Positions 1 to 64,000 of a stretch of DNA of 64,000 nt are shown in pieces (position 1 is the stretch's first letter; the number at the start of each line of letters is the position of its first letter). The DNA lies in the NCBI GenBank assembly GCA_964035545.1, contig OZ037766.1, positions 15,986,722 through 16,050,721 on the forward strand, in the 5' to 3' direction. The stretch comes from Bugula neritina. Lineage: Eukaryota; Animalia; Bryozoa. The notes under the pieces are model-generated. The model was given only the letters and a program-made list of their open reading frames with translations, did not search any database and was not told where the DNA came from. Made by a program: the position numbers and the translations under genes.

Positions 1-859
1 AATATATGTCGTATTCAATTTAATACTATTTGAAGTTTAAAACATTGTAGCTGCATTTAGATATTAGAATTTGTTTTTGTATTTGCTTGTGGCATTGCAG
101 CTCATTTAAAAGTTGAAACTTCCAATTATATTAGTCTCAATATCAATGTAATCCAACGCTTAGGTTGATGTATAGTAAATGTTATAACTAAAATTGTAGC
201 TTTAGAGTGTTTATTGTTAGCTCCAAAAATTAAAGCTCCTCAATGGTTTTTCTTGTCAATGACCGTTCCTTTTAAATATGATCAAATTTATAAGATAATA
301 AATTACATTTTTAAAAAATACTTTGGTTAGTCAAAAAAAACTTGACAGATGTAACTTATATACTGCAATAATTATATATTGTAATAATCGCATTACTTAT
401 AGAATATAATTATATATGTTATATTGGTTATGGAGTGATAAAATATTTTATTATAAATAATTGGTCAATTTGAGAAAGTTATGACCCGTGAAGTTTATAT
501 ACTGTTATAATTATATATTGCAATAATAACTTTATAATTTAATGGACACACTCATGCTTTCAGACTCAAACACACATATGTGCAAAATACAACAGTAAAA
601 TTTAGTTGCCTTTAAAATATTTTCTAGCAATAACAACATACCTTTACATTTAGTAGTAATATTTAAACAGAAAGTAAATTGTGGGTTTAAATCTGCTACA
701 AATACTGATGACCTCATTGTTGTAAGGTTTCCCATAAATTTCAAACATGCTTTCTGAATTCTATGTTATGTTTCAGCAGCTTCTTTATCTGCCCACTATT
801 AAAACACCAGAAATAATTTGCATCGACTTTTATTCATATAGTTTATACATACATATATA

Positions 860-1032
<173 letters not shown>

Positions 1033-1460
1033 AGATAATGCACACACACACATATATATGTATACATCTCAATTTGCGGACAGCAGCTGTTTCAGGTCTT
1101 ATATTTATAATAAATACATATATACAGTTGTATTATCCGACAATGTAATATAACTGTATACAACTATATGCTAAACCTCTATATTAACTGAGGTGTAAGA
1201 TTAGCTAAAGAATCACTACTGAATACTTTAACAAGCCATAACATTAAAATTGCTTGCACTTCACATATTAGTTTTTTAATTTTATTAATTAACTAAATAT
1301 AGAAATGCAAGTTTTCATAAATCTATATTTCATATGCTAGAGCTTTCGTAACAGCAAAAACAAAGGAATAGAAAGTTGAAATTTCTTCGTGGTAACTTTA
1401 CTACTGAAAAAATAAGTCATTATTGAATTTTTTCTATATTTCTATATGTGATGTCTTTCT

Positions 1461-4400
1461 CTATTTATAGCAAGCTCCAGGGGAATCGCCCTCAAGCCTG
1501 GCACAAGAAGCGACACAACTCCCCAATGCTGATGAAGTTGAAGATTGTAACCCCGACTTTTCTGCATCTAAAATATTAAATCAAAACTGTGTTACTATAG
1601 AAAAACTGTAAACTTCACTAAAAATTAGCTATAACTAGGTTTTCCCTGCTATCAGTTAAAGGTTTCTTATGCTGATTTATTTCTCCACTTTTTTGTATAT
1701 GGTATAAACAGTACTGCAAAAATTACTTCCTTCAATTGAATATAAATACATATATAAGCTTCATTGGCTAATTTGCATTTAACAAAAACTTTTTAATTCT
1801 AATTTTATAATGTTGAAAAATTTTCTTGCATTTTATTACACTTTGTAAAGTTACAATGTGTTTTGATTTCAACTACTGCAATAAAATGCCATCATAAAGT
1901 TGAGAGGAATGAAAGCTTGTAAAATTAGCATTCTGAAACTAAATCTTCTTTTTTTATTAAAAATTTCATCTGATTTAGTTTAATATGCTATGAGAAATCT
2001 TTGACTTGACCAGGTAAATAATGAATTGAGATGCTAAATTTAAGATTGGGCAAGTATACTAAAAATTATGATGCACTGTTACTGCTGTATTATTACAATT
2101 AAATAAAAAAGAATCCAATTGAAAATGGCTTTAAACAACAGCAAACTTGTTTTTGCAAATGCACACTATATCTTTTTCATAACAAAAATTCAGCCACCCA
2201 AGCTTAGTGAAAGTTACAAGTCATTGAGTTTTGGTTAATTATTTCAGCATGGAAGTTAATTTTAATTTTCCATGACAATTACCAAACAAATTATTTTAAC
2301 AAAGATAGCTGAAGTTTGGCATAGGCTAAAATGACGACTATAAAAAATTCACACAAGTTTATAGTCGATATCCTTGCTGGAAACCCCTGATAGAAAGGGT
2401 TTTTGTTAGATCGAGCTAAGGACTTATTCAGATAAGGCACAGGAGCAATTATGACTGGATGCTCTTCCTAACATCACCAATGGCCTTTGTCAGGTGTGAA
2501 CCCATGATTTTGTATTCACTAAGCAAACAAACACTCTAACCCCCTAGACCACGGCTGCTCCCTAAATGACGTCTATCGTTTTCAACTTGCTAAGGTTACA
2601 TACCTGCACAATTCAAAGATGTAACAGAGTGGTAGTGATCCATCATCTTGTCATATATCAAAACAATATCTGTTTCTTCACATTCGCCAAAAATTTCTGG
2701 TGCAGCTTTGTTATGCAGCACAGTAATCTTTACTTTGAAAAACTCTGATATTATAGTCAAAACCAAATCTCGGAGTTGTCTATCCCAGCAGTTGTCTGTT
2801 AGTAGACTCTTGATTGTTTGGCTATTAGCTAAGTGGCCATACTTTTCAGGACACAAGTTAGCCGTCTTGTGCACCAATAGTCGTAATGACATACTGTTTA
2901 CACACTTGTCTTGAATTTGTCTAGATATACTTTCAAAAATTGCATTGTTATTCATTGGTACCAAGTCAATTCTGAGTTCCAGCTGCTTCAGCTGTTCCTG
3001 TATGCTCCCATACACTTCTCTTGCGCAAGCTGCAATAGAAAGTGAACATTTCTTACACTTAACTTTTTTTATGATTTTCACAAATAATAATGTATTTACA
3101 AAATTTCCTCAAACCTGTTCAAGAGCAAAATGCATGCAATTCTTGCAGAACACAAGTGTACATTGTTTGATGTTTAGAGTTTGGTTAAATAAAAACTTAT
3201 ATTGCAATTTCCAATTTTAACATGATTGTCCACTATTACAATTAATATAACCTCAAAACTTGAAACTATATTTATAATTCATGCTATTAAGCTCAACGAC
3301 ACCATGATTGCAGTCAAAAAAGCTTAGTTTTATAGTAAATAGTGACACTAAATCTCACCTCCACCAGTTGGTTCCTGATTTTCAGCTGGTTTAGTAACTA
3401 CTGAAGTGGGTTTAACCAACGACTCTGGCTCGGGTGAAGTATTAGATCCTGGCAGCGTGATATTTGATGACCCACCGGCTAGCAATATAGTATTAGATCT
3501 TCCAGGAGGTGCTAGCAGTCCTGTAGCTGAATGATTAGTGGATATGGGAGATGTGTCAATGTATGGTGATATGGTAGGTGTTCTTAGCAAAGGAGTAGCA
3601 TCAGGTGATGGGTGGTGCATAGCTGGTGATGCTAAAGTACAAGCCCTTGGACAAGTTGAAATCGTAGGAAGTTGTTTCTCTTGAGTAATCAAACGGCTGG
3701 CATCGAAGTGATCATGTAAAGGATCGTGGACTAATACTATTGTACTTTCATCAATATCAAGGTTGGTGTTAGGAACATGCAATGGTGGGTTTGCATTTGA
3801 AATTATTACTATTTTTTTCCCTGTAATTTCTGCTAGAATTTTGACAACTAGCTTTTTGACACACTTGTCCCAGACTCCATTTCTCTGCAGTTTACAGAGC
3901 TTTGCAGCTAGTTCTTCAGAGCTTCCAGAGTAACACTCGGCGTATTTGGTAATATTAGTGAGTCCAGTTTCACAAACTCTTTGTCGAAGCTCCTTGTGAG
4001 TTTGCTGGCACTCTCTTGTTTGTCTTGCGACACTCTCAAATAAGCAGTTTCCGTCTGGTAAGACTGGATCAATTACACGGTTTAGTTGATAGAGCTGAGT
4101 AGAAACGGTGTCAAGAGCCTTTTTATCTAAAAGTTTATAATTGACATTTTACAATTAAACCACTAAATTTATACTGTTGAAAATAACTAAATAAATCACT
4201 AAACATGTCTTTTATAACCTAATACCTGTCTAACTAAATTAATTTTAATAGCTACATGCATTGACAATGCTGTCAAAAATACTTATCAAAAGTATTTTAT
4301 AGACAGAGTGAAAAATCTATAGTAAAACCGCTGTTTACACATTTAAACTTTTAAACACCTTACATAGAGTTTTCTTTCAGAGTTTTATTCTGTATTATTT

Positions 4401-5764
4401 TATGATGTATAAAGCTGGAATAAGTTCAAGATTTACATTAAGATCTAGATGATTTGTCATTCATCTGTTGATTCAAACTTGCTGTTTCCGTTCTGGTTAG
4501 TGCTGCACCATGAATTATTCAACATCAGCATTGTAGAAGATAACTCTCATGCACAGGATAATAATAATCGAGACAAGTGAGATATGAAAATGACTACCTT
4601 GTTTCTTTTCTTTTTGTTTATTGCGTTTTCCTGAACAGCAGACAACAGGTTCGTGCAAAAGTTTTTGATAAGGGGGAGAGTCTTTAGAGAGCAGAGTGTT
4701 TGCTTCTACGGAGGTTGGTGAACAGGACTGTTGTACTCTAGATTCTGGTCTTTCTGGGCAAGCCGAAGGTGTTAAGAACCTCTCTTCTAGTTCAGTCATT
4801 AGACCTCCCAACGCTGATACTACAGCAACAAACAAAGCGTATGCTTTAGTCATAATATGTAGCTTTCATGTAAAGTTTTAGCTTAGTTTTAGTTTTTCTA
4901 GCTGTGTCGACGTGTTGCCGTTTGCTTCCCATCAGTGGACTGCATTTTGCAATTAATTATATATATTTATGTGATCAGTAGGATGTATAATTAGTTTTGA
5001 TAAGAATATGGAATAATCACTGCGACTGTCTCAGGTTTTTGCTAATTAGGACTAAGCAATCAAAACTCTCAAAGCATAAAAACTCGAATGAAATTACATG
5101 AATTTAGTCTTGAGACAAGGCTAATTATTACACTTGTAACACTCTAATGGTAACTTGCTGAGCACTAACTTTTGAACGTAATATACTTTGCCTTTATCTT
5201 TGAATTCTCAAAGCTCAACAATTGTTTAGCGTTTATTATTTTCTTAAATAGTTTTCGTACATATGATGTTGTACTTACATAAATCATCTTTTGATTTGTC
5301 TTTTGTTGTAGTATCCAGCTTTTCACAGCTTATTAATTTTGTTTCTATAGAATATAACAACAAATCATGTCATAATTATTCAAAATATAAATTTTGTTAC
5401 ATATAACCCGTAACATATCAGAAGTTCTTTAAATTGAAGAATAAGAAAATTTGAGGCACAAATGTGAAACACTATCAGACTGACAAAGCAGCTTACACTA
5501 AAACAACAACAATCATATAACTTATGAATAGTAATTACTAATTAGCAATAATTAGTTTTGGTTCTATAGTAGGTCCCACTGGAGCAGTAATGTCACCAGA
5601 AAGTGAGCCATTATTCTGAAGTAACTTAGGACATGAGGTTTATTTAGCATGAAGTAAAGATATATTTGACAGAAATCTTTAAAATGGATATTCACTCTGC
5701 TGAAATTTTGAATTTTATAAAGATTGCTTCTCTCACCTGGCTCACACAACCATTTGGTGTCCAT
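1461..5764 (-). CDS. Tandem OTU-like protein, cluster gene 1 (Cys-containing OTU + Pro/Ser/Thr linker + pseudo-OTU)
   Basis: Predicted exons, all joined by phase-1 GT-AG introns: 5764-5737 (MDTKWLCEP, donor CAG|GTGAGA); 4126-3359 (open frame, PVLPDGNCLFESVARQ...W...VHDPLHDHFD, largely missed by the ORF track for lack of a start codon); 3029-2604 (VPMNNNAIFESISRQ...YDKMMDHYH, Cys replaced by Ala); 1567-1461 (ends TAG). The first exon is the least certain. Confidence 0.75.
2352..2563 (-). mobile_element. tRNA-derived SINE copy
   Basis: Minus strand starts GGGAGCAGCCGTGGTCTAGGGGGTTAGAG (A box) with a degenerate B box, then the body AGGAAGAGCATCCAGTCATAATTGCTCCTGTG shared with other copies in the window. 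Confidence 0.85.
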
Positions 5765-6906
5765 TTCTGTAGTTTTGGGACTTACTTCACAGTGAAAGAG
5801 ATGTAAAGTTTTATTTGAAGTGATAGTAAGATTGCCTTGATTTCGTTTTAGCTTCCTAACCAGCAGGTCTTGCAATTCAAAGTCAAAATTGACGATTATA
5901 TAAATGTTTTTTTTATAAATTTTATGAAACTTTTATGTTATGAATTTTTGAAATAGTTCCAAGTTTTTTAGAACAATTGTACATTTTTTGTTGACATAAC
6001 TTTGTATTAGCAGCTACTTTTAGCTAGTTTATAACCACACTAATAAATTTGTTAAACACTCATTCAACTTTTTCTCTTGGCTGATTTCCTCTGCATGAGC
6101 TGAAAGCTACTATATATATGTGTGTGTGTGCGTGTGTGCATGTGCGTGCGTGTAGCCTATGTACGTATGTACATATGTATGTATGTATATATAAATATAT
6201 TATACTGGTTGCTTTGCATCTTCATCAATTTGGAACTAATAAAGAGTATCAGTATACATTTCACTATTGCAATTTTGTATACTATGATTTCACAGACTCC
6301 AGTATAATCAAGCAGTCCCTGCCATTATAATAACTGTAGGTAACGCATTTGTGTTACACAGAACATGTATATTTAAAACAATTCAAATTGTTATTTCTAC
6401 AATAGCATTCTTGATTTGCCGACAGCAATTCAAATAAACATCTGTTAACTGAAAATAGTACGTTGGTTATTATTATTTTAAGCAAACACTGTTTATCTGT
6501 TCAAATAACTTTACAGCTGCATCTTTGAATATAAGCACTTTTGATTAGCAATAAGTGCAATTGTATGAAGTTTTATGATTTTATTATGTTTACATAATAC
6601 ATAGTAGACAGCCCCGACTATTGTAAAAACTTTGCATGCAGAAAATAAAGATATACTGTTACATTGATTGAAATTTAATAAATTTATTTAAAAAATACAG
6701 TGCTTCATGTTATACTAATACTTCATTAAAATAAAGACTATATTTAAAACACAAAAGTTATTATTTTTTCTTTCTAAAACAAAAAAATATCAACTTTGTG
6801 TTTTTTGTGCATGTTAATACTCCATGTAGTATTTTATCTTCAAAAATTTTTCAGCAGTTTTATAATTAATTCTAGTTAAAGATATTTATCACTGTCATAA
6901 TCATCT

Positions 6907-8979
6907 TTAGAGCTTAACTCGCTTCCTAACTTCGACTGTTTCAACATCATCGCTATCATCAGAACCTAGGAGTTGATATAAAAACATTATAACCTGCTAT
7001 TTTGAAGACATAGTAAGTATTATATACACCTAAAAATAGACTAATTCCTACCAAATTTAAAAAAGGCAAAGTAGTCATTTCATTATCACCAGCAATACTT
7101 GTAAGTTTCATTACTTATTGTGATTTAAAGTGGAGCAATGTAAATGCATATATATATCCTAAATTGATAAGAAAAATGTTATGGGCAGGTAAGTAGAGGA
7201 TGTTTTCCTATTTCAAAGTGTCCCAAGTTTATTAATTCTCATTGTTTACCAATTCTAAGTATGAAAACCTTTTGCAAACTTTTTATCCATTTTAGCATAA
7301 GAGACTGAAACTTAGCTACATTCAAGTTTAAAAATGGAAATAATTGGACATTTTTTTCTGTATTTACTTACTTTCTTTCTTTGTGGGTTTTCTGATGGAA
7401 TCATAATGATCTCCCTGCTGGCTATAGACTAGTATAATGTCTCTTGACTTCCGATCATTTGGGTACCACCTGGGATCACCATAAGCTTCAATCACACCAA
7501 TTTTCAAATTTAACCTATCTGCCAGAGCCAAGAGCACAACTGGACGAGCACCTTCTATCCATATCTTGTCTTTTATCAACTTTTGAACATCATCACGTAT
7601 TCTTTCTACTCCACCTTTTCGATAAGGTGCATATTGCTTGGCATACTTTTCAATACAATGGCAAGCTAATTTTCTCAATTCTTGTGGGGTAATGGGCTCT
7701 TTACTTTGACGGGAAATACTGACAAATATAGAATTCCCATCTCTTGGTGTTTTCTCTTTCATCACTCCAATCTGACATAGCTGTCTCTCAATGCTTCCAA
7801 ACAAATGTTGGTCATCTAAAAAGTTTTTATATAATTTGCTCTTTATTTAGCTGTTAAGTCAAAATAAACTAATTACAGTAAGCTGTCTAAATTGGCAAGA
7901 TATGACAAGCTATGTCTCACCTGGTTCTTTAAGACAATGAGATTACCTAATTGAAAAGGCTAGTAATGCTATCAAATCAATAGGAAAGAGAATTCAACTC
8001 TACATTGCTCTTTGTGACAGTTTTAATCTCACTATAAATTCTATTAAGGTAAGTAGCTTAGGGTTGCAAGTTTTCATGAGACAGAAAAATAAAGCAACTC
8101 TTATATATCTATAAAATCTAAGTTAAAATTGGAAGCATTAGTAAATGGGTATTATACAAAAATAAGAAAAGTTATCAACGTGAAATTAGATGAGACGAAT
8201 ATAATGCAAGTTATGGAAAAATAGGTTGTGGCAGTAACCGTAAGCTAAATATTTTATATATGTAAAGTAGCCTTTAGGAATCTTCTTACAGGCATTTCAG
8301 CTTAAAAACTACAAAATATTCAAAGTTTAAGCCACAAACTTATGGTCTTCATATTAAGCAATGTCATAAATACTTTGCAGGCATAAGGTAAGGCAACCTT
8401 AAATTAATTTAGCTATAAATCAAAGTTTATGAGTTTTACCTTCTTCAGATCTGTGTTCTAATGGTTCGAATTCTGTCTGCAATTGGCTTGTACAGATTTC
8501 GTCACCATTATCTTTACAAAGTATGGTACTGAAATAATGATTTTGGGTTGCTGATTGCACTATTACCACCGTATCTTGATATACTTTCCTGTCAGAACTA
8601 TAAAACATTTGAGGCGGAAAGAATGGTGAGATGACAACCATCTTCTTTTGAAGGGCTTCAGATAGTATGGTCATTACCAAGTCTCCTGCTTTAAGTTGCC
8701 AAGTTCCATCCACCATCAAGTTATTTATTTCTTGTTGAAATTTTTTGATTTGTTCATGTTTGGTTGTTTCACCTTCTTCGGCTGACCACATAAACTCAGC
8801 AAACTTATCCGAGTTTGACAGGCCATGATGACATGTAAGTTGGCGAAGAGTTGCATGATCCATGTTAGGTATTTGGTCAGCAACTGCAAGGAACAAGCAG
8901 TTTCCACCTCCCCCTACATCTACTTTCTCCCGATTTATTTCGCTCAGAACTGTATCTACACTTTTCATTTCTTTACTCA
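6907..8979 (-). CDS. Tandem OTU-like protein, cluster gene 2 (Cys-containing OTU + pseudo-OTU + basic C-terminus)
   Basis: Exons 8979-8440 (DVGGGGNCLFLAVADQ...GTW...QNHYFS), 7815-7372 (TPRDGNSIFVSISRQ...GDHYDS, Cys replaced by Ser) and 6965-6907 (SSDDSDDVETVEVRKRVKL-stop); phase-1 GT-AG introns. Start is either the in-exon ATG near 8967 or an unidentified upstream exon. Confidence 0.78.
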
Positions 8980-10321
8980 CTAAAATTATATTTTTTTATC
9001 AACACAGTTAAGTTACGTAAAATTAACTATACATAATATTTTCCTATGTTTGCCTCTAAGTTGAACACTTTAAAATTGTTTCACCATATGCTTATAAAAA
9101 TCATTGTCTGTTTGTCAGGTTTTTAAATAACAAAAACCACTTTGCTTTTAGTAATTTACTATAAAATAAAGGCCATCTATATTTAAATTACACAAGCGCC
9201 TAACATTCTTGCATAATTAAACCCAATGCTCTTTTATAGGCATGTAAATATTTTACTAGACATAAAAATATAACTTGATGTTTGTAGCTCAACAGTTTTT
9301 ATAGCAAATTTAGGCTACTTTATAGTTTCTTATTTGTTCACTTTGCACTATGACTTGTATATGACTTACACACTCAAAATTAAAGCAATAAAGTAAATAT
9401 AACATATTATATAATTATTGTGTTACAATAGTGTCTGGTCTGCTAGCTCTGATACCCACTGAAAGACCATGAATAATATCACTGATAAAGTCCTTGCTAA
9501 CAAAAATTTGGGGCTATAATATGTTTAACAGTATTCAGTATTATGTAAGCAGCTACGACAGAAAAGGCACACTTGTGAAGTTTATTGTTTTGCAACATCT
9601 ACAAATTTGAAACATACCGTCACCTATAATTCTTTCAATAATGGATCTAAGTTATCACAATTCGCAGTGTTATGTTATCGTATAGAAGTTACTCACCAGC
9701 TAGCCAAGTTTTAAGTGATCAGCAACTGATTATCTACATCCTAGGCTAATTATAGCTATCATACTTTATAGCTGCATTGCAATGCATACTATTTATTGTA
9801 AAGCTCTACAGCTTCTATCAGTGCTTGATCATGTACACATAATACAGTAGACCATAACAATACGCAACTACAATAGTTTGTTTATTATTTTACACTGCAA
9901 TACCCTTGGCTTAGAAGTGATAGAAAAGCTCAAACTTTAAACTTGTTAGTGTCAAACTTACAGTGCATCAGTAAAATTCAAGTTATAAATACTCCACTAT
10001 ATTAAACTGTAATATTTGTATGGATAATTGCAAATTTAGTTTAAGTATACCTATTATATTCTATTTATTAAAATCGTAATTTGGATAGAGCAAAACATCG
10101 CAGTCTAGTTTCTAAACTACTCTGATAACTATCACTTATATATATCACTTTAATATAGAAAGTTTTTTTTATCAAACTTGTATCTTTGAAAGATGAACAT
10201 TAGTGTTTTGTGAATAGCTAAATAAATGTTTCAAAGATGAAACTCAAAGCATTGGTTTAGCAGCCATGTCTTTGCAGTAATAGGTTAGTTCATGAGAGCA
10301 ATATAAGTATTTAGTAGCAGC

Positions 10322-10425
<104 letters not shown>

Positions 10426-11961
10426 CAAATATTATAACATAGTATATGCCATCACTGTCTTACATTCATAATATGCAACTTTTCCAGATGCTCCAAACTC
10501 TTCTCCAGAAGCTAAAAAAGTTGAAAAATTGCTCAACGATGTTATAAACAATGGCTAATATGAGATGACATTTAATAAGCAATTACAATAGTGTAACACT
10601 GTCAGACCCATGAAATGGATTGCAAAATTAATAAACACAAACATCTTTATAGATATTTATAAAAGTTAAGACAAGCTAAGTTTTGGCAAAGTTTAAATAG
10701 TGAGTCAAAAATTGAAGTATCAAGATTTACCATGTTGTGTATTAGAGTAGTGTATTAGAGTATACTGTGAAACAGTAGTGTAGTGGAGTAATGTATTAGA
10801 GTCTTATAATGCAGTTTATTGCTTAATGCAGGTTATGGTTATCACCTCTAATTTATAAACAGTACTTATAATAATATATTGATTACCAGGCATTTTTGAA
10901 GACATGATGAAAACCTGGAGCTCCGTTAACTTCAAGTGCTCAGTTTATTCATTAAAGCACATTTATAGAATACCCAGCCAGCTGGTTTGTTTCTAAGAGA
11001 AAAATAATTTTTCATCATTATTGATTACTAATTTTTCACATGAATAATAAGTATACATTGAGCATCACATAACTATTTATGCTAATAATAAATTTTACTC
11101 ATACAACTTATACCACTATAACTATAAGTTAAGCAATATAATATTTGTAGGAATTACCCAAATTTATAGTCTTTTAAGGCGAATGGAGAACTAAACTGAA
11201 GCCATTTGGTTAGATTATTTTTATTTTGTAAGAAGGAAAAAGCTACATAATCAAAACACCAGAATAAATTCTTGCAATGCCACAAATTTTAGCCTCCTAA
11301 AATAATATTATGTATTTGTTGCTAAATTATTTACTGAGAAGTTATCAAATGCACAGTGCACTTTGTCTTGCTGTATCTATAACATCAATATGTTTAATTT
11401 TTTGCAAGAAACTCAATGTTGATTTATGTGCATACAATTTCCAATCTGACAATCAGCATCAAAATATAAGCTTATGCTAGTTCATTAAATACATTTTACT
11501 TTGCAAATAAATTTTCTGCACATTTGACATGTTGTATATAATGTATAAGCCTGTGTGTGCGTATATACACATGCATATATAAGATAAACACAAACAAATT
11601 CAGCCGTTATATTATAAGATATTTATCTGTTAGCGATGATTATAATTTTAAATCAATAATAACATTATGTTATATAAATTCTAATGATATTCTAGAAGAG
11701 AGAACCTGTGGTCCGGTAGCTACAGGTACTAGTTTAGATCAGCATAGTCATTTGTAATATCAAAAAACTATTCAGGTATAATTGCTAGCATAAATTCTTT
11801 AAGCCATGCTTTCAGCATAGTCTGGGGCAGTGCCAAAAAGCCCTTGCCACCAAAGTTTTTAAATGGTCCACAGCTGCAAGCAACCATGAAGCTTACGTCA
11901 GTGATACAAAATAACCGATGCTGTATGATAAAATATAGTATATTATAATCACATCCATTCA

Positions 11962-12500
11962 AGAGCAGCCATGATTTAGTGCAGGGGTGCCCAGCCTTTT
12001 CGGAGCAAGGGCCACTGAATTGGAATATTTCATGGAGAGGGCAACATTGTAAAATTTAGCTTCAGCTATTAAGTCCCAATAATTACTATAGGATGCATGT
12101 TTTTAGCATATTATATAAAAATAAAACATTTAAAAGGTAGTTTTCTCCCACTTTAATTCATATTATGCATGCACAAAAGAATATTATCTGTTATGTCCTT
12201 GAGAGCCACACACATGTAGGCTGGGGGCCACATCTGGCCCTGGGGCTGCTTGTTAGACAGCCCTGGTCTAGTGGTTAGATTGTTGGCTTAGTAAACATGA
12301 AGTCATATGTAGATTCGAACCCCCTCCCTCCCCTCCCCCTCCCCCCCTCTAAAGGCCATGGCTGTTGGTGATTTTAGGAAGAGCACCCAGTCATTATTGC
12401 TTTTGTGCCACATACGAATAAGTCCTTAGCCCAATTTAAAAACAAACTTTTCATCAGGATTTTCTCACAGGGATAGTGACTACAAACGTGAGTTTTATAT
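11962..12500 (+). mobile_element. tRNA-derived SINE interrupted by a hAT-like MITE
   Basis: SINE head AGAGCAGCCATG at 11962 resumes at 12266 (GTCTAGTGGTTAG...GATTCGAACCC...AGGAAGAGCACCCAGTCAT...CTCACAGGGATAG). Confidence 0.8.
11982..12265 (+). mobile_element. hAT/Charlie-like MITE
   Basis: Termini CAGGGGTGCCCAG...TTAGACAGCCCTG; degenerate 8-bp TSD ATTTAGTG/GTCTAGTG; related shorter copy at 60962-61050. Confidence 0.75.
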
Positions 12501-12882
12501 ATAATGATATCCAGTGTTTCACATTGATGGAAGATGCTCTAAACATGAACATATAATATGATGGTACTGTGCAGGGTAATGATAGACAGGTGAGAATGAT
12601 ATCCATTGCTCCATAAAATAGAAATGTATTTGACTGCCTGAAATTAAAGTGAAAATACAATTTGAAACATTTGTGCCAAAATGTTTAAGAAAAAGCCCTT
12701 CTTTTTTCCCCAAGCTAAATACTGCCAAATGATATAACTATATCCATACTGTTAATATACTTCACAAGTGTAGAAATGCATATTGTGATCTTCATGAATT
12801 ATACAAAACTAGCAATAAAAAATGTGTTTGAAAATTGTTGGAAAATGCTGAAATAATATTTTTTTGTATTATCAGCTAGAAC

Positions 12883-15800
12883 ATGATGGTGAAAGGTGAG
12901 AAAGTAACATAATCATTTGAACTTCACTTTTAATTCTGGTGCAATACTCAGCTATTTAGAATATATCAAAAGACTATTTTATTTGACATATTTTTGAAAG
13001 AATTTAACACATTTTTATGTGGCAGTAATTAAAGCTATGTAAAGCAAAAGTAAAGAGTTTTGTGCTTGAATTGTCTCAGGTTAAAGCAGTTATAATATAA
13101 AGCTAACTTATTAAAATAGGCTATATCAATGCTGCTTTTAAAACTTTTTGATTTAATAGTAAAACAGTTTCACCAAGTTTGCCGTTAGCCACAAAGTTCA
13201 ATTTTCAACAAATCTTTTACTATTTTTAGTCATAATCAAATAGAAAGGCAAGAAATATTTTAGTAAGTATGATATATTTAATTACTGATCACTTTTGCTC
13301 TAAGCTGAAATAATTTTCATGCGTTATTGTTGTTCAATAGTTTGTTGGGTTAAACAAGCTTTTTGTGTGAAACTGTTACATTCCATGCTAAGATTAAATA
13401 TGGTGAATGTCTATTTATATAATTGAGAGGAAAGCAATGCAAGTGTCAAATTAGAAACCAAATTGCCTAAATAGAATAAAACTTTGTTAAAAAAACATTA
13501 AAGTTGTTTTTGCTTTACATTAAAGCAACATGCCTATAAAACCACTTATGAAAAATTTTGGATTTATTGAACCTTTTTATGCTCATACATGCAGTTGATG
13601 CTTTAACTGTTCCTTTTTCCGTTAGCTTTCTGTGAAAATTTTGTTGAAAAATGTTACATGTTACATGTCTCTATAGAAAATGTCTTTGTGGAACTACTTG
13701 TTGTTTGTTTGTTTTGTTGTGAGCAATAGCATTGAACCTTTACGTTGACAAGCCTACTTAAAGGAACAACTTTTATTCTGTTGCACTTTAGCTGAACTTA
13801 GTTTTTCACAATCCATGCATGTAATCATGTTTCTAATTTATAATGAATATAGAAGTTTAATATAACAGGAAAATATGGGTTATCATACTACAAATAACAC
13901 AGCAGCAATGTTACAGTAATTTGTATAAAACATGTTTTTTAGTTAAAACGCGGAAAGTTTAGAAACGCTACTGAAGATACTAGTTTGTGAATTTCTTAAG
14001 GACATTCAACTATGGACGGTAATACTTATTGTATTTATTTGATTCCAAAGTAACTTGCTGGAGAACAGTCGCCAGAAAATTTCTGCAGAACACACTTTTT
14101 AATGCATACTTACAATAATTTATAAATAGTTTTCCATTAATTCAAATAACTGTGCGTGCGTGTGTAACATTTCAATAACTTACTAAATATAAGCGTTAAA
14201 TCCTTTGAATTTTATTGGAGTTGAAATGAATGTTCTATGCATTCCTAGCTGTAACAATTGGCAACTATTTTATTTTAACAGCATTAATTTTAGTTTACCT
14301 ATCACTTTTAATTTGCTAAAAGTGCATGCAGGTCAAAATATAATTTAATCTGTGCAAATCATTGCAGTTCTTAATGCTCTAACCATTTTTATAGAGCCAC
14401 ATTGTAGTTGTTTGCTGTGTTTGAATCTAGATGATATTTGCTAGTTACTTGGTCACAAATATTAGTTTTGGCATTTAATGACCAGATTTGCTAAAAACAT
14501 TTATTTTTGCTATTGTTTATAATTAACCCTTCAAAAGTATCAAAATAATTTTGCATGTACATCAAATCTAATTCAAATTTTTCTATTACAAGTTACAGAA
14601 AAATATGATCTTTTATTCAGCTGTAGCTCAGATATACAAGTACTTTGCTTCTCATTTAACTTAGTGGCTTCCAAGTTTAATTTTTCTATTTAATAGAGAG
14701 ATATAATAATTTGCGAAAATGCAGTTTTTTTTTTTAATATATGTTATCTAGATGCTCATGAAAATTGCATTTAGTTACTGAATAGAACCAATATTTGTAT
14801 TTATTACTTGTTGCACTTCCATATTTAAGGGAAATCATGCTACAAAACCAATGAAGAACATTTGAAAGATTTCTCCAGAAAGCTTGTGCCCATTGCACCG
14901 AATGGAGACTGCCTTTTCGAGTCTATAGCCAGGCAGATTCAGGGAGAGTCACTTTTAGAGGCAGATGAATTGAGAGAATCTGCTGTCACATACGGAATCG
15001 CACACTCAGACAATTTCTCAGAGTTCTATTGGCAAGATGACAGCACTGTTGATCTCAGCTCACCAGGCAAAAGGAAACAAGCATTTGAAAAGAACTTGGA
15101 ACAATATTTGTGCCCAGGAGTGTGGAACAGTGAAATAGGAGATTTCATGAGTTCGTTGGTTGCTCTGGCTGCCAATCTGAAAATAGTAATTCTCAAAGAC
15201 AATTCTTTACCTATTTTTGTTCCACATGAGTTTGAAGTGACTGATGAGTCAATTGTCATAGTGCACAGTTCCAATGGCACTCATTATGATGCAACAAGAC
15301 CAATGACAAAAGAGGAGAAAGCTGCTCAACAGCGTCCTTCATCAGGTATGAACCGTCATAGCACAAGTACCTGTAGTAGTAATGTGCAACCTTTGTATAA
15401 CAATATGTTATTAGTAAAAGCAAGTTAATTTATGTAGCAGGTAAGAATGTAGTGAAAAGAGACCTTTTATTCAGCTGTAGCTCAGATATACAAGTACTTT
15501 GCTTCTCATTTAACTTAGTGTGCAGTAATATTTCCACATACAGTAAGCCAATAGCTATAAGTTAAGCAAGTTGAAATAATATTTTAATATCAAAGTAATA
15601 AAACAACAAAAATGAAAGATATTGTGTTTTTAGTTTGTAGCAGAACACCAACAAAAAGATCATCAGAATCTACTTCGCTACCTACTGCTCAAATCTGTTC
15701 CAAACTGTTTAAAACTAAAGCTGACTCATCAATCATTTCTAAAGAAGTATCTTGGAGTTCCAATTATCCTTCACCAAACGACTCGCCAACTTCATTTTCA

Positions 15801-16829
15801 CTAGATCTTCCTCCACCAAATTCTCCTTCATCAGAACTTCTTCCACCAAATTCTTCTTTACCAGATCCTCTTCGACCAGATCCTTTTTCACCAGATTCTC
15901 CTTCACCAGATTCTTTTCCACCATATTCCCCTTCACCAGATCTTTTTTCACCAGATTCTCTTTCTTCAGATTCACACTCACTAGCTGACTGTGCAGAAAA
16001 TAAATTGACAACAAAACCATTACACTCTGTCCTTCAAACTTCCCCAGAGAATTTAGAATGCTTGAAACCCAAAACTGACTCACTGCTTCTTGATGTAAAT
16101 CCTAAAAGCTCAGAAGCTGTGCATTTAACTACCAATTTAGAAAACTCAGAACAAGATGGAGGAATAAACCTTTCAGGTTCGACCTCACCAGCTACAATTC
16201 ACAATTTAGATATGTTTGTTAGAAAAAAAGAATCATCAGCTGCTATTGATGATTTAGATGTGTTTGTTGAAGAAAAAGAATCACCAGCTACCATTCATAA
16301 TCCAGATATGTTTGTTAAAAAAAAAGAATCACTAACTACTATTCATGATCTAGATATGTTTATAAAAGACGAAGAATCGCCAACTCCAATTTCTTCAGAT
16401 GTATTTTGGAGTCCAATATCTCTTCCAAGAGAAAAATTGACAGAAAACGTGTCAAACAAACCAGAAAGTATTTCAGCAATAGATTTGTTTGATTCAAGTC
16501 TTAAATTATCTGACTCTTCTACAAATCAACTCTTGATAAATTCCCCAATGTTTACTGCATTTAGCCCAGGGAACCAATCATCAAAAGGCTCCTCTTATTC
16601 ATCAAGCTCAGCTACATCTACCGATCCCATAGCAGCAAGTGATTGTGTCGAACCTTCAGGGCATTGTCCGAGCACAAAGGAAACAAGGGCGGAGTCACCA
16701 AGTAGCCTGGCTTACTCCCAACAATCAGTTTTATTGTATCCTGTAGAAAGCACTGAGTTACCCGATGTGCTATGGGAACCAAGTCCTAGTAGATCAAGCT
16801 CATCCAGTCCAACTCATGAAAACAAATAA
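12883..16829 (+). CDS. OTU-like protein with long Ser/Pro-rich repetitive tail, cluster gene 3
   Basis: Exon 14830-15345 (PIAPNGDCLFESIARQ...GVW...GTHYDA) splices in phase 1 to 15634-16829 (low-complexity tail, TAA). Candidate in-frame 5' micro-exons: 12883-12895 (MMVK) and 14001-14018 (HSTMD; alternative start ATG at 14012). Confidence 0.75.
14610..14666 (+). repeat. 57-bp direct repeat, copy 1 (5' of the OTU exon)
   Basis: CTTTTATTCAGCTGTAGCTCAGATATACAAGTACTTTGCTTCTCATTTAACTTAGTG, identical to 15464-15520. Confidence 0.92.
15464..15520 (+). repeat. 57-bp direct repeat, copy 2 (3' of the OTU exon)
   Basis: Identical to 14610-14666. Confidence 0.92.
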
Positions 16830-19208
16830 TGACCAATTGTGTGTTCTGAATATTTTATAATATAACTTTTTATGGCAATTGTAAAAAAAGTTTTTATAAA
16901 ACAAATGCAATCAGACTAAAAAAAATAAATATTTTAAGTCAAACATTTTAAAATTCAATGTTTTGTTTATGTGAAGCTGACTAACTACTATTATGACATT
17001 TTAGTAATAAAGATGTAATAAAATTATAACTGGTAAGCATTTAAATATCATATTACAATAACAATTATTAAGCTCAACATACATATAGCATTCATATGCA
17101 CTGCATTGCCGTCCTCATTGGCAAGTTCTTACGACAAAAACACCTTCTCACTTTATATGAAATAATTATTCATTAGCTAACCACATGAAATAACCTATCT
17201 TGAGTAGTATACATGATTTGAGTTTCTATTAGTTCGAACGTGCCTCATGAAAAACCTTATCACTGTGAAAAAAATTAAAGACCTAAAGAGTTAAGCCTAC
17301 AACCTGCATCTTTTCCATGCAATCTCATATCTGATTATAGCTCAAATAACATAGGGGAGGGTGGGCCTAGAATTTAAAGGCTCTCAACTTAATGGAGGAT
17401 GGTTTGCGACACTGCCTTGTTTTACCATATTCATTGCTGTAATTAAGCTTTCCTAATCTGTTCCCTGTTTGTTTCCAGTATAAAAATTGGCACCATTCTT
17501 GAAACATTTTCAGAATAATTTTAGTACACTGCTGGCCTACATTTTCATTTTATCTAGGACTAAATGTATGTTTGAATTTGAATATTGATGGCAGAAAGAT
17601 TTTAATTAAGAAAAATATAAACTTAAATGTAAAAACTGGTGTACACAATTATAATTACCATAATGAAAATAATTAGTGGGGCAAGTAAATTGCACCTGGT
17701 TCAACTCGCACCACTTCACACTGTCATGCTACAAATTATTGTCAATATCTCTGCAATTTTAGGTTATTGCCCAGCTTTGAAAGCATGTTGAAAATACATG
17801 CCTAAATTTATTTGACTGGGCTCTACAAATTTGAGAAATCATGCAATTTTTTATGAAAAAGTGAGTTTTTAGTTTGCTCATTTTTTATGCAAAAAATGTG
17901 AAAAATACTTGCTCACCTGAAAACTCCTGCTTTGATTTTATATATTTCTATATGTTTTGTAGTTCACCTGAAACGCTTTTAAGTAAAGGAGATAAAATAG
18001 TGCCATGGTTTAATGAAGAAAATTTAGAGCATGTGGTTCAACTAGCCCCATGGTTCAAGTAGTTTAGCTGTAAAGCTTTGTGAATTGCGAGTACAGCTAA
18101 AATTTCGATTGCACCATATTTAGTTCATCATATAGCAAGAAACTCAAGAAATTAATATAAATCTCATTTATAAAATAAGTTGCTACATGGTTAACCACTT
18201 TGTTTTAGAATTTAGCTCCTATAAATAAATTTTACTTTTTCACATAGAAAAAAGAATTGCATAGCAGTTCCAAAACTTGAGTTGATTTCTTATGAATTTT
18301 AAATTGACGCTTCCTAGTAAAAATATTCATCATGCAAAATCTGGAAAATTAGCATGGCTAAAAACAAGATTGAACATAATAAATAAAGATATGGAGCTGC
18401 AATGCCATGAACTATAATTGAGGTAACTATGGGGTAGAAAATTAATATAAAAGCAATTTTTGTAAAATTATATTATAGAAATTCTATTTTATAACATATA
18501 ATGCAGGCTATTTCAAGAAATTTGGATTGCTGCATCAAAAAATTTAGCTTTATTTTATTAATGTATATGTTATAACAGACAAGTAATTATTCAATAAACC
18601 TTTATACAGTTAAAAGATGTTTATCAAATATATTATGAAATATTTCAACCATGTTTTTAGTCATAATTGTGATTATATTATTCAAACTTTATAGGGCAAC
18701 ACGTATGAACTTTAGTATACATTTTATATTTATTATAATATTTAATTTGATTTTTTATACAATTAAATTTTATTAAAATAATATACCAAATAGTTATAAA
18801 AGCCATGTGAATTAAAATGTAATAAAGATAATTAATTAACTTAGCTGCTTAAATTCAAAAAGTTTTATTGCCTTTGTTAACTGTTAACTAATAGGCCAAA
18901 ACAAAAACAATGAAAGCTGACATAGTTGAGTCTTGTACTAACGTGGACACATATATACGTTCACTTGAAATTTTTAGTTGTTAGTTTGCTAAAGACTTAG
19001 TGCAGCTACTTGTGTAATAAAGTCGTGTTAGTTTCTTATTTGCACTGTATAAGCTATATGATATTATTTTCTTTACATAGAAAATATTATTTTGAAAATG
19101 AGATTTTTATAGTGATTACTATTACAGTTTTTTCGCCAAAGGCCAATGCTAAATTCATTCAGCAATTCTGGTGAAGCAGGTATATGCTATACATATAGAT
19201 GTAGGAAG

Positions 19209-19470
19209 CTAGCAGAGAACCGTGATCTAGTGATTAGCAATGAACAAGTCTGCACCAGCTAATGGGTTTGAATCCCAGAGGGGTCATTGATGATGTCAGG
19301 GCGAGCATCCAGTCAGGGTTGCTACTGTAGGATTATTGCACAATTTTTGCTGTTAGGAGTTCTTGCAAGAGTGGATCCTTTAAACAAAGGTGATTGAGTG
19401 ATAGAAGTGTGAATGCTACCATCATACATGTAGTTTTCTCACAGGGGTGGTAACTATAAACTTGTGTGAG
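19209..19470 (+). mobile_element. tRNA-derived SINE copy (diverged)
   Basis: GTGATCTAGTGATTAG...GGGTTTGAATCCC...GATGTCAGGGCGAGCATCCAGTCA...TTCTCACAGGGGTGGTAACTATAAACTTGTG. Confidence 0.65.
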
Positions 19471-21145
19471 TTTTTTTTATGTAGCATACACCAGTTTATT
19501 TATATATAGCTAAGAATTAAGTAGTTAACAATGCAGTGAGCAAAAGCAGTTTAGGTGTAATAGAGCAATATACCTTACATCTCTTGTAAGAATAGAATAT
19601 AATTTTAAAATATAAAAGAAAAATGTTCTCCTAATATGATAAAAGCGCAAGGCTGAAGTATTCTTTTATAATGTCACTTAATGATAACTTGCATGAGAAT
19701 GACGCTAGTCACCAAATTTTTTATATATGAAGGCTTTTTAACAGTAATGATTCAGCAACTGCTAAACGGTAAGTAGATGGAAATAGTAAACAATGAAGAA
19801 TTTTTTTCAATGATTTTATTCTAAAGCTTATACTATTTATATTACCTGATGGCATATTTGTAATAATAATTGTAGCTTCACCACTAAACAATATAGGAAT
19901 GTACTAAAGTGTGTGTAGCAAATGCTATTAACTATGTTCTTAGATTCTCCCCATCTCTCAAACAGACCACTTCTTCAACCAACTACCACCTAGAAGCTCT
20001 TTGCTATTACTGTCTTGCAGTCTAAGCTACAGACATAAACAGTAGAAACACATTAACTACAAGGGTGTCTTGGCGATTTATGAACTGTGCACATTATCAT
20101 GACTCATGCTTTCACACACTATAGTACATCAATAACCTAACTTGAAATTTTTTGTGATTTCTACACAGGCTAAAATTACTGAACAATGAGTAAATGTTAT
20201 ATTATAGTTCCCATACTCATGTAAACATTTATACTAAAACTAAATAGACAAGTTGAAAGAGTGAGCTGTAGTTAAAATTAATAATTTTTGGTTATTAATG
20301 TTGATTAACTACTCAGTGAAGATTTCAGAGAAAACTTTCCAATAAGCTGTGGAGTTTTAAAAGACTCATTTCTGTTGTTTTGTGGAGAAATTTTACGACT
20401 AGCATTGTTCAACAGCAGGCCAAACTTAAACTGATTGCAATAAAACTACAAAGCCTTTGAAAACCCAGCACTATAAGAATAGAAAAAAATTTATCAAGAC
20501 TATATTATTGCGTGTATGGCATTATAAAAATATCTAAACTATGAATATAATGGTGCACTTATGCAAGCAATTTAAAGAATTCCACAGTGATGCAACACAG
20601 ATTAACTTTTTAATCGCCAACAAAAGGTAGGTATATTGAGACTTTGTTCTTATTAACTTATAGCTAGTTTTTAGAAATACCAAATTTACTTTTAAAAGTT
20701 AAATAGAAAACACCATTCAACGTTGGTCTACCCATCTCGACTATAACATTATGCTTGAGAAAATATTTTCCAATGCATTGCTGTTGATGGCTTTTTTCAA
20801 ACTTAACTTAGTAAAGTTCTATCACTGCGTTTCAGCTATAGATGGTTATTGCTAGTTACTACAAGTTATTGCCAGATATTTTAGGCTTGAACAACGTAGT
20901 TGACTTTATAAATAAATTATAACACTTTGGTTTCAGAAAAGCATATTTTTATAATGCAACAGTAAACTAGAATGTTTAGGTTGCTATTTAAATATTCAAC
21001 TATGTTATTACTTGTGCATGTGTGGTAATACGTATATTCCATTTGCATAGTAATATATATTTACATTGTAATATCTTTGTATTTTAAGGCTCAGCTGGCC
21101 TGGCCCAATTGTAAAGAAATCTCTATAATTAACACAGTCAGCAAG

Positions 21146-24100
21146 ATGGATTTCCGCTCAGGTACACTCTTAGCATCAGAATTCTACTGAGCTAGGCAAT
21201 ATCTAAGAACTATGCTTGATGAGTATAACATTCTACAAATATGAACAAATAGTCTTTGCTTAGTAAACAAAGGGCTATAGTAAAAATCTAGATTAAAAGT
21301 ACTCACCCAAAATCATTTTCTAGAAGGTTAATACATGCAAGCTATCAAAATGTCACCGAATCTCATAATTTTATAACATTCTAAATATATTTATAAAAAG
21401 CATGGTCACTAAAGGAGATTTAACTTGGAAGAGGTTTTCATTGCTATTATTATAAAATTTAATCTACACTATATTATAAAGTGATCAATTGCAATTCTTA
21501 CCGAAAAGCAACTAAGCCAAGATTTATTTACAATAAAGATATCACATATAAAGTTTCGTAAAAATGAATGATTCAAATAATCAACATGAAAAAGTGTTAT
21601 ACTTAGAGTATTATACTATAAGTTAACAAAGTCAATCTTGGTTGGGATTATTGTATTTATTTGAAACTGCGACCTAAGGCGTAACAGGGCATTAATCATC
21701 TTTTACCGAACTTTTATTGCACCTAGCTATTGCGCCATAAATAAGTCCACCAAAGTCTTCAACGTCTTCCTGCGTACTAAACTTAAAAAAATATCTCCTA
21801 AACTTATGTAGTAATGTGATTTAGTTTTAAAATGTTATTTAGTTTTGTTATTTCTAAATCTTATTTTTCATAAAAAATAGCTTGTTTATATATTAGTATA
21901 TTATTTTACAAAATAATTTTGATAAAGCGTAAGATATTACTGCCATACTGTAAATTATTAGAATCTGTACTAAATTGCAGAAGTTGCATTTAATTTGCAC
22001 ATTAATTGTTCTATCAGTTGGAAAAACACTAAAATTGTATGCTGTTAGATTTTAGTTTTGCGGCTATATGCATTTACAATAACTCATACATATATCAGCA
22101 GAGATTTTGAGTTTGAGCTGCAAAATTTTTAGCTGAAATACTCTGAGCTTCAAGACAAAAAAAAAGCAACTTTTGAAAGCTCTTGTTGTCTTTCCAATGT
22201 ACAGTATTTTATTGAAAACTCAGCAATAAAGAAGTATTAAATATCACTCAAATATGCTTTCAAGATTTATTCTAAGCAAGACATTTATTATAATGTTATA
22301 ATATATAGTCTGTAACTATTCTGTAAAAAGTATTTCTTCCAAATACTCCCCATTACTTTTATACAGCAAAATACCAATGCAAAACCCTACCAAGACATTT
22401 GGAAGACTTGCAGAGAGCAGTGGTATCTATTCCTGGAGATGGAAATTGTCTGTTTCAGTCTATTGCGGAGCAGATTCATCAAGAGCCCCGCTACACGGCT
22501 CAGCAACTCAGAACCCTAGCAGTTAATTATGGCATAGCAAATTCAGCTACTTATGCAGATTACTTTTGGCAAGACTCTTGTGGTGAAGATGTCAGTACAC
22601 CTAGAAGAAGAAGAATAATATTTGAAAATAACCTTTCGTCATTTCTCGATGCAGGAGTATGGGATGGTATAGTTGGAGATCTCATGACCACATTGGTTGC
22701 TTTGGCTGCTAATCTAGAGATAGTAGTTCTCAAAAATAATATGCCTCCTATATTTCTTCCACACGAGTTTGAAGTGACTGATAATTCAATTGTCATAGTG
22801 CACATTAGTGATGGCACTCACTATAATGCAACAAGACCAATGACAGATGAGGAGAAATATTATTCATCTTGTCCAACAGGTATGCATGCCATCTTATGTA
22901 CATCTGCAAAAGCATATCCAGTAAATATTCTAGTTTAGCAAATAGCACTAAAAGGGTTTATTGAGCAATTAAACAGATGCATTAACAACATCCTTTAGCA
23001 AACAGCTAAGATATGACTGGTCAATAGTTATTGCGTGCAATACTATAGACTGAGAGTTTTTCAAAATTATTTTAATTTGTAAGATGCATTTTGTAAATTT
23101 TAGAATATGGGTCTGTGCGAAAACAAGCAGAGAACCTTAATAGAATTATTGTTGATCAACCAGTGAGAGATGGGGACAGTTTTTTTATTAGCGTTGGTGA
23201 ACAAGTTAGAAGATCTCCAGTATATGTGCGAAAAAGTGTTATTGATTACTGGAAAGAATTTGGAAATGAATTGTATAATTGCTATCCAGAGGATTTTCTA
23301 AAATTCTTTGAGCTACAAAATGAAGTTCCTGAGAAAGGATTTTGGCACAAAGACATAGAAAGGATGTGTCTCCTAATTATACAGAGAGCTTATAGGTTAA
23401 AACATATACTACTGTTGAGGCGAAACCAGCCACCACTTGCCGCTCCCGAACGTTCCAATCCATTACCGTACGTTGATGAGGAAACTGTGGTACTTGTAAA
23501 AGGAAGAGATGACTGCTATGCTTCGACAATGTATAAAGGTAAGGAGAGCTACAATGAGAATATTCCCATCAGCGATAGCTATAGCAATTATAAATTTACC
23601 TTTTTAAGGCTTGCGTTCAATGTTTACTAAAATGTATACGCTTAAATTTAAGGTGAAGTTTACAATCATCCAACGACAATTGCAAAGCTTGGTGAATTGG
23701 GCATTACCACCACAACACCATGTTCTACTGCTGCTGCAATCAGTTCCCCAACCTTGACAAGTAGCAAACATATCGCAGGTATGTAAAGCCATGGCATAGC
23801 TATAATAGTAGTAGTATAAGATATATAATAGTATAACATATAAATTATGCAATAAATAGCATACTACTTAAAAACTCACTAACACAAATTTATAGTTGCT
23901 ATCCCTGTGAGAAAACCCCTGATAGAAGGGGTTTTTGTTGAATCTGGGCTAATTGGATTTATTTAGATGAGGCACAGGAGCAATTATGACTGGATGCTCT
24001 TTCTAACATCACCAATGGCTTTTGTCAGGGCTCGAACCCACGACTTCGTGTTTACTAGGCAAATGCTCTTATCCTTAGACTACGGCTGCTCCCTATTATA

Positions 24101-27100
24101 TATTATTCAAATTAATTGAGAAATATGTAAATGTGTTCAATTTGAATTAAAGTGCATTTTTTAAAAATAATGTTGTGCATGGATAAATTTTCAAAACTTT
24201 AAAGACAATTTTATTGTTGTGATAAAAGCTATAGCCAATAAGTAATTCTCATTCACAAAAATGTACTTCTTATGCTGTTAGCTTCAGTTTGCTATTTAAA
24301 ATACAAGAACAAGTTTTAGTAAGAAGAAAAACTCATTTCTATAGAAGTAAATATTAAAACATTATTATTACTTATAGAAAGTTTTTAATGTTTCGGTCAA
24401 TTCCATAGAAATGGGTTTTTATTTGCTTTTGCTTAACCCATCATGACCTACTGAATGTAAAACTATTTTCATACAGTGTTTGCAGACATTATATTTTGGT
24501 AAGCCTAGGGCCATACGGTGCGTATTTTCGCATGCAAAAATTGAAACCACAAGTAGCAAAGGTGTCCACTGTAGCGTCAGTGATGCGTGATAAATAAAGC
24601 TTTCATTTTTAAATCGCACTCGCTTACAATAAAACGCAATTTACTGGAATGTAGCACTAAAATAAAAAAATTGGGCTCGCTAAATAACTACCGGCCAATT
24701 AGGTGACGACGACAGAGACGATTCGCACTTGCGTTGAGAATGCTGAGCGACAAGTGCGAACGTTTTCTCAACGCCTACAGCAGACACCTTTGCTACTTGC
24801 GATTTCAATTTTCGCATGCGAAAATACGCACAGTGTGGCCCTAGGCTAACACAAACTACTGTGTGTGTGTGTGCCTTAATTGCAGTCCATTGCAAAAATG
24901 AGGAACTTTTCTTACATAATTGTAAGAGAGGCATTATTAATACAGAGTGAGCAATTGACTGGTAGTAGTTGAAAACGTATGAGGCCTTCTTTCACCCTAT
25001 AAAGAACATATATGTGACAGCATAAATCAAATGATCTGAGGATGTCATGAAAAGTGTATAGCGTTTTTATTAGCAACTATGTTCACATCTGAAAAGATTT
25101 CCTTGGTACATATGTAAATGCTGAAACAGGGCATATAAACAAATATACCACAGTAATATAAACGAATATGCTTGTCAGGAGTTCGATAGTCACTAGCATT
25201 GCTCTGTGAGTATTTTTAAGAGTTAGAAAATCATAACCTTAACTCTCTAGCGTTTAGAGAGTCGGCATACTGAATTACATAAAAAATAACTCCTGAAGTA
25301 AACTATTTAATAAATGTGGTAAGAGGCTGCCTTTAAGAAATTACAAGCTGCTTATAAACCCGATAGTAGTGTAGGCAACTCCAGTGTTCTTCAGCAGATG
25401 CAAATACTACAAATGGGAAACCTTACTTTGTATTGCTATGTCAGGAGCATAAGTCAACAAATAGTATACAAAAGACAGGAATTGGAAATTTTAAATTTAT
25501 GATATAATTGCTTGAAAACACGTATTTCCTAATAATTTCTATCGAATAACATATTCAAATATAAGAGTGTAAAATATAGTTAGAGATAGTAATATTAAGC
25601 ATGGGCTATTGAATATCTAAAGCTTAACAAATGTTTGATCTACAGAGCTTAAAATAAGCAACTGCCTAATTTCATTCGTTTTTGCAGTAAACCTTTAAAC
25701 TGAGAAAAACATTTTAGGCTTATATTATCTAATATAACTTGCTGTTCTGTAAATTTTTATTCATTTATACTGTTTTATTAATTATTGATTTATTTTTTAT
25801 TGACTTAATAATCTGAACTGTATAATTGTTTTGACCAATACTTCCTGTGGTGTAGCCAAACAAAAAGCCCCTAAAAGAAAGTTGGAGTATCAACCTCAGA
25901 TAGGAGAGCCGCAGTTAAAACGCCCAAAGCCAAAGATTTTTTCGTGTATGTTTTACAACTTATGATACTTTTCTTAATTGTATTCTTTGCATTTATAGAA
26001 AAATTTGTTTAAACTTTATTATTTTGTTGCAAGCATTTAATGAGTTTTATGGTTAAAAGTGCTTTCTTAAAATGTGACTGTAGTAGATTTATCAAGTAAC
26101 TTTGAAATAGAGTCTACAGCTAACCTGTTGTTAAATCATCATGGTGATATGTTGCACTATTGATTACACAGACATTTCATTATATAAACTCAAGAAAATT
26201 TATAGCCGCTATCCCTGTGAGAAACCCCTGATAGTAAGAGTTTTTGTTAAAGTAGGCTAAGGACTTACTTAAATGAGGCACAGGAGCAATTATGATTGGA
26301 TGCTCTTCCTAACATCACCGATAGCCTTTGTCTGGGCTTGAACCCATGACCATCTTGTTTACTAGGCAAACGCTTTAACCCCTAGACCACAGCTGCTCTT
26401 TTGACATTTTACTATATACATGAATTAAATAACTTCATCATGTACATTTATATAATATATATCATTATTTTAAATATGTGTTAAAAATCTTAGCTACAGT
26501 ATTGATTTTGCATATAGTATAATAATTAAAACGATATATCTTTGTGAGTGAATGTAACAGTTGAATTTTCTTGTTCTGGTATACAGGTGAAGAAATCGAT
26601 GAAAGCCAACCTTCACTCTATCCAACAGTACCCATCACTGAGCCACTCTTCGTACAAGGTCATTTTAAAATTACATTGCTAAAGTAAATTCATAAGTGGT
26701 TTAGCTTTGAAATATTATAGTTCTGTTAGTTAACTATCAACCTAGTAAATCATTCATTGCACCAAAACGTTTTGCAGCATTTGCATTTTAACTTAAGTTC
26801 ATAGAGTTGCATCAACAATTGAAAGATATACTGTGTTCGCTACAAGTTTAACAGTAAAATTTTTTCTGGCATATAGTGCATGGACGAGAGATAGACTATC
26901 CAAAAATTTCTCCAATTACTTCGCCTATGGTAGCAACAACATCTCCTTATGGGCAATGGGGCTCACAGCAGCAAGAGTCTACACCGATGGAGTTAGACCA
27001 CTCTCCAGCTCTAGATATATCTTTGTACCAGTCATCTGAGAAAGAGGTGAAATCAAAGCCATGTAGGCAAACTGCATCAGATAGATCTCGGTCATTAAGT

Positions 27101-27331
27101 CCCCGTAAGTCCCCAAACTCCCATTCTTGCAGACAGAGAGCATTAAGTTCGAAAAGGACATCACCCCCAACCTCTTGTGGTCAGAAGCAAGCACATGAAA
27201 GATCCCGGACACCGAGTCCTTATAAACCTGTGATGATACCATCACGTAGGTCTAGAGGCTCAGCATCTTCAGATGAGTCTCCAAAGCCATTTAAAACCCC
27301 AACTACTCCAGCTCGCACTCCAAGACAATAA
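21146..27331 (+). CDS. Tandem OTU-like protein, cluster gene 4 (Cys-containing OTU + pseudo-OTU + NLS-like exon + Ser/Arg/Pro tail)
   Basis: Exons 21146-21161 (MDFRS), 22367-22879 (SIPGDGNCLFQSIAEQ...GTHYNA), 23104-23538 (VRDGDSFFISVGEQ...DDCYAS, Cys and His both lost), 25856-25945 (KRKL...KRPKPK), 26587-26658 and 26877-27331 (TAA). All five introns are GT-AG phase 1 and the frame is continuous. Confidence 0.8.
23883..24094 (-). mobile_element. tRNA-derived SINE copy
   Basis: Minus strand: GGGAGCAGCCGTAGTCTAAGG...GCCTAGTAAACACGAAGTCGTGGGTTCGAGCCC (tRNA-Thr(AGT)-like arm and B box), then the shared body and 3' stem-loop. Confidence 0.88.
24503..24846. mobile_element. MITE with ~70-bp TIRs and TAA TSD (PIF/Harbinger-like)
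   Basis: GCCTAGGGCCATACGGTGCGTATTTTCGCATGC... versus ...GCATGCGAAAATACGCACAGTGTGGCCCTAGGC; TAA at 24500-24502 and 24847-24849. Confidence 0.8.
26193..26400 (-). mobile_element. tRNA-derived SINE copy
   Basis: Same family as 23883-24094 along its full length. Confidence 0.85.
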
Positions 27332-27594
27332 CTTTGAGAAATGTAGTCTTGTAATTATTATCAATTTAATTGTTGTGACAATAAAGTTATAAAATTTAGC
27401 TAGAGCTCAACTAAAACAAGATGATGCATTATTATTATATAAAACTGTTATAGTAATTATATCAAAAGCAAATTTATATAGTTTATTTTACTTGAATCAA
27501 TAAATCTAATATTGAAAAATTTTTTAAAAATGATGTTACGTGTACACAAAAGTTGTTTATATTTATGTATGCATAAAATTATCTTGAGAATTAG

Positions 27595-27599
<5 letters not shown>

Positions 27600-27664
<65 letters not shown>

Positions 27665-27773
27665 AGGGAGGGAGGGAGGGAGGGAGGGAGGGAGGGAGGG
27701 AGGGAGGGAGGGAGGGAGGGAGGGAGGGAGGGAGGGAGGGAGGGAGGGAGGGAGGGAGGGAGAGAGAGAGGGA
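27600..27773. repeat. Compound (GA)n/(GGGA)n polypurine microsatellite
   Basis: Seen directly; explains the ORFs at 27457-27844. Confidence 0.95.
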
Positions 27774-28565
27774 GGTGCAAGAGTCTGTCAGGATTGACAA
27801 TGTATGGCATCTTCAGTACTGGTGTCTTGCATGTCGAGCTGTAAGTTTTTTAACATTGTTTCTGACTCTAAGTCAGTCCGGCATGAATGCTTTGCTTTCA
27901 TTAAGCACAGTAGCAGGAAAGAGTGATACAGTTCTTAATGCTTGAAATAAAACTTATACTTATTAATCAAAGATGAATTTTTAATGCTTTAGCTTGCATA
28001 CATGGTATAGGTTAATCAGTGCAGTGGGACTATGACAAAACTGACACCCTGGAAGTTTAAACTCTTTAACATAGCATAACATAACATAACATAGGATTTT
28101 ATATATTTATGGTTATTTTAAAAGCTATATACTGGGTTGCTGCACCTCTGTTATCCAAGACAAAATCTGAATTTTATAAAAAGACTTAGCACTTGAAATT
28201 AGATGTCTGCAAAAAGTTTGAGAATGCCAGTAGCATTTACAAAGTGCCTAGAATATATAATTTAAAACCCTGTGTGTGTGCGTGATAGTTACAGAGATTA
28301 TCGTACTGCTAACTCATGAAATTATTATAGTTTTCTTCTATTAAAATGCAAGTAGGCAATTGTTTTAATATTATATATATGCTATTTTCAATTACAAATG
28401 ATTAGATATACCTATTCTTAACTGACACTGTTTTAAACAAACATCTATCATCTTAGATAGCACTTATGTCTTATAGAGTTAGAGCATTTGAGACTCAATC
28501 AATCTAACTGAAATATTATATTCTATAATAGACATTTAAAGACAAATATGTCAAACATGTAGTTT

Positions 28566-28974
28566 TGTAGTGAATTTTGCCAGTTCACTATTATTATTTG
28601 TGGGTCTACTTAATCAAAGCCACTGCGACAGGTTGTTTACGATGAGATACTTTATTATTTACACAAATACAAGAAGGTTATTTACTGCTAGCATGAATAG
28701 AAAACTGTTACATAATTACTGAGCTTTAACACACAACTACTCTAATTGAAGTCCCAAGCTGCTCTGCCGGCTAGCTACTCAGCGCACTGCAACTACGAGT
28801 AGCTAGCTCCACCTGCTATCAATTAATGTCACTGTCCTGATTGGTGGCTACTAATGGTGCCACTACTGTCCATAGTTACACTCCGACAGTGTCGAACTCA
28901 CAAGATACATAAAACAATATAGAGTAAACCTTTTCGATTAATACAATATACTTGCACCACTAAAATCTACCACA
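28566..28974 (-). repeat. 3' LTR of Gypsy element
   Basis: Identical by eye to 35771-36179; preceded on the minus strand by PPT-like AGGTGTGGCGAG. Confidence 0.96.
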
Positions 28975-29431
28975 CTCGCCACACCTATCGAAAAGTACAC
29001 TCTACGATTGATGCACATAATCTCAAAAAAATAACAAAAGGAATAAAGGCAAAATAAAACAAAAAGATCAAAACCACCAGGAATGAGAGAACACAAAATA
29101 TGTATTCAAAACGATGTCCATGTTGTACACGATCGATCCGGGTCAGTCACAGGGTAGGGGGGGGGGAATCTCTTCACCAAATGATGTAGGGTAGCATGAA
29201 CTTAGTGAGAAGGAGATGTACTGCTTCACACTCGTCTAGTCGAAGCCAAGCGATGGGGGAATCGATGAGTCCCCAGAAGAATCAAGCGTGGCAAAGGAGT
29301 CTCTCCCAAAGGGGGGAGAGAGTGGAAGGAATCTCCCCAAAGGGGGGGAAGATGGAGGGGGGGTTGACTGGTCTCTTTACTACCAACGTCTACCTCGTCG
29401 CCGTCGAATTCCCAAAAGGAAGAAAGGGAAG

Positions 29432-29620
29432 ACTTCTTCTTCTTAATTTCTATTTTTCTTTTTACTTCATGCAGGAATCTTTAATATTACTTCTTCTTCT
29501 TAACTTCTATTTTTACTTTTTAACTTCATGCAGGAATCTTTAGTATTACTTCTTCTTCTTAACTTCTATTTTTACTTTTTAACTTCATGCAGGAATCTTT
29601 AATATTACTTCTTCTTCTTA
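29432..29620. repeat. ~59-bp tandem repeat (about 3.2 copies) in the Gypsy 3' non-coding region
   Basis: Unit ACTTCTTCTTCTTAACTTCTATTTTTACTTTTTAACTTCATGCAGGAATCTTTAATATT. Confidence 0.9.
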
Positions 29621-30319
29621 TTAGGATGTAGCCACAGGGGAGAAGAGGGAAGAACTACTCTGCCTATACCGGAACGTGATCGCCAGAGGAGGGGAGGAAG
29701 GAGCTACGTGCCAGTTGTCTCTGGCACTTCTGTGATGACAGCCATCAGCACTGCTGTCATGTCGCTACAAGAATCTAGTCAAGCAGCCAGCATCTAGCCA
29801 AAAGTTGAGATGAATAATGTGACTGCGTTATGCCATGAGAAGGAATTTGGCCCCGCCATTCCAGTCTCACCTGCAACAGAATGCCAACAACTGTTGAAGG
29901 GGTTTGCACCTGTCAGTACGACACTTCGACTGAGTCTCGCAATCACTAACCACTGATTAATAATTAATCATGTGGTCGACCGCCCCACTCAAGTCATCAG
30001 TGAATCACCTGACTTGGGAAATCAACTTTATCGTTATGATAAAGCGAGACTGATTTAGGCTACCAGCTTGAATTCTACTTAAATAATAGAATTATACTAG
30101 TAGACTTACCATAAGACAGCCCTGACTTTAGTCTGCTGCCCACTTAGGCTACGTAGTGCGCCAGCCTGCCAAGTACATGCGTGCACGTTGGCAGTTGAAT
30201 CAGAAAAGAACGCTTTCCGCAGTGAAAGTGATTGTATAACACCCCTTTCACTAGCGAGCTGACTTCGCTCATTTCTTACCCCCGGTGGTGTTTTGTGTCA
30301 CACCACTGGGGTAGGCAAC

Positions 30320-33300
30320 TCACAATTGCGTCTCCTTATACCTTGGAAACGCAACTCTCAATTGCTCGTCCCCCCAGATTTCTTTTATGATAGCTGATGG
30401 ATGTTTTTCCACTGCATCACACAAGAAATCTTTTAAATAAGATGGAGGCGCCCTAGTGCGTTGGCTACGCTCCAACTGCACTGGGGAATTTGCTACGACT
30501 GGTGACTCTTCCACCACGGGTGGTGTCGCCAGTACGGGGGGGTCCACCAGTACGGGTGGCCCTCCCCCAGCTGCCTCTCCCTCAGTATCCTGAGGAATTT
30601 CCATCTCATCCGGAACGATGGGCCTGTCGACCGGCTCCACAGGTGGTGGGGCCGGCTCCGACAGGTCTTCCGGTGTGTCGACCTCCTCTTCCTGGGGTGG
30701 AGGAGGTTGGGGCTGGTCGGCTGGCGCATCAGCCGCCCCGTCCTGGTCTGGCAGTATCTCCTCAATCTCTCGATATGCCATGGGTCGCCCCCTCATAGGA
30801 GGGCGCCTAGCTGGCTCTAAGAGAGGAGGTGCTTGACCTGCCGCATCAGGACTTGCCCAGTGAGGTTTTAGCCGTGCCTCGTTCTGGACCGACACTTGTC
30901 CAGACCGTTCCACTTTGTATGTATGATTTGGCATTACCTCAATTACGCAGTAGGGACCTACGAACTTCGGCTGCAACTTGGCTGCCTGTCCGCGCCTGCG
31001 GCGATGACTGGTCATCCAGACCCAGTCCCCCACCTTGTATAAAGGTGGGTCGTCAGAGTCACCACTCCTGACCTGCCACTGCTGCTCACGTAGCACCTCG
31101 TGAGCCGTCCCCATGCGTTTGACGAGCTTGTCCACGTAGTCGTGGACATTGCTCTCGGGAGTCGGAACATGATAGGTTACATGCTCAGGAACCCTTGTTT
31201 CTCTCCCCAGCATGAGAAAATTAGGGGTCTCCAGTGTACTGGAGTGAGGGGTACTACGGTACGCTCGCATGATCTGCGGCAACACCAAGTCCCACTCTTC
31301 CTGGCTCCTACCGATAAGCAGGCTTCTCAGAGAGTCCCCTAGCATTCGGTTGTTCCGCTCCACGACCCCGTTCCCTTGCGGGTGATACGGGGTCGTCCGA
31401 CTCTGGTTTACCCCCCACATTCTACAGAGATCGCTCATAAGTTGCGACTGAAACTGGGCGCCCTGGTCAGAGTGTATCTGCTCCGGCAAGCCGAAATAGC
31501 AGAACACCTGTTGATCCAGAGCTCTGGCCACCGAGGGGGCCGATGCATCTGGAATGGCCAGTGCATCAGCCCACCGCGTGAAATGGTCAGTTAATACCAG
31601 TATCCAGTTATTACCTCTCGCTGTAGTGGGCATGGGGCCTACCAGATCGACAGCAACCACCTGCCACGGACGACCGGCATGGAGGCGACGCCTCCCTGCG
31701 GTCTCAGTGGGGCGGCCATGCTTGCTAGCTTGGCACACCTCGCACTTCCGCACCCGGAGTCGGACATCCCGGGTCATACCGGGCCAAAACCACTGGAGTT
31801 GAAGACACCTGATCACCCGGCTAGCTCCTGCGTGAGCTTGCTTATGGGTGTCCCAGATCAACTCCCGCCGCAGAGCTGACGGGCAGACTACCCTCTCTCG
31901 TTCACTGCGATTGGTGCCGACTGCCAACGTGATCGTTAGCAGCCCATCGCTGTTGAACCTTAGGGAGTCCCAGCGGTCACAGAAGTACTTAAACTCAGTA
32001 CTCTTCACTCGCTGTTCGGCCTCACTCGGCCGCCGTCCCTCCTTCTTGGCCCGGACTAGGTCAGCTACCACCCCTGGTAGCGTGGACTGGAGCCGACATA
32101 GCTCCCTGACGTTCCGAAGCAACGTGGGGTTTGCGTGAAGGTTGTTAACAGCTTTGTTGGGTGATTCGGACAGGAGTTGCCCTTCTTCCCAGCTGTACAC
32201 ACCCGCTTTCCCCAACTGCGCTTCGACGTCCGAGCGAGGGGGTCCACCGTCCCTGCGCTCGATATTCTGGCATTGCTTACACCCATCTGCCTGGCGGCGG
32301 CTGAGTCCATCTGCATTACCGTGTTTCTTACCGGGTCGATGCTCGATCCGATAAGAAAACTCTGCCAGGATCTCTAGCCAGCGCGCCACTTGGCTGGATG
32401 GTTCTGCCCGTCGACACAGCCATATCAGGGACGCATGATCCGTCCGAAGCCGGAATGTGCGCCCATATAGATATGGTCTAAAGTGTTTGACCGCCTTGAC
32501 TACTGCCAAGAGTTCCCTCCTGGTTGTACAGTAGTTCTTCTCAGGCGCCGACAGGGCCTTGCTATAGTAAGCCACCACCGCCTCGCGACCATCTTGGACC
32601 TGCGATAGCACAGCCCCCACATTATGGTTACTGGCATCAGTATCCAAAATGTACTCCTTCGCAGGGTCAGGATACGCCAAGATGGGTGCTTCCACCAGGC
32701 GATCCTTCAGGTGGTCAAATGCCTTCTGCTCAGCCTGCGTCCACTGCCATCGCACCCCCTTCGCGGTCAGCCGATTTAACGGCTGTGCAATTCCTGCGAA
32801 GTCTGGTATGTACTGACGATAGTACCCTACCAGCCCCAGGAACGCCCGCAATTCAGAGAGGTCGACAGGAACGGCCCAGTCCCTCACGGCCCGTACCTTC
32901 TCGGGGTCGGTGGCGACCCCGTCTCGACCAACTACATGGCCCAGGTACTTGACCTCGCGTTGCAGTAATGCACACTTCGAGGGCTTCAGCTTCAGGTTAG
33001 CAGCTCGGAGTCTGTCGAACACCTCCCTGAGTCGACTGACATGTGTGTCGAAGTCGGGGGAGATGACGATGACATCATCGAGATATATGAGCAAGGTCTT
33101 CCAGTGCAGTCCACTCAGGACCTGCTCCATGAGTCGCTGGAAGGTGGCTGGTGCGGACGTAAGTCCGAATGGCAACACCTTCCATTTCCAGAGCCCATCC
33201 CGCGTTATAAACGCGGCCTTGTCCTGTGCTTCAGGACTCAGGGGCACCTGCCAATACCCGCTTAACAAGTCCAACGTGCTGAAGAACTTGCTACCAGCTA

Positions 33301-34869
33301 AGGCATCGAGCGACTCATCGATCCTCGGGAGAGGGTAAGCGTCCTGGATGGTCACGCTGTTCAGCCTGCGATAGTCAACGCAAAACCTCCAGCTACCATC
33401 CTTTTTCCGAACCAGGACGACTGGAGAACTCCAGGCCCCATGGCCTGGCTCAATCAGGTCCCGGTTCAGAAGGTCTTGCACCTGACGGCTCACTTCTCTC
33501 TCCTTCTCAGGACCTAACCGGCGGGTCGGCTGCCGAATCGGCACCGTCCCCGCCGCCAGGGGTATCTCATGACGAACTGTCTCAGTCAGACCCATGTCAT
33601 GGTCGCCGCAACTGAACACATCCTTGTACTCAGAGAGTAGCCGCGCCATCTCCAGGCGTTCTCGCTTGCTCTCACAGCCATCACAGGCATCCTCGTACAA
33701 CTCTGCTACGTGTTCAGGCACCGGCCCCCTGCCGTCTCTAGTGGGTACTCCCCGGGCACCGTCCGCTGTTTCCAGCGCGGGCCCTACATCCTCCTCTTGC
33801 ACGGAGTGGAACTTCCCTACTAGAGACCCAGCCGGTAATTCTACCGGCTCCGTGAAAGGGTTTACGCACTGGACCAGGAACTCCCTCCGCTCATCCAGTC
33901 TATTCAGACTGTTAGCGAGCTGGACGCCCCCCAGTGCACCTTCCACCACTCCGAGTTCGGAGATCTCCCTACAGTTCACTCTGCAGCGAACTGTAGCCCG
34001 GGAGCGCCCAGGTACAGTACAGCGCTGTACCACCTGCACTCCCCCCACCAAGGGTCGGCCAAATCGGTCGACACAGGCCAGCTCACGCCCCGCCATCACT
34101 ACTGCCGACTTGCTAAAGTCGATGTAGCACCTGTGTCGCTTCAGAAATGGCATGCCCAAGATGGCATCCTCCTTGAGTTGACTGACGATGAAGGTCTCAC
34201 TGATCATCTGATCACGGACTCTACCAGTCAACTGGATTACCCCATAGAAAGGAATGCACGACCCGTCCGCCAACGTGCCGTGTTCCCCCTCATATGGTTC
34301 TAGGCTAGCCCTGTCCTTGGCACTGAGAGTGTCGAAGAGACGTCGACTCAGTAGATTTGTGGTACACCCAGTATCCAACAGGAATGTGGCAGCTTTACCA
34401 GCAATTTTGCCGGGGAGGAAATAGCTGCTTCCATATGGCTGGGCGCTCACTGAGCGATTTGTCTCTTGAGGCGACACCTCATGTGCATGGAATTGGGGAT
34501 GCACCTGTGCTTTTCGGTTGCGAGGGGGTCGTCGACGTTGCATGGGCGGGCAGGGTACGTCTCGGTCTCGCTCACACACGGGCGGCCGAGTGAATTCTCG
34601 GACTGATGCTCGTGTGGGCAACCGAGGAAAATCCCTGTTGTGCTCCCATTCGTCGTTCACTCCCTCATCAAGCAAACCTTCAAAGCGGTTTTTGAGTGCC
34701 CAAGCCGGAGGTATTGGTGGGCCTTGCGGCCGACTCACTCTCCTTGGGGCTTGCCACTCTGGCGAAGGCGGCCTCCTCACCCGATGGGGTGGGGGCCGTA
34801 GCCTTTGCCTTGGGGGGTTAAACTGGGGCCCACGGTAGGCGGAAGTTACCGTGGGCCGTCGCTGTTTAA
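30320..34869 (-). CDS. pol: Gypsy Pol (aspartic protease, RT, RNase H, integrase), reached by -1 frameshift from gag
   Basis: LLDTGC protease motif; LPFGL and YLDD (RT); DTDAS...RELL...TDH (RNase H); H-x4-H...C-x2-C zinc finger, D-D-35-E core and GPY motif (integrase). Confidence 0.96.
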
Positions 34870-34870
34870 C
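34827..34870 (-). promoter_or_regulatory. -1 programmed ribosomal frameshift signal
   Basis: Slippery G TTA AAC (34870-34864, gag frame), 6-nt spacer, then an 11-bp perfect stem GGCCCACGGTA/TACCGTGGGCC with a 9-nt loop; pol is in the -1 frame. Confidence 0.82.
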
Positions 34871-35715
34871 CGCCTCCCACTGCCGCGGGGGCAACTTCGT
34901 AGGAAGTGCCCACCACTACCACAGCCCCAGCATACGGGGCCGCGCCTGTCGGCGACAGCTACCGACGACCTCTTGGGTCTCTCGGCTGTCGCCTGCTGGC
35001 GCAGTTGCCTGAACTCGGCGAGCAGTTCTCGAATCAAGCTCGTGGTTAAGCTAGATTCGTCTGCTGCTGCCGCTGCGACTTGTACAGCTGTCTTCGTTGA
35101 CGACGTCGACACGTCGTCTGCCCCGACTTGCTGTACTGTCGCGCCAGGTCGACTTGCACTGTCGGCTTGGAAATAGGCATTCCCAAGCCTTAGAGCTCTC
35201 TCCATAGTCTCAACTTCGGCCACCAGCAGATGCTGTTTAAGACCGAGGTTGTTAATAGACTGGAGGAATGCATCCAGTGCTAGGCTCTGTCGACCATCGG
35301 CAGGCAAGTCGCTGTAAGCAACTTGTGCCAGTCGTTCGACTACGGTAGCGTGCTCTCGCAGATTGGTCTTAGGATTTCTCCTAAGACTCTGCAGTTGCAC
35401 GCGAGCATCTCGAGCGGTTAATCCAAACCTAGCTCGTATTGCTTCAAATATGTCACCGACATTCTGGCTTATCCCATAGGGTTTAGCCGGCCCTGTCAGA
35501 CACAACCGCAGCTGGATCAGAGTAACCCTGTTCGGCCATCCGCAGATGTCCGCCACATCACTGAACTCAGTGATGAATTGCTCCACATCTTCTTCTCCAG
35601 AGAAGGTGGGAGCCCGCAAGTGGTACCTGTCCATAGGCAGCGCTGGGCCGCCTATGTGATCCTCCTCCATTGCTGCTGGCTCCTGTCGGGGCGCGTCGAC
35701 GACTTCGTCGGCCAT
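34846..35715 (-). CDS. gag: Gypsy Gag with CCHC zinc knuckle
   Basis: 289-aa ORF starting 36 nt after the PBS; CWGCGSGGHFLRSC knuckle; PTFSGEEDVEQF capsid-like start. Confidence 0.93.
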   Translation of the reverse strand: MADEVVDAPRQEPAAMEEDHIGGPALPMDRYHLRAPTFSGEEDVEQFITEFSDVADICGWPNRVTLIQLRLCLTGPAKPYGISQNVGDIFEAIRARFGLTARDARVQLQSLRRNPKTNLREHATVVERLAQVAYSDLPADGRQSLALDAFLQSINNLGLKQHLLVAEVETMERALRLGNAYFQADSASRPGATVQQVGADDVSTSSTKTAVQVAAAAADESSLTTSLIRELLAEFRQLRQQATAERPKRSSVAVADRRGPVCWGCGSGGHFLRSCPRGSGRRLNSDGPR

Positions 35716-35751
35716 CTTACTCCCTGACTAGGGGCATTTGTATTAAGTGAG

Positions 35752-35769
35752 ATCCCACCGCTGCCACCA
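35752..35769 (-). promoter_or_regulatory. Primer-binding site, tRNA-Leu
   Basis: TGGTGGCAGCGGTGGGAT one base after the 5' LTR; complementary to the 3' end of animal tRNA-Leu(AAG/TAG) as I recall it. Confidence 0.85.
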
Positions 35770-35770
35770 G

Positions 35771-36179
35771 TGTAGTGAATTTTGCCAGTTCACTATTATT
35801 ATTTGTGGGTCTACTTAATCAAAGCCACTGCGACAGGTTGTTTACGATGAGATACTTTATTATTTACACAAATACAAGAAGGTTATTTACTGCTAGCATG
35901 AATAGAAAACTGTTACATAATTACTGAGCTTTAACACACAACTACTCTAATTGAAGTCCCAAGCTGCTCTGCCGGCTAGCTACTCAGCGCACTGCAACTA
36001 CGAGTAGCTAGCTCCACCTGCTATCAATTAATGTCACTGTCCTGATTGGTGGCTACTAATGGTGCCACTACTGTCCATAGTTACACTCCGACAGTGTCGA
36101 ACTCACAAGATACATAAAACAATATAGAGTAAACCTTTTCGATTAATACAATATACTTGCACCACTAAAATCTACCACA
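35771..36179 (-). repeat. 5' LTR of Gypsy element
   Basis: Identical to 28566-28974; contains CCAAT and AATAAA on the minus strand. Confidence 0.96.
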
Positions 36180-37964
36180 GTTTTACGTATGATAATTTCC
36201 ATAGTACATACTTAAATTGGGTCCTTGATTTTTGATAACATTTAATTTTCCTTTTCAATCATAAATGTCATCATATCATAAGCAGTCCGTTATATGTATC
36301 TCTGTATATGGTTTCATATCAGCTCAATTGCACTGACCATAGTTCATAACCACAGAAGTAAACTTCATCTTGATGCAGATTTGTGGCCTGGTAATTCATT
36401 CAATGTTGATTATAGAGTTATACTACCCGTAACTCCGTAAGCTGTAATGTGATGGCCAATGTTTAATCGTTGTGGAGCTGGAATAATATTATCCTTTATA
36501 CACTTTATCTCCAAATAGAATGATGCATTCTAGCCTTTGCTCTTTCATAATTTCAAAACACTAACAAAAGAGCGTTATAACTAATAATACGCAAATCCTA
36601 TTTAAAATAAATTGATATATTTGATAAGGTCTTAAGCTATATACAAATGAATGAATTGGTAAAGCTAATAGCAATTGTTAATTACTTTTCCTTGTTTTCA
36701 GTGTTATAGCTTATTAGTGTTATTATGTTGAATGGTATTACTATTAGCTTGAAGTTAATGCCATTTTTTATTTTTCAACATGATCATTTTATAGTTTTAA
36801 TAGCCAATTCGAATTCCTCCTATTTAACAATAGTTTTGATGTTTCACGTTTAGTTTGAGTTTCTCACTTAGACTTCTGGTTTGAGTTTCACAATCACTGT
36901 TTTAGTGTTCAAGCTTAGATTAAGTCTTGTAATAAGTAAATGTAATAACTAGTAAGTGATGAATTATTGAATAAGACTGAGAGTAAGAGTAACCGTAAAA
37001 GTTGGACTTAAAGTAAGATTAACATAAACAAGTCTTTACTAGATTTACTTTTAGTTTTAGACTTACAGTTACTCTTACTCTTAGTCTTACTCTTACTCTT
37101 AGAGTTAGTGGTAGTCTTAGAACTTACTCTTATAGTTACTTTAACCCATACTGTTGCTGTTACTAGTAGTAATGTCAAGACTAAAGGTAAGTCTAACTCC
37201 AAGTCTTGGTCTAGCGTCTAACAGTAATAGTAACACTTGCACTAAACTAAAACAGTAGCAGATCAAACAGCGAACAGGTCAATAAATATAATAACTCAAT
37301 GTCAAACTCAATATGAATAAGTATAACTAGAATATTCACTTTCAGTTTTCTAGTTATAAGTTAAAGTTATGCTGGAACCGTATCGGTATTGCTATTAGTA
37401 TTAGACTTGGTATGCTGTAAGTGTATAGCAGTATAAGTATAGTGTACTCATGCTGACAGCATGAGTATAGTATTAGTTTAGTATTACTATTACTGTATCA
37501 CTATCGCATTTGCTATCCATATGCATTGTGATTGTTTTTAATTAAATTATAAGACCATCCTGCGAAGAAGTCCAAGTTCTATATATAAATATAGGACTAA
37601 GTTGCTTTAAGTTTAACTTCCAAATATAAGATTAAGGAAAATTTTAATTATTTTTTTTTTTTCATTCATGTTCATATTGTAATTTATATCATTAATATTA
37701 ATAATAACAGATAACTGGTACTTTTTAATGGAATAAATTTTAGTTTTTTAGGAGGTACCATTAATTGATTTTGTGAATTTTTGTAATGATAATGATTATA
37801 GAAACACTAAAATTAAAGTACTCTATCAATTTTCACTAAAATCTAAGAATAAGTTTGTCAAGACAGAGCACTAGTAGTAAACCAGAGAGAGTAAGTATAA
37901 GAATAAGTCGCCAATACAGAAAATAATATCGCATGGGATTAGATGAACTCCAAGACTAAAACTT

Positions 37965-38170
37965 GCGCAAGTTTATAGTTGATATCTTTGTGAGAAACCC
38001 CTGATGGAAGGGTTTTTTGTTAAATTAGGCTAAGGACTTATTCAGATGAGGCATAGGAGCAATTATGACTGGATGCTCTTCCTAGCATTACCAATGGCCT
38101 TTGTTAGGGCTCGAACCCATGACTTCGTGCTTACTAGGCAAACGTTCTACCCCCTTAGACCACGGCTGCT
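37965..38170 (-). mobile_element. tRNA-derived SINE copy
   Basis: Same family; B box GGGTTCGAGCCC on the minus strand. Confidence 0.87.
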
Positions 38171-38732
38171 TTAAGACTAAAGGTAGCAATAAATAGTTAT
38201 TCGGTTATTGTATCAAATTTAATACAATGATTTTAATACATTTTATTTGATAATAAAAATATAAAATCTAGGAAGTAAATTAAAATAATCTAAAAGGTAT
38301 TCTTTCGGCCAGTAAGTTCTAGCTCCTACAACTATCTTTGCTGTAAGTTTATGCCTATAGTTGCTGCTAGTTATTGCAGACGACTGAAGTTTAAAATCTA
38401 TTCCAAATAGCAGTACAATCAAATTTCATTTTCCTTTTATTGTAATAACTTATGTAAAATGTTGTTTATAGAATTTATCATTTAACATTCTCCCATTCTA
38501 CACCATTTGCCTCCCCCTGGTAATTATATCATAATGTATATGAGAATGCCATTTTACCTTTTCAGCAACTTTTTTCAACTGTATCTAATTGCAGGAAAAG
38601 TTTCACTTTAAAACATAAAGTCACAATTGCTGCGCTCCAAGAAGAATCCTAAACTTTGAATTACATACAGTCTTACAAACCTAAAGTTGCTAGATAGGAT
38701 AACATATCACTGATTACTGAGCTGCAAAGGAT

Positions 38733-41700
38733 ATGAGTTTCTTATTGTGAGTATACTTATACTGTAGTTGCTTGTCAAACTAGTATGGTGGCGGTTGGTG
38801 GCATGGTAAACCAGTATATTTAGATTTAATTTCTATGTTGTTGTTTTCAGGTGCAGATTTTGCAGGCTGCCTGGTCATTCTACATCATACTTACCAATAT
38901 GCAATAAATTCAGCTAATGTGAAACTCTCTAAAACTGCTTGTAGTCATAAGGGTATTTATTCTATTAACAAACAAACAAAATCTTTAAAAATTACTGTTA
39001 AAAGTTTGATCATTAATATACAAACAATAATCAATATTCTAAGCTATTATTAGTCAGGTAGTTTGTAGTTAGGTTGTGACAAAATAATAGCCCAAGTTTT
39101 TTCTTCATTTGAATCTGGTCTTGGAATGCTAATTAAAAGTTTTACAAAGCTAAGCTTCTTTCGATATAGTTTTTTTTTCTAAAACACAGGCTTCTATAAG
39201 TTTCTTTGAAATCCTGTTTTTAGGAAGATATAATTCTAGACAGGTGGGAAATATTGTTTAATTGATTGTTTGCAGCAGTGCTCGTAGCAATAAAACATTT
39301 AAACCTAAGAAGAACATAGCTGAAGGCACCCATCAATATGATCTCATGAAACATGCTGCCGCCACCTTAGGCAGCGGGAATCTCAGACTGGCTGTCTCCT
39401 TACCAGATGGTGAAGACCTTAATGAGTGGGTTGCAGTGAATAGTAAGTCAGTATACTATCTGATTGTGGTCCTCCAAAGAGGAAATGTGAAAACAGAACC
39501 AATAATATTGTTGGCTGTAGTGAAAAACCTGTTTATGTGACTGGTAATAAATGTGTTTCTAAACATGGCAGAAATGGTAGTAGTAATAGCAGTACTAGTG
39601 GTAGTAGTAGTGGTAGTAGAAGTGGTAGTAGTAGTGGTGGTAGTAGTGGTGGTAGTAGTGGTAGTAGAAGTGGTAGTAGTAGTGGTGGTAGTAGTGGTGG
39701 TAGTAGTGGTGGTAGTAGTGGTAGTAGAAGTGGTAGTAGTAGTGGTGGTAGTAGTGGTAGTAGTAGTGGTGGTAGTAGTAGTGGTAGTAGTGGTGGTAGT
39801 AAAGGTGGTAGTAGTAGTGGTAGTAGTGGTGGTAGTAAAGGTGGTAGAGTAATGGTAGTGGTAGTAGTACTAGTGGTAGTAGTACTAGTAGTGATTGCAG
39901 AAAAAAGTGGTGTAAACAATCTTTTCTGTCCCCCTGGACTCGTGCTAACACTACCAGCTACCAGCATGCCCAACTAACTGCACGTCGTTTGATCTGCTGC
40001 TCCGTTTCTGTTGGTCTTCTGCTGGTACCTAATCTCACCAGCCTATCCAGCGCCCTGGCTCTTATAGTCAGCACATGGATCTAAATTTTAGGGTTCTTCT
40101 AATCTGGATGCAGCACTTCATTACAGAAGCTTTTATTAAATAGTTTGTAATTTCATTTACTAATTTGATCACTCATTGATAGGTTTTGTTATTGAATTTA
40201 CAACTCACACCTGCCTTCAACTTTGGGTTGAACTTTAGCACTAGTTAAATGAGGATCCCATATGTTTTACATTAGTTGTTATACTTATAAAATGAAGTGC
40301 TCCATTATTATGCAGTATGTTATGCTACACGTAGTAATATGTAGGCTAGAATCTGTAGCTCTGAAGTATGGTATGTTGATTGCTTTTTGACATGTGTTGC
40401 CTTCAAACCCAACTGAAATAACTCAACTTTTCTGTAACACTGGGGAGGGGAGGAGATTTCTTATAAGATACACTTGTATACTTCATCTTATGTTACAGCA
40501 TGGAGTCTTGTTAAACTTTTATGGGAACCTGTTTATGCAGTTACAGCTGTAGTTATTATAGTACTAGTGATAAATCACAATGCATCTAGTTTTTTGTCCC
40601 AAGATGACATGCTTGGCTGATGTTGTTATTAAACATTAGGAAGCATGACACTGGCGTCACGGTTGGTGAAGATATGATGTAATGTAATTTATGGTAATGA
40701 AGGTGAATGACTCAATGTAAATGATGTCACATGTGGTACCTCTTTGTGCTAATGGCCAGCTGGTGGTAAATTATTGTATGCATGAAACAATTTAACAGGA
40801 CCTGTGATATAGTCTGTCGCAGATTGAACATTATATATTAAATGGCTATCGAATCACAGCTACCTAACCTAAAATTTGTTGAGCTTAAATTCATGCTAAA
40901 TTCAGCGGAAAATATAATATTTGAGCTAAAAACAAAAATCATTTGTGATGAAACTCATTAAAATATGAAAGTTATTAAGATTTATTTAACAGCTTTCATA
41001 TTGGAAAAACTCACAAGGATTTTGAAATTTTTGATGTTTCAATTATTTGTTAGCTTATAGGAATTTGTAAAGTTAGATTAAAGTATTTTCAATATATATG
41101 TACGCTTTTTTATTTCAGAATGTTGTGGTGGTGATTGTGTGTTTAATGGTTTAGCATACTGTTTCAGCTGTAGACTTCTTCAACCAGATCAACATGCTGT
41201 ATGGCACTATAACAGAATTCTGTACAGAAGGGAGTTGTGCCGTCATGTCAGCCGGCCCAAAGTATGAATATCACTGGGCAGACGGCCACACAGTTAAGAA
41301 GCCTATCAAATGTTCCGCCCCCAAATATATTGACTTCCTCATGACCTGGGTTCAAGATCAGCTAGATGATGAGTCACTGTTCCCTTCCAAGATTGGTAAG
41401 ACTGACTCATTCATATGCCTGGATGTTGTCCTCGATGTTACTTACTTTTATTAGTAGAAATGTCACTGGGATTAGTGGAAATTTGTAATAGCTAGTAAGG
41501 TCAAAGGTGGGACAAGATATGATAGTTCGCTTATTTTCTTGTGTGAGCTATTCACTATACAGTAGCCTATACACTAGCATTGTTGAGGAAATATGTATGT
41601 GAACACACAGGTTACATTAAGCTTATATATCCAGCAGCAAAGTTATTCATTTATCCTGTTGGGTGCAGAGATTCTTGTTTTTGTTGTTTGCGATAGGATT

Positions 41701-43919
41701 GCTTTGTTTATTAGTGTAGGGCCGTGGCGTGCTAAAAATCCCATTAGAATACACGCTAGTGACCTGCCACACACACAGTGCGTGTGTTGCGAGTGCAAAA
41801 ATTTAATAGCCAATGATTTTAGCGTTAAACTTTACTGCTCGCCTACAGATGTTTGTTTTTAACTAAACTACTTCATCGGATTTTATAAAAGCGGAAATTC
41901 AAACTATATAAAACTGTTTTAATTCAGCTCGCTAGAAGTTAAATGTTAAATTAAAATTAAAAAATGTGCTCGCTAAAAATTACATGGTAATAAGCCAATT
42001 AGATCAAACTGTGTCGCACTTCTCGCTCAGCATGTTAGACGCTTGAAAAATCTGATTTCTCGTCATGTGGCCCTACACTAGACTTTAGAGAACTTCCCCA
42101 GTATGTCCGGAGCTAATCGAAAACTTTTACACTTTCTTCCAGTTGTCTAGCTGTCTCAGTTTACACGTACTCAACGCATGTCTTAAAGCTGTAACTGTTC
42201 TTGAGAGCTTCAAGTGATGGCTGGCTGGGTTTGTATCATCCTTTCATAATCAGGGGATCTCCATGTAGACACAAGAGACATCTCATCACATTCTCCTATG
42301 GGTTTTACAGTTACTTTGTACTTGTTAAATCCTCTATAATCTAAAAACCTCTCTTTTGCCTCATTTTATTCAAAATAGCTCTAATCTCGGATTAATTGTC
42401 GAGGAATTACACCAAGCTCCTACTGCAACAAAGGCAATTCCTTTTCCACCGAACTTCTTTCCAGTCTAATAACAAAGGACTGCCGTCACGTCCTGGTTTG
42501 CCTGGCCAAGATTGGGTGCAGATCTTTGGTAGATTCTAGATTTCCCCGGCACTGCCTCCTAACCTTGTCTGATCCAATGAACTAAAACTTATAGTTCAAT
42601 GGTGTGATCATGTTGCACAAATATGGTGTATGGAATGTTGAAGTGAAGAGTTTCGTTATATCTCTGCTGTAGGAAGATAACTCTTAGTTTTTATGTAATG
42701 AGTTTCTAGTGATATTAGGATTCCAGGTTTCAGAATATTCTAGATATATGGCAGGCTTATTGTAACTCTATAGCCATTAGAAAATTTCAAAATGTCTATG
42801 TATTAATGGGAAACTTTACTTGAGGTTGTGGCAATGTTCAGCTCTGTTTGGTTTGATGGTTGGCAGTCATTTTAGTTCATTTCAAAATTTAAAGATATGT
42901 AAAAATGCTAGAATACGTAGGTGTAGTTGCAGAGAAATGTAGTTAGCCTAAACTCTCTAACTGGAGAAAATTCTCCAGAGAAAATATAACTTTGCTATAT
43001 TTTCATCTAGAGCCAAGGCTTTTTTTAATTTCTTTCTAAGTTTGTGTCTACCTATATAGTTATAGTTTTCCATCTAAACTCTTAACTCTAAGATGTGAAT
43101 TCAATATAACAGATGAAGTGATATGTCACAACATGTTATATAACAATATACTGCTAGGGTGGGTTGTAACCCAGACACTTTTTGTTGCAGTTTGGTTTGA
43201 AGAGCTATTTTACAGTCATTTGCTATTTTTACCTGCAGTGATCAATCATTCTTACTAATAATACAATACTCCAGGAAGCTAGCTGACAACACAATTAATG
43301 TGCTGAAAGTGGAAAATAAAGCCTTCAAATTTGCTAGAGGGAAAAGCTTAATTTCAATTTATCTTTAAAGTTGTTTTATTTTGTCTTTATAACAGATGAA
43401 CTGTATAAAGTAGACTAAACAGTCTTAGCCAGACTAAGAACTGGTGTTCCTGATGTGTTGCAATCTTAGGTGCAATTCCTTATTAATTTCTTTGATGGTT
43501 GTTGATAGTTACTCAATACTTACTTCTTATCTAGCTAACATGAAATAAAGACTATTTTTCACCAATTATAAAAATTGAGCCTATTAGTACTGGTGTAGTT
43601 TGGCTATATTCTGATTCAGCAGAAGTATTTCTGCCATTATATTATATAGGGTATATTCTGCAAATTAATAATGCATGTATTTGTAGGTGTCCCATTCCCT
43701 AAAACATTCATACAGAGTGCGAAGACCATACTGAAAAGGTTATTCAGGGTATATGCCCACATCTATCACCAGCATTTTCGAGAAGTTGTTGAACTAAGTG
43801 AAGAAGCTCACCTCAATACGTCCTTCAAGCATTTCATCTTCTTTGTCCAAGAGTTTAATTTAATAGAAAAGCGTGAGCTTGAGCCATTGAAAGAACTAAT
43901 AGAAAAGTTGTCTGAATAA
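38733..43919 (+). CDS. MOB1: MOB kinase activator 1 (Mats/MOB1)
   Basis: Exons 38733-38746 (MSFLF), 39276-39442, 41168-41395 and 43687-43919. Highly conserved KTFKPKKNI...LGSGNLRLAV...[30 protein letters not shown]...AHLNTSFKHFIFFVQEF. Confidence 0.97.
39578..39895. repeat. (GGT/AGT)n degenerate trinucleotide repeat in MOB1 intron 2
   Basis: Seen directly; explains the poly-V, G/S, H/Y and P/L ORFs. Confidence 0.95.
41712..42080. mobile_element. MITE-like element in MOB1 intron 3
   Basis: Inverted termini TAGTGTAGGGCC...GGCCCTACACTA; the TAGGGCC core is shared with the 24503 element; TSD unclear. Confidence 0.55.
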
Positions 43920-45139
43920 GATTTAGCTACAAGCTGGAAGAAGTGATGTGGATCTTAATTCACACTTACAGTATATATCATAATACAAGATATGCTATAT
44001 TAATTGTTTAATATAATCATAATCATATAATGTATTCTGTTTGGTCATGCAGAAGTTGTCATATCTTTTGTTGTATTTAACTAGTCCGCAATATCAATAG
44101 CTAGCCATCTTAAAGAAGGTGAAGGTTGTTTAATATTTATACAGCTACTCAGTCTATATTTTTCATAATTTTTATGCCTATATTTTAATTTAACCCAATA
44201 ATTTTAAGTTGGTCATGCAGAGAACTGCCCCTGCTGTGACCATAACTATGTGTTTTTTTACTTTGAAGATGAACATAGAATGTTGATGCAATAGTTGCAT
44301 AAGTTTTGTTTTTGGGTGAAAAATCAAGTCTATGTGGTCCAAGATTGTAAAAGAAAATGCTAGTGCTCCTGCCTTCACAACTTACTCTCTGAGCAGCTTT
44401 TCCTGCCAATATCTTGATTCGTTGAGCAGTTTTCAGCATTTCATCACTACATTGAACTGTCATTTTAGCTTTATAAAATTATATGTCTTTTTAAAGATTT
44501 TTGCTTAATGTCACATTAAATTTAACATAAAAATTTAATATATGTTTTTGTGCAATTTTTTAAACCTTTTATTGATTTACTTGCAAAACTACATCAAAAT
44601 AAAAGTGCAAGAGCTGATAACTCTACAAGATTGCAGCATCCACTCGAACACAATTTGTTATACATCTAAATAATTACCACTGAAAAGCAGTGAACACCCG
44701 TTTGTGTACTGTAGTGAGAAAGTAGGAAATTAGCATTTCTACGATCATAGGTTGATTGCAGCTTAGTAATTATATATTACTTTACATCTATTGAGTAAAC
44801 AAGTACAACTGCAGACGCCTAATTTAAGTGCAATTCATTTAATCTGAATATTTGCTGGGAGTGAATTCATATTGTATATTTATTTCATCTGAAAAATATA
44901 TTGAGACAACCATACCCTCAAAAATAAAACTTGTAAATTGCACGATCAGACATTTAATCCTTACGTAGAACATTCAATTAAATTGCTAATATTAAAATTT
45001 GTAATTGAACTGCTCCAAAAATGTCTGAAATAAATAGCTAGCTAGTTGTTGAATAATTCTTAATAATCAACAGTTTAAAACTAAAACCCTGACATAAATA
45101 TTAAGACGTGAGCAACAGATACATAAAGCAATGCATATT

Positions 45140-48100
45140 TTATCCTAGCAAATCATTAATGTCATCCTGACTGAGTGCTCCAGGTTTAACATTAGTAGGA
45201 GGCTGAATTAGAGGACTGCCAACTGCATTACTACTGGCATAGTTACCATAAGCAGGCATATTACTAGGGGGTGGGCTAATAGACCACCCAGTCATCTGAT
45301 TAGCTGATTGGTTCCCCCAACTGCCAAGGTTACTAGTACTAGATGATTGGGGTCTAGCACCACCCACCATGCTGGTTTGTTGAGTGTTTGTAGAATTCAC
45401 TTGATTTCTAGTAGTGCTGTAAGACTGTCCAAAAGTATTTCCTAGCTGTTGGTTACCCATAGGAAATATTCCCTTGCTTCCAGTTGAAGGGACAGGCTGG
45501 GTCATACCACCACCCATAGATTTCATATGCTGATTAACTAGTGTATTCATGCTAGCATTGTTAAAGGAGCTTGCTGAGGGGAGGAGTGGTGTACCAAAGT
45601 TAGTGTTAGACGTAGCTTTAGCTCCAAGTGTTGAGCCTTGGGGCGGCAAAGCAAAACCTCCAGACTGCAAAGACGTCATGGATTTTGTTGAAGTAAACTG
45701 TTGGTTAGTCTGGGGCCTTATTACATTAGAAGAGGCAACTGGTGGCTGCTTCACAGGCTGCATTGTCGTAGATCCTAAAGTGGCAGTCAGGTCTTTCACC
45801 TTCAAAAGACAAACCATGGGCAATAATACTCACATTAATGGCAAACCATGGCATAAACTTCTCTGAACATAAATAAATAATAAAATCATATAACTGTAAT
45901 CTAAAAAACTAATACCTAAACCCACAGAAGAACCCTGGTATCAAATCAGGTAGCAAAGAGATGAAAAATGGCAAAGCAACTGGGCGTGATGCATTTCTAA
46001 TAATGGACTACCTATGAAATCTTAAAACCAGCTGAACGATAGCAGCCGTAGAGAAAGTACAGAGTGATGGGCTAACAACAATCTGGATGAACAACATGAT
46101 TATATCTTTACACAGCAAAAAGATGTTCCACTAGACTTATTGATTTTTCTGATGAAAATCCTTGCACGCAGCAAATAATAATTATTTAATTTTTATCATT
46201 ATTCAATCTTTTTAGATGTTTCATCAGCAATCAAATAAAAACTATCAACCCTAAAATTAAAGAGTTGGGAATTATAATTGGTCATATGCTTGACTTGCGA
46301 AAATAAGTGCTTCAAAGAAAAAGCTTTAAAAAAAACCTCTCGCTGAAAAACCAATCACAGGATACAAAATTTAATTAGGCTATAAAATTATAGCCATTCT
46401 GACACGCTAAAAAAACTTCCACTCTTGCAGTTTTCTGATGTTAACTTGATAAATGACTTCAACACTTTGCCTGTCAAAAAATTGCGATTCAGATATTGCA
46501 TGTGGTAGACTTGAAAAACATTGCATAAGTTAAAATTTCAATAATATTGCATCAATTAAGGATGTGGAAGCTGTGACAGCTTGTGCTCTATACCATAGTA
46601 TTTCGGACTGATAGAAAGCAACCTGCAAATACTAACCTGTGGCACTAAAGCTTTCCTTGTTTCTTTGACAGAAGGTGACGACATGGTGAGAGGTTTAGAA
46701 GGGGCAACACTAGGCTTAACTGCTGGAGTACCAAGAAGTCCCACTTCACCTAAGAACTGCTGCATCTAAAGTTTACACAAATAAAATTCATGCAGCTTAT
46801 TTAAAGTACCAATACATGTAACTAACGTATATAAACTGGAAATTAACTAAATAAAAAAATTATAATCCTAATATTAAAGAAAATGCATACTCTTTGAAGC
46901 ATATTAAGGGGAAATTGTAGTTCAGTGGTTAGAGCACTGGTTTAGTAAACACAAGGTCAGTGGTTTGACCCCATTAAAGGCCATTGGTGATGTTTTGCTA
47001 CCGAAACATCTTTGGTGTCATGTACCAAGGCTTTACAACAAACAAGGAAGTTTGGAGTCACATTTGACGGGTTGTTAGATGCCATGACAGCCTCTTCACT
47101 ATTGTCAAAATACACAAATTGAAATGCTAATCTTAGGTATGTCAAAAGATCCGTGACCTTGCAAACATCATCATGTAGGTCACTAGAAGGCCAAAAACAT
47201 GAGAGGCAGAAAAAACGCTAGGAAGAAAAATACAGGAATGGTCCAGGTTACTCCCTTGAGAAGGACCGAGAGTTGTGGTGTCCCTATAGTCTCTCGTTGG
47301 CTCTGGGACTTAAGGTTCAGATTACAGTTGGTAATCGAATAATCCAGAGTTAAATTGAGTTCTACACAGTGAAATAAAATAATCACACATACCTGATCCC
47401 CTCCAGAGTCACCCAATGGCTGGTGTCCGTTGAATGTCAGAGTACTATAATGGAAAGCAATCAGGGATGCAAAATTGTCAAATAACTTATATTACAAGTA
47501 CATAACAATCATTTCAAAATGCGACACAAATTCTCTACAAAATAAGCTCCAAGTACCCTTTCAGGTGTGCGGGTGTTACTATAGATAACAGCATCATGTA
47601 GGAGTTAGTCGAGGCAGATAAGTATATATTTAATTGCCACAGCTAAATCATGTCAAGGTAAGTAACAGCAGAAGTCAATAAAGTTGGGCACATAATAAGC
47701 AATAAATTAAATTATAAGTGTTTGATGAAGGATAGTCTTACATATTATAACACTAAAATATTTCCAATTATTCATGATGAACTTTGTTAGTAATTACACA
47801 ATCACAATGATTAAATGAAAAATAATGAAATAATCTATAAAATTTAATAAAGAAAACTTATCTGCATGCGAAAAGCACAAACTAGTAACAATAAACCCCA
47901 GTTCCCATGTCTCTGGTACTCAATATTTTACTATTAGGAGTTGTTTTCACCAGCAGGTGTATCATTTGACCTATTATCTGGAGAAGCCTCTTAAAACTGT
48001 CTAGGGTAATTTACCTAAATAATCAATGGGATTTACATTTTAGCTGCCACTGTAGCATCACTCAATGCAAGTAACCACAAAAGTGCTTTTAAGTCTTTTA

Positions 48101-51100
48101 TATAAAAATCACCATGAAGAAAATTTACTTTTGCAAAACTCATAGAAACACTAATATATGCGTTACTACAAAAACATTTATCTTTTAGAGATAACAAGTT
48201 TATAGCATAGTTTGGATTTTAGGAAGTAGTCAAATTCTGAGATTTTTCTGAGACTGCTCTAGATAATTAGGGCAACACATACATGCCAGTGGACACAACT
48301 TCTAATTATAAGTATAGTATCAGAGACGATGGAAAATGGTCTATAGTCATTATTAGCTAAACTGAAAATAGTTGATAGTGTAATACAATTGTAATGCCAC
48401 TGTTGATATTAAACTGCTTAAACTTTCAATATTGAATATACACATAGCGTAAAACTTTTTGAGGTATTAAAATTTATTTCAGGTTTTACAAGTGATGTTA
48501 ACCAGAATTTTCAAAGCAAATTAAGAAGCTAGCAAGTTAGGTACATGAGTTTGTCAAGTCAAATTATTCAAAGCACGCCGGACAGTAAATACTTTAATTA
48601 AAGTGACTTGAACTCAGCTTTGATACTCAGAACACAAAACCAAATTTTTCACAAGGCAGCCCATCACATTTTTCACGTATTTGGTTTGTTTGAACTTAAA
48701 GCTAAATTATTGCTGTCCTGTCCAGCAATAATTCACCTGTCAAACTTACCTGTCCTGTTTCTGCTGTTTCTCAACTTCCTCCAGCTTAGCTAAACTTTCC
48801 GACTCAACTGTTGACATCATGTCTTTAATCACACTCATATATGCTATAAACTACAGCATATCATACATGCTATAAACTACAGCAGATCATATATATGCTA
48901 TAAACTACAGTACATTATATATGCTATAAATTACAGCACACTATGTATGCTATAAACTACAGTACATTATATATGCTATAAACTACAGCAGATCATACAT
49001 GCTATGAACTACAGCAGATCATATATATGCTATAAACTACAGTATATCATATATATGCTATAAACTACAGTATATCATATATGCTATAAATTACAGCGCA
49101 TCATATATGCTGTAAATTACAGCACACTATATATGCTATAAACTACAGTACATCATATATGCTATAAACTACAATAGATCATATACATATTTATTCTAAT
49201 TTACATATATCAACCACAGTGTATAAATACAATTTAAACAATATCATTAAGTAAATATTTCATTAGAGTTAACACAAATCTATCGAACAGATGCAGCATA
49301 CTTGTTGCTTTGACAGACCATGCTCGGCACAAAGAGGGATCAGAAATGGTAGTGACTTGGTAGCTAGGTGGTCCTTTGGTATACCCAGCTCTTTGCTTGA
49401 GAAAGCAACCTTATATATACCTATATAACAGGGAATAAGAAAAGGTATTGCTGTATATGCTTACAGCATGATAAATATAACACTACATATACATACAGTG
49501 CATAGAATATAGCATTGTGCATATTATCTGCTTACTTAATAAAACAAACAAATATACCTACTCTTTAAGTATAGTATCTTCAGAACAATAATGTGTAGTA
49601 TAATAAACCTTACCCAGTATTGCCATGAGCACAGGGGGTTCTTTAGAAGGAATGTTCGGGAGGAAAGGCAACACCTCATCTAACACAAACCACTTGTCCA
49701 TATGTGTCAACATTTTGCCAATACTAATGAGACACTTTACTCTCAACTATAATATAAATATCAAGTACCAAGTATATTCTACAACATTAGCTATCGGTTA
49801 TAAACTAGAATGGTAAAGAGAATAAAATACCCTCACAGGGGCCTGCAATTCCAAACTAAAGTTTTGACACAATTTTCTTTTCATAAGTAAAGAAGCTACA
49901 GTCTGTGTATAATATTAGCCGATGGAGGTGTAGCCCCAACACACTTACATTGAGATACTGAGTAGAAATACAGAGAGTTCTAATTCGGGGAATCACTGAG
50001 GTCTTCATCGCATGAGCATCTATCAAACGAGAAAAATCCGGCAAGATCTCCAAACACAGTTCCTGTATTCAGTAAAAGCATGTAAGTAACAGCAGCAGTG
50101 GTCTAGTCGTTAGAGAACTGGTTTAGTGTGTACTATGTTGTGGGTTTATATCCTAGTAAGGTTATAGATCGTCTTAAAAAAACTCTCACCATCAGGGATT
50201 CTCACAACGAAAAAGACGTTAACCAAACTAGAGATTACAAAAGTAACACCAGTTATACTCTTACAATAATATGTTCAGTTGTGTGTTTATAGTAAAATGT
50301 TAGGAAATTTTACTTACTTAATTGTTGAAATTATGAAGACAAATACTGCTAGTTTTGCAATCTTGAAAAATATATTGGAAACTTTAAATTTATTTAAAGT
50401 ATTTAATGTTAAAATTAGTGCAATATGTGAGAACTGATGAAAATATGTTTGCTAATATTACCACTAACACTATGGCTATCTTCAGAGTAAAATCTGTTAT
50501 ATAAACAAATTGTTGATGCTGCTGACTCTATAGTAAGAGAAAACATATAATTTGCCATCATTGAATGCACAGACAACTGATCAACACATATCATATTGTA
50601 AAATTCCTACAAAATGTTCCGTCAATTTACTGTTAACAAACTAGCTTTCTTATATTTTTGTGTCTTGAGGAAATTAAACATGGAAATCCCGGTTTATAAT
50701 GCCACTGTAAAGCTTCAATGTACATATTTATCATATTCCTTAAACACTTTAGTCAAACTTGGCTTCTAAAACTGTTAAGACATCACCAGTTATTGTTTCA
50801 AGTCTCAATCACTATGAGGACTACCACCCCCCCCCCCCCCCCCCCCCGAGAGTGAGAGGTTTTAAGAACTATTTCTCAACTTTCTGGCAACAAAGTATAA
50901 GAACTTCTGCTTGTAGCACATAAAAAAGTATGGCCAGATACGATTCCTAACATCACCCATGACCTACCATAAGTGTGTCTTACTAGGCCAGCCCTCTAAT
51001 CACTAGACCATAGCATTATGTGGATATGAGATGTTTCCAAAACATTGACATAATTTGCTGGAAAAGATGCAGCAGATAGAAATGATAGAGGTGTAATGAT

Positions 51101-54100
51101 AAAGTTATAATGTAAATTATAGCACAGTTTTCAGTGAATAAAAATACATATGAAACATTAAATGAATTTCTACCAAAATTAATATTGCAGCATTGTTAAA
51201 GATAATATTAAATAAAAAAAAATATTTTAGAAAGACTCAAACAATTAAAACTTAAATGGAGGATCCTTTAAATAGTTCAACCAAAATTAATAACAAGAAA
51301 AATGAGAAAACAGTGACATTAATAGTTAAAGAAAGCAATGGTTATTGTGAGACATAAAGAATCAGCCAGCAGTGAACGACAGCAGCCAGCATATGTTAGG
51401 AGTGTGTTTGATACGGTGTACAACTAATGCCCGTAACTACCTACACAACATAGGTTAAAGAGAAATCCTGAAAAACTGCACACATGCTATAATTACCTGA
51501 CACTGGCTCACAACACAAATTTATTACAATTTAGTAATTGGAAAACTATTAGACAGAAACAGAAGTGCACTGTCCTTATAGAAGACAGTGTCTTTCAAGA
51601 GTACTGCAGAGTAAAGTGCAAATGATCAGAATTTAGAAGACCGCACTGAAAGTTTTACACTATATATAAATAAATGAGGCCAAAAATATAGTAGCATACT
51701 TGTAGTTGGGAGTTTTCTATTTCAATAGAAGAGAAGAGCATAGGCAGTATATAAGCCTTGGTTTCTCCATCATTGGTCTGGCTCAGAAGAGTGCGCATAT
51801 TCTTTAGAAGAAGTAGGGGTATCTGTAATGAAAAGAACAAACGCTATACCAGCATTTTAAAAAGCCTACAGTTTCAAAGCTTGACAAACACTTATTTCAT
51901 ATTAAATGTTTATTGATTTTATTGTCATCTATTTAAGGACAAGAAAGGTTCATTGGCATGTCAACAAATTATTAAATTCACCATGGATTACATGCAAGTG
52001 TGGTAGGAAATATCATAACAGCTCAAGTTAATACTGAATCATGTACTCTAAAGTTTATTTTCACTTTTAAGCAGATCGAGATAATAAACTCGTAGTAAGA
52101 CAAGTAGGTCAGCTGATTGATCAGTAGTGGTACATCCTGTGTGCACCTACTTCAGCAGAACTACAATACGGCCACACAAGAGAATATACAGACCTGAATA
52201 GGCTGTGTCATCTTGAATACAGGACATAGTTTGGGGAAAATATGCACAGCATATTCTTCCTTGCTGCAAAGTTCAGCAATAATGAGTATGTTCTGCAGAA
52301 CAAAAGGTATCATATCTCTGTTGGAGCACTCAGAGAAGAGAGTTGGCAGCATTCGATACAAACAGATTTTCTACAATAAAACAAAACAACTTTATATCTT
52401 CATTAGAACAATTTCAGAGTGCAAAATTAAAATTGTGTTTTGGGAAAGTATGAAAAAAAGATTTATACAAACTTAGCTACTTCTTGGATAATTACTTGTA
52501 TAAAAAACACATGGAAGGGCCTACAGTCCTACACACTAAATTAAAAGAGAACACAAGGGCGTCTTGAGGCACACCATATTGTCACATACCAGAGGAAGTT
52601 GTTTGAGCATATTTGGTAGATTCTTGTAGAACTGAGACTTTTCTAGATTACCTCTCTGCACCAAAGAGTCTAAGTAAACTATGGTCATCACTAAAGGATC
52701 ACCAAAGTGTGTTAACTACAAATAATAACAATTATTACAACAAATTGTAACACCCTGGCTTTAAGCAAAGTTAATGGCTTACCTAAAAACCATTGTCATT
52801 GGAAGTGGTGCGAATAAAGAAAGTGAAATATTCTACTGCTTTGAAAAAAGCACAAATACTGTTGTAACTTGCGAACTTTTCCTACTTAAAATAACATAAA
52901 ACATTATAGCAGCTATAGAAAACTTATTGCGGGGTGACGTATACCATATTGTCATTTATGCATCATAATAGGTTTTATTAAATATCTACATTACTTCTAC
53001 ATAAACACATGTGTATATGCTTAGATAAATTTCTATGTCATATTACAACTCAAAATATCCTGCTTCATTCTGTCTAAAACAAGGGAATTATTGTAAACCA
53101 AAAGTACTAATTTCTTGAAGAACAAACTGAGGACCTGTGACAAACATATAACTTTACTAGAATGATGAGAAGGCAAGTAACTAGACCTTTAACAATGACT
53201 TCGCTTCAGGTCTTTCTGCACTATTCAGACTCAGCATTGGCTTGAAGGTATCGTGGAAACTTGCAGGAATGTTTCTGAGTAGCGATGACCGAAAAGATTT
53301 CATCTGCAAGACGTAAGTGAAAAATATCAATATCAATATATACACACCCACATGTATATATTATATATTATTATTATGAAGAAATGCAACAACCAACAAA
53401 ACTTTACCTGGTGCAGCTGTCATCTCTCAAAATGGAAGGAGATCAACTATGATTATTAAGACAGTGAAGTCTTGTAAACAATAAGTAGCTTAAAATCACA
53501 ACATAGCATAGCTAGTGGCAAGCTTATAAAATATCTTCATTTGTAGTTGATAGTCATTACAACACTAAAACTATCAGCATTCAGAAATATTATGCTGAAA
53601 AGTCTTCAGTAAGTTCAGTATTTTCTAAAATAATTACCTGTTAGAATTTTTCCTATTTAATTAAATACAAATTTCTCTATAAAAAGTAAATACATAAAAA
53701 CCTTCAATGTAATAAATAAATTTTAAAGCTGTGAGTTGATTGATTAATCACTTCTATCAACTTTTAGATGTATTTTCAAGCAATATATAAGACAAAATAA
53801 AACAAAATTATGGATAATTACTTCAGATGTTAGCTGTTTAAAACTAGCTAAACTATCATGACACTGGTAGAGAGGTTTGCCTTCATTGTAGATTGCATGA
53901 ATAGTGACTCCGAGACTGTATATGTCACTTTTAGTATCACAGTAGTTGCGACTCCCACACTCCGGAGCCAAATAGTCTAAATCTGGTTGAATTGACTTGG
54001 GAGCTCCGGAACACCAGTTATTGCAGGTAAACTGAACCTACAAATAATTGTAAACAAGCACTGTTGAAGCTGAATTAGCATTGGATAGATGGAGTATTCT

Positions 54101-55861
54101 TCAATAAATGGTTTGAAAAAAGCATAAACACAATGAAATCAAAAACTAGAAACCGTTATAAACAAGTTAATTATTTCGTAAATTTAGCTCAAAAACCAAA
54201 GCTGAATTATTAGATTATTAGTAAAAGTTGCGTATTCAAAGTTTTCCAAGTTGTGTAACAAATATCTCAAGCCAAAAACTTTGCTGTGACATTATGTAAT
54301 AAGTAACCAGTAAAATTAAACAGATAAAACACATTATATTAGGATAAACAGAGTATATAGAAAGCAAACTATTTCTTGCACTCACAGTTTCAGTATTTGT
54401 CGAGCTGTTAGCACTGAAGAAGTCAAAACCTGTTAGTTTCCATATAGCCTTATCATTTATTATAATAGAAGAAGGGTGTATACCACCATGCACCAACTTC
54501 ACATCATTGTGTAGAAATGTTACAGCTTCTAATATCTAATAAAATAGAGCAAGGCAGGTAAAGTAAAATATTTATAGTGCATAAAAAATTTCTTTGCATA
54601 GAAAAACTTTGAAAAAACTGAAACTCAACTGGTAAATAAAGCTAAGCCCAGTGTCTTCCATGGATTTCATATCCATAAAGAATGTAGTTTAGTTTAAGTT
54701 GGCGCATACTAGTTATTCACTGCTTTCCTACATACAGTGTAGGTAGTCAGCAGACTTTTCCATTTCTAGGTAACCACTTCTAAGTTGCACTCACTTTGCT
54801 CACCAAAATTTCATTTAAAAACTTGAATATTTGCTTGCTTTGTAAGAAAGCTTCTTTAGCTAAATTTCATACCTGAATCAATCCGTATTTTATTTCTACT
54901 TCACTCAGCTTTATTGCTTGTTCACCAGAGGAGCGCTCTAGAACATTAGCTAGTGAAATTCTAACAGGCTCAGTCGCAAAAGCAAGACAGTCCCTATATA
55001 AACAACCAATTTTATAAATCACAAGCTAAATAAAAAACAGAACAAGATAAATTAATTTATCACCTAATACATAAAAGTATGATTGATTAATTGAAAATAG
55101 GGTAGAAATTATCACCAAAATGCATCTTAAATTGTTTGTTTTAAAGTTAGTACCAACATAAAACACACTGTTGAAGTAACTCATTAATCCGTTACTGTAA
55201 TCTTTTTTACACAGCCAATAGCCGAAAGAATCGACTGCGGTGAAGTACATTATACACACAATGAACTCTGAATGCTGGCCGCACCTGTTTTCTTCCAAAG
55301 GATGTACCACTGAGAGTATTTTGGGATGCCGAAGTTTAGTAAGCTGCTGAATGCCCCTTCTAAGACTTGCTATGATTTGCTTTTTGTCGTCTTTTGGCAT
55401 TTTATCTATAGATTTTTTATTAAACACAAACACGGAGGCTGCCTAGAAACAAAACAAAACTCATAAAAATTTACACTTCAAGCAAATATACTATCTACCA
55501 AAAAAATTAAATTGATTATTACAAACTGCAAATGTGATATTCTCTAGTTATTAAAATGAGTATAAAAACTTTACATAAAGTATCTAGTTACAATTTGCTC
55601 TCTGATAAAGTAGCGCGCCAACTTCTTTTGTCTTTCAGTGTCTCGTTAAAATTTATTTATAGAAGAGAAGAAATGTAGTAATATAGCAAGTGTAACAACT
55701 ACCTCTTTAGTAGTCTTTTTGGTAGCTCTGTATATGTTCCATACCATATTAGGACCTGCTGACCCAACAGATCTTTCTTGAATATCATAATCGCTGCTTA
55801 ATGGATTACCAGGTAAAACTTCGGAGACTGTACTCTTCAATTTGCTAATGAATGAATCCAT
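45140..55861 (-). CDS. SCYL2: SCY1-like pseudokinase 2 (CVAK104)
   Basis: 16 predicted exons: 55861-55703, 55442-55285, 54993-54873, 54535-54386, 54037-53822, 53303-53187, 52715-52590, 52370-52194, 51822-51700, 50062-49949, 49746-49614, 49420-49302, 48850-48750, 47444-47393, 46765-46637, 45799-45140. Typical N-terminus (MDSFISKLKSTV...RGIQQLTKLRHPKILSVVHPLEENRDCLAFATEPV), HEAT-like middle region, low-complexity tail ending DDINDLLG. Confidence 0.93.
46912..46995 (+). mobile_element. SINE 5' fragment
   Basis: CAGTGGTTAGAGCACTGGTTTAGTAAACACAAGGTCAGTGGTTTGACCCC...AAGGCCATTGGTGATGTT. Confidence 0.65.
48837..49186. repeat. 26/28-bp minisatellite (13 units) overlapping a SCYL2 3' splice site
   Basis: Unit ~ATATGCTATAAACTACAGYAYATCAT; cores at 48843, 48869, 48897, 48923, 48949, 48975, 49001, 49029, 49057, 49083, 49109, 49135 and 49161. 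Confidence 0.93.
50090..50210 (+). mobile_element. SINE fragment (internally deleted)
   Basis: GCAGCAGTGGTCTAGTCGTTAGAG head and ATCAGGGATTCTCAC tail. Confidence 0.55.
50930..51013 (-). mobile_element. SINE fragment
   Basis: TTCCTAACATCACC...TTACTAGGC...CTCTAATCACTAGACCA matches the family on the minus strand. Confidence 0.5.
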
Positions 55862-56025
55862 GATGACTGCTATTAAAACAACAAACCATTCTTTACATAA
55901 ATATAAAGTTACTATTATTGTTAATTTTCATCTTAAAGCTACAATAAATATAATTGAACAAATATTTTCAGCAGCTTGATAATACTAATAGTTCTTACGA
56001 CTTATTTTTTACATACTGCATCATT

Positions 56026-56492
56026 GGTGCCATTCCAGATAGACGACTTCCTGTTAGACGACCCCAAATATTGCTTTCAAATATATGTGTATATGATTTT
56101 AAAATATAGTTGACCACTTTAAAATTTGAAATTGAATGAATATAATGTAGAATAGTTTGAAAAAATTATATTATTGTATTATTTCAAAAGAATTATGCAT
56201 CTTATGGATAATGACTTCAGTAAACTGTTAGAGCAATGGTTTCAATGCGTCATATTATGCATATGGCTTCAGTTATTTACCTATGCATGGCTTCAGTTAG
56301 ACACTTGTGCACATTCATTCACATTAAATCAAAATAAATGCAACTTAGTATCAAATATCATTAATTTTTTTAATTGTGAACGTTTTTAAATAAAGTCGTC
56401 TAAATGGAAGTCGCCTAGTTGGGATCGTTTCAAGTTGAATATATTGGTGGTCGTCCAAGTCTAACTGAAAGTCGTCTATCTAGACTGAAACC
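56026..56492. mobile_element. Putative degenerate MITE upstream of the SCYL2 start
   Basis: Imperfect inverted termini GGTGCCATTCCAGATAGACGACTT versus AAGTCGTCTATCTAGACTGAAACC, with repeated subterminal AGACGAC/GTCGTCT motifs. Confidence 0.5.
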
Positions 56493-56931
56493 GTATTATT
56501 TGAATTTGAAGTTGAATAACTTCATTCAATTTAAATTTTAATAAAATAGTATTGAATTTGAATATTCTGTAAGCCATGCATACTGATACTATCAGTGATA
56601 ATAATACAATTACATCATACATACTGAAGAGTGGAGGAGAATGAAAAGTTTCTTATCAATATCATTCATACTGCAAACGACAACCACAATCATATGCTAT
56701 AACTATAACTATAAGTATAAGTAATAAGTATTACTGTGTTAGTATAATTATAAACTATATAAAATTAAATAAAATAGATGTCTATAACTAAGTCTAGCAA
56801 TATGAATATGTTTATGATTATCATTAATAACATTATGATTATGATTATGATCATCGTTATCATTATGATATTGATATTCATTATGTTACACTTGCTGCCA
56901 CACTTACTGTTAGCATATTCATATTGATATT

Positions 56932-57111
56932 TGTTTATGTAACTGCTGTTTTGTAACACTTATGTTTTATGTTATGTCCTAGCGATTATGTTTTATTTAC
57001 AAGATTGTATTACTGTTGTAGATTAGACTGCGGCCTCAATTATACATGCTACATAGACCACTAATAAACTCACACCATATCCAATATACATTACACGATA
57101 CATTATAAACA
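56932..57111 (+). repeat. 5' LTR (left arm of inverted repeat)
   Basis: TGTTTATG...TATAAACA, contains AATAAA, immediately followed by the PBS. Confidence 0.93.
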
Positions 57112-57127
57112 TGGTGCCCCGAGTGAG
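57112..57127 (+). promoter_or_regulatory. Primer-binding site, elongator tRNA-Met-like
   Basis: TGGTGCCCCGAGTGAG directly after the LTR; complementary to a tRNA-Met(e) 3' end ...CTCACTCGGGGCACCA as I recall it. Confidence 0.75.
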
Positions 57128-57167
57128 CTACTAATAAGGAGACAAGGGTGTTCGTCAGTGAGTAGCG

Positions 57168-59606
57168 ATGGCTGAAAGCGATTTTCTAATCCCAAAGCCC
57201 ATGGAGGATGGTGCAGACCTGTCATATGAGTGGACCAGATTTTTGGAGGAATTTGAGCTGTACCTCGTTGCTACGGAAAAGGACAAGAAAGCAGATAAAA
57301 TCAGGATTGCACTGATGCTCAGATGTATTGGACCCAGAGGTATCGACATTTTCAAGAGCTTCACATTCACTGGTGGCAAGTCAATAGACAAATATAGTGA
57401 TGTGACAGAAAAGTTTCAAGCATTCTGTTTGAAGACGTCAAACAAGATAATAAAAAGGCACCAGTTGCTTTCCACGAAGCAAGGCTGCATGACAATTGAT
57501 GAATATGTCACAAGTCTTCATAAAATAGCACGGGAGTGCAGCCTAGAAGCGATGTATGACGATTTCTTTCTGCAAGCTTTGTTGTTGGGCATCAATGATG
57601 AAGAAGTAAAGAGAAAATTATTTGAAGCAGATGATAATCTCACACTAGACCAGGCGATAAAAAAATGTAAGATGGCTGAAGCATCCAAGAATGATATGAA
57701 ATCCTTGAAAGGTGAAGAGTCGGTGCATGCATTACAGCCTAAGGGTAAACTAAACAAGCCCTACAAAGGTAAACAAAATGCTGAAAATTTTGACTCCAGA
57801 TCAAAGGCCAAATGCGGTAACTGCGGAAGTTCCCACCAACCAAAAAAGTGTCCGGCTTACGGTCAACAATGCCATGGATGTGGCAAATACAACCACTTTA
57901 GGAAGCTATGCAGATCGGCTAGACAAGTTCATCACCTTACTGATGCTGACATACAATCAGGTAATGATTCTGATGAGTCTTTGTTATGCCTACAGGTCAT
58001 CAGATCTAACAAGAAGTTGCTGAGCACAATAGAGACGCACAGCAAAGGCAGACATGTGAAGATCTTATATCAGCTAGACACAGGTGCTTCATGCAACATT
58101 CTGAACTACCAAGACTACTGTGCGCTACAGAAGCCAAGTTTAAAGAATCACAGACCAGACCTCAAACTGTTTGACGGATCCACAACAAAACCACTTGGGC
58201 AGTGCCAGATACAAATGGCCGGAAGAACGTACAATTGTTATGTTGTCAAAACAAATAATCTCAGTTTACTTTCTGGTGATACTTGTCTGGACTTGGGACT
58301 TTTGTCTATTAAACACGAATGGGTTAACATGGTCTCCACTGCAACAACTGTTGAACAGCTTACAGAAGAATATGCTGATGTATTTCAAGGTGTGGGATGC
58401 CTTCCAGGAGACTACCACATCGAACTGGACAAGGATGCAATTCCTATCAAAAACAGCAACAGAAAGGTTCCGGTTTCAATGCTAGCAGACCTCAAAACAA
58501 AGTTAGAAAGTCTTGAGCAGAACCAACTAGTCAAGAAAGTTGACTATCCAACCGATTGGCTCAACAACATGGTAGCAGTGAGAAAGCCTAGTGGTAAACT
58601 AAGAGTGTGTCTTGATCCATCAAATCTCAACAAAGTAATTAAGCGGAACCACTTTCCCATGCCAACATTAGATGATGTTCTGGTTGAACTCGCTGATGCC
58701 AAGGTTTTCTCACTTTGTGACGCCAAGGATGGATTCTTGCAAATCAAATTAGATGAAGTGTCAAGCGACCTAACCACATTTTGGACCCCTTATGGCAAGT
58801 ACAAATGGCTAAGGATGGCTTTCGGTCTGGTATCCAGCAGCGAAGAGTTCCAGAGGCGACTGTCTGAAGCCCTAAACGGTCTCACTGGAATAACTGTAGT
58901 GGCTGATGACATTCTCATTTATGGTAAGGGAGACAACAAAGAGCAGGCAATGAATAATCACAATCAAAATTTGGAGAAATTGCTGATCAGAGCGCGTGAA
59001 GTGAACCTCAAACTGAACAAGGACAAATGTCGTTTCTTACTACAAGAGCTCCCATACATCGGTCACATCATAACCGAACACGGCATCAAGCCAGATCCCA
59101 AGAAAGTCAATGCAATTCGTGAAATGGCACACCCGAAAGATGGTGATGGAGTTAGGAGATTTCTTGGACATATAAACTACGTATCAAAATTCATCCCGGA
59201 CTGCTCTGCAGAGTCGGAGCCATTGCGAAGGCTTATCAATGTCACAGATGACAAATTTGTTTGGGGTGAAGATCAAATTAACGCTTTTGACAGGCTGAAG
59301 GAATTACTAACTCATGAGAAGTACTTTCGAGTAAACTATCCCATTGTGGTTCAGACAGATGCTAGCACGGGTGGACTGGGAGCCGTTCTGATGCAGGATG
59401 GAAAGCCAGTATGTTATGCATCACGCAGCCTCACTGACAGTGAACAAAACTATGCTCCTATTGAGCTTGAGCTTTTAGCAATTGTATATGCCATGCAGAA
59501 GTTCGATCAATATGTCTTTGGCTGTAAGGACCTTACTGTGCACACGGATCATGAGCCGCTGGAGCCAATCCTGAAGAAGTCTTTGTTGAAGGCACCATGT
59601 TTATAA
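57168..59606 (+). CDS. Single-ORF Gag-protease-RT-RNase H polyprotein, truncated before integrase
   Basis: 812 aa; double knuckle CGNCGSSH...C and CHGCGKYNHFRKLC; QLDTGAS protease; MAFGL and VADD (RT); QTDAS...IELE...TDH (RNase H). The last two codons and the stop (TGT TTA TAA) come from the inverted LTR. Confidence 0.93.
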   Translation: MAESDFLIPKPMEDGADLSYEWTRFLEEFELYLVATEKDKKADKIRIALMLRCIGPRGIDIFKSFTFTGGKSIDKYSDVTEKFQAFCLKTSNKIIKRHQLLSTKQGCMTIDEYVTSLHKIARECSLEAMYDDFFLQALLLGINDEEVKRKLFEADDNLTLDQAIKKCKMAEASKNDMKSLKGEESVHALQPKGKLNKPYKGKQNAENFDSRSKAKCGNCGSSHQPKKCPAYGQQCHGCGKYNHFRKLCRSARQVHHLTDADIQSGNDSDESLLCLQVIRSNKKLLSTIETHSKGRHVKILYQLDTGASCNILNYQDYCALQKPSLKNHRPDLKLFDGSTTKPLGQCQIQMAGRTYNCYVVKTNNLSLLSGDTCLDLGLLSIKHEWVNMVSTATTVEQLTEEYADVFQGVGCLPGDYHIELDKDAIPIKNSNRKVPVSMLADLKTKLESLEQNQLVKKVDYPTDWLNNMVAVRKPSGKLRVCLDPSNLNKVIKRNHFPMPTLDDVLVELADAKVFSLCDAKDGFLQIKLDEVSSDLTTFWTPYGKYKWLRMAFGLVSSSEEFQRRLSEALNGLTGITVVADDILIYGKGDNKEQAMNNHNQNLEKLLIRAREVNLKLNKDKCRFLLQELPYIGHIITEHGIKPDPKKVNAIREMAHPKDGDGVRRFLGHINYVSKFIPDCSAESEPLRRLINVTDDKFVWGEDQINAFDRLKELLTHEKYFRVNYPIVVQTDASTGGLGAVLMQDGKPVCYASRSLTDSEQNYAPIELELLAIVYAMQKFDQYVFGCKDLTVHTDHEPLEPILKKSLLKAPCL

Positions 59607-59777
59607 TGTATCGTGTAATGTATATTGGATATGGTGTGAGTTTATTAGTGGTCTATGTAGCATGTATAATTGAGGCCGCAGTCTAATCTACAACAGTAAT
59701 ACAATCTTGTAAATAAAACATAATCGCTAGGACATAACATAAAACATAAGTGTTACAAAACAGCAGTTACATAAACA
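59598..59777 (-). repeat. Inverted LTR copy (right arm)
   Basis: Exact reverse complement of 56932-57111. Confidence 0.93.
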
Positions 59778-60154
59778 ATATTGATTATGGTATAATTTAT
59801 AATCAAAATTATTATAAATATAACTTAAACTTTATTTAAACTTAAACTTTAATAACATTATCATTATGATTAAGTTAACAGCCATTGAATGATTGATAAA
59901 AATTATCTTAAAGTTAATAAGTATAACTAAGAATTATTTATAAAATAATAATCATCAGTATAAATATAATTATATAATATATTATTACTTTGAGCGTAAG
60001 CATTATAAACTATAACTATAACTATGCTTAATAAGTTAATTGTAACGTTGCACTTATGGCTTATACTTATAGTTACAGTTAATGGTATAGTATTAGTATA
60101 GTTATAGTAATACTAATACTGTAATAGTTTTGATTGAATGATTGGAGACGAGTA

Positions 60155-60163
60155 CCGGAAGTG
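60155..60163 (+). promoter_or_regulatory. ETS/GABP-type motif CCGGAAGTG between SCYL2 and the ZDHHC gene
   Basis: Motif match only; an inverted CCAAT (ATTGG) lies at 60331. Confidence 0.3.
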
Positions 60164-60961
60164 ACATTATGAAAACAGAAAATATTTACTTGATCCAACA
60201 CAAATCTAGACCTAGTAACTTACACAGACCAAACTCCAATTTACACAAAAAGTACTTTTATCAAATAGTCCAGACGAGTTACTTGCACAAACAAATAGAT
60301 GCGCAGGCTTCAACTCTATAGTAACGCTTGATTGGCTAACCTCGAAAGTCTTAAAATTAATTCTATACCTTTGCTATTGAGTATAAAATTTCCTTCGTTT
60401 CATTTGAATTTCAGTTCCTTCTTATTGTTTCACACCAGACGTGGCGTTATATTTACAATGACTTACTGTTCACCATTTTGAACATGTTAATGTTATGGTA
60501 GTTTTTGCAATTATCAACATTACAAAAAGTTTCACTTTCACAAATATTAAATTTAATATGATTATCATTATGATAAATCATAATGAATATCAATATGTGT
60601 GTTAGAAATACTAATAGACATGAGTGGTACTACTAGTTGTAACACTCATGTCAGTAATTGGTTTTCACTTTGAATTTTAAAGTTAATCAGAATGAAAATG
60701 ATCATAAACCCTAATCATAATGATAATAAAGATATATCATTATCGATATTTATATTAATATTGGTAGTAATAATTATAATCATGATGATAATCATAATGA
60801 TAATGACAATTGCTTTTACTTTGCTTTGCTTTTTAATTTAGGAGCTTTCTAATAGTAATAGAATGTTTTTACTTTTAATGAAATTATTTATATTTTTGTT
60901 GTCTCAGTTTTGTGCAAACTGAAACTGGCAGTGTAGCACAGACTAGCTAGACTCTAGACTG

Positions 60962-61050
60962 CAGGGCTGTCCAACATGCATTCTACAGTAATTATTGGAT
61001 ATTCTATTCCATTTCAGTGGCCCTTGCCCTGAAAAGGTTGGACACCTCTG
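60962..61050 (-). mobile_element. Internally deleted hAT-like MITE
   Basis: CAGGGCTGTCCAAC...GTTGGACACCTCTG termini; the reverse complement matches the start of 11982-12265. Confidence 0.65.
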
Positions 61051-61839
61051 GCTTAGAATATACAACTCAGGAAGGGTTTCGCCAATTTCTTTTCCAATTG
61101 TTTTGAGTGTAAAAGAGGTCGCATGCCACAAAGACCAAAGACTGTATTTCTATTACCTAGTTGTGCAAAGCTTGTGATATTACTATCTCTCACCGGTTGA
61201 CATGTTAAACTTAAAGTAGGCTACTAAATGCTAATATCAATGTCAGTGTTACTGTGTTACCATTGTATGTGTAGTATGTTTAGCCATACCATTTTCATTT
61301 TAGTTTGAGTTTAAGATTTTTATTTAAACTTGAAGATGTAGCTACTGCTAGTCTCGGCCTAGTGACTAAAATTGCTATTTTATAGATGAATTGATATCGG
61401 GTTTAAAATTTTATTGCATTAGTTTTTGCTTGGTGGCAATGATTCATTTCACCATCTTCAGCTTAGTTTTTGGATCTACTTTAAATCTGCAGCCATGCTA
61501 TTATGTAGCACAGTCTACTTGATGAAACTTAAATTTAGTAGGTTCTACAAATTTGCATATGCGTCATTTGGTAAAAATGATAGTTCTTTTCATTGTATTG
61601 TGCACATTATTGAAACAGCTTATATTGAAGGCAATTCATGTAAAAATGTTAAAGAATATAAGCAGTATAAAGGTTATGCAGATTTTATTTTCAGTTTTAT
61701 TCTTTTAGTATTTCAGATGTAAGTGTAGTCAAAACCTTTAATAATGATTGAAAATAGATTCAGGATTTACAGAAAAAAATCGTAAATATTGAAAAATACT
61801 ATAGATTGCTTTATAGATCTAACTAATGAAGTAGGAAAT

Positions 61840-63692
61840 ATGAGAAGACTACATTGGAACACAGATTTGCGTGGTGTGATATGCATTTCCATTATATATG
61901 CTTATTGGATTTATGGCACCATTGTTCCAATGAAGATTATTATTTTACCATATTACAAGATGGGAATTATCAAAATGCATGCAATTATTAGTAAGTATAT
62001 TGTTGTGCATATATATTTTAATGAGCCTGAATTTTGCTCTCAGGTTGACTATATTATTATAATTTTACCTGTTTGTCATTTTATTTATTCACTTATAAAC
62101 AAACATACTTGTTTTTGTTTTCAAAGGAGTATGCATGTAAAACTGAGTTTATTACTTATGTTTTCAAACAATTGTAACAGATACTCTTTCAAAATCATTT
62201 CATTGAAATTGTTTTCAATGCATGATTATTTTTTTAATAAAGAGAAATACATTTAATATTTTACTGGAATTTGAGATATATGTATTTTTTGGCACTGTTG
62301 CAAAATTCACTTCAAGTTATTCTATGTTTGCAATGTTGAATAATTTAAAGCTATAAAATTAAGTTTAAGTTAAAATATTGGATTATATTTCATAATTGTA
62401 GTGTATATGATGTTTAGCATTATGACAATGCTTAGTTTGCTCAGAGCTTCCTTGTCACATCCAGGCAGAGTTCCGCAATATGTAGGATCTATGGGTGAGC
62501 TTATTTTGCTGCCTCTGTAATATATATTATTTCACCGCTATTAATAGTTTATACTAAAAACTTCAGCTTTTCATTCAGTCTACTAGTGATTGATGAATAT
62601 ATTAGAAGTACCATTTATTTCTGTATCCCGATAAGATATTAGACTGACCACATGTTTACTGTGTATTGAAGACTATAACTCACTATAACTATAACAACTT
62701 TGGTTGGCAAAAAGATTGCATTCTCACTTTTGAAGCTCTTAAAAATCAAAGCCTTGTTTGTTTACTCTGTTATACCGTAACACATTTGGATATGGGAAAG
62801 ATTATCTTCTTAACCTCTGTGAGTCTCATTGTTTTAGCGTCATATTTATTGTTCTTGAGTGCCCTAAAATTGTATTTTAGAATTGGCTTAAAACAAGATT
62901 GTTTAAATAAAATTTATAATAGAATAGCACTAAAAGTGACTAGAAGACCTCGTGTAAAGTTCACTCACAGTCTGGTGTAGTCTCACAGCTCTCTAGTGAA
63001 GTCCTTGTTTGTGCAGATCAAGCTGATTGGCAGTACTGTGATAAATGTAGCCACAAACGTCCCCCTCGAAGCCACCACTGTTCAAGATGTGGTCACTGTG
63101 TTACCATGATGGACCATCACTGCCCATGGTAAGTGTACCATGCAGTTGCTCATGGTAGCTATGTTATGGGATTACTACAGTAACTACTGCAGCGAAGGTT
63201 AAGTCGAATGTATATAATAGTTCTTGCTATTTTACATCAGTTGTGTCCCCACCCAATACCACATTGGTTAATTTATGCATCTGTGCTGTAGGATTAATAA
63301 CTGTGTGGGGCAGGACAACCGTTTTGCCTTTCTACAACTGATATTTTACACCATGGGGCTTAGTGTAAGTGCTCTGGCCTTCTGTGGAACTAAGTCTTAC
63401 AAACTACCACCGTGTCCAGAGAAGTATTGTCCTACAGTAAGTAGTTTAAATGTGTATGTAAATGTTTTGTAAAATTCTTATTGTAACAATATTCTATTAT
63501 ATTATACTGTATAGCATCTTGCCTAGTAGTAAGACACATGCTGTACCTTCTTGTGTGTTGTTTGTATAATTTTAGGATAGCTGGTTTGTAGAACATGAGC
63601 ACGGCTTGCTCGTCGCATCATATGTAATGTCTACTCTCATGGCCGTTGGTATAACTGCTTTGTCTTGTGGACAGCATTTCTCTGTTGCCCTG
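61840..63692 (+). CDS. ZDHHC21: DHHC palmitoyltransferase, ZDHHC21-like (3' end beyond window)
   Basis: Exons 61840-61990, 62402-62494, 63017-63128 ([31 protein letters not shown]), 63292-63436 ([20 protein letters not shown]) and 63576-63692. The DHHC family is certain; the orthologue call rests on the short N-terminus and the FLQLxFYT and HE motifs. Confidence 0.85.
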
Positions 63693-64000
63693 GTATGATA
63701 TTACCATAACATTTTATAGTAAAATATGTTACAATTATAATGTACTAAATCTGAACTTGGGTGTTTACTTTTTAATGCAACAATAAATCAGATAGTTTGT
63801 TTTACAGTTTACATGATGCTTTTGAAGTACGGTAGTGCAAATCCATCAAAATCTTGGAACATATACTCATTTGAGTTAGTTTCAGTCTTCGGCATTTTAT
63901 TTGATTTATTATTTTTGGTTATACATCATTTTATTTTTTAGTCGGCTTTTATGAATTTTCAGTTTTTTAGCTACTGTATTATATCCTATTTATATTTCTT

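Follow-up and report, generated by a model that had tools for sequence, protein, structure and literature searches.

In a 64,000-nt stretch of a Bugula neritina contig (the window), we find a cluster of OTU genes in which an OTU domain with catalytic Cys and His is followed, within the same polypeptide, by a second OTU domain that has lost the Cys. These "dead" domains are mostly kept by selection, and so they are probably built-in ubiquitin binders and not decaying copies. Judging from sequence, the odds seem balanced that the cluster proteins are deubiquitinases with an in-built, non-catalytic OTU module binding the ubiquitin tail. We likewise regard it as an even call that the OTUD-type OTU deubiquitinase genes at this locus of a cheilostome bryozoan form a lineage-restricted subfamily, expanded by tandem duplication.

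Six-frame translation recovers, within the window, the seven OTU-like domains listed by a first-pass annotation of the sequence, with the same positions and motifs. On the minus strand, the open frames of gene 1 span 3351-4148 (domain 1, g1d1; DGNCLF / DHF) and 2599-3108 (domain 2, g1d2; NNNAIF / DHY) and those of gene 2 span 8423-8995 (g2d1; GGNCLF / NHY) and 7367-7846 (g2d2; DGNSIF / DHY). The plus strand holds the frames 14829-15425 (g3d1; NGDCLF / THY), 22327-22935 (g4d1; DGNCLF / THY) and 23097-23627 (g4d2; DGDSFF / DCY). An eighth copy (g0), Cys-less as well as His-less (NSNSFF / NEY), is located on the minus strand just outside the window, ~0.8-1.2 kb before it (L001:6813-7256). Both g0 and gene 3 stand outside the pair pattern, g0 apparently without an active partner. 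The ORF at 26876-27331 shows no sign of belonging to gene 4. Pairwise identity among the OTU domains of the cluster is 24-32%, i.e., its members are old paralogues. No comparable OTU cluster was found elsewhere in the 216-Mb genome, that is, the family occupies one locus.

For genes 1 and 2, the only members of the cluster with RNA matches, RNA-derived contigs (X1) show that GT..AG splicing joins the Cys-bearing and the Cys-less domain in frame; the DNA run X2 contains none of these joints. The first exon seen for gene 1 (5279..5341, minus strand) is partial and probably 5' UTR, i.e., it holds no in-frame ATG. Here, an X1 contig joins 5279 to 4819 across a GT..AG intron and stops in sequencing adaptor at 5341. 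The N-terminal coding exon (4598..4819) is delimited by the RNA joints 5279>4819 and 4598>4126, whose introns are both phase 1. Its first in-frame ATG, the putative start, lies at 4799-4797; the codon is Val in contig L008 of a sibling taxon, against which the exon has a dN/dS of 0.15. The domain 1 exon (3359..4126, RNA joints at both ends) comprises the OTU core at ~3675-4100 (DGNCLF...DHFD; dN/dS 0.22) and a linker of 105 residues rich in Ser, Pro and Thr (3359-3674; dN/dS 0.08). With phase 1 on either side, the RNA joint 3359>3029 leads in frame into the domain 2 exon (2596..3029; NNNAIF...DHYH), where Ala replaces the Cys and which ends with the stop codon at 2596-2598.

The domain 1 exon of gene 2 (8440..8968, minus strand; GGNCLF...NHYF), with a likely ATG at 8968-8966, lacks two auxiliary catalytic-site residues, i.e., the Asp that usually precedes the Cys and the acidic residue that follows the His. 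One X1 contig spans 8448-8949 of this exon and extends past it, and the donor at 8440 (GAAG/GTAAAA) is phase 1. The domain 2 exon (7372..7815; DGNSIF...DHYD) carries Ser for Cys and retains His and Asp. It has phase-1 borders at both ends. The loose end of an X1 contig that reaches 7817 corresponds to the final part of the domain 1 exon, and the RNA joint 7372>6965 is on record. This joint, with GT..AG ends, defines the last coding exon (6907..6965), which encodes an 18-residue acidic/basic tail and the stop codon (6907-6909), the RNA contig continuing to 6879. The exon lengths sum to 343 codons.

Exon boundaries of genes 3 and 4 (plus strand) are predicted. The sole OTU exon of gene 3 (14830..15345; NGDCLF...THYD) is Cys-bearing and has a phase-1 acceptor and, as in gene 4, a CAG/GTATG donor; a second OTU domain is absent within the window, and we found no RNA or orthologue match for this gene. 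In gene 4, the Cys-bearing domain 1 exon (22367..22879; DGNCLF...THYN; phase-1 acceptor and donor) would be spliced to the Cys-less and His-less domain 2 exon (23104..23538; DGDSFF...DCYA). Both splice sites are kept in the sibling contig L002, the acceptor (TTTTAG/AATATG) despite an indel of ~100 nt in the intron, and the g4d2 frame is open in both taxa. The linker between the two domains is ~25 residues long in genes 2 and 4 compared to the ~105 residues of gene 1. That is, the splice sites that the first-pass annotation had called intact are now backed by RNA for genes 1 and 2 and by conservation for gene 4. Its arrangement of paired domains stands for the spliced transcripts of genes 1 and 2, to be amended by the single-domain gene 3 and the eighth copy.

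All OTU exons are phase 1-1 modules, whether their boundaries are RNA-supported or predicted, and so are those of the foreign contigs L026 and L023. Since each OTU domain sits in one exon with phase-1 introns on either side, copying, chaining or losing such modules leaves the reading frame intact. The design thus illustrates how domain arrays expand and contract via exon duplication and loss.

We assessed the OTU fold by profiles and by predicted structures. Pfam's OTU family (PF02338) matches all Cys-bearing domains above its cut-off (g1d1 37.7, g2d1 30.2, g3d1 30.7 and g4d1 31.7 bits), while g2d2 falls marginally below it (22.8 vs 23.3 bits) and g1d2 and g4d2 have no Pfam match. A leave-out profile, built from the four Cys-bearing domains only and run against ~1,400 ORFs, finds the Cys-less domains with E-values from 6e-29 to 5e-9 (g2d2 9e-17, g1d2 6e-16, g4d2 5e-9), compared to 0.03 for the best unrelated ORF, i.e., the match is far above chance. 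The AlphaFold models of g1d2 (pLDDT 91.9) and g4d2 (pLDDT 88.7) both have OTUD3 (4bou) as best structural match (TM 0.77/0.78, E 5e-8 and TM 0.69/0.74, E 1e-6, respectively), which bears out the OTU fold proposed earlier. Both models match OTUD3, OTUD1, Otu2 and OTUD5 at TM 0.65-0.78; among the top matches listed all are OTU, the only differing subfamily being Otubain 1 at rank 45 for g4d2. Catalytic Cys and His are both present in g1d1, g2d1, g3d1 and g4d1. The respective sites read Ala/His in g1d2, Ser/His in g2d2, Ser/Cys in g4d2 and Ser/Glu in g0, such that these four are predicted to combine a deubiquitinase fold with loss of the catalytic nucleophile, as pseudo-deubiquitinases do.

The family profile matches OTUD3 with an E-value of 1e-13 and OTUD5 with 3e-10, viral OTUs with 1e-3 or worse. 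Given that OTUD3 is the nearest solved structure, the cluster could simply be the OTUD3 orthologue of the animal; it could also derive from a transposon or virus, as the genome has a multi-copy, transposon-like OTU ORF (L010-L012, with L011 and L012 identical on different chromosomes). We find either origin hardly credible. The cluster is one locus, neither multi-copy nor near-identical, with phase-1 introns, spliced mRNA and colinear orthologues in the sibling taxon, and the viral matches are poor. A distinct multi-exon OTUD3 orthologue resides at G000:C3:24955148-24957312 (L016; 4bou match with E 4e-12 over one 79-residue exon) and the OTUD5 orthologue at L013, apart from the cluster, which is thus a separate subfamily. 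One-to-one orthology to OTUD3, OTUD5 or OTUD6 is rejected, since these are multi-exon genes elsewhere in the genome, in agreement with the first-pass annotation.

The only named relatives are two proteins of Watersipora subatra, also a cheilostome, which are both labelled "uncharacterized protein". XP_067936303 (P0035) has two Cys-less domains and XP_067949937 (P0036) one Cys-bearing and two Cys-less domains. They sit on long branches with ~23-27% identity to the cluster and come without functional annotation or gene-by-gene assignment of orthology. The family also includes ~40 clusters from AT-rich contigs, and contig L026 of another organism shows the same architecture, namely a tandem of Cys-bearing, Cys-less and degenerate exon. 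The subfamily, so far seen in bryozoans and marine contigs only, hence reaches beyond this one genome.

In the phylogeny, a 100/100 branch separates the cluster from the OTUD3-like outgroup. Of 17 Cys-less domains, local and foreign, 16 form one clade with moderate support (90/81), and each local Cys-less domain pairs with a foreign relative. The tree thus favours a single old Cys-less lineage that other organisms also carry over separate Cys losses, and it speaks against the earlier claim that each gene lost the Cys in its own way. In AU tests, trees that place the two domains of each gene as sisters are not rejected (p 0.17 and 0.11).

We also computed pairwise dN/dS values, based on small counts, against genomic (metagenome) contigs of the sibling taxon, for which the species is inferred and whose orthologues are colinear with the cluster. 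Values of 0.04 for g1d2 (p 6e-11), 0.20 for g0 (p 0.005) and 0.25 for g2d2 (p 0.02; 95.5% identical in amino acids to its sibling-taxon counterpart) show purifying selection on three of the four Cys-less domains. For the Cys-bearing domains, we obtain 0.23 for g4d1 and 0.54 for g2d1, the latter being weakly constrained. The exception among the Cys-less domains is g4d2, which evolves at the neutral rate or faster (dN/dS ~2.0; test against 1, p 0.22). Its branch is the longest in the tree, and the domain may thus be on its way to losing function or respond to another selective pressure. Together with its missing Pfam match and the loss of both Cys and His, this would fit Cys-less domains that are functionless, decaying duplicates riding in transcripts. 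As a general account, we consider this very improbable: the significant purifying selection rejects decay for g1d2, g2d2 and g0, and frames open in two taxa, conserved splice sites, confident folds and the old clade also stand against it. The first-pass view that the dead domain is kept hence holds for genes 1 and 2 and extends to the eighth copy but finds no support in g4d2. Its label "fast-diverging" suits the paralogues, g4d2 and partly g2d1 but not the other domains, which range from 0.04 to 0.25 between the sibling taxa.

Residue patterns within the Cys-less domains point to ubiquitin binding. The Cys site of 42 such family domains is occupied by Ser (30), Ala (6) or Gly (2) and never by a bulky residue; in OTU enzymes, Cys>Ala increases ubiquitin affinity while Cys>Arg eliminates binding (PMC6172466). 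The gatekeeper beside the catalytic His, an aromatic residue that touches Gly75 of ubiquitin (PMC7391069), is Tyr or Phe in 8/8 local domains and aromatic, where aligned, in 31/31 Cys-less and 106/106 Cys-bearing family domains. The variable-loop Trp is retained in 32/39 Cys-less domains. The catalytic His is retained in 18/31 and lost in 13/31, which argues against catalysis as the common function.

This loss bears on another reading, according to which the Ser-bearing "dead" domains are hydrolases that work via Ser-His(-Asp) or relaxed requirements on non-canonical substrates, e.g., ester-linked ubiquitin. Besides the frequent Ser, it can draw on g2d2, whose triad positions are occupied by Ser, His and Asp, and on reports that Ser substitutions in OTU enzymes may keep some hydrolase activity (PMC6172466) and that OTULINL is a weak Ub-Ser esterase (bioRxiv 10.64898/2026.10.20.760496). 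Since the most constrained domain, g1d2, has Ala and thus no nucleophile and g4d2 and g0 lack the His, we rate it as rather improbable. We rate slightly lower still the broader idea that the Ser-for-Cys OTU clade as such consists of natural Ser-nucleophile or relaxed ubiquitin hydrolases, e.g., esterases for Ser/Thr- or non-protein-hydroxyl-linked ubiquitin, fused to an isopeptidase OTU. If this were true, one protein could erase canonical and non-canonical ubiquitination.

Genes 1, 2 and probably 4 each encode a single polypeptide, in which a member of the old Cys-less lineage lies C-terminal to an OTU with both Cys and His. This second OTU keeps the fold, a small Ser/Ala at the nucleophile site, the variable-loop Trp and the gatekeeper, often without the His. 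Under the favoured reading of a ubiquitin-binding module, we infer from these features that it grips ubiquitin, or a ubiquitin-like protein, by the C-terminal tail and would thus be a natural substrate trap. It may thereby offer the adjacent active OTU an additional ubiquitin-binding site that sets substrate or chain preference. Such cooperation with domain 1, like any cellular role, is conjectural and would be analogous to the part that OTUD3's UBA domain may play. The function in defence or germline control suggested by the first-pass annotation is neither supported nor contradicted by these data.

Alternatively, the Cys-less domain could serve the active OTU as a pseudoenzyme partner, activating it or setting its position by domain-domain contact, itself not binding ubiquitin. 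JAMM deubiquitinase complexes contain active/inactive MPN pairs and provide an analogy, and the strong constraint on g1d2 and the gene 1 linker fits, as does the order from Cys-bearing to Cys-less, which is fixed here and on L026. For a pure scaffold, however, the invariant gatekeeper and the small Cys-site residue (38/42) would be needless; moreover, linker lengths vary widely and g0 seems to have no active domain to act upon. We thus deem this explanation unlikely. Against the favoured module reading stands g2d1, which should be the active OTU of gene 2 yet is weakly constrained and without its two auxiliary residues. The unconstrained g4d2, the unpaired g0 and gene 3 and the AU tests also count against it.

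Pseudo-deubiquitinases are few, and the textbook case for OTU is one stand-alone protein, OTULINL. The locus presents a whole clade of natural Cys-less OTU domains, selected and with the ubiquitin-tail channel apparently kept, in cis to an OTU predicted to be active. If these domains bind ubiquitin, they would represent a new class of ubiquitin-binding module as well as a clean system for studying the effect of an extra binding site on the choice of linkage or substrate.

Among known systems, human OTUD3 (PDB 4bou) is the closest solved structure both by profile and by fold for the two modelled Cys-less domains, and the Cys-bearing cluster domains share its DGNCLF Cys loop and HY His loop. Identity, however, is ~16-30%, each domain is encoded by one exon, and a second, Cys-less OTU takes the place of the UBA; no UBA or other additional Pfam family was found in any cluster ORF (E up to 1). 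The bacterial effector LotA of Legionella also combines two OTU domains in one polypeptide. It is unrelated in origin, and both its domains are catalytically active with differing linkage preferences. OTULINL (FAM105A) is likewise an OTU-fold pseudo-deubiquitinase that lacks the catalytic Cys and is evolutionarily retained (bioRxiv 10.64898/2026.10.20.760496). It differs by belonging to the OTULIN branch, by Asp at the Cys site and by standing alone, whereas the cluster domains are OTUD-type, carry Ser/Ala and are fused downstream of a predicted active OTU. Finally, engineered deubiquitinase mutants in which a small residue replaces the nucleophile and the ubiquitin channel is intact bind ubiquitin more tightly (PMC6172466), and g1d2 is exactly the Cys>Ala change of laboratory substrate traps (OTUD1 C320A, OTULIN, Cezanne). 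While those are built by hand, the state found in the cluster, read from sequence alone, is natural, old and under selection, i.e., the Cys-less domains would be the natural counterpart of the Cys>Ala substrate trap.

Six-frame translation of the window, which is eukaryotic and AT-rich (about 30-37% GC except in one retrotransposon), recovers the seven OTU-like domains of the first-pass annotation with exactly the positions and motifs it had listed. In an alignment of the seven, pairwise identities range from 24 to 32% and the invariant positions are Phe, Gln, Arg, Trp and Pro. All four Cys-bearing domains, i.e., the first domains of genes 1 to 4, pass the Pfam OTU cut-off; among the Cys-less second domains, that of gene 2 (Cys>Ser) falls slightly below it, while those of gene 1 (Cys>Ala) and gene 4 give no match. 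As an independent homology test, we used a profile made solely from the four Cys-bearing domains. It finds the second domains of genes 1, 2 and 4 with E-values of 9e-17, 6e-16 and 5e-9, respectively, and g0, an eighth copy located before the window, with 6e-29, compared to 0.03 for the top unrelated ORF. Searching the window with a profile of the whole family yields no further family domain, so gene 3 has one domain. In the 216-Mb assembly, the family profile adds g0 as the single extra copy (next match E 8e-4). The g0 OTU exon lies on the minus strand at L001:6813-7256 of its fetched contig (G000:C2:15985534-15985977 of the assembly) and precedes position 1 of the window by about 0.75-1.2 kb. 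Its 157-codon frame is uninterrupted and its motifs (NSNSFF...NEY) lack both Cys and His. It is a lone exon with predicted phase-1 splice sites on either side, and no Cys-bearing partner is found between g0 and gene 1.

The solved structures closest to the family profile are OTUD3 (E 1e-13) and OTUD5 (3e-10), followed by Otu2/OTUD1, with viral OTUs at 1e-3 or worse. AlphaFold models based on a family alignment of 60 rows predict an OTU fold also for Cys-less domains, as the first-pass annotation had assumed, i.e., the models of the second domains of gene 1 (pLDDT 91.9, pTM 0.86) and gene 4 (pLDDT 88.7, pTM 0.83) have OTU structures as their first matches, headed by OTUD3 4bou (TM 0.77/0.78 and 0.69/0.74, respectively). 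A language-model look-alike search with the gene 1 domain likewise returned OTU clusters. This closeness to OTUD3 raises the question whether the cluster is OTUD3 itself. However, other multi-exon genes of the genome have exons matching OTUD3 (E 4e-12) and OTUD5 (E 3e-21), and a 100/100 branch divides the cluster family from the OTUD3-like outgroup in our tree. The cluster is therefore not a one-to-one orthologue of a conserved OTUD gene, in line with the initial reading. Its interpretation as OTUD3 itself, as well as that as a transposon-derived family, is contradicted by the results. Another gene elsewhere in the genome is, judged by eye only, OTUD6-like.

To assess gene structure, we used contigs assembled from X1, a single metagenomic RNA-Seq run of 2016 whose source is a sibling taxon or a strain that differs slightly; these are about 95% identical to the exons and were mapped to positions 2950-8949 (genes 1 and 2). 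The contig joints show CT..AC ends, i.e., GT..AG on the minus strand, and none of them occurs in the DNA run X2. For gene 1 (-), joints are found at 5279>4819, 4598>4126 and 3359>3029, the last of which connects the exon of domain 1 with that of domain 2, such that both domains are indeed spliced together. For gene 2 (-), one joint (7372>6965) connects the exon of domain 2 with a short exon for the tail. The junction between its two domains is set at 8440>7815 from an X1 contig that ends at 7817 and has a loose end matching the terminal part of the exon of domain 1. All RNA-supported introns of both genes are in phase 1, and thus the two domains share one reading frame. Counted from the first ATG and based on summed exon lengths only, gene 1 would comprise about 467 and gene 2 343 codons; the first ATG of gene 1, a tentative start, reads Val in the sibling taxon. 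All searches and folds were run per exon.

The remaining gene structures are predicted. Phase-1 acceptors and donors are predicted to flank g0, the gene 3 exon and both exons of gene 4. The gene 4 intron (+, phase 1) has its donor at 22879 and its acceptor at 23104, both of which are kept in the sibling taxon despite an indel of about 100 nt within the intron. In contrast to the first-pass annotation, where the ORF 26876-27331 forms the end of gene 4, we could establish no link between the two, and tail exons common to genes 3 and 4 were not found. Directly after the gene 3 OTU exon, a Ser/Pro-rich frame with internal D-M/V-F-V-x-K/E-K-E-S motif repeats stays open for 413 codons (15588-16826, +), which exceeds chance openness in AT-rich DNA. 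Obvious acceptors give no in-frame join of this frame to the predicted phase-1 donor of gene 3.

The window also contains repetitive DNA. A Ty3/Gypsy-type LTR retrotransposon (30320-35715, -) forms an island of 55-58% GC in the window of about 32% GC; it has an uninterrupted protease-RT-RNase H-integrase ORF of 1,524 codons and an upstream ORF of 289 codons. Its LTRs are probably marked by a pair of identical short ORFs (28614-28688 and 35819-35893) with a spacing of about 7.2 kb. Several copies of a dispersed repeat, each about 180 bp long and perhaps SINE- or MITE-like, lie in the window (2351-2507, 26196-26378, 37969-38149) and in sibling-taxon contigs (L002:3839-4018); copies are 80-89% identical and one is placed just 3' of the gene 1 stop codon. 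Elsewhere in the assembly (C3 and C4), a 254-codon OTU ORF is present in two identical copies (L011:839-1600, +; L012:839-1600, -), i.e., on two chromosomes, and a broken third (L010:848-1240, +), each preceded by a TG-rich microsatellite coding for Cys/Met/Tyr/Val. This ORF, which is not related to the cluster family, resembles an OTU protease borne by a transposon.

To find out whether the dead domain is kept, as had been claimed from the sequence alone, we compared the locus with four colinear genomic contigs (L002, L006, L008, L009) of a related taxon, the species being inferred. They are 82-92% identical overall, introns counted. Close orthologues of this sort derive from samples termed 'symbiont metagenome', a type prepared from B. 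neritina (PMC5041132). We report pairwise Nei-Gojobori dN/dS values, which rest on small counts, with p-values against dN = dS. Within gene 1, we obtain 0.15 for the N-terminal exon (p 8e-4), 0.22 for the core of domain 1 (p 9e-4), 0.08 for the linker (p 7e-7) and 0.04 for the Cys-less domain 2 (p 6e-11). The values are 0.54 (p 0.07) and 0.25 (p 0.02) for domains 1 and 2 of gene 2, 0.20 for g0 (p 0.005), and 0.23 (p 2e-4) and about 2.0 (p 0.22) for domains 1 and 2 of gene 4. That is, 3/4 Cys-less domains are maintained under significant purifying selection, and in genes 1 and 2 the Cys-less domain is more tightly constrained than its Cys-bearing partner. The first domain of gene 2 lacks the Asp preceding the Cys as well as an acidic residue following the His. 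The claim does not extend to the second domain of gene 4, which changes at a neutral or higher rate and has the longest branch in the tree. Decay of the Cys-less domains is credible only here, but both taxa retain an open frame and intact splice sites, and the N-terminal motif is identical between them; the rate may reflect either relaxed or positive selection. For gene 3, a scan of the metagenome loci with its domain found no orthologue. The Ser/Pro/Thr-rich linker of gene 1 (3359-3674, -) resembles low-complexity filler, yet is 97% identical to the sibling taxon across 103 codons and belongs to the parts of the locus with the strongest constraint, which points to a specific role in binding or modification.

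We then surveyed residues in 42 Cys-less and 128 Cys-bearing family domains. The Cys site of the former holds Ser (30), Ala (6), Gly (2), His (2), Asn (1) or Asp (1), while the bulky one-step neighbours of the Cys codon (Arg, Trp, Tyr, Phe) are found in 0/42. The position adjoining the His is aromatic in all 31 Cys-less domains assessed, with the His itself present in 18/31. Phe two residues past the Cys site is kept in 38/42 and the loop Trp in 32/39. These patterns gain meaning from the literature: an aromatic 'gatekeeper' touches ubiquitin Gly75 and selects Gly-Gly tails (PMC7391069), Cys>Ala increases affinity for ubiquitin or its chains in OTUD1, OTULIN and Cezanne, and Cys>Arg eliminates ubiquitin binding of OTU enzymes (PMC6172466). 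We infer that the Cys-less domain may act as a non-catalytic holder of the C-terminal tail of ubiquitin or a ubiquitin-like protein. The active OTU to which it is fused would thereby gain an extra binding site that sets substrate or linkage preference. Alternatively, its role might be purely allosteric or that of a scaffold, or the forms with Ser and His might have residual or non-canonical hydrolase activity, for which the weak Ub-Ser esterase activity of Cys-less OTULINL speaks (bioRxiv 10.64898/2026.10.20.760496).

Whether the Cys-less domains form one clade was assessed with a 44-row tree, for which OTUD3-like proteins served as the root. A single clade holds 16/17 Cys-less domains including all four local ones (bootstrap 90, SH-aLRT 81), and the Cys/no-Cys label changes twice on the tree compared to about 14 times when shuffled. 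Within this clade, the second domain of gene 4 pairs with the relative P0026 (99/86), joined by g0 (97/91), and those of genes 1 and 2 are sisters (92/84) beside P0019 and P0033; the domain of gene 3 is sister to the first of gene 4 (100/100). The unusual His>Glu of g0 is common to its g0-like relative. Contigs of one sample hold g0-type and gene 4-type Cys-less domains alike, which implies that the split between both types predates the divergence of that organism. Trees that instead pair the two domains of each gene are worse by 15 and 21 log-likelihood units, but are not rejected by AU tests (p 0.17 and 0.11). The results thus favour, but do not prove, that the Cys-less type arose only once and long ago.

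An exhaustive profile search retrieved 3,864 proteins at E <= 1e-3 and 199 at <= 1e-10, with about 50 representatives outscoring the first OTUD3-like protein. Six of these are orthologues of the local domains (70-99% identity). The others (23-44%) are single-exon fragments from Logan/ENA assemblies except for two annotated Watersipora proteins, and many of these relatives lack the Cys. Their fetched contigs are AT-rich (31-38% GC); L017-L021 are too short to reveal a partner domain. Among 30 clusters looked up, only the Watersipora proteins and a Dictyostelium OTUD3-like outgroup protein are named, such that the bryozoan Watersipora subatra is the sole source of named family relatives ('uncharacterized protein'). 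A word-indexed search of proteins gave nothing for the exon of domain 1 of gene 1 and only the query itself for Watersipora P0035, such that no additional annotated relatives emerged. In contigs from other organisms, L026 carries three tandem family exons on one strand, in the order Cys-bearing (DGNCLF...HYD), Cys-less (NGNSLF...HFD) and degenerate, and L023 two Cys-less ones in tandem. All their exon boundaries are in phase 1, which indicates that architecture and exon design are conserved beyond the Bugula genome. P0077, considered as a full-length animal protein with active and Cys-less domains, was discarded as evidence for the architecture in animals because its neighbours are bacterial genes. 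A 965-residue bacterial protein (L022:3027-5924, +, Logan SRR21361474), next to seryl-tRNA synthetase, FtsK, LolA and YkuD genes, has two OTUs, of which the first bears the Cys and the second lacks it (DANSLF), and may be an independent bacterial instance of the live-plus-dead arrangement.

In phrase searches of the literature, neither a tandem of an active and a Cys-less OTU nor the present subfamily turned up. Tandem OTU domains have been described for Legionella LotA, where both are active. OTULINL is a Cys-less OTU like the domains studied here, but stands alone.

Follow-up and report, generated by a model that had tools for sequence, protein, structure and literature searches.

The 64,000-nucleotide stretch of Bugula neritina DNA analysed here (the window) contains a retroelement whose two LTRs are inverted relative to each other, so that both ends of the insertion are U3 ends. 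This locus raises the question of how such a copy arose and whether it belongs to a new kind of mobile element. Our analysis indicates that it is most likely a molecular fossil of a probable reverse-transcription copying error and not a new kind of mobile element.

The repeat structure is exact. String comparison of positions 56932-57118 with the reverse complement of 59591-59777 gave identity at 187 of 187 positions, as claimed in the first-pass annotation of this DNA, and a repeat search extended the arms to 56920-57118 and 59591-59789 (199 nt, 97%) with every mismatch falling within the 12 flank bases. Past the LTR, the inverted arm continues for 7 nt with PBS sequence instead of host flank, and thus derives from an LTR-PBS context, either the 5' LTR or strong-stop DNA, and not from a 3' LTR. 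Also in agreement with that annotation, ATATT is read on both sides of the element, and searches of the window copy for an integrase, a PPT and a direct 3' LTR found none. The 5-bp ATATT duplication falls within the 4-6 bp made by DDE integrases, a comparison carried out on the window copy alone. When one ATATT is removed the flanks join as ..CATATTGATATTGATTATGG.., giving two tandem ATATTG units that fit the hexamer-rich flank. The coordinates of all features are collected in Table 1.

Table 1. Features of the inverted-LTR element, in positions of the window
Feature	Position	Strand	Remarks
Target-site duplication, left copy (ATATT)	56927..56931		Read directly
5' LTR, 180 bp, TG...CA (TGTTTAT...ATAAACA)	56932..57111	+	7-bp terminal inverted repeat TGTTTAT/ATAAACA
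PBS, TGGTGCCCCGAGTGAGCT	57112..57129	+	Directly after the CA of the LTR; first 7 nt (57112-57118) inside the exact inverted repeat
Intact 812-aa ORF, gag (CCHC)-protease (DTGA)-RT-RNase H	57168..59606	+	No stops
Second GGCACCA, in gag	57457..57463	+	Only other one in the element; unused alternative mis-pairing site
9-nt gap (3 codons, K-T-L)	59318..59319	+	In frame, between AAG repeats; the 9 nt are present in all parental contigs
Junction microhomology GGCACCA	59591..59597	+	Native pol codons (aaG GCA CCA); reverse complement of PBS nt 1-7
Inverted 180-bp LTR	59598..59777	-	Exact reverse complement; U5 towards pol, U3 start towards right flank
Target-site duplication, right copy (ATATT)	59778..59782		Read directly

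Inverted LTRs can also result from two independent insertions in opposite orientation, adjacent or nested, that are followed by recombination or deletion. The AT-rich flanks would allow ATATT to occur on both sides by chance (~0.003 for a 5-base match at a local GC content of ~0.25, by arithmetic). It had been argued earlier that the target-site duplication speaks against such a recombination and we share this view, as that chance match would have to coincide with deletion end points lying exactly at both LTR termini and with a chance 7-nt match to the PBS (~6e-5 at a random breakpoint, by arithmetic). Additionally, the arms are identical and no remnants of a second element were found in a search of the assembly. 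We consider an origin from two insertions very improbable.

The coding part of the window copy yields Pfam matches to Retrotrans_gag, RVT_1, RT_RNaseH_2 and RT_RNaseH, with CCHC and DTGA motifs seen in the translation. Its RNase H ends early, after ..TDHEPLEPILKKSLLKAP, with the last two codons and the stop lying within the inverted LTR. A parent with direct LTRs and integrase, which the first-pass annotation had proposed to look for, is present in public contigs of the same species. This element is 4,811 bp long, has direct 180-bp LTRs, a PPT and an integrase, and is 99.3% identical to the window copy. Its single 1,327-aa ORF (P0001) encodes gag-PR-RT-RH-IN with the domain order RVT_1, RT_RNaseH_2, RT_RNaseH, Integrase_H2C2 and rve, and the window ORF is identical to residues 1-813 of this polyprotein at 809 of 813 positions. 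Parental contigs L063-L066 are bounded by the same 180-bp LTR, which is 98.3% identical to that of the window copy. Contig L065 comprises the LTR, the internal part and the LTR start, while L067 consists of the last 30 nt of the LTR, 4,451 nt and the first 30 nt of the LTR; the parental PPT, ..GTAAAGGGGA, adjoins the U3 start. Direct LTRs (TG...CA) together with a PBS and a PPT are thus found in the parent (L065, L067) but not in the window copy, and the Ty3/gypsy domain order PR-RT-RNase H-integrase is complete in the parent whereas the window copy itself lacks integrase. The element is a Ty3/gypsy-type (Metaviridae) LTR retrotransposon, and the parent is active and low-copy. We also observed that the parent occurs in the reads of run X1, which probably represents the source sample, and is missing from the assembly, presumably because parental insertions are heterozygous and lie on an unassembled haplotype.

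Comparison with the parent defines the inner junction precisely. Parental contigs match the window up to position 59597 and then continue as AAACGTCTACAATCAATG.., whereas the window enters the inverted LTR. Parental pol crosses the site uninterrupted, reading ..AAGGCACCA and directly after it AAACGTCTACAA.. (K-A-P-K-R-L-Q), and contigs of 4 runs from 4 studies read through GGCACCA into K-R-L-Q-S-M. A sister family that is 64% identical has KAPKRLQSM at the same place. Since parental pol reads through GGCACCA, the 7-nt match to the PBS complement is native pol sequence, a point on which the first-pass interpretation depended. In a 7-mer scan of parental contig L065, GGCACCA turned up just twice, at positions 526 and 2669, and this contig has no 8-mer match that would permit the same mis-pairing. 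The 9-nt gap near the end of the window ORF is visible against contigs of all four runs as well as in the protein alignment with P0001.

To establish how many copies exist, we searched the 216-Mb assembly with the LTR, the internal DNA, the 812-aa protein, the integrase half of the parent and the missing 1,956 nt. No second near-identical LTR, internal part or missing 3' half was found anywhere in this assembly; the LTR occurs only at the two arms in the window, and the closest other matches to the element reach at most 70% nucleotide and 64% amino acid identity. The inner junction had no match in JGI metagenome contigs and the exact 812-aa product had none in the gene index, neither of which is informative about absence. 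The copy is also young. Of 11 coding differences from the parental contigs 10 are synonymous third-position changes. The four differences private to the window copy, at 57662, 57854, 58979 and 59555, are synonymous without exception, and not one of the 187 arm positions differs. The synonymous-only private changes and identical arms imply little or no decay since insertion. By these sequence measures the window copy is a single, young, dead-on-arrival copy.

Occurrence of the LTR and junction at one locus only, which is what the recommended search for further loci returned, agrees with one accident rather than with a mobile family of inverted-LTR elements. The alternative put forward earlier was a non-autonomous family that spreads in inverted-LTR form, and the intact ORF and perfect ends of the window copy do look functional. 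However, such a family would be expected in several copies, and the inverted form is confined to one locus in 216 Mb while the LTR pairs of sister families B (~13) and C (~19) are direct in all of the ~32 cases among the best 40 matches scored. Furthermore, LTR-element replication involves two strand transfers that need a PPT and a sense-oriented 3' R, and as the window copy has neither, both transfers would be impossible. This alternative is close to refuted and we give it almost no credence.

The evidence points to a probable origin by a strand-transfer error at the 7-nt inverted match, which would have generated a cDNA with two U3 ends that was inserted by integrase acting in trans. The breakpoint lies at a microhomology (GGCACCA/TGGTGCC) between templates that are both present in a replication intermediate, and we infer that the switch took place during reverse transcription. 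Within the particle, two DNA strands of plus polarity would pair through the inverted match. [quoted passage not shown] From this pairing a nascent plus strand halted at ..GGCACCA-3' could copy the strong-stop DNA and run off at its 5' end, the U3 start. Alternatively, strong-stop DNA could prime on the plus strand, provided that its synthesis had come to an end 7 nt into the tRNA. The latter corresponds to the version in the first-pass annotation, which requires a stop after 7 nt of tRNA. The data fit both routes, so that strong-stop DNA may have served either as the primer or as the template for a stalled nascent plus strand. In either case the product would be U3-R-U5-PBS-gag-PR-RT-RH'-[inverted U5-R-U3]. 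Owing to the 7-bp terminal inverted repeat of the LTR, two U3 termini would resemble a normal U3/U5 pair to integrase. Integrase from a co-packaged or co-expressed intact element could then join both 3' ends and create the 5-bp ATATT duplication, with host flap removal or replication needed to turn the branched intermediate into the final duplex. This sequence of events presumes that cDNA with two U3 ends can be integrated in vivo. The product cannot copy itself again, because its RNase H is cut short and integrase, PPT and a sense-oriented 3' R are missing.

The parent, the native GGCACCA and the single locus all agree with the mechanism proposed at first pass, which in itself stays a deduction. 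A double template switch after integration, a route not weighed in that annotation, also fits. According to this second scenario a full-length copy was inserted with duplication of ATATT, and its 3' part was later replaced. A nascent strand with ..GGCACCA at its end would have annealed to TGGTGCC of the PBS and been extended backwards along the 5' LTR, and a second switch at ..ATAAACA, which is common to the inverted U3 start and the U5 end, would have led onto the end of the 3' LTR and into the right flank. An ancestral full-length allele at this site would then have its U5 end abutting ATATTGATTATGG. Both junctions would involve 7-nt microhomology (GGCACCA/PBS and TGTTTAT/ATAAACA), the target-site duplication is kept automatically, and no unusual integrase substrate is required. 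Against these merits, it calls for two rare switches over ~2.5 and ~2.3 kb in a family of one or a few copies per genome, and the identical arms and lack of non-synonymous decay leave little time for them. Template switching is also far more frequent with reverse transcriptases than during chromosomal replication. No full-length allele came to light at this site, although the data had little power to reveal one. We regard rearrangement after integration as unlikely.

Host end joining before integration would give the identical outcome. Here an LTR-gag-pol molecule broken in RNase H and an LTR-PBS molecule would have been fused head to head by MMEJ and then inserted by integrase that was still bound at the U3 ends. 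A 7-nt junction microhomology suits alternative end joining as well as it suits template switching, and the sequence makes the two inseparable. Nevertheless, end joining demands two breaks exactly at the matching 7-mers plus a functional intasome that survives on the repaired molecule, whereas template switching requires one event only, and the junction is free of filler or deletion. We thus judge it improbable in comparison with a template switch in the particle.

Independent read support was sought in run X1. One error-free contig covers 56894-56960, from the left flank to the U3 start, and another covers 59749-59868, from the inverted U3 start to the right flank; each has 29 letters on the LTR side, 2 below the bridging threshold. 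None of the listed contigs crosses the inner junction (59597/59598) and those present there take the parental path, making the assembly the sole source of this junction. This situation, along with the incomplete assembly of the family, would fit an inverted arm created in assembly by a chimeric read, a fold-back read or a wrongly collapsed repeat. The X1 contigs, however, independently show outward U3 ends at both flanks, where a normal insertion would have its U5 end on the right, and 8 differing positions plus the 9-nt gap relative to the X1 parental contig define a distinct molecule. Moreover, an artefact would not stop exactly at the LTR terminus with a matching target-site duplication and a PBS microhomology. 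We accordingly hold an assembly error to be very improbable. A 35-nt joined-flank pattern for the empty site (up to 3 mismatches) had 0 matches in the assembly. Apparent joints across the element in X1 were considered as an empty allele and dismissed as repeat noise, their sides being just 20-26 letters long within hexamer-repeat flanks.

Several known systems share individual features with this locus. In HIV proviruses, inversions form an established class among the defects that arise in reverse transcription, and asymmetric HIV-1 LTRs have been explained via plus-strand strong-stop DNA and the PBS (PMC9278108). Like defective HIV-1 proviruses (PMC9278108), the window copy appears to be an integrated, replication-dead product of template switching that lies between normal integration sites. 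Unlike these proviruses, which have direct and sometimes partly deleted LTRs, the whole right LTR of the window copy is inverted to give two U3 ends, with the switch located at a 7-nt inverted match between PBS and pol. Copies of the non-LTR retrotransposon L1 formed by twin priming (10.1101/2021.12.20.472354) likewise combine inversion and truncation through a second priming or pairing at short homology, and are dead on arrival with a target-site duplication. Twin priming takes place on the chromosome (target-primed), in contrast to the error proposed here, which would have occurred between strong-stop DNA and pol in a cytoplasmic particle ahead of insertion by integrase. A foamy-like endogenous retrovirus of the guppy is also an integrated LTR element described as having an 'inverted LTR' (PMC5210030), but the description is one sentence that gives no junctions, target-site duplication or mechanism. 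In the searchable full-text literature, which mostly excludes subscription journals, we found no account of an LTR element that is integrated with a U3 end on either side and has its join at a PBS/pol microhomology.

DIRS elements are similar in having inverted LTR-like ends and an RT/RNase H related to Ty3/gypsy (PMC3950715, PMC7192593). They differ in possessing a tyrosine recombinase in place of a DDE integrase and an internal complementary region, in lacking a protease and in making no DDE-type target-site duplication, where the parent of the window copy combines direct LTRs with a protease and a DDE integrase. Neither the window ORF nor the parent yielded a recombinase domain; the parent instead has rve/Integrase_H2C2 and a DTGA protease, and the inverted form occurs at a single locus and not as a propagated architecture. 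The direct LTRs and DDE integrase of the parent led us to reject DIRS, foldback and DNA-transposon readings.

If the copying error is the correct reading, this locus is a clean natural record of events that are seldom studied outside in vitro systems or retroviral vectors. It would indicate that a short inverted match within pol is enough for mis-pairing with strong-stop DNA or the PBS, and that concerted integration of a DNA having U3 at both ends can be carried through by a Ty3/gypsy integrase. LTR-finding programs search for direct repeats, so that inverted-LTR copies are missed or annotated as DNA-transposon-like. It remains a single event with no evident consequence for the host. By analogy one could speculate that the locus acts as a natural 'killer' allele whose hairpin RNA silences the active parental family in trans, an idea that we think has little chance of being correct. 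A transcript from the intact 5' LTR would contain the 5' R-U5 and the 3' inverted U5-R, which could pair into a long perfect duplex; if processed to small RNAs, this duplex could help limit the number of family copies per genome to one or a few. Maize Mu killer (PMC3440606) is similarly a rearranged transposon copy in which one of its own ends is inverted and duplicated, with potential to form hairpin RNA against an active family. Mu killer, whose silencing activity is proven, derives from a DNA transposon, and the window locus resembles it in sequence structure only.

Sister families provide further context. In families B and C, whose LTRs are otherwise unrelated, the LTR is followed by the same 13-16 nt of the PBS, and a 13-nt PBS pattern occurred at 24 places in the search, mostly PBS sites of related elements; a host tRNA for the PBS was not found with this 13-nt pattern. 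One sister copy (G000:C4:8044157-8049698) combines direct LTRs of normal form with an inverted copy of gag-PBS-LTR in its interior. Its inverted part ends 13 nt before the U3 start and has a 12-nt filler, as expected if linear plus-polarity DNA ending at U3 was the template. Among ~55 loci this was the sole copy with a long and near-identical internal inverted duplication; all comparisons between copies in this analysis were pairwise. Together with the window copy, it points to recurrent copy-back errors onto plus-polarity DNA in these elements.

A repeat search of the window recovered inverted arms at 56920-57118 and 59591-59789 (199 nt, 97%), and direct comparison confirmed the exact inverted repeat described in the first-pass annotation: 56932-57118 is the reverse complement of 59591-59777 at 187/187 positions, with all mismatches confined to the flanks. 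The motif ATATT lies immediately outside each arm, as had also been claimed, and by our own arithmetic (local GC ~0.25) the chance of such a five-base match is ~0.003. An origin of the arms from two separate insertions is unlikely. The intervening ORF encodes gag, CCHC, a DTGA protease, RVT_1 and most of an RNase H domain, and it ends in ..KKSLLKAP-CL-stop with the final two codons located within the inverted LTR. Integrase, a polypurine tract (PPT) and a direct 3' LTR, which the same annotation had listed as missing, are all absent from this copy.

Locations of the features discussed (families B and C are sister families of the window-copy element, PBS is the primer-binding site, G000 is assembly GCA_964035545.1 with C4 one of its contigs, and L-numbers are nucleotide loci)
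Feature	Location	Description
LTR	window 56932-57111	180 bp, TGTTTAT...ATAAACA
PBS first 7 nt, TGGTGCC		complete each inverted arm beyond the 180-bp LTR
ORF	window 57168-59606	812 aa, uninterrupted, between the arms
Family B		64% aa identity, 195-bp LTR
Family C		50% aa identity, 232-bp LTR
Shared PBS start TGGTGCCCCGAGT	window 57112-57129; L035 (family B); L050:1448-1460 (family C)	
Aberrant family B copy	G000:C4:8044157-8049698, minus strand	loci L006+L021+L023, C4:8044705-8050868
Degenerate repeat arrays	window 56690-56890; 59840-60120; 60550-60810	

A protein search of public data from the same species identified P0001, a 1,327-aa protein with RVT_1, RNase H, Integrase_H2C2 and rve domains that matches the window ORF at 809/813 positions up to K-A-P; the search also returned a 54% match to a bryozoan protein. 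P0001 is encoded by seven contigs (L063-L069), among whose record labels are symbiont and biofilm metagenomes. Contig L067 consists of the last 30 nt of the LTR, 4,451 nt and the first 30 nt of the LTR, while L065 contains a full LTR, the same internal part and an LTR start. Thus, the parent has direct LTRs and a length of 180 + 4,451 + 180 = 4,811 bp, and the integrase-bearing progenitor presupposed by the first-pass annotation exists in public contigs of this species. The parental U3 start is abutted by a PPT (..GTAAAGGGGA), and the PPT region precedes one contig aligned to the window copy. Contigs from four runs in four studies span 56932-59597 and run on from there with AAACGTCTACAATCAATG.. 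for another 1.6-1.9 kb, and parental pol reads ..TTGAAGGCACCA|AAACGTCTACAA.., which encodes K-A-P-K-R-L-Q. At the equivalent position family B, 64% identical and present in the assembly, reads KAPKRLQSM. The parent itself thus carries the 7-nt identity of pol to the PBS complement, and GGCACCA is native to pol as originally proposed. This motif occurs only twice in the parent plus strand, at gag position 526 and RNase H position 2669, and that strand contains no 8-nt match to the complement of the PBS.

The inverted arm has PBS bases, not host flank, beside U5, and its outer end coincides exactly with the U3 start, where strong-stop DNA naturally has its 5' end. The position of the PBS bases indicates that the arm was derived from an LTR-PBS unit rather than from a 3' LTR; such a unit is either the 5' LTR or plus-strand strong-stop DNA. 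From this anatomy and textbook LTR-element replication we infer a mechanism whose most economical form is a single error. A plus strand growing through pol would halt at ..GGCACCA-3', pair with TGGTGCC on free or displaced strong-stop DNA and copy that DNA through to its end. In the reciprocal route, favored by the first-pass annotation, strong-stop DNA would be the primer and would have to end after 7 nt of tRNA. The resulting top strand would be continuous, with both 3' ends reading ..CATAAACA-3' in duplex DNA. Since TGTTTAT is common to the tips of U3 and U5, a helper element's integrase should accept this pair of ends, and the bottom strand would be completed by host flap removal or by the next replication round. 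The main rival, which we rate lower, is a double template switch after integration. Such a switch could use two 7-nt microhomologies, one between PBS and pol and the other in the terminal inverted repeat of the LTR, and it would also preserve the target-site duplication, but it demands two rare chromosomal events within a short time in a family of one to few copies. Template switching is, moreover, routine for reverse transcriptase, which counts against the chromosomal route. Host end joining of two cDNA fragments is unlikely.

Inversions and asymmetric LTRs are recognized classes of defective HIV proviruses that are ascribed to reverse-transcription errors (PMC9278108), and an inverted LTR is mentioned in passing for a guppy foamy-like ERV (PMC5210030). 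Inverted repeats are part of the normal structure of DIRS elements, but these use a tyrosine recombinase, and L1 twin priming is the non-LTR analogue. In the literature searched, which is thin on older retrovirology, we came across no account of an integrated LTR retrotransposon that has U3 at both ends and its junction at a PBS/pol microhomology. We class the window copy, which is without evident function, with defective reverse-transcription products, a known class. As a well-resolved single event with an identified parent, it is both a natural record of mechanism and a caution for annotation.

Run X1 is probably from the source sample (share of words 0.89). In its error-free contigs the left flank runs into the U3 start, and the inverted U3 start runs into the right flank, at a depth of 55-72 that matches one haplotype. 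Each of these contigs extends no more than 29 letters into the LTR, which is the most that k = 31 contigs allow and 2 letters below the bridging rule. The right side of a normal insertion would present a U5 end, so the contigs support outward-facing U3 ends on both sides. Two alleles with depths of 57 and 68 are present in the flank at 60139-60300, where the haplotypes differ by ~5%. The inner junction between pol and the inverted LTR is seen in the assembly and in no listed contig of the four runs, since at that point the contigs take the parental path, which is deeper (depth 155). An assembly artefact is unlikely. No empty allele was found among the contigs of the four runs or as a joined-flank pattern in the assembly. 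The insertion site consists of AT-rich arrays of degenerate hexamer/12-mer repeats (TATAAG, TTATCA, ATAATG), a type with very high genomic copy number and a word depth of up to ~7,000 in X1.

Within the 216-Mb assembly (321 contigs), in which the window corresponds to G000:C2:15986722-16050721, the LTR is found at the two arms only. There is no other copy of the internal DNA above 68% nucleotide identity or of the 812-aa protein above 64% amino acid identity, and the parental part missing from the window copy yielded nothing above 70% and 60%, respectively. A propagating inverted-LTR family is unlikely. The intact 4.8-kb parent is likewise absent from the assembly, and in X1 it is present at ~1.5 haploid copies beyond the locus of the window copy (contig depth 155 versus ~60 per haplotype). 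The likely reason for its absence is that the parental insertions are heterozygous and lie on the other, unassembled haplotype. This family also occurs in several runs that are labelled, or were guessed, to be RNA, so it is probably transcribed, a statement at family level as the contigs cannot assign transcripts to the window copy.

Compared with the parental contigs, the window copy has 8-12 substitutions in 2,666 nt and a 9-nt in-frame gap (59318/59319; K-T-L) that is unique to it. This gap lies in the linker preceding RNase H, with an AAG triplet on each side, and could be a slippage deletion that arose in the same error-prone round of replication or a polymorphism from a parental lineage that was not sampled. 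Among coding differences, 10/11 are synonymous third-position changes, as are all four private to the window copy (4/4 synonymous), so they arose under selection in active-element lineages and not through decay at the locus. This pattern, along with the 0/187 differences that separate the arms, marks a young insertion from a parental lineage unsampled by the four runs.

The PBS start shared with families B and C, both in the assembly, indicates that three families with unrelated LTRs (180, 195 and 232 bp) use the same primer tRNA. At PBS position 15 (57126) the window copy has A and 3/4 runs have T, a difference that may reflect priming by different isodecoders. Among the best 40 matches, listed by position and strand, the LTR pairs of family B (~13) and family C (~19) are all direct. 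The aberrant family B copy on C4 also has normal direct LTRs, and its pol contains an 816-nt inverted copy of the element's own gag-PBS-LTR that ends 13 nt before the U3 start; a 12-nt filler, TTTGCTTTATTG, comes next, and 35 nt of pol are missing. The inverted segment is 99.0% identical to its source, a divergence similar in order to the small differences between that element's LTRs. It looks like a copy-back template switch, as expected if a growing strand copied back on linear U3-ended plus-polarity DNA and then returned to its template, and provides a second, independent hint of such copy-back errors in this element group. A 408-nt palindromic stretch (79% self-complementary; L032:2349-2743 = L039:4254-4648, G000:C6 ~10.4985 Mb) adjoins a family B copy.
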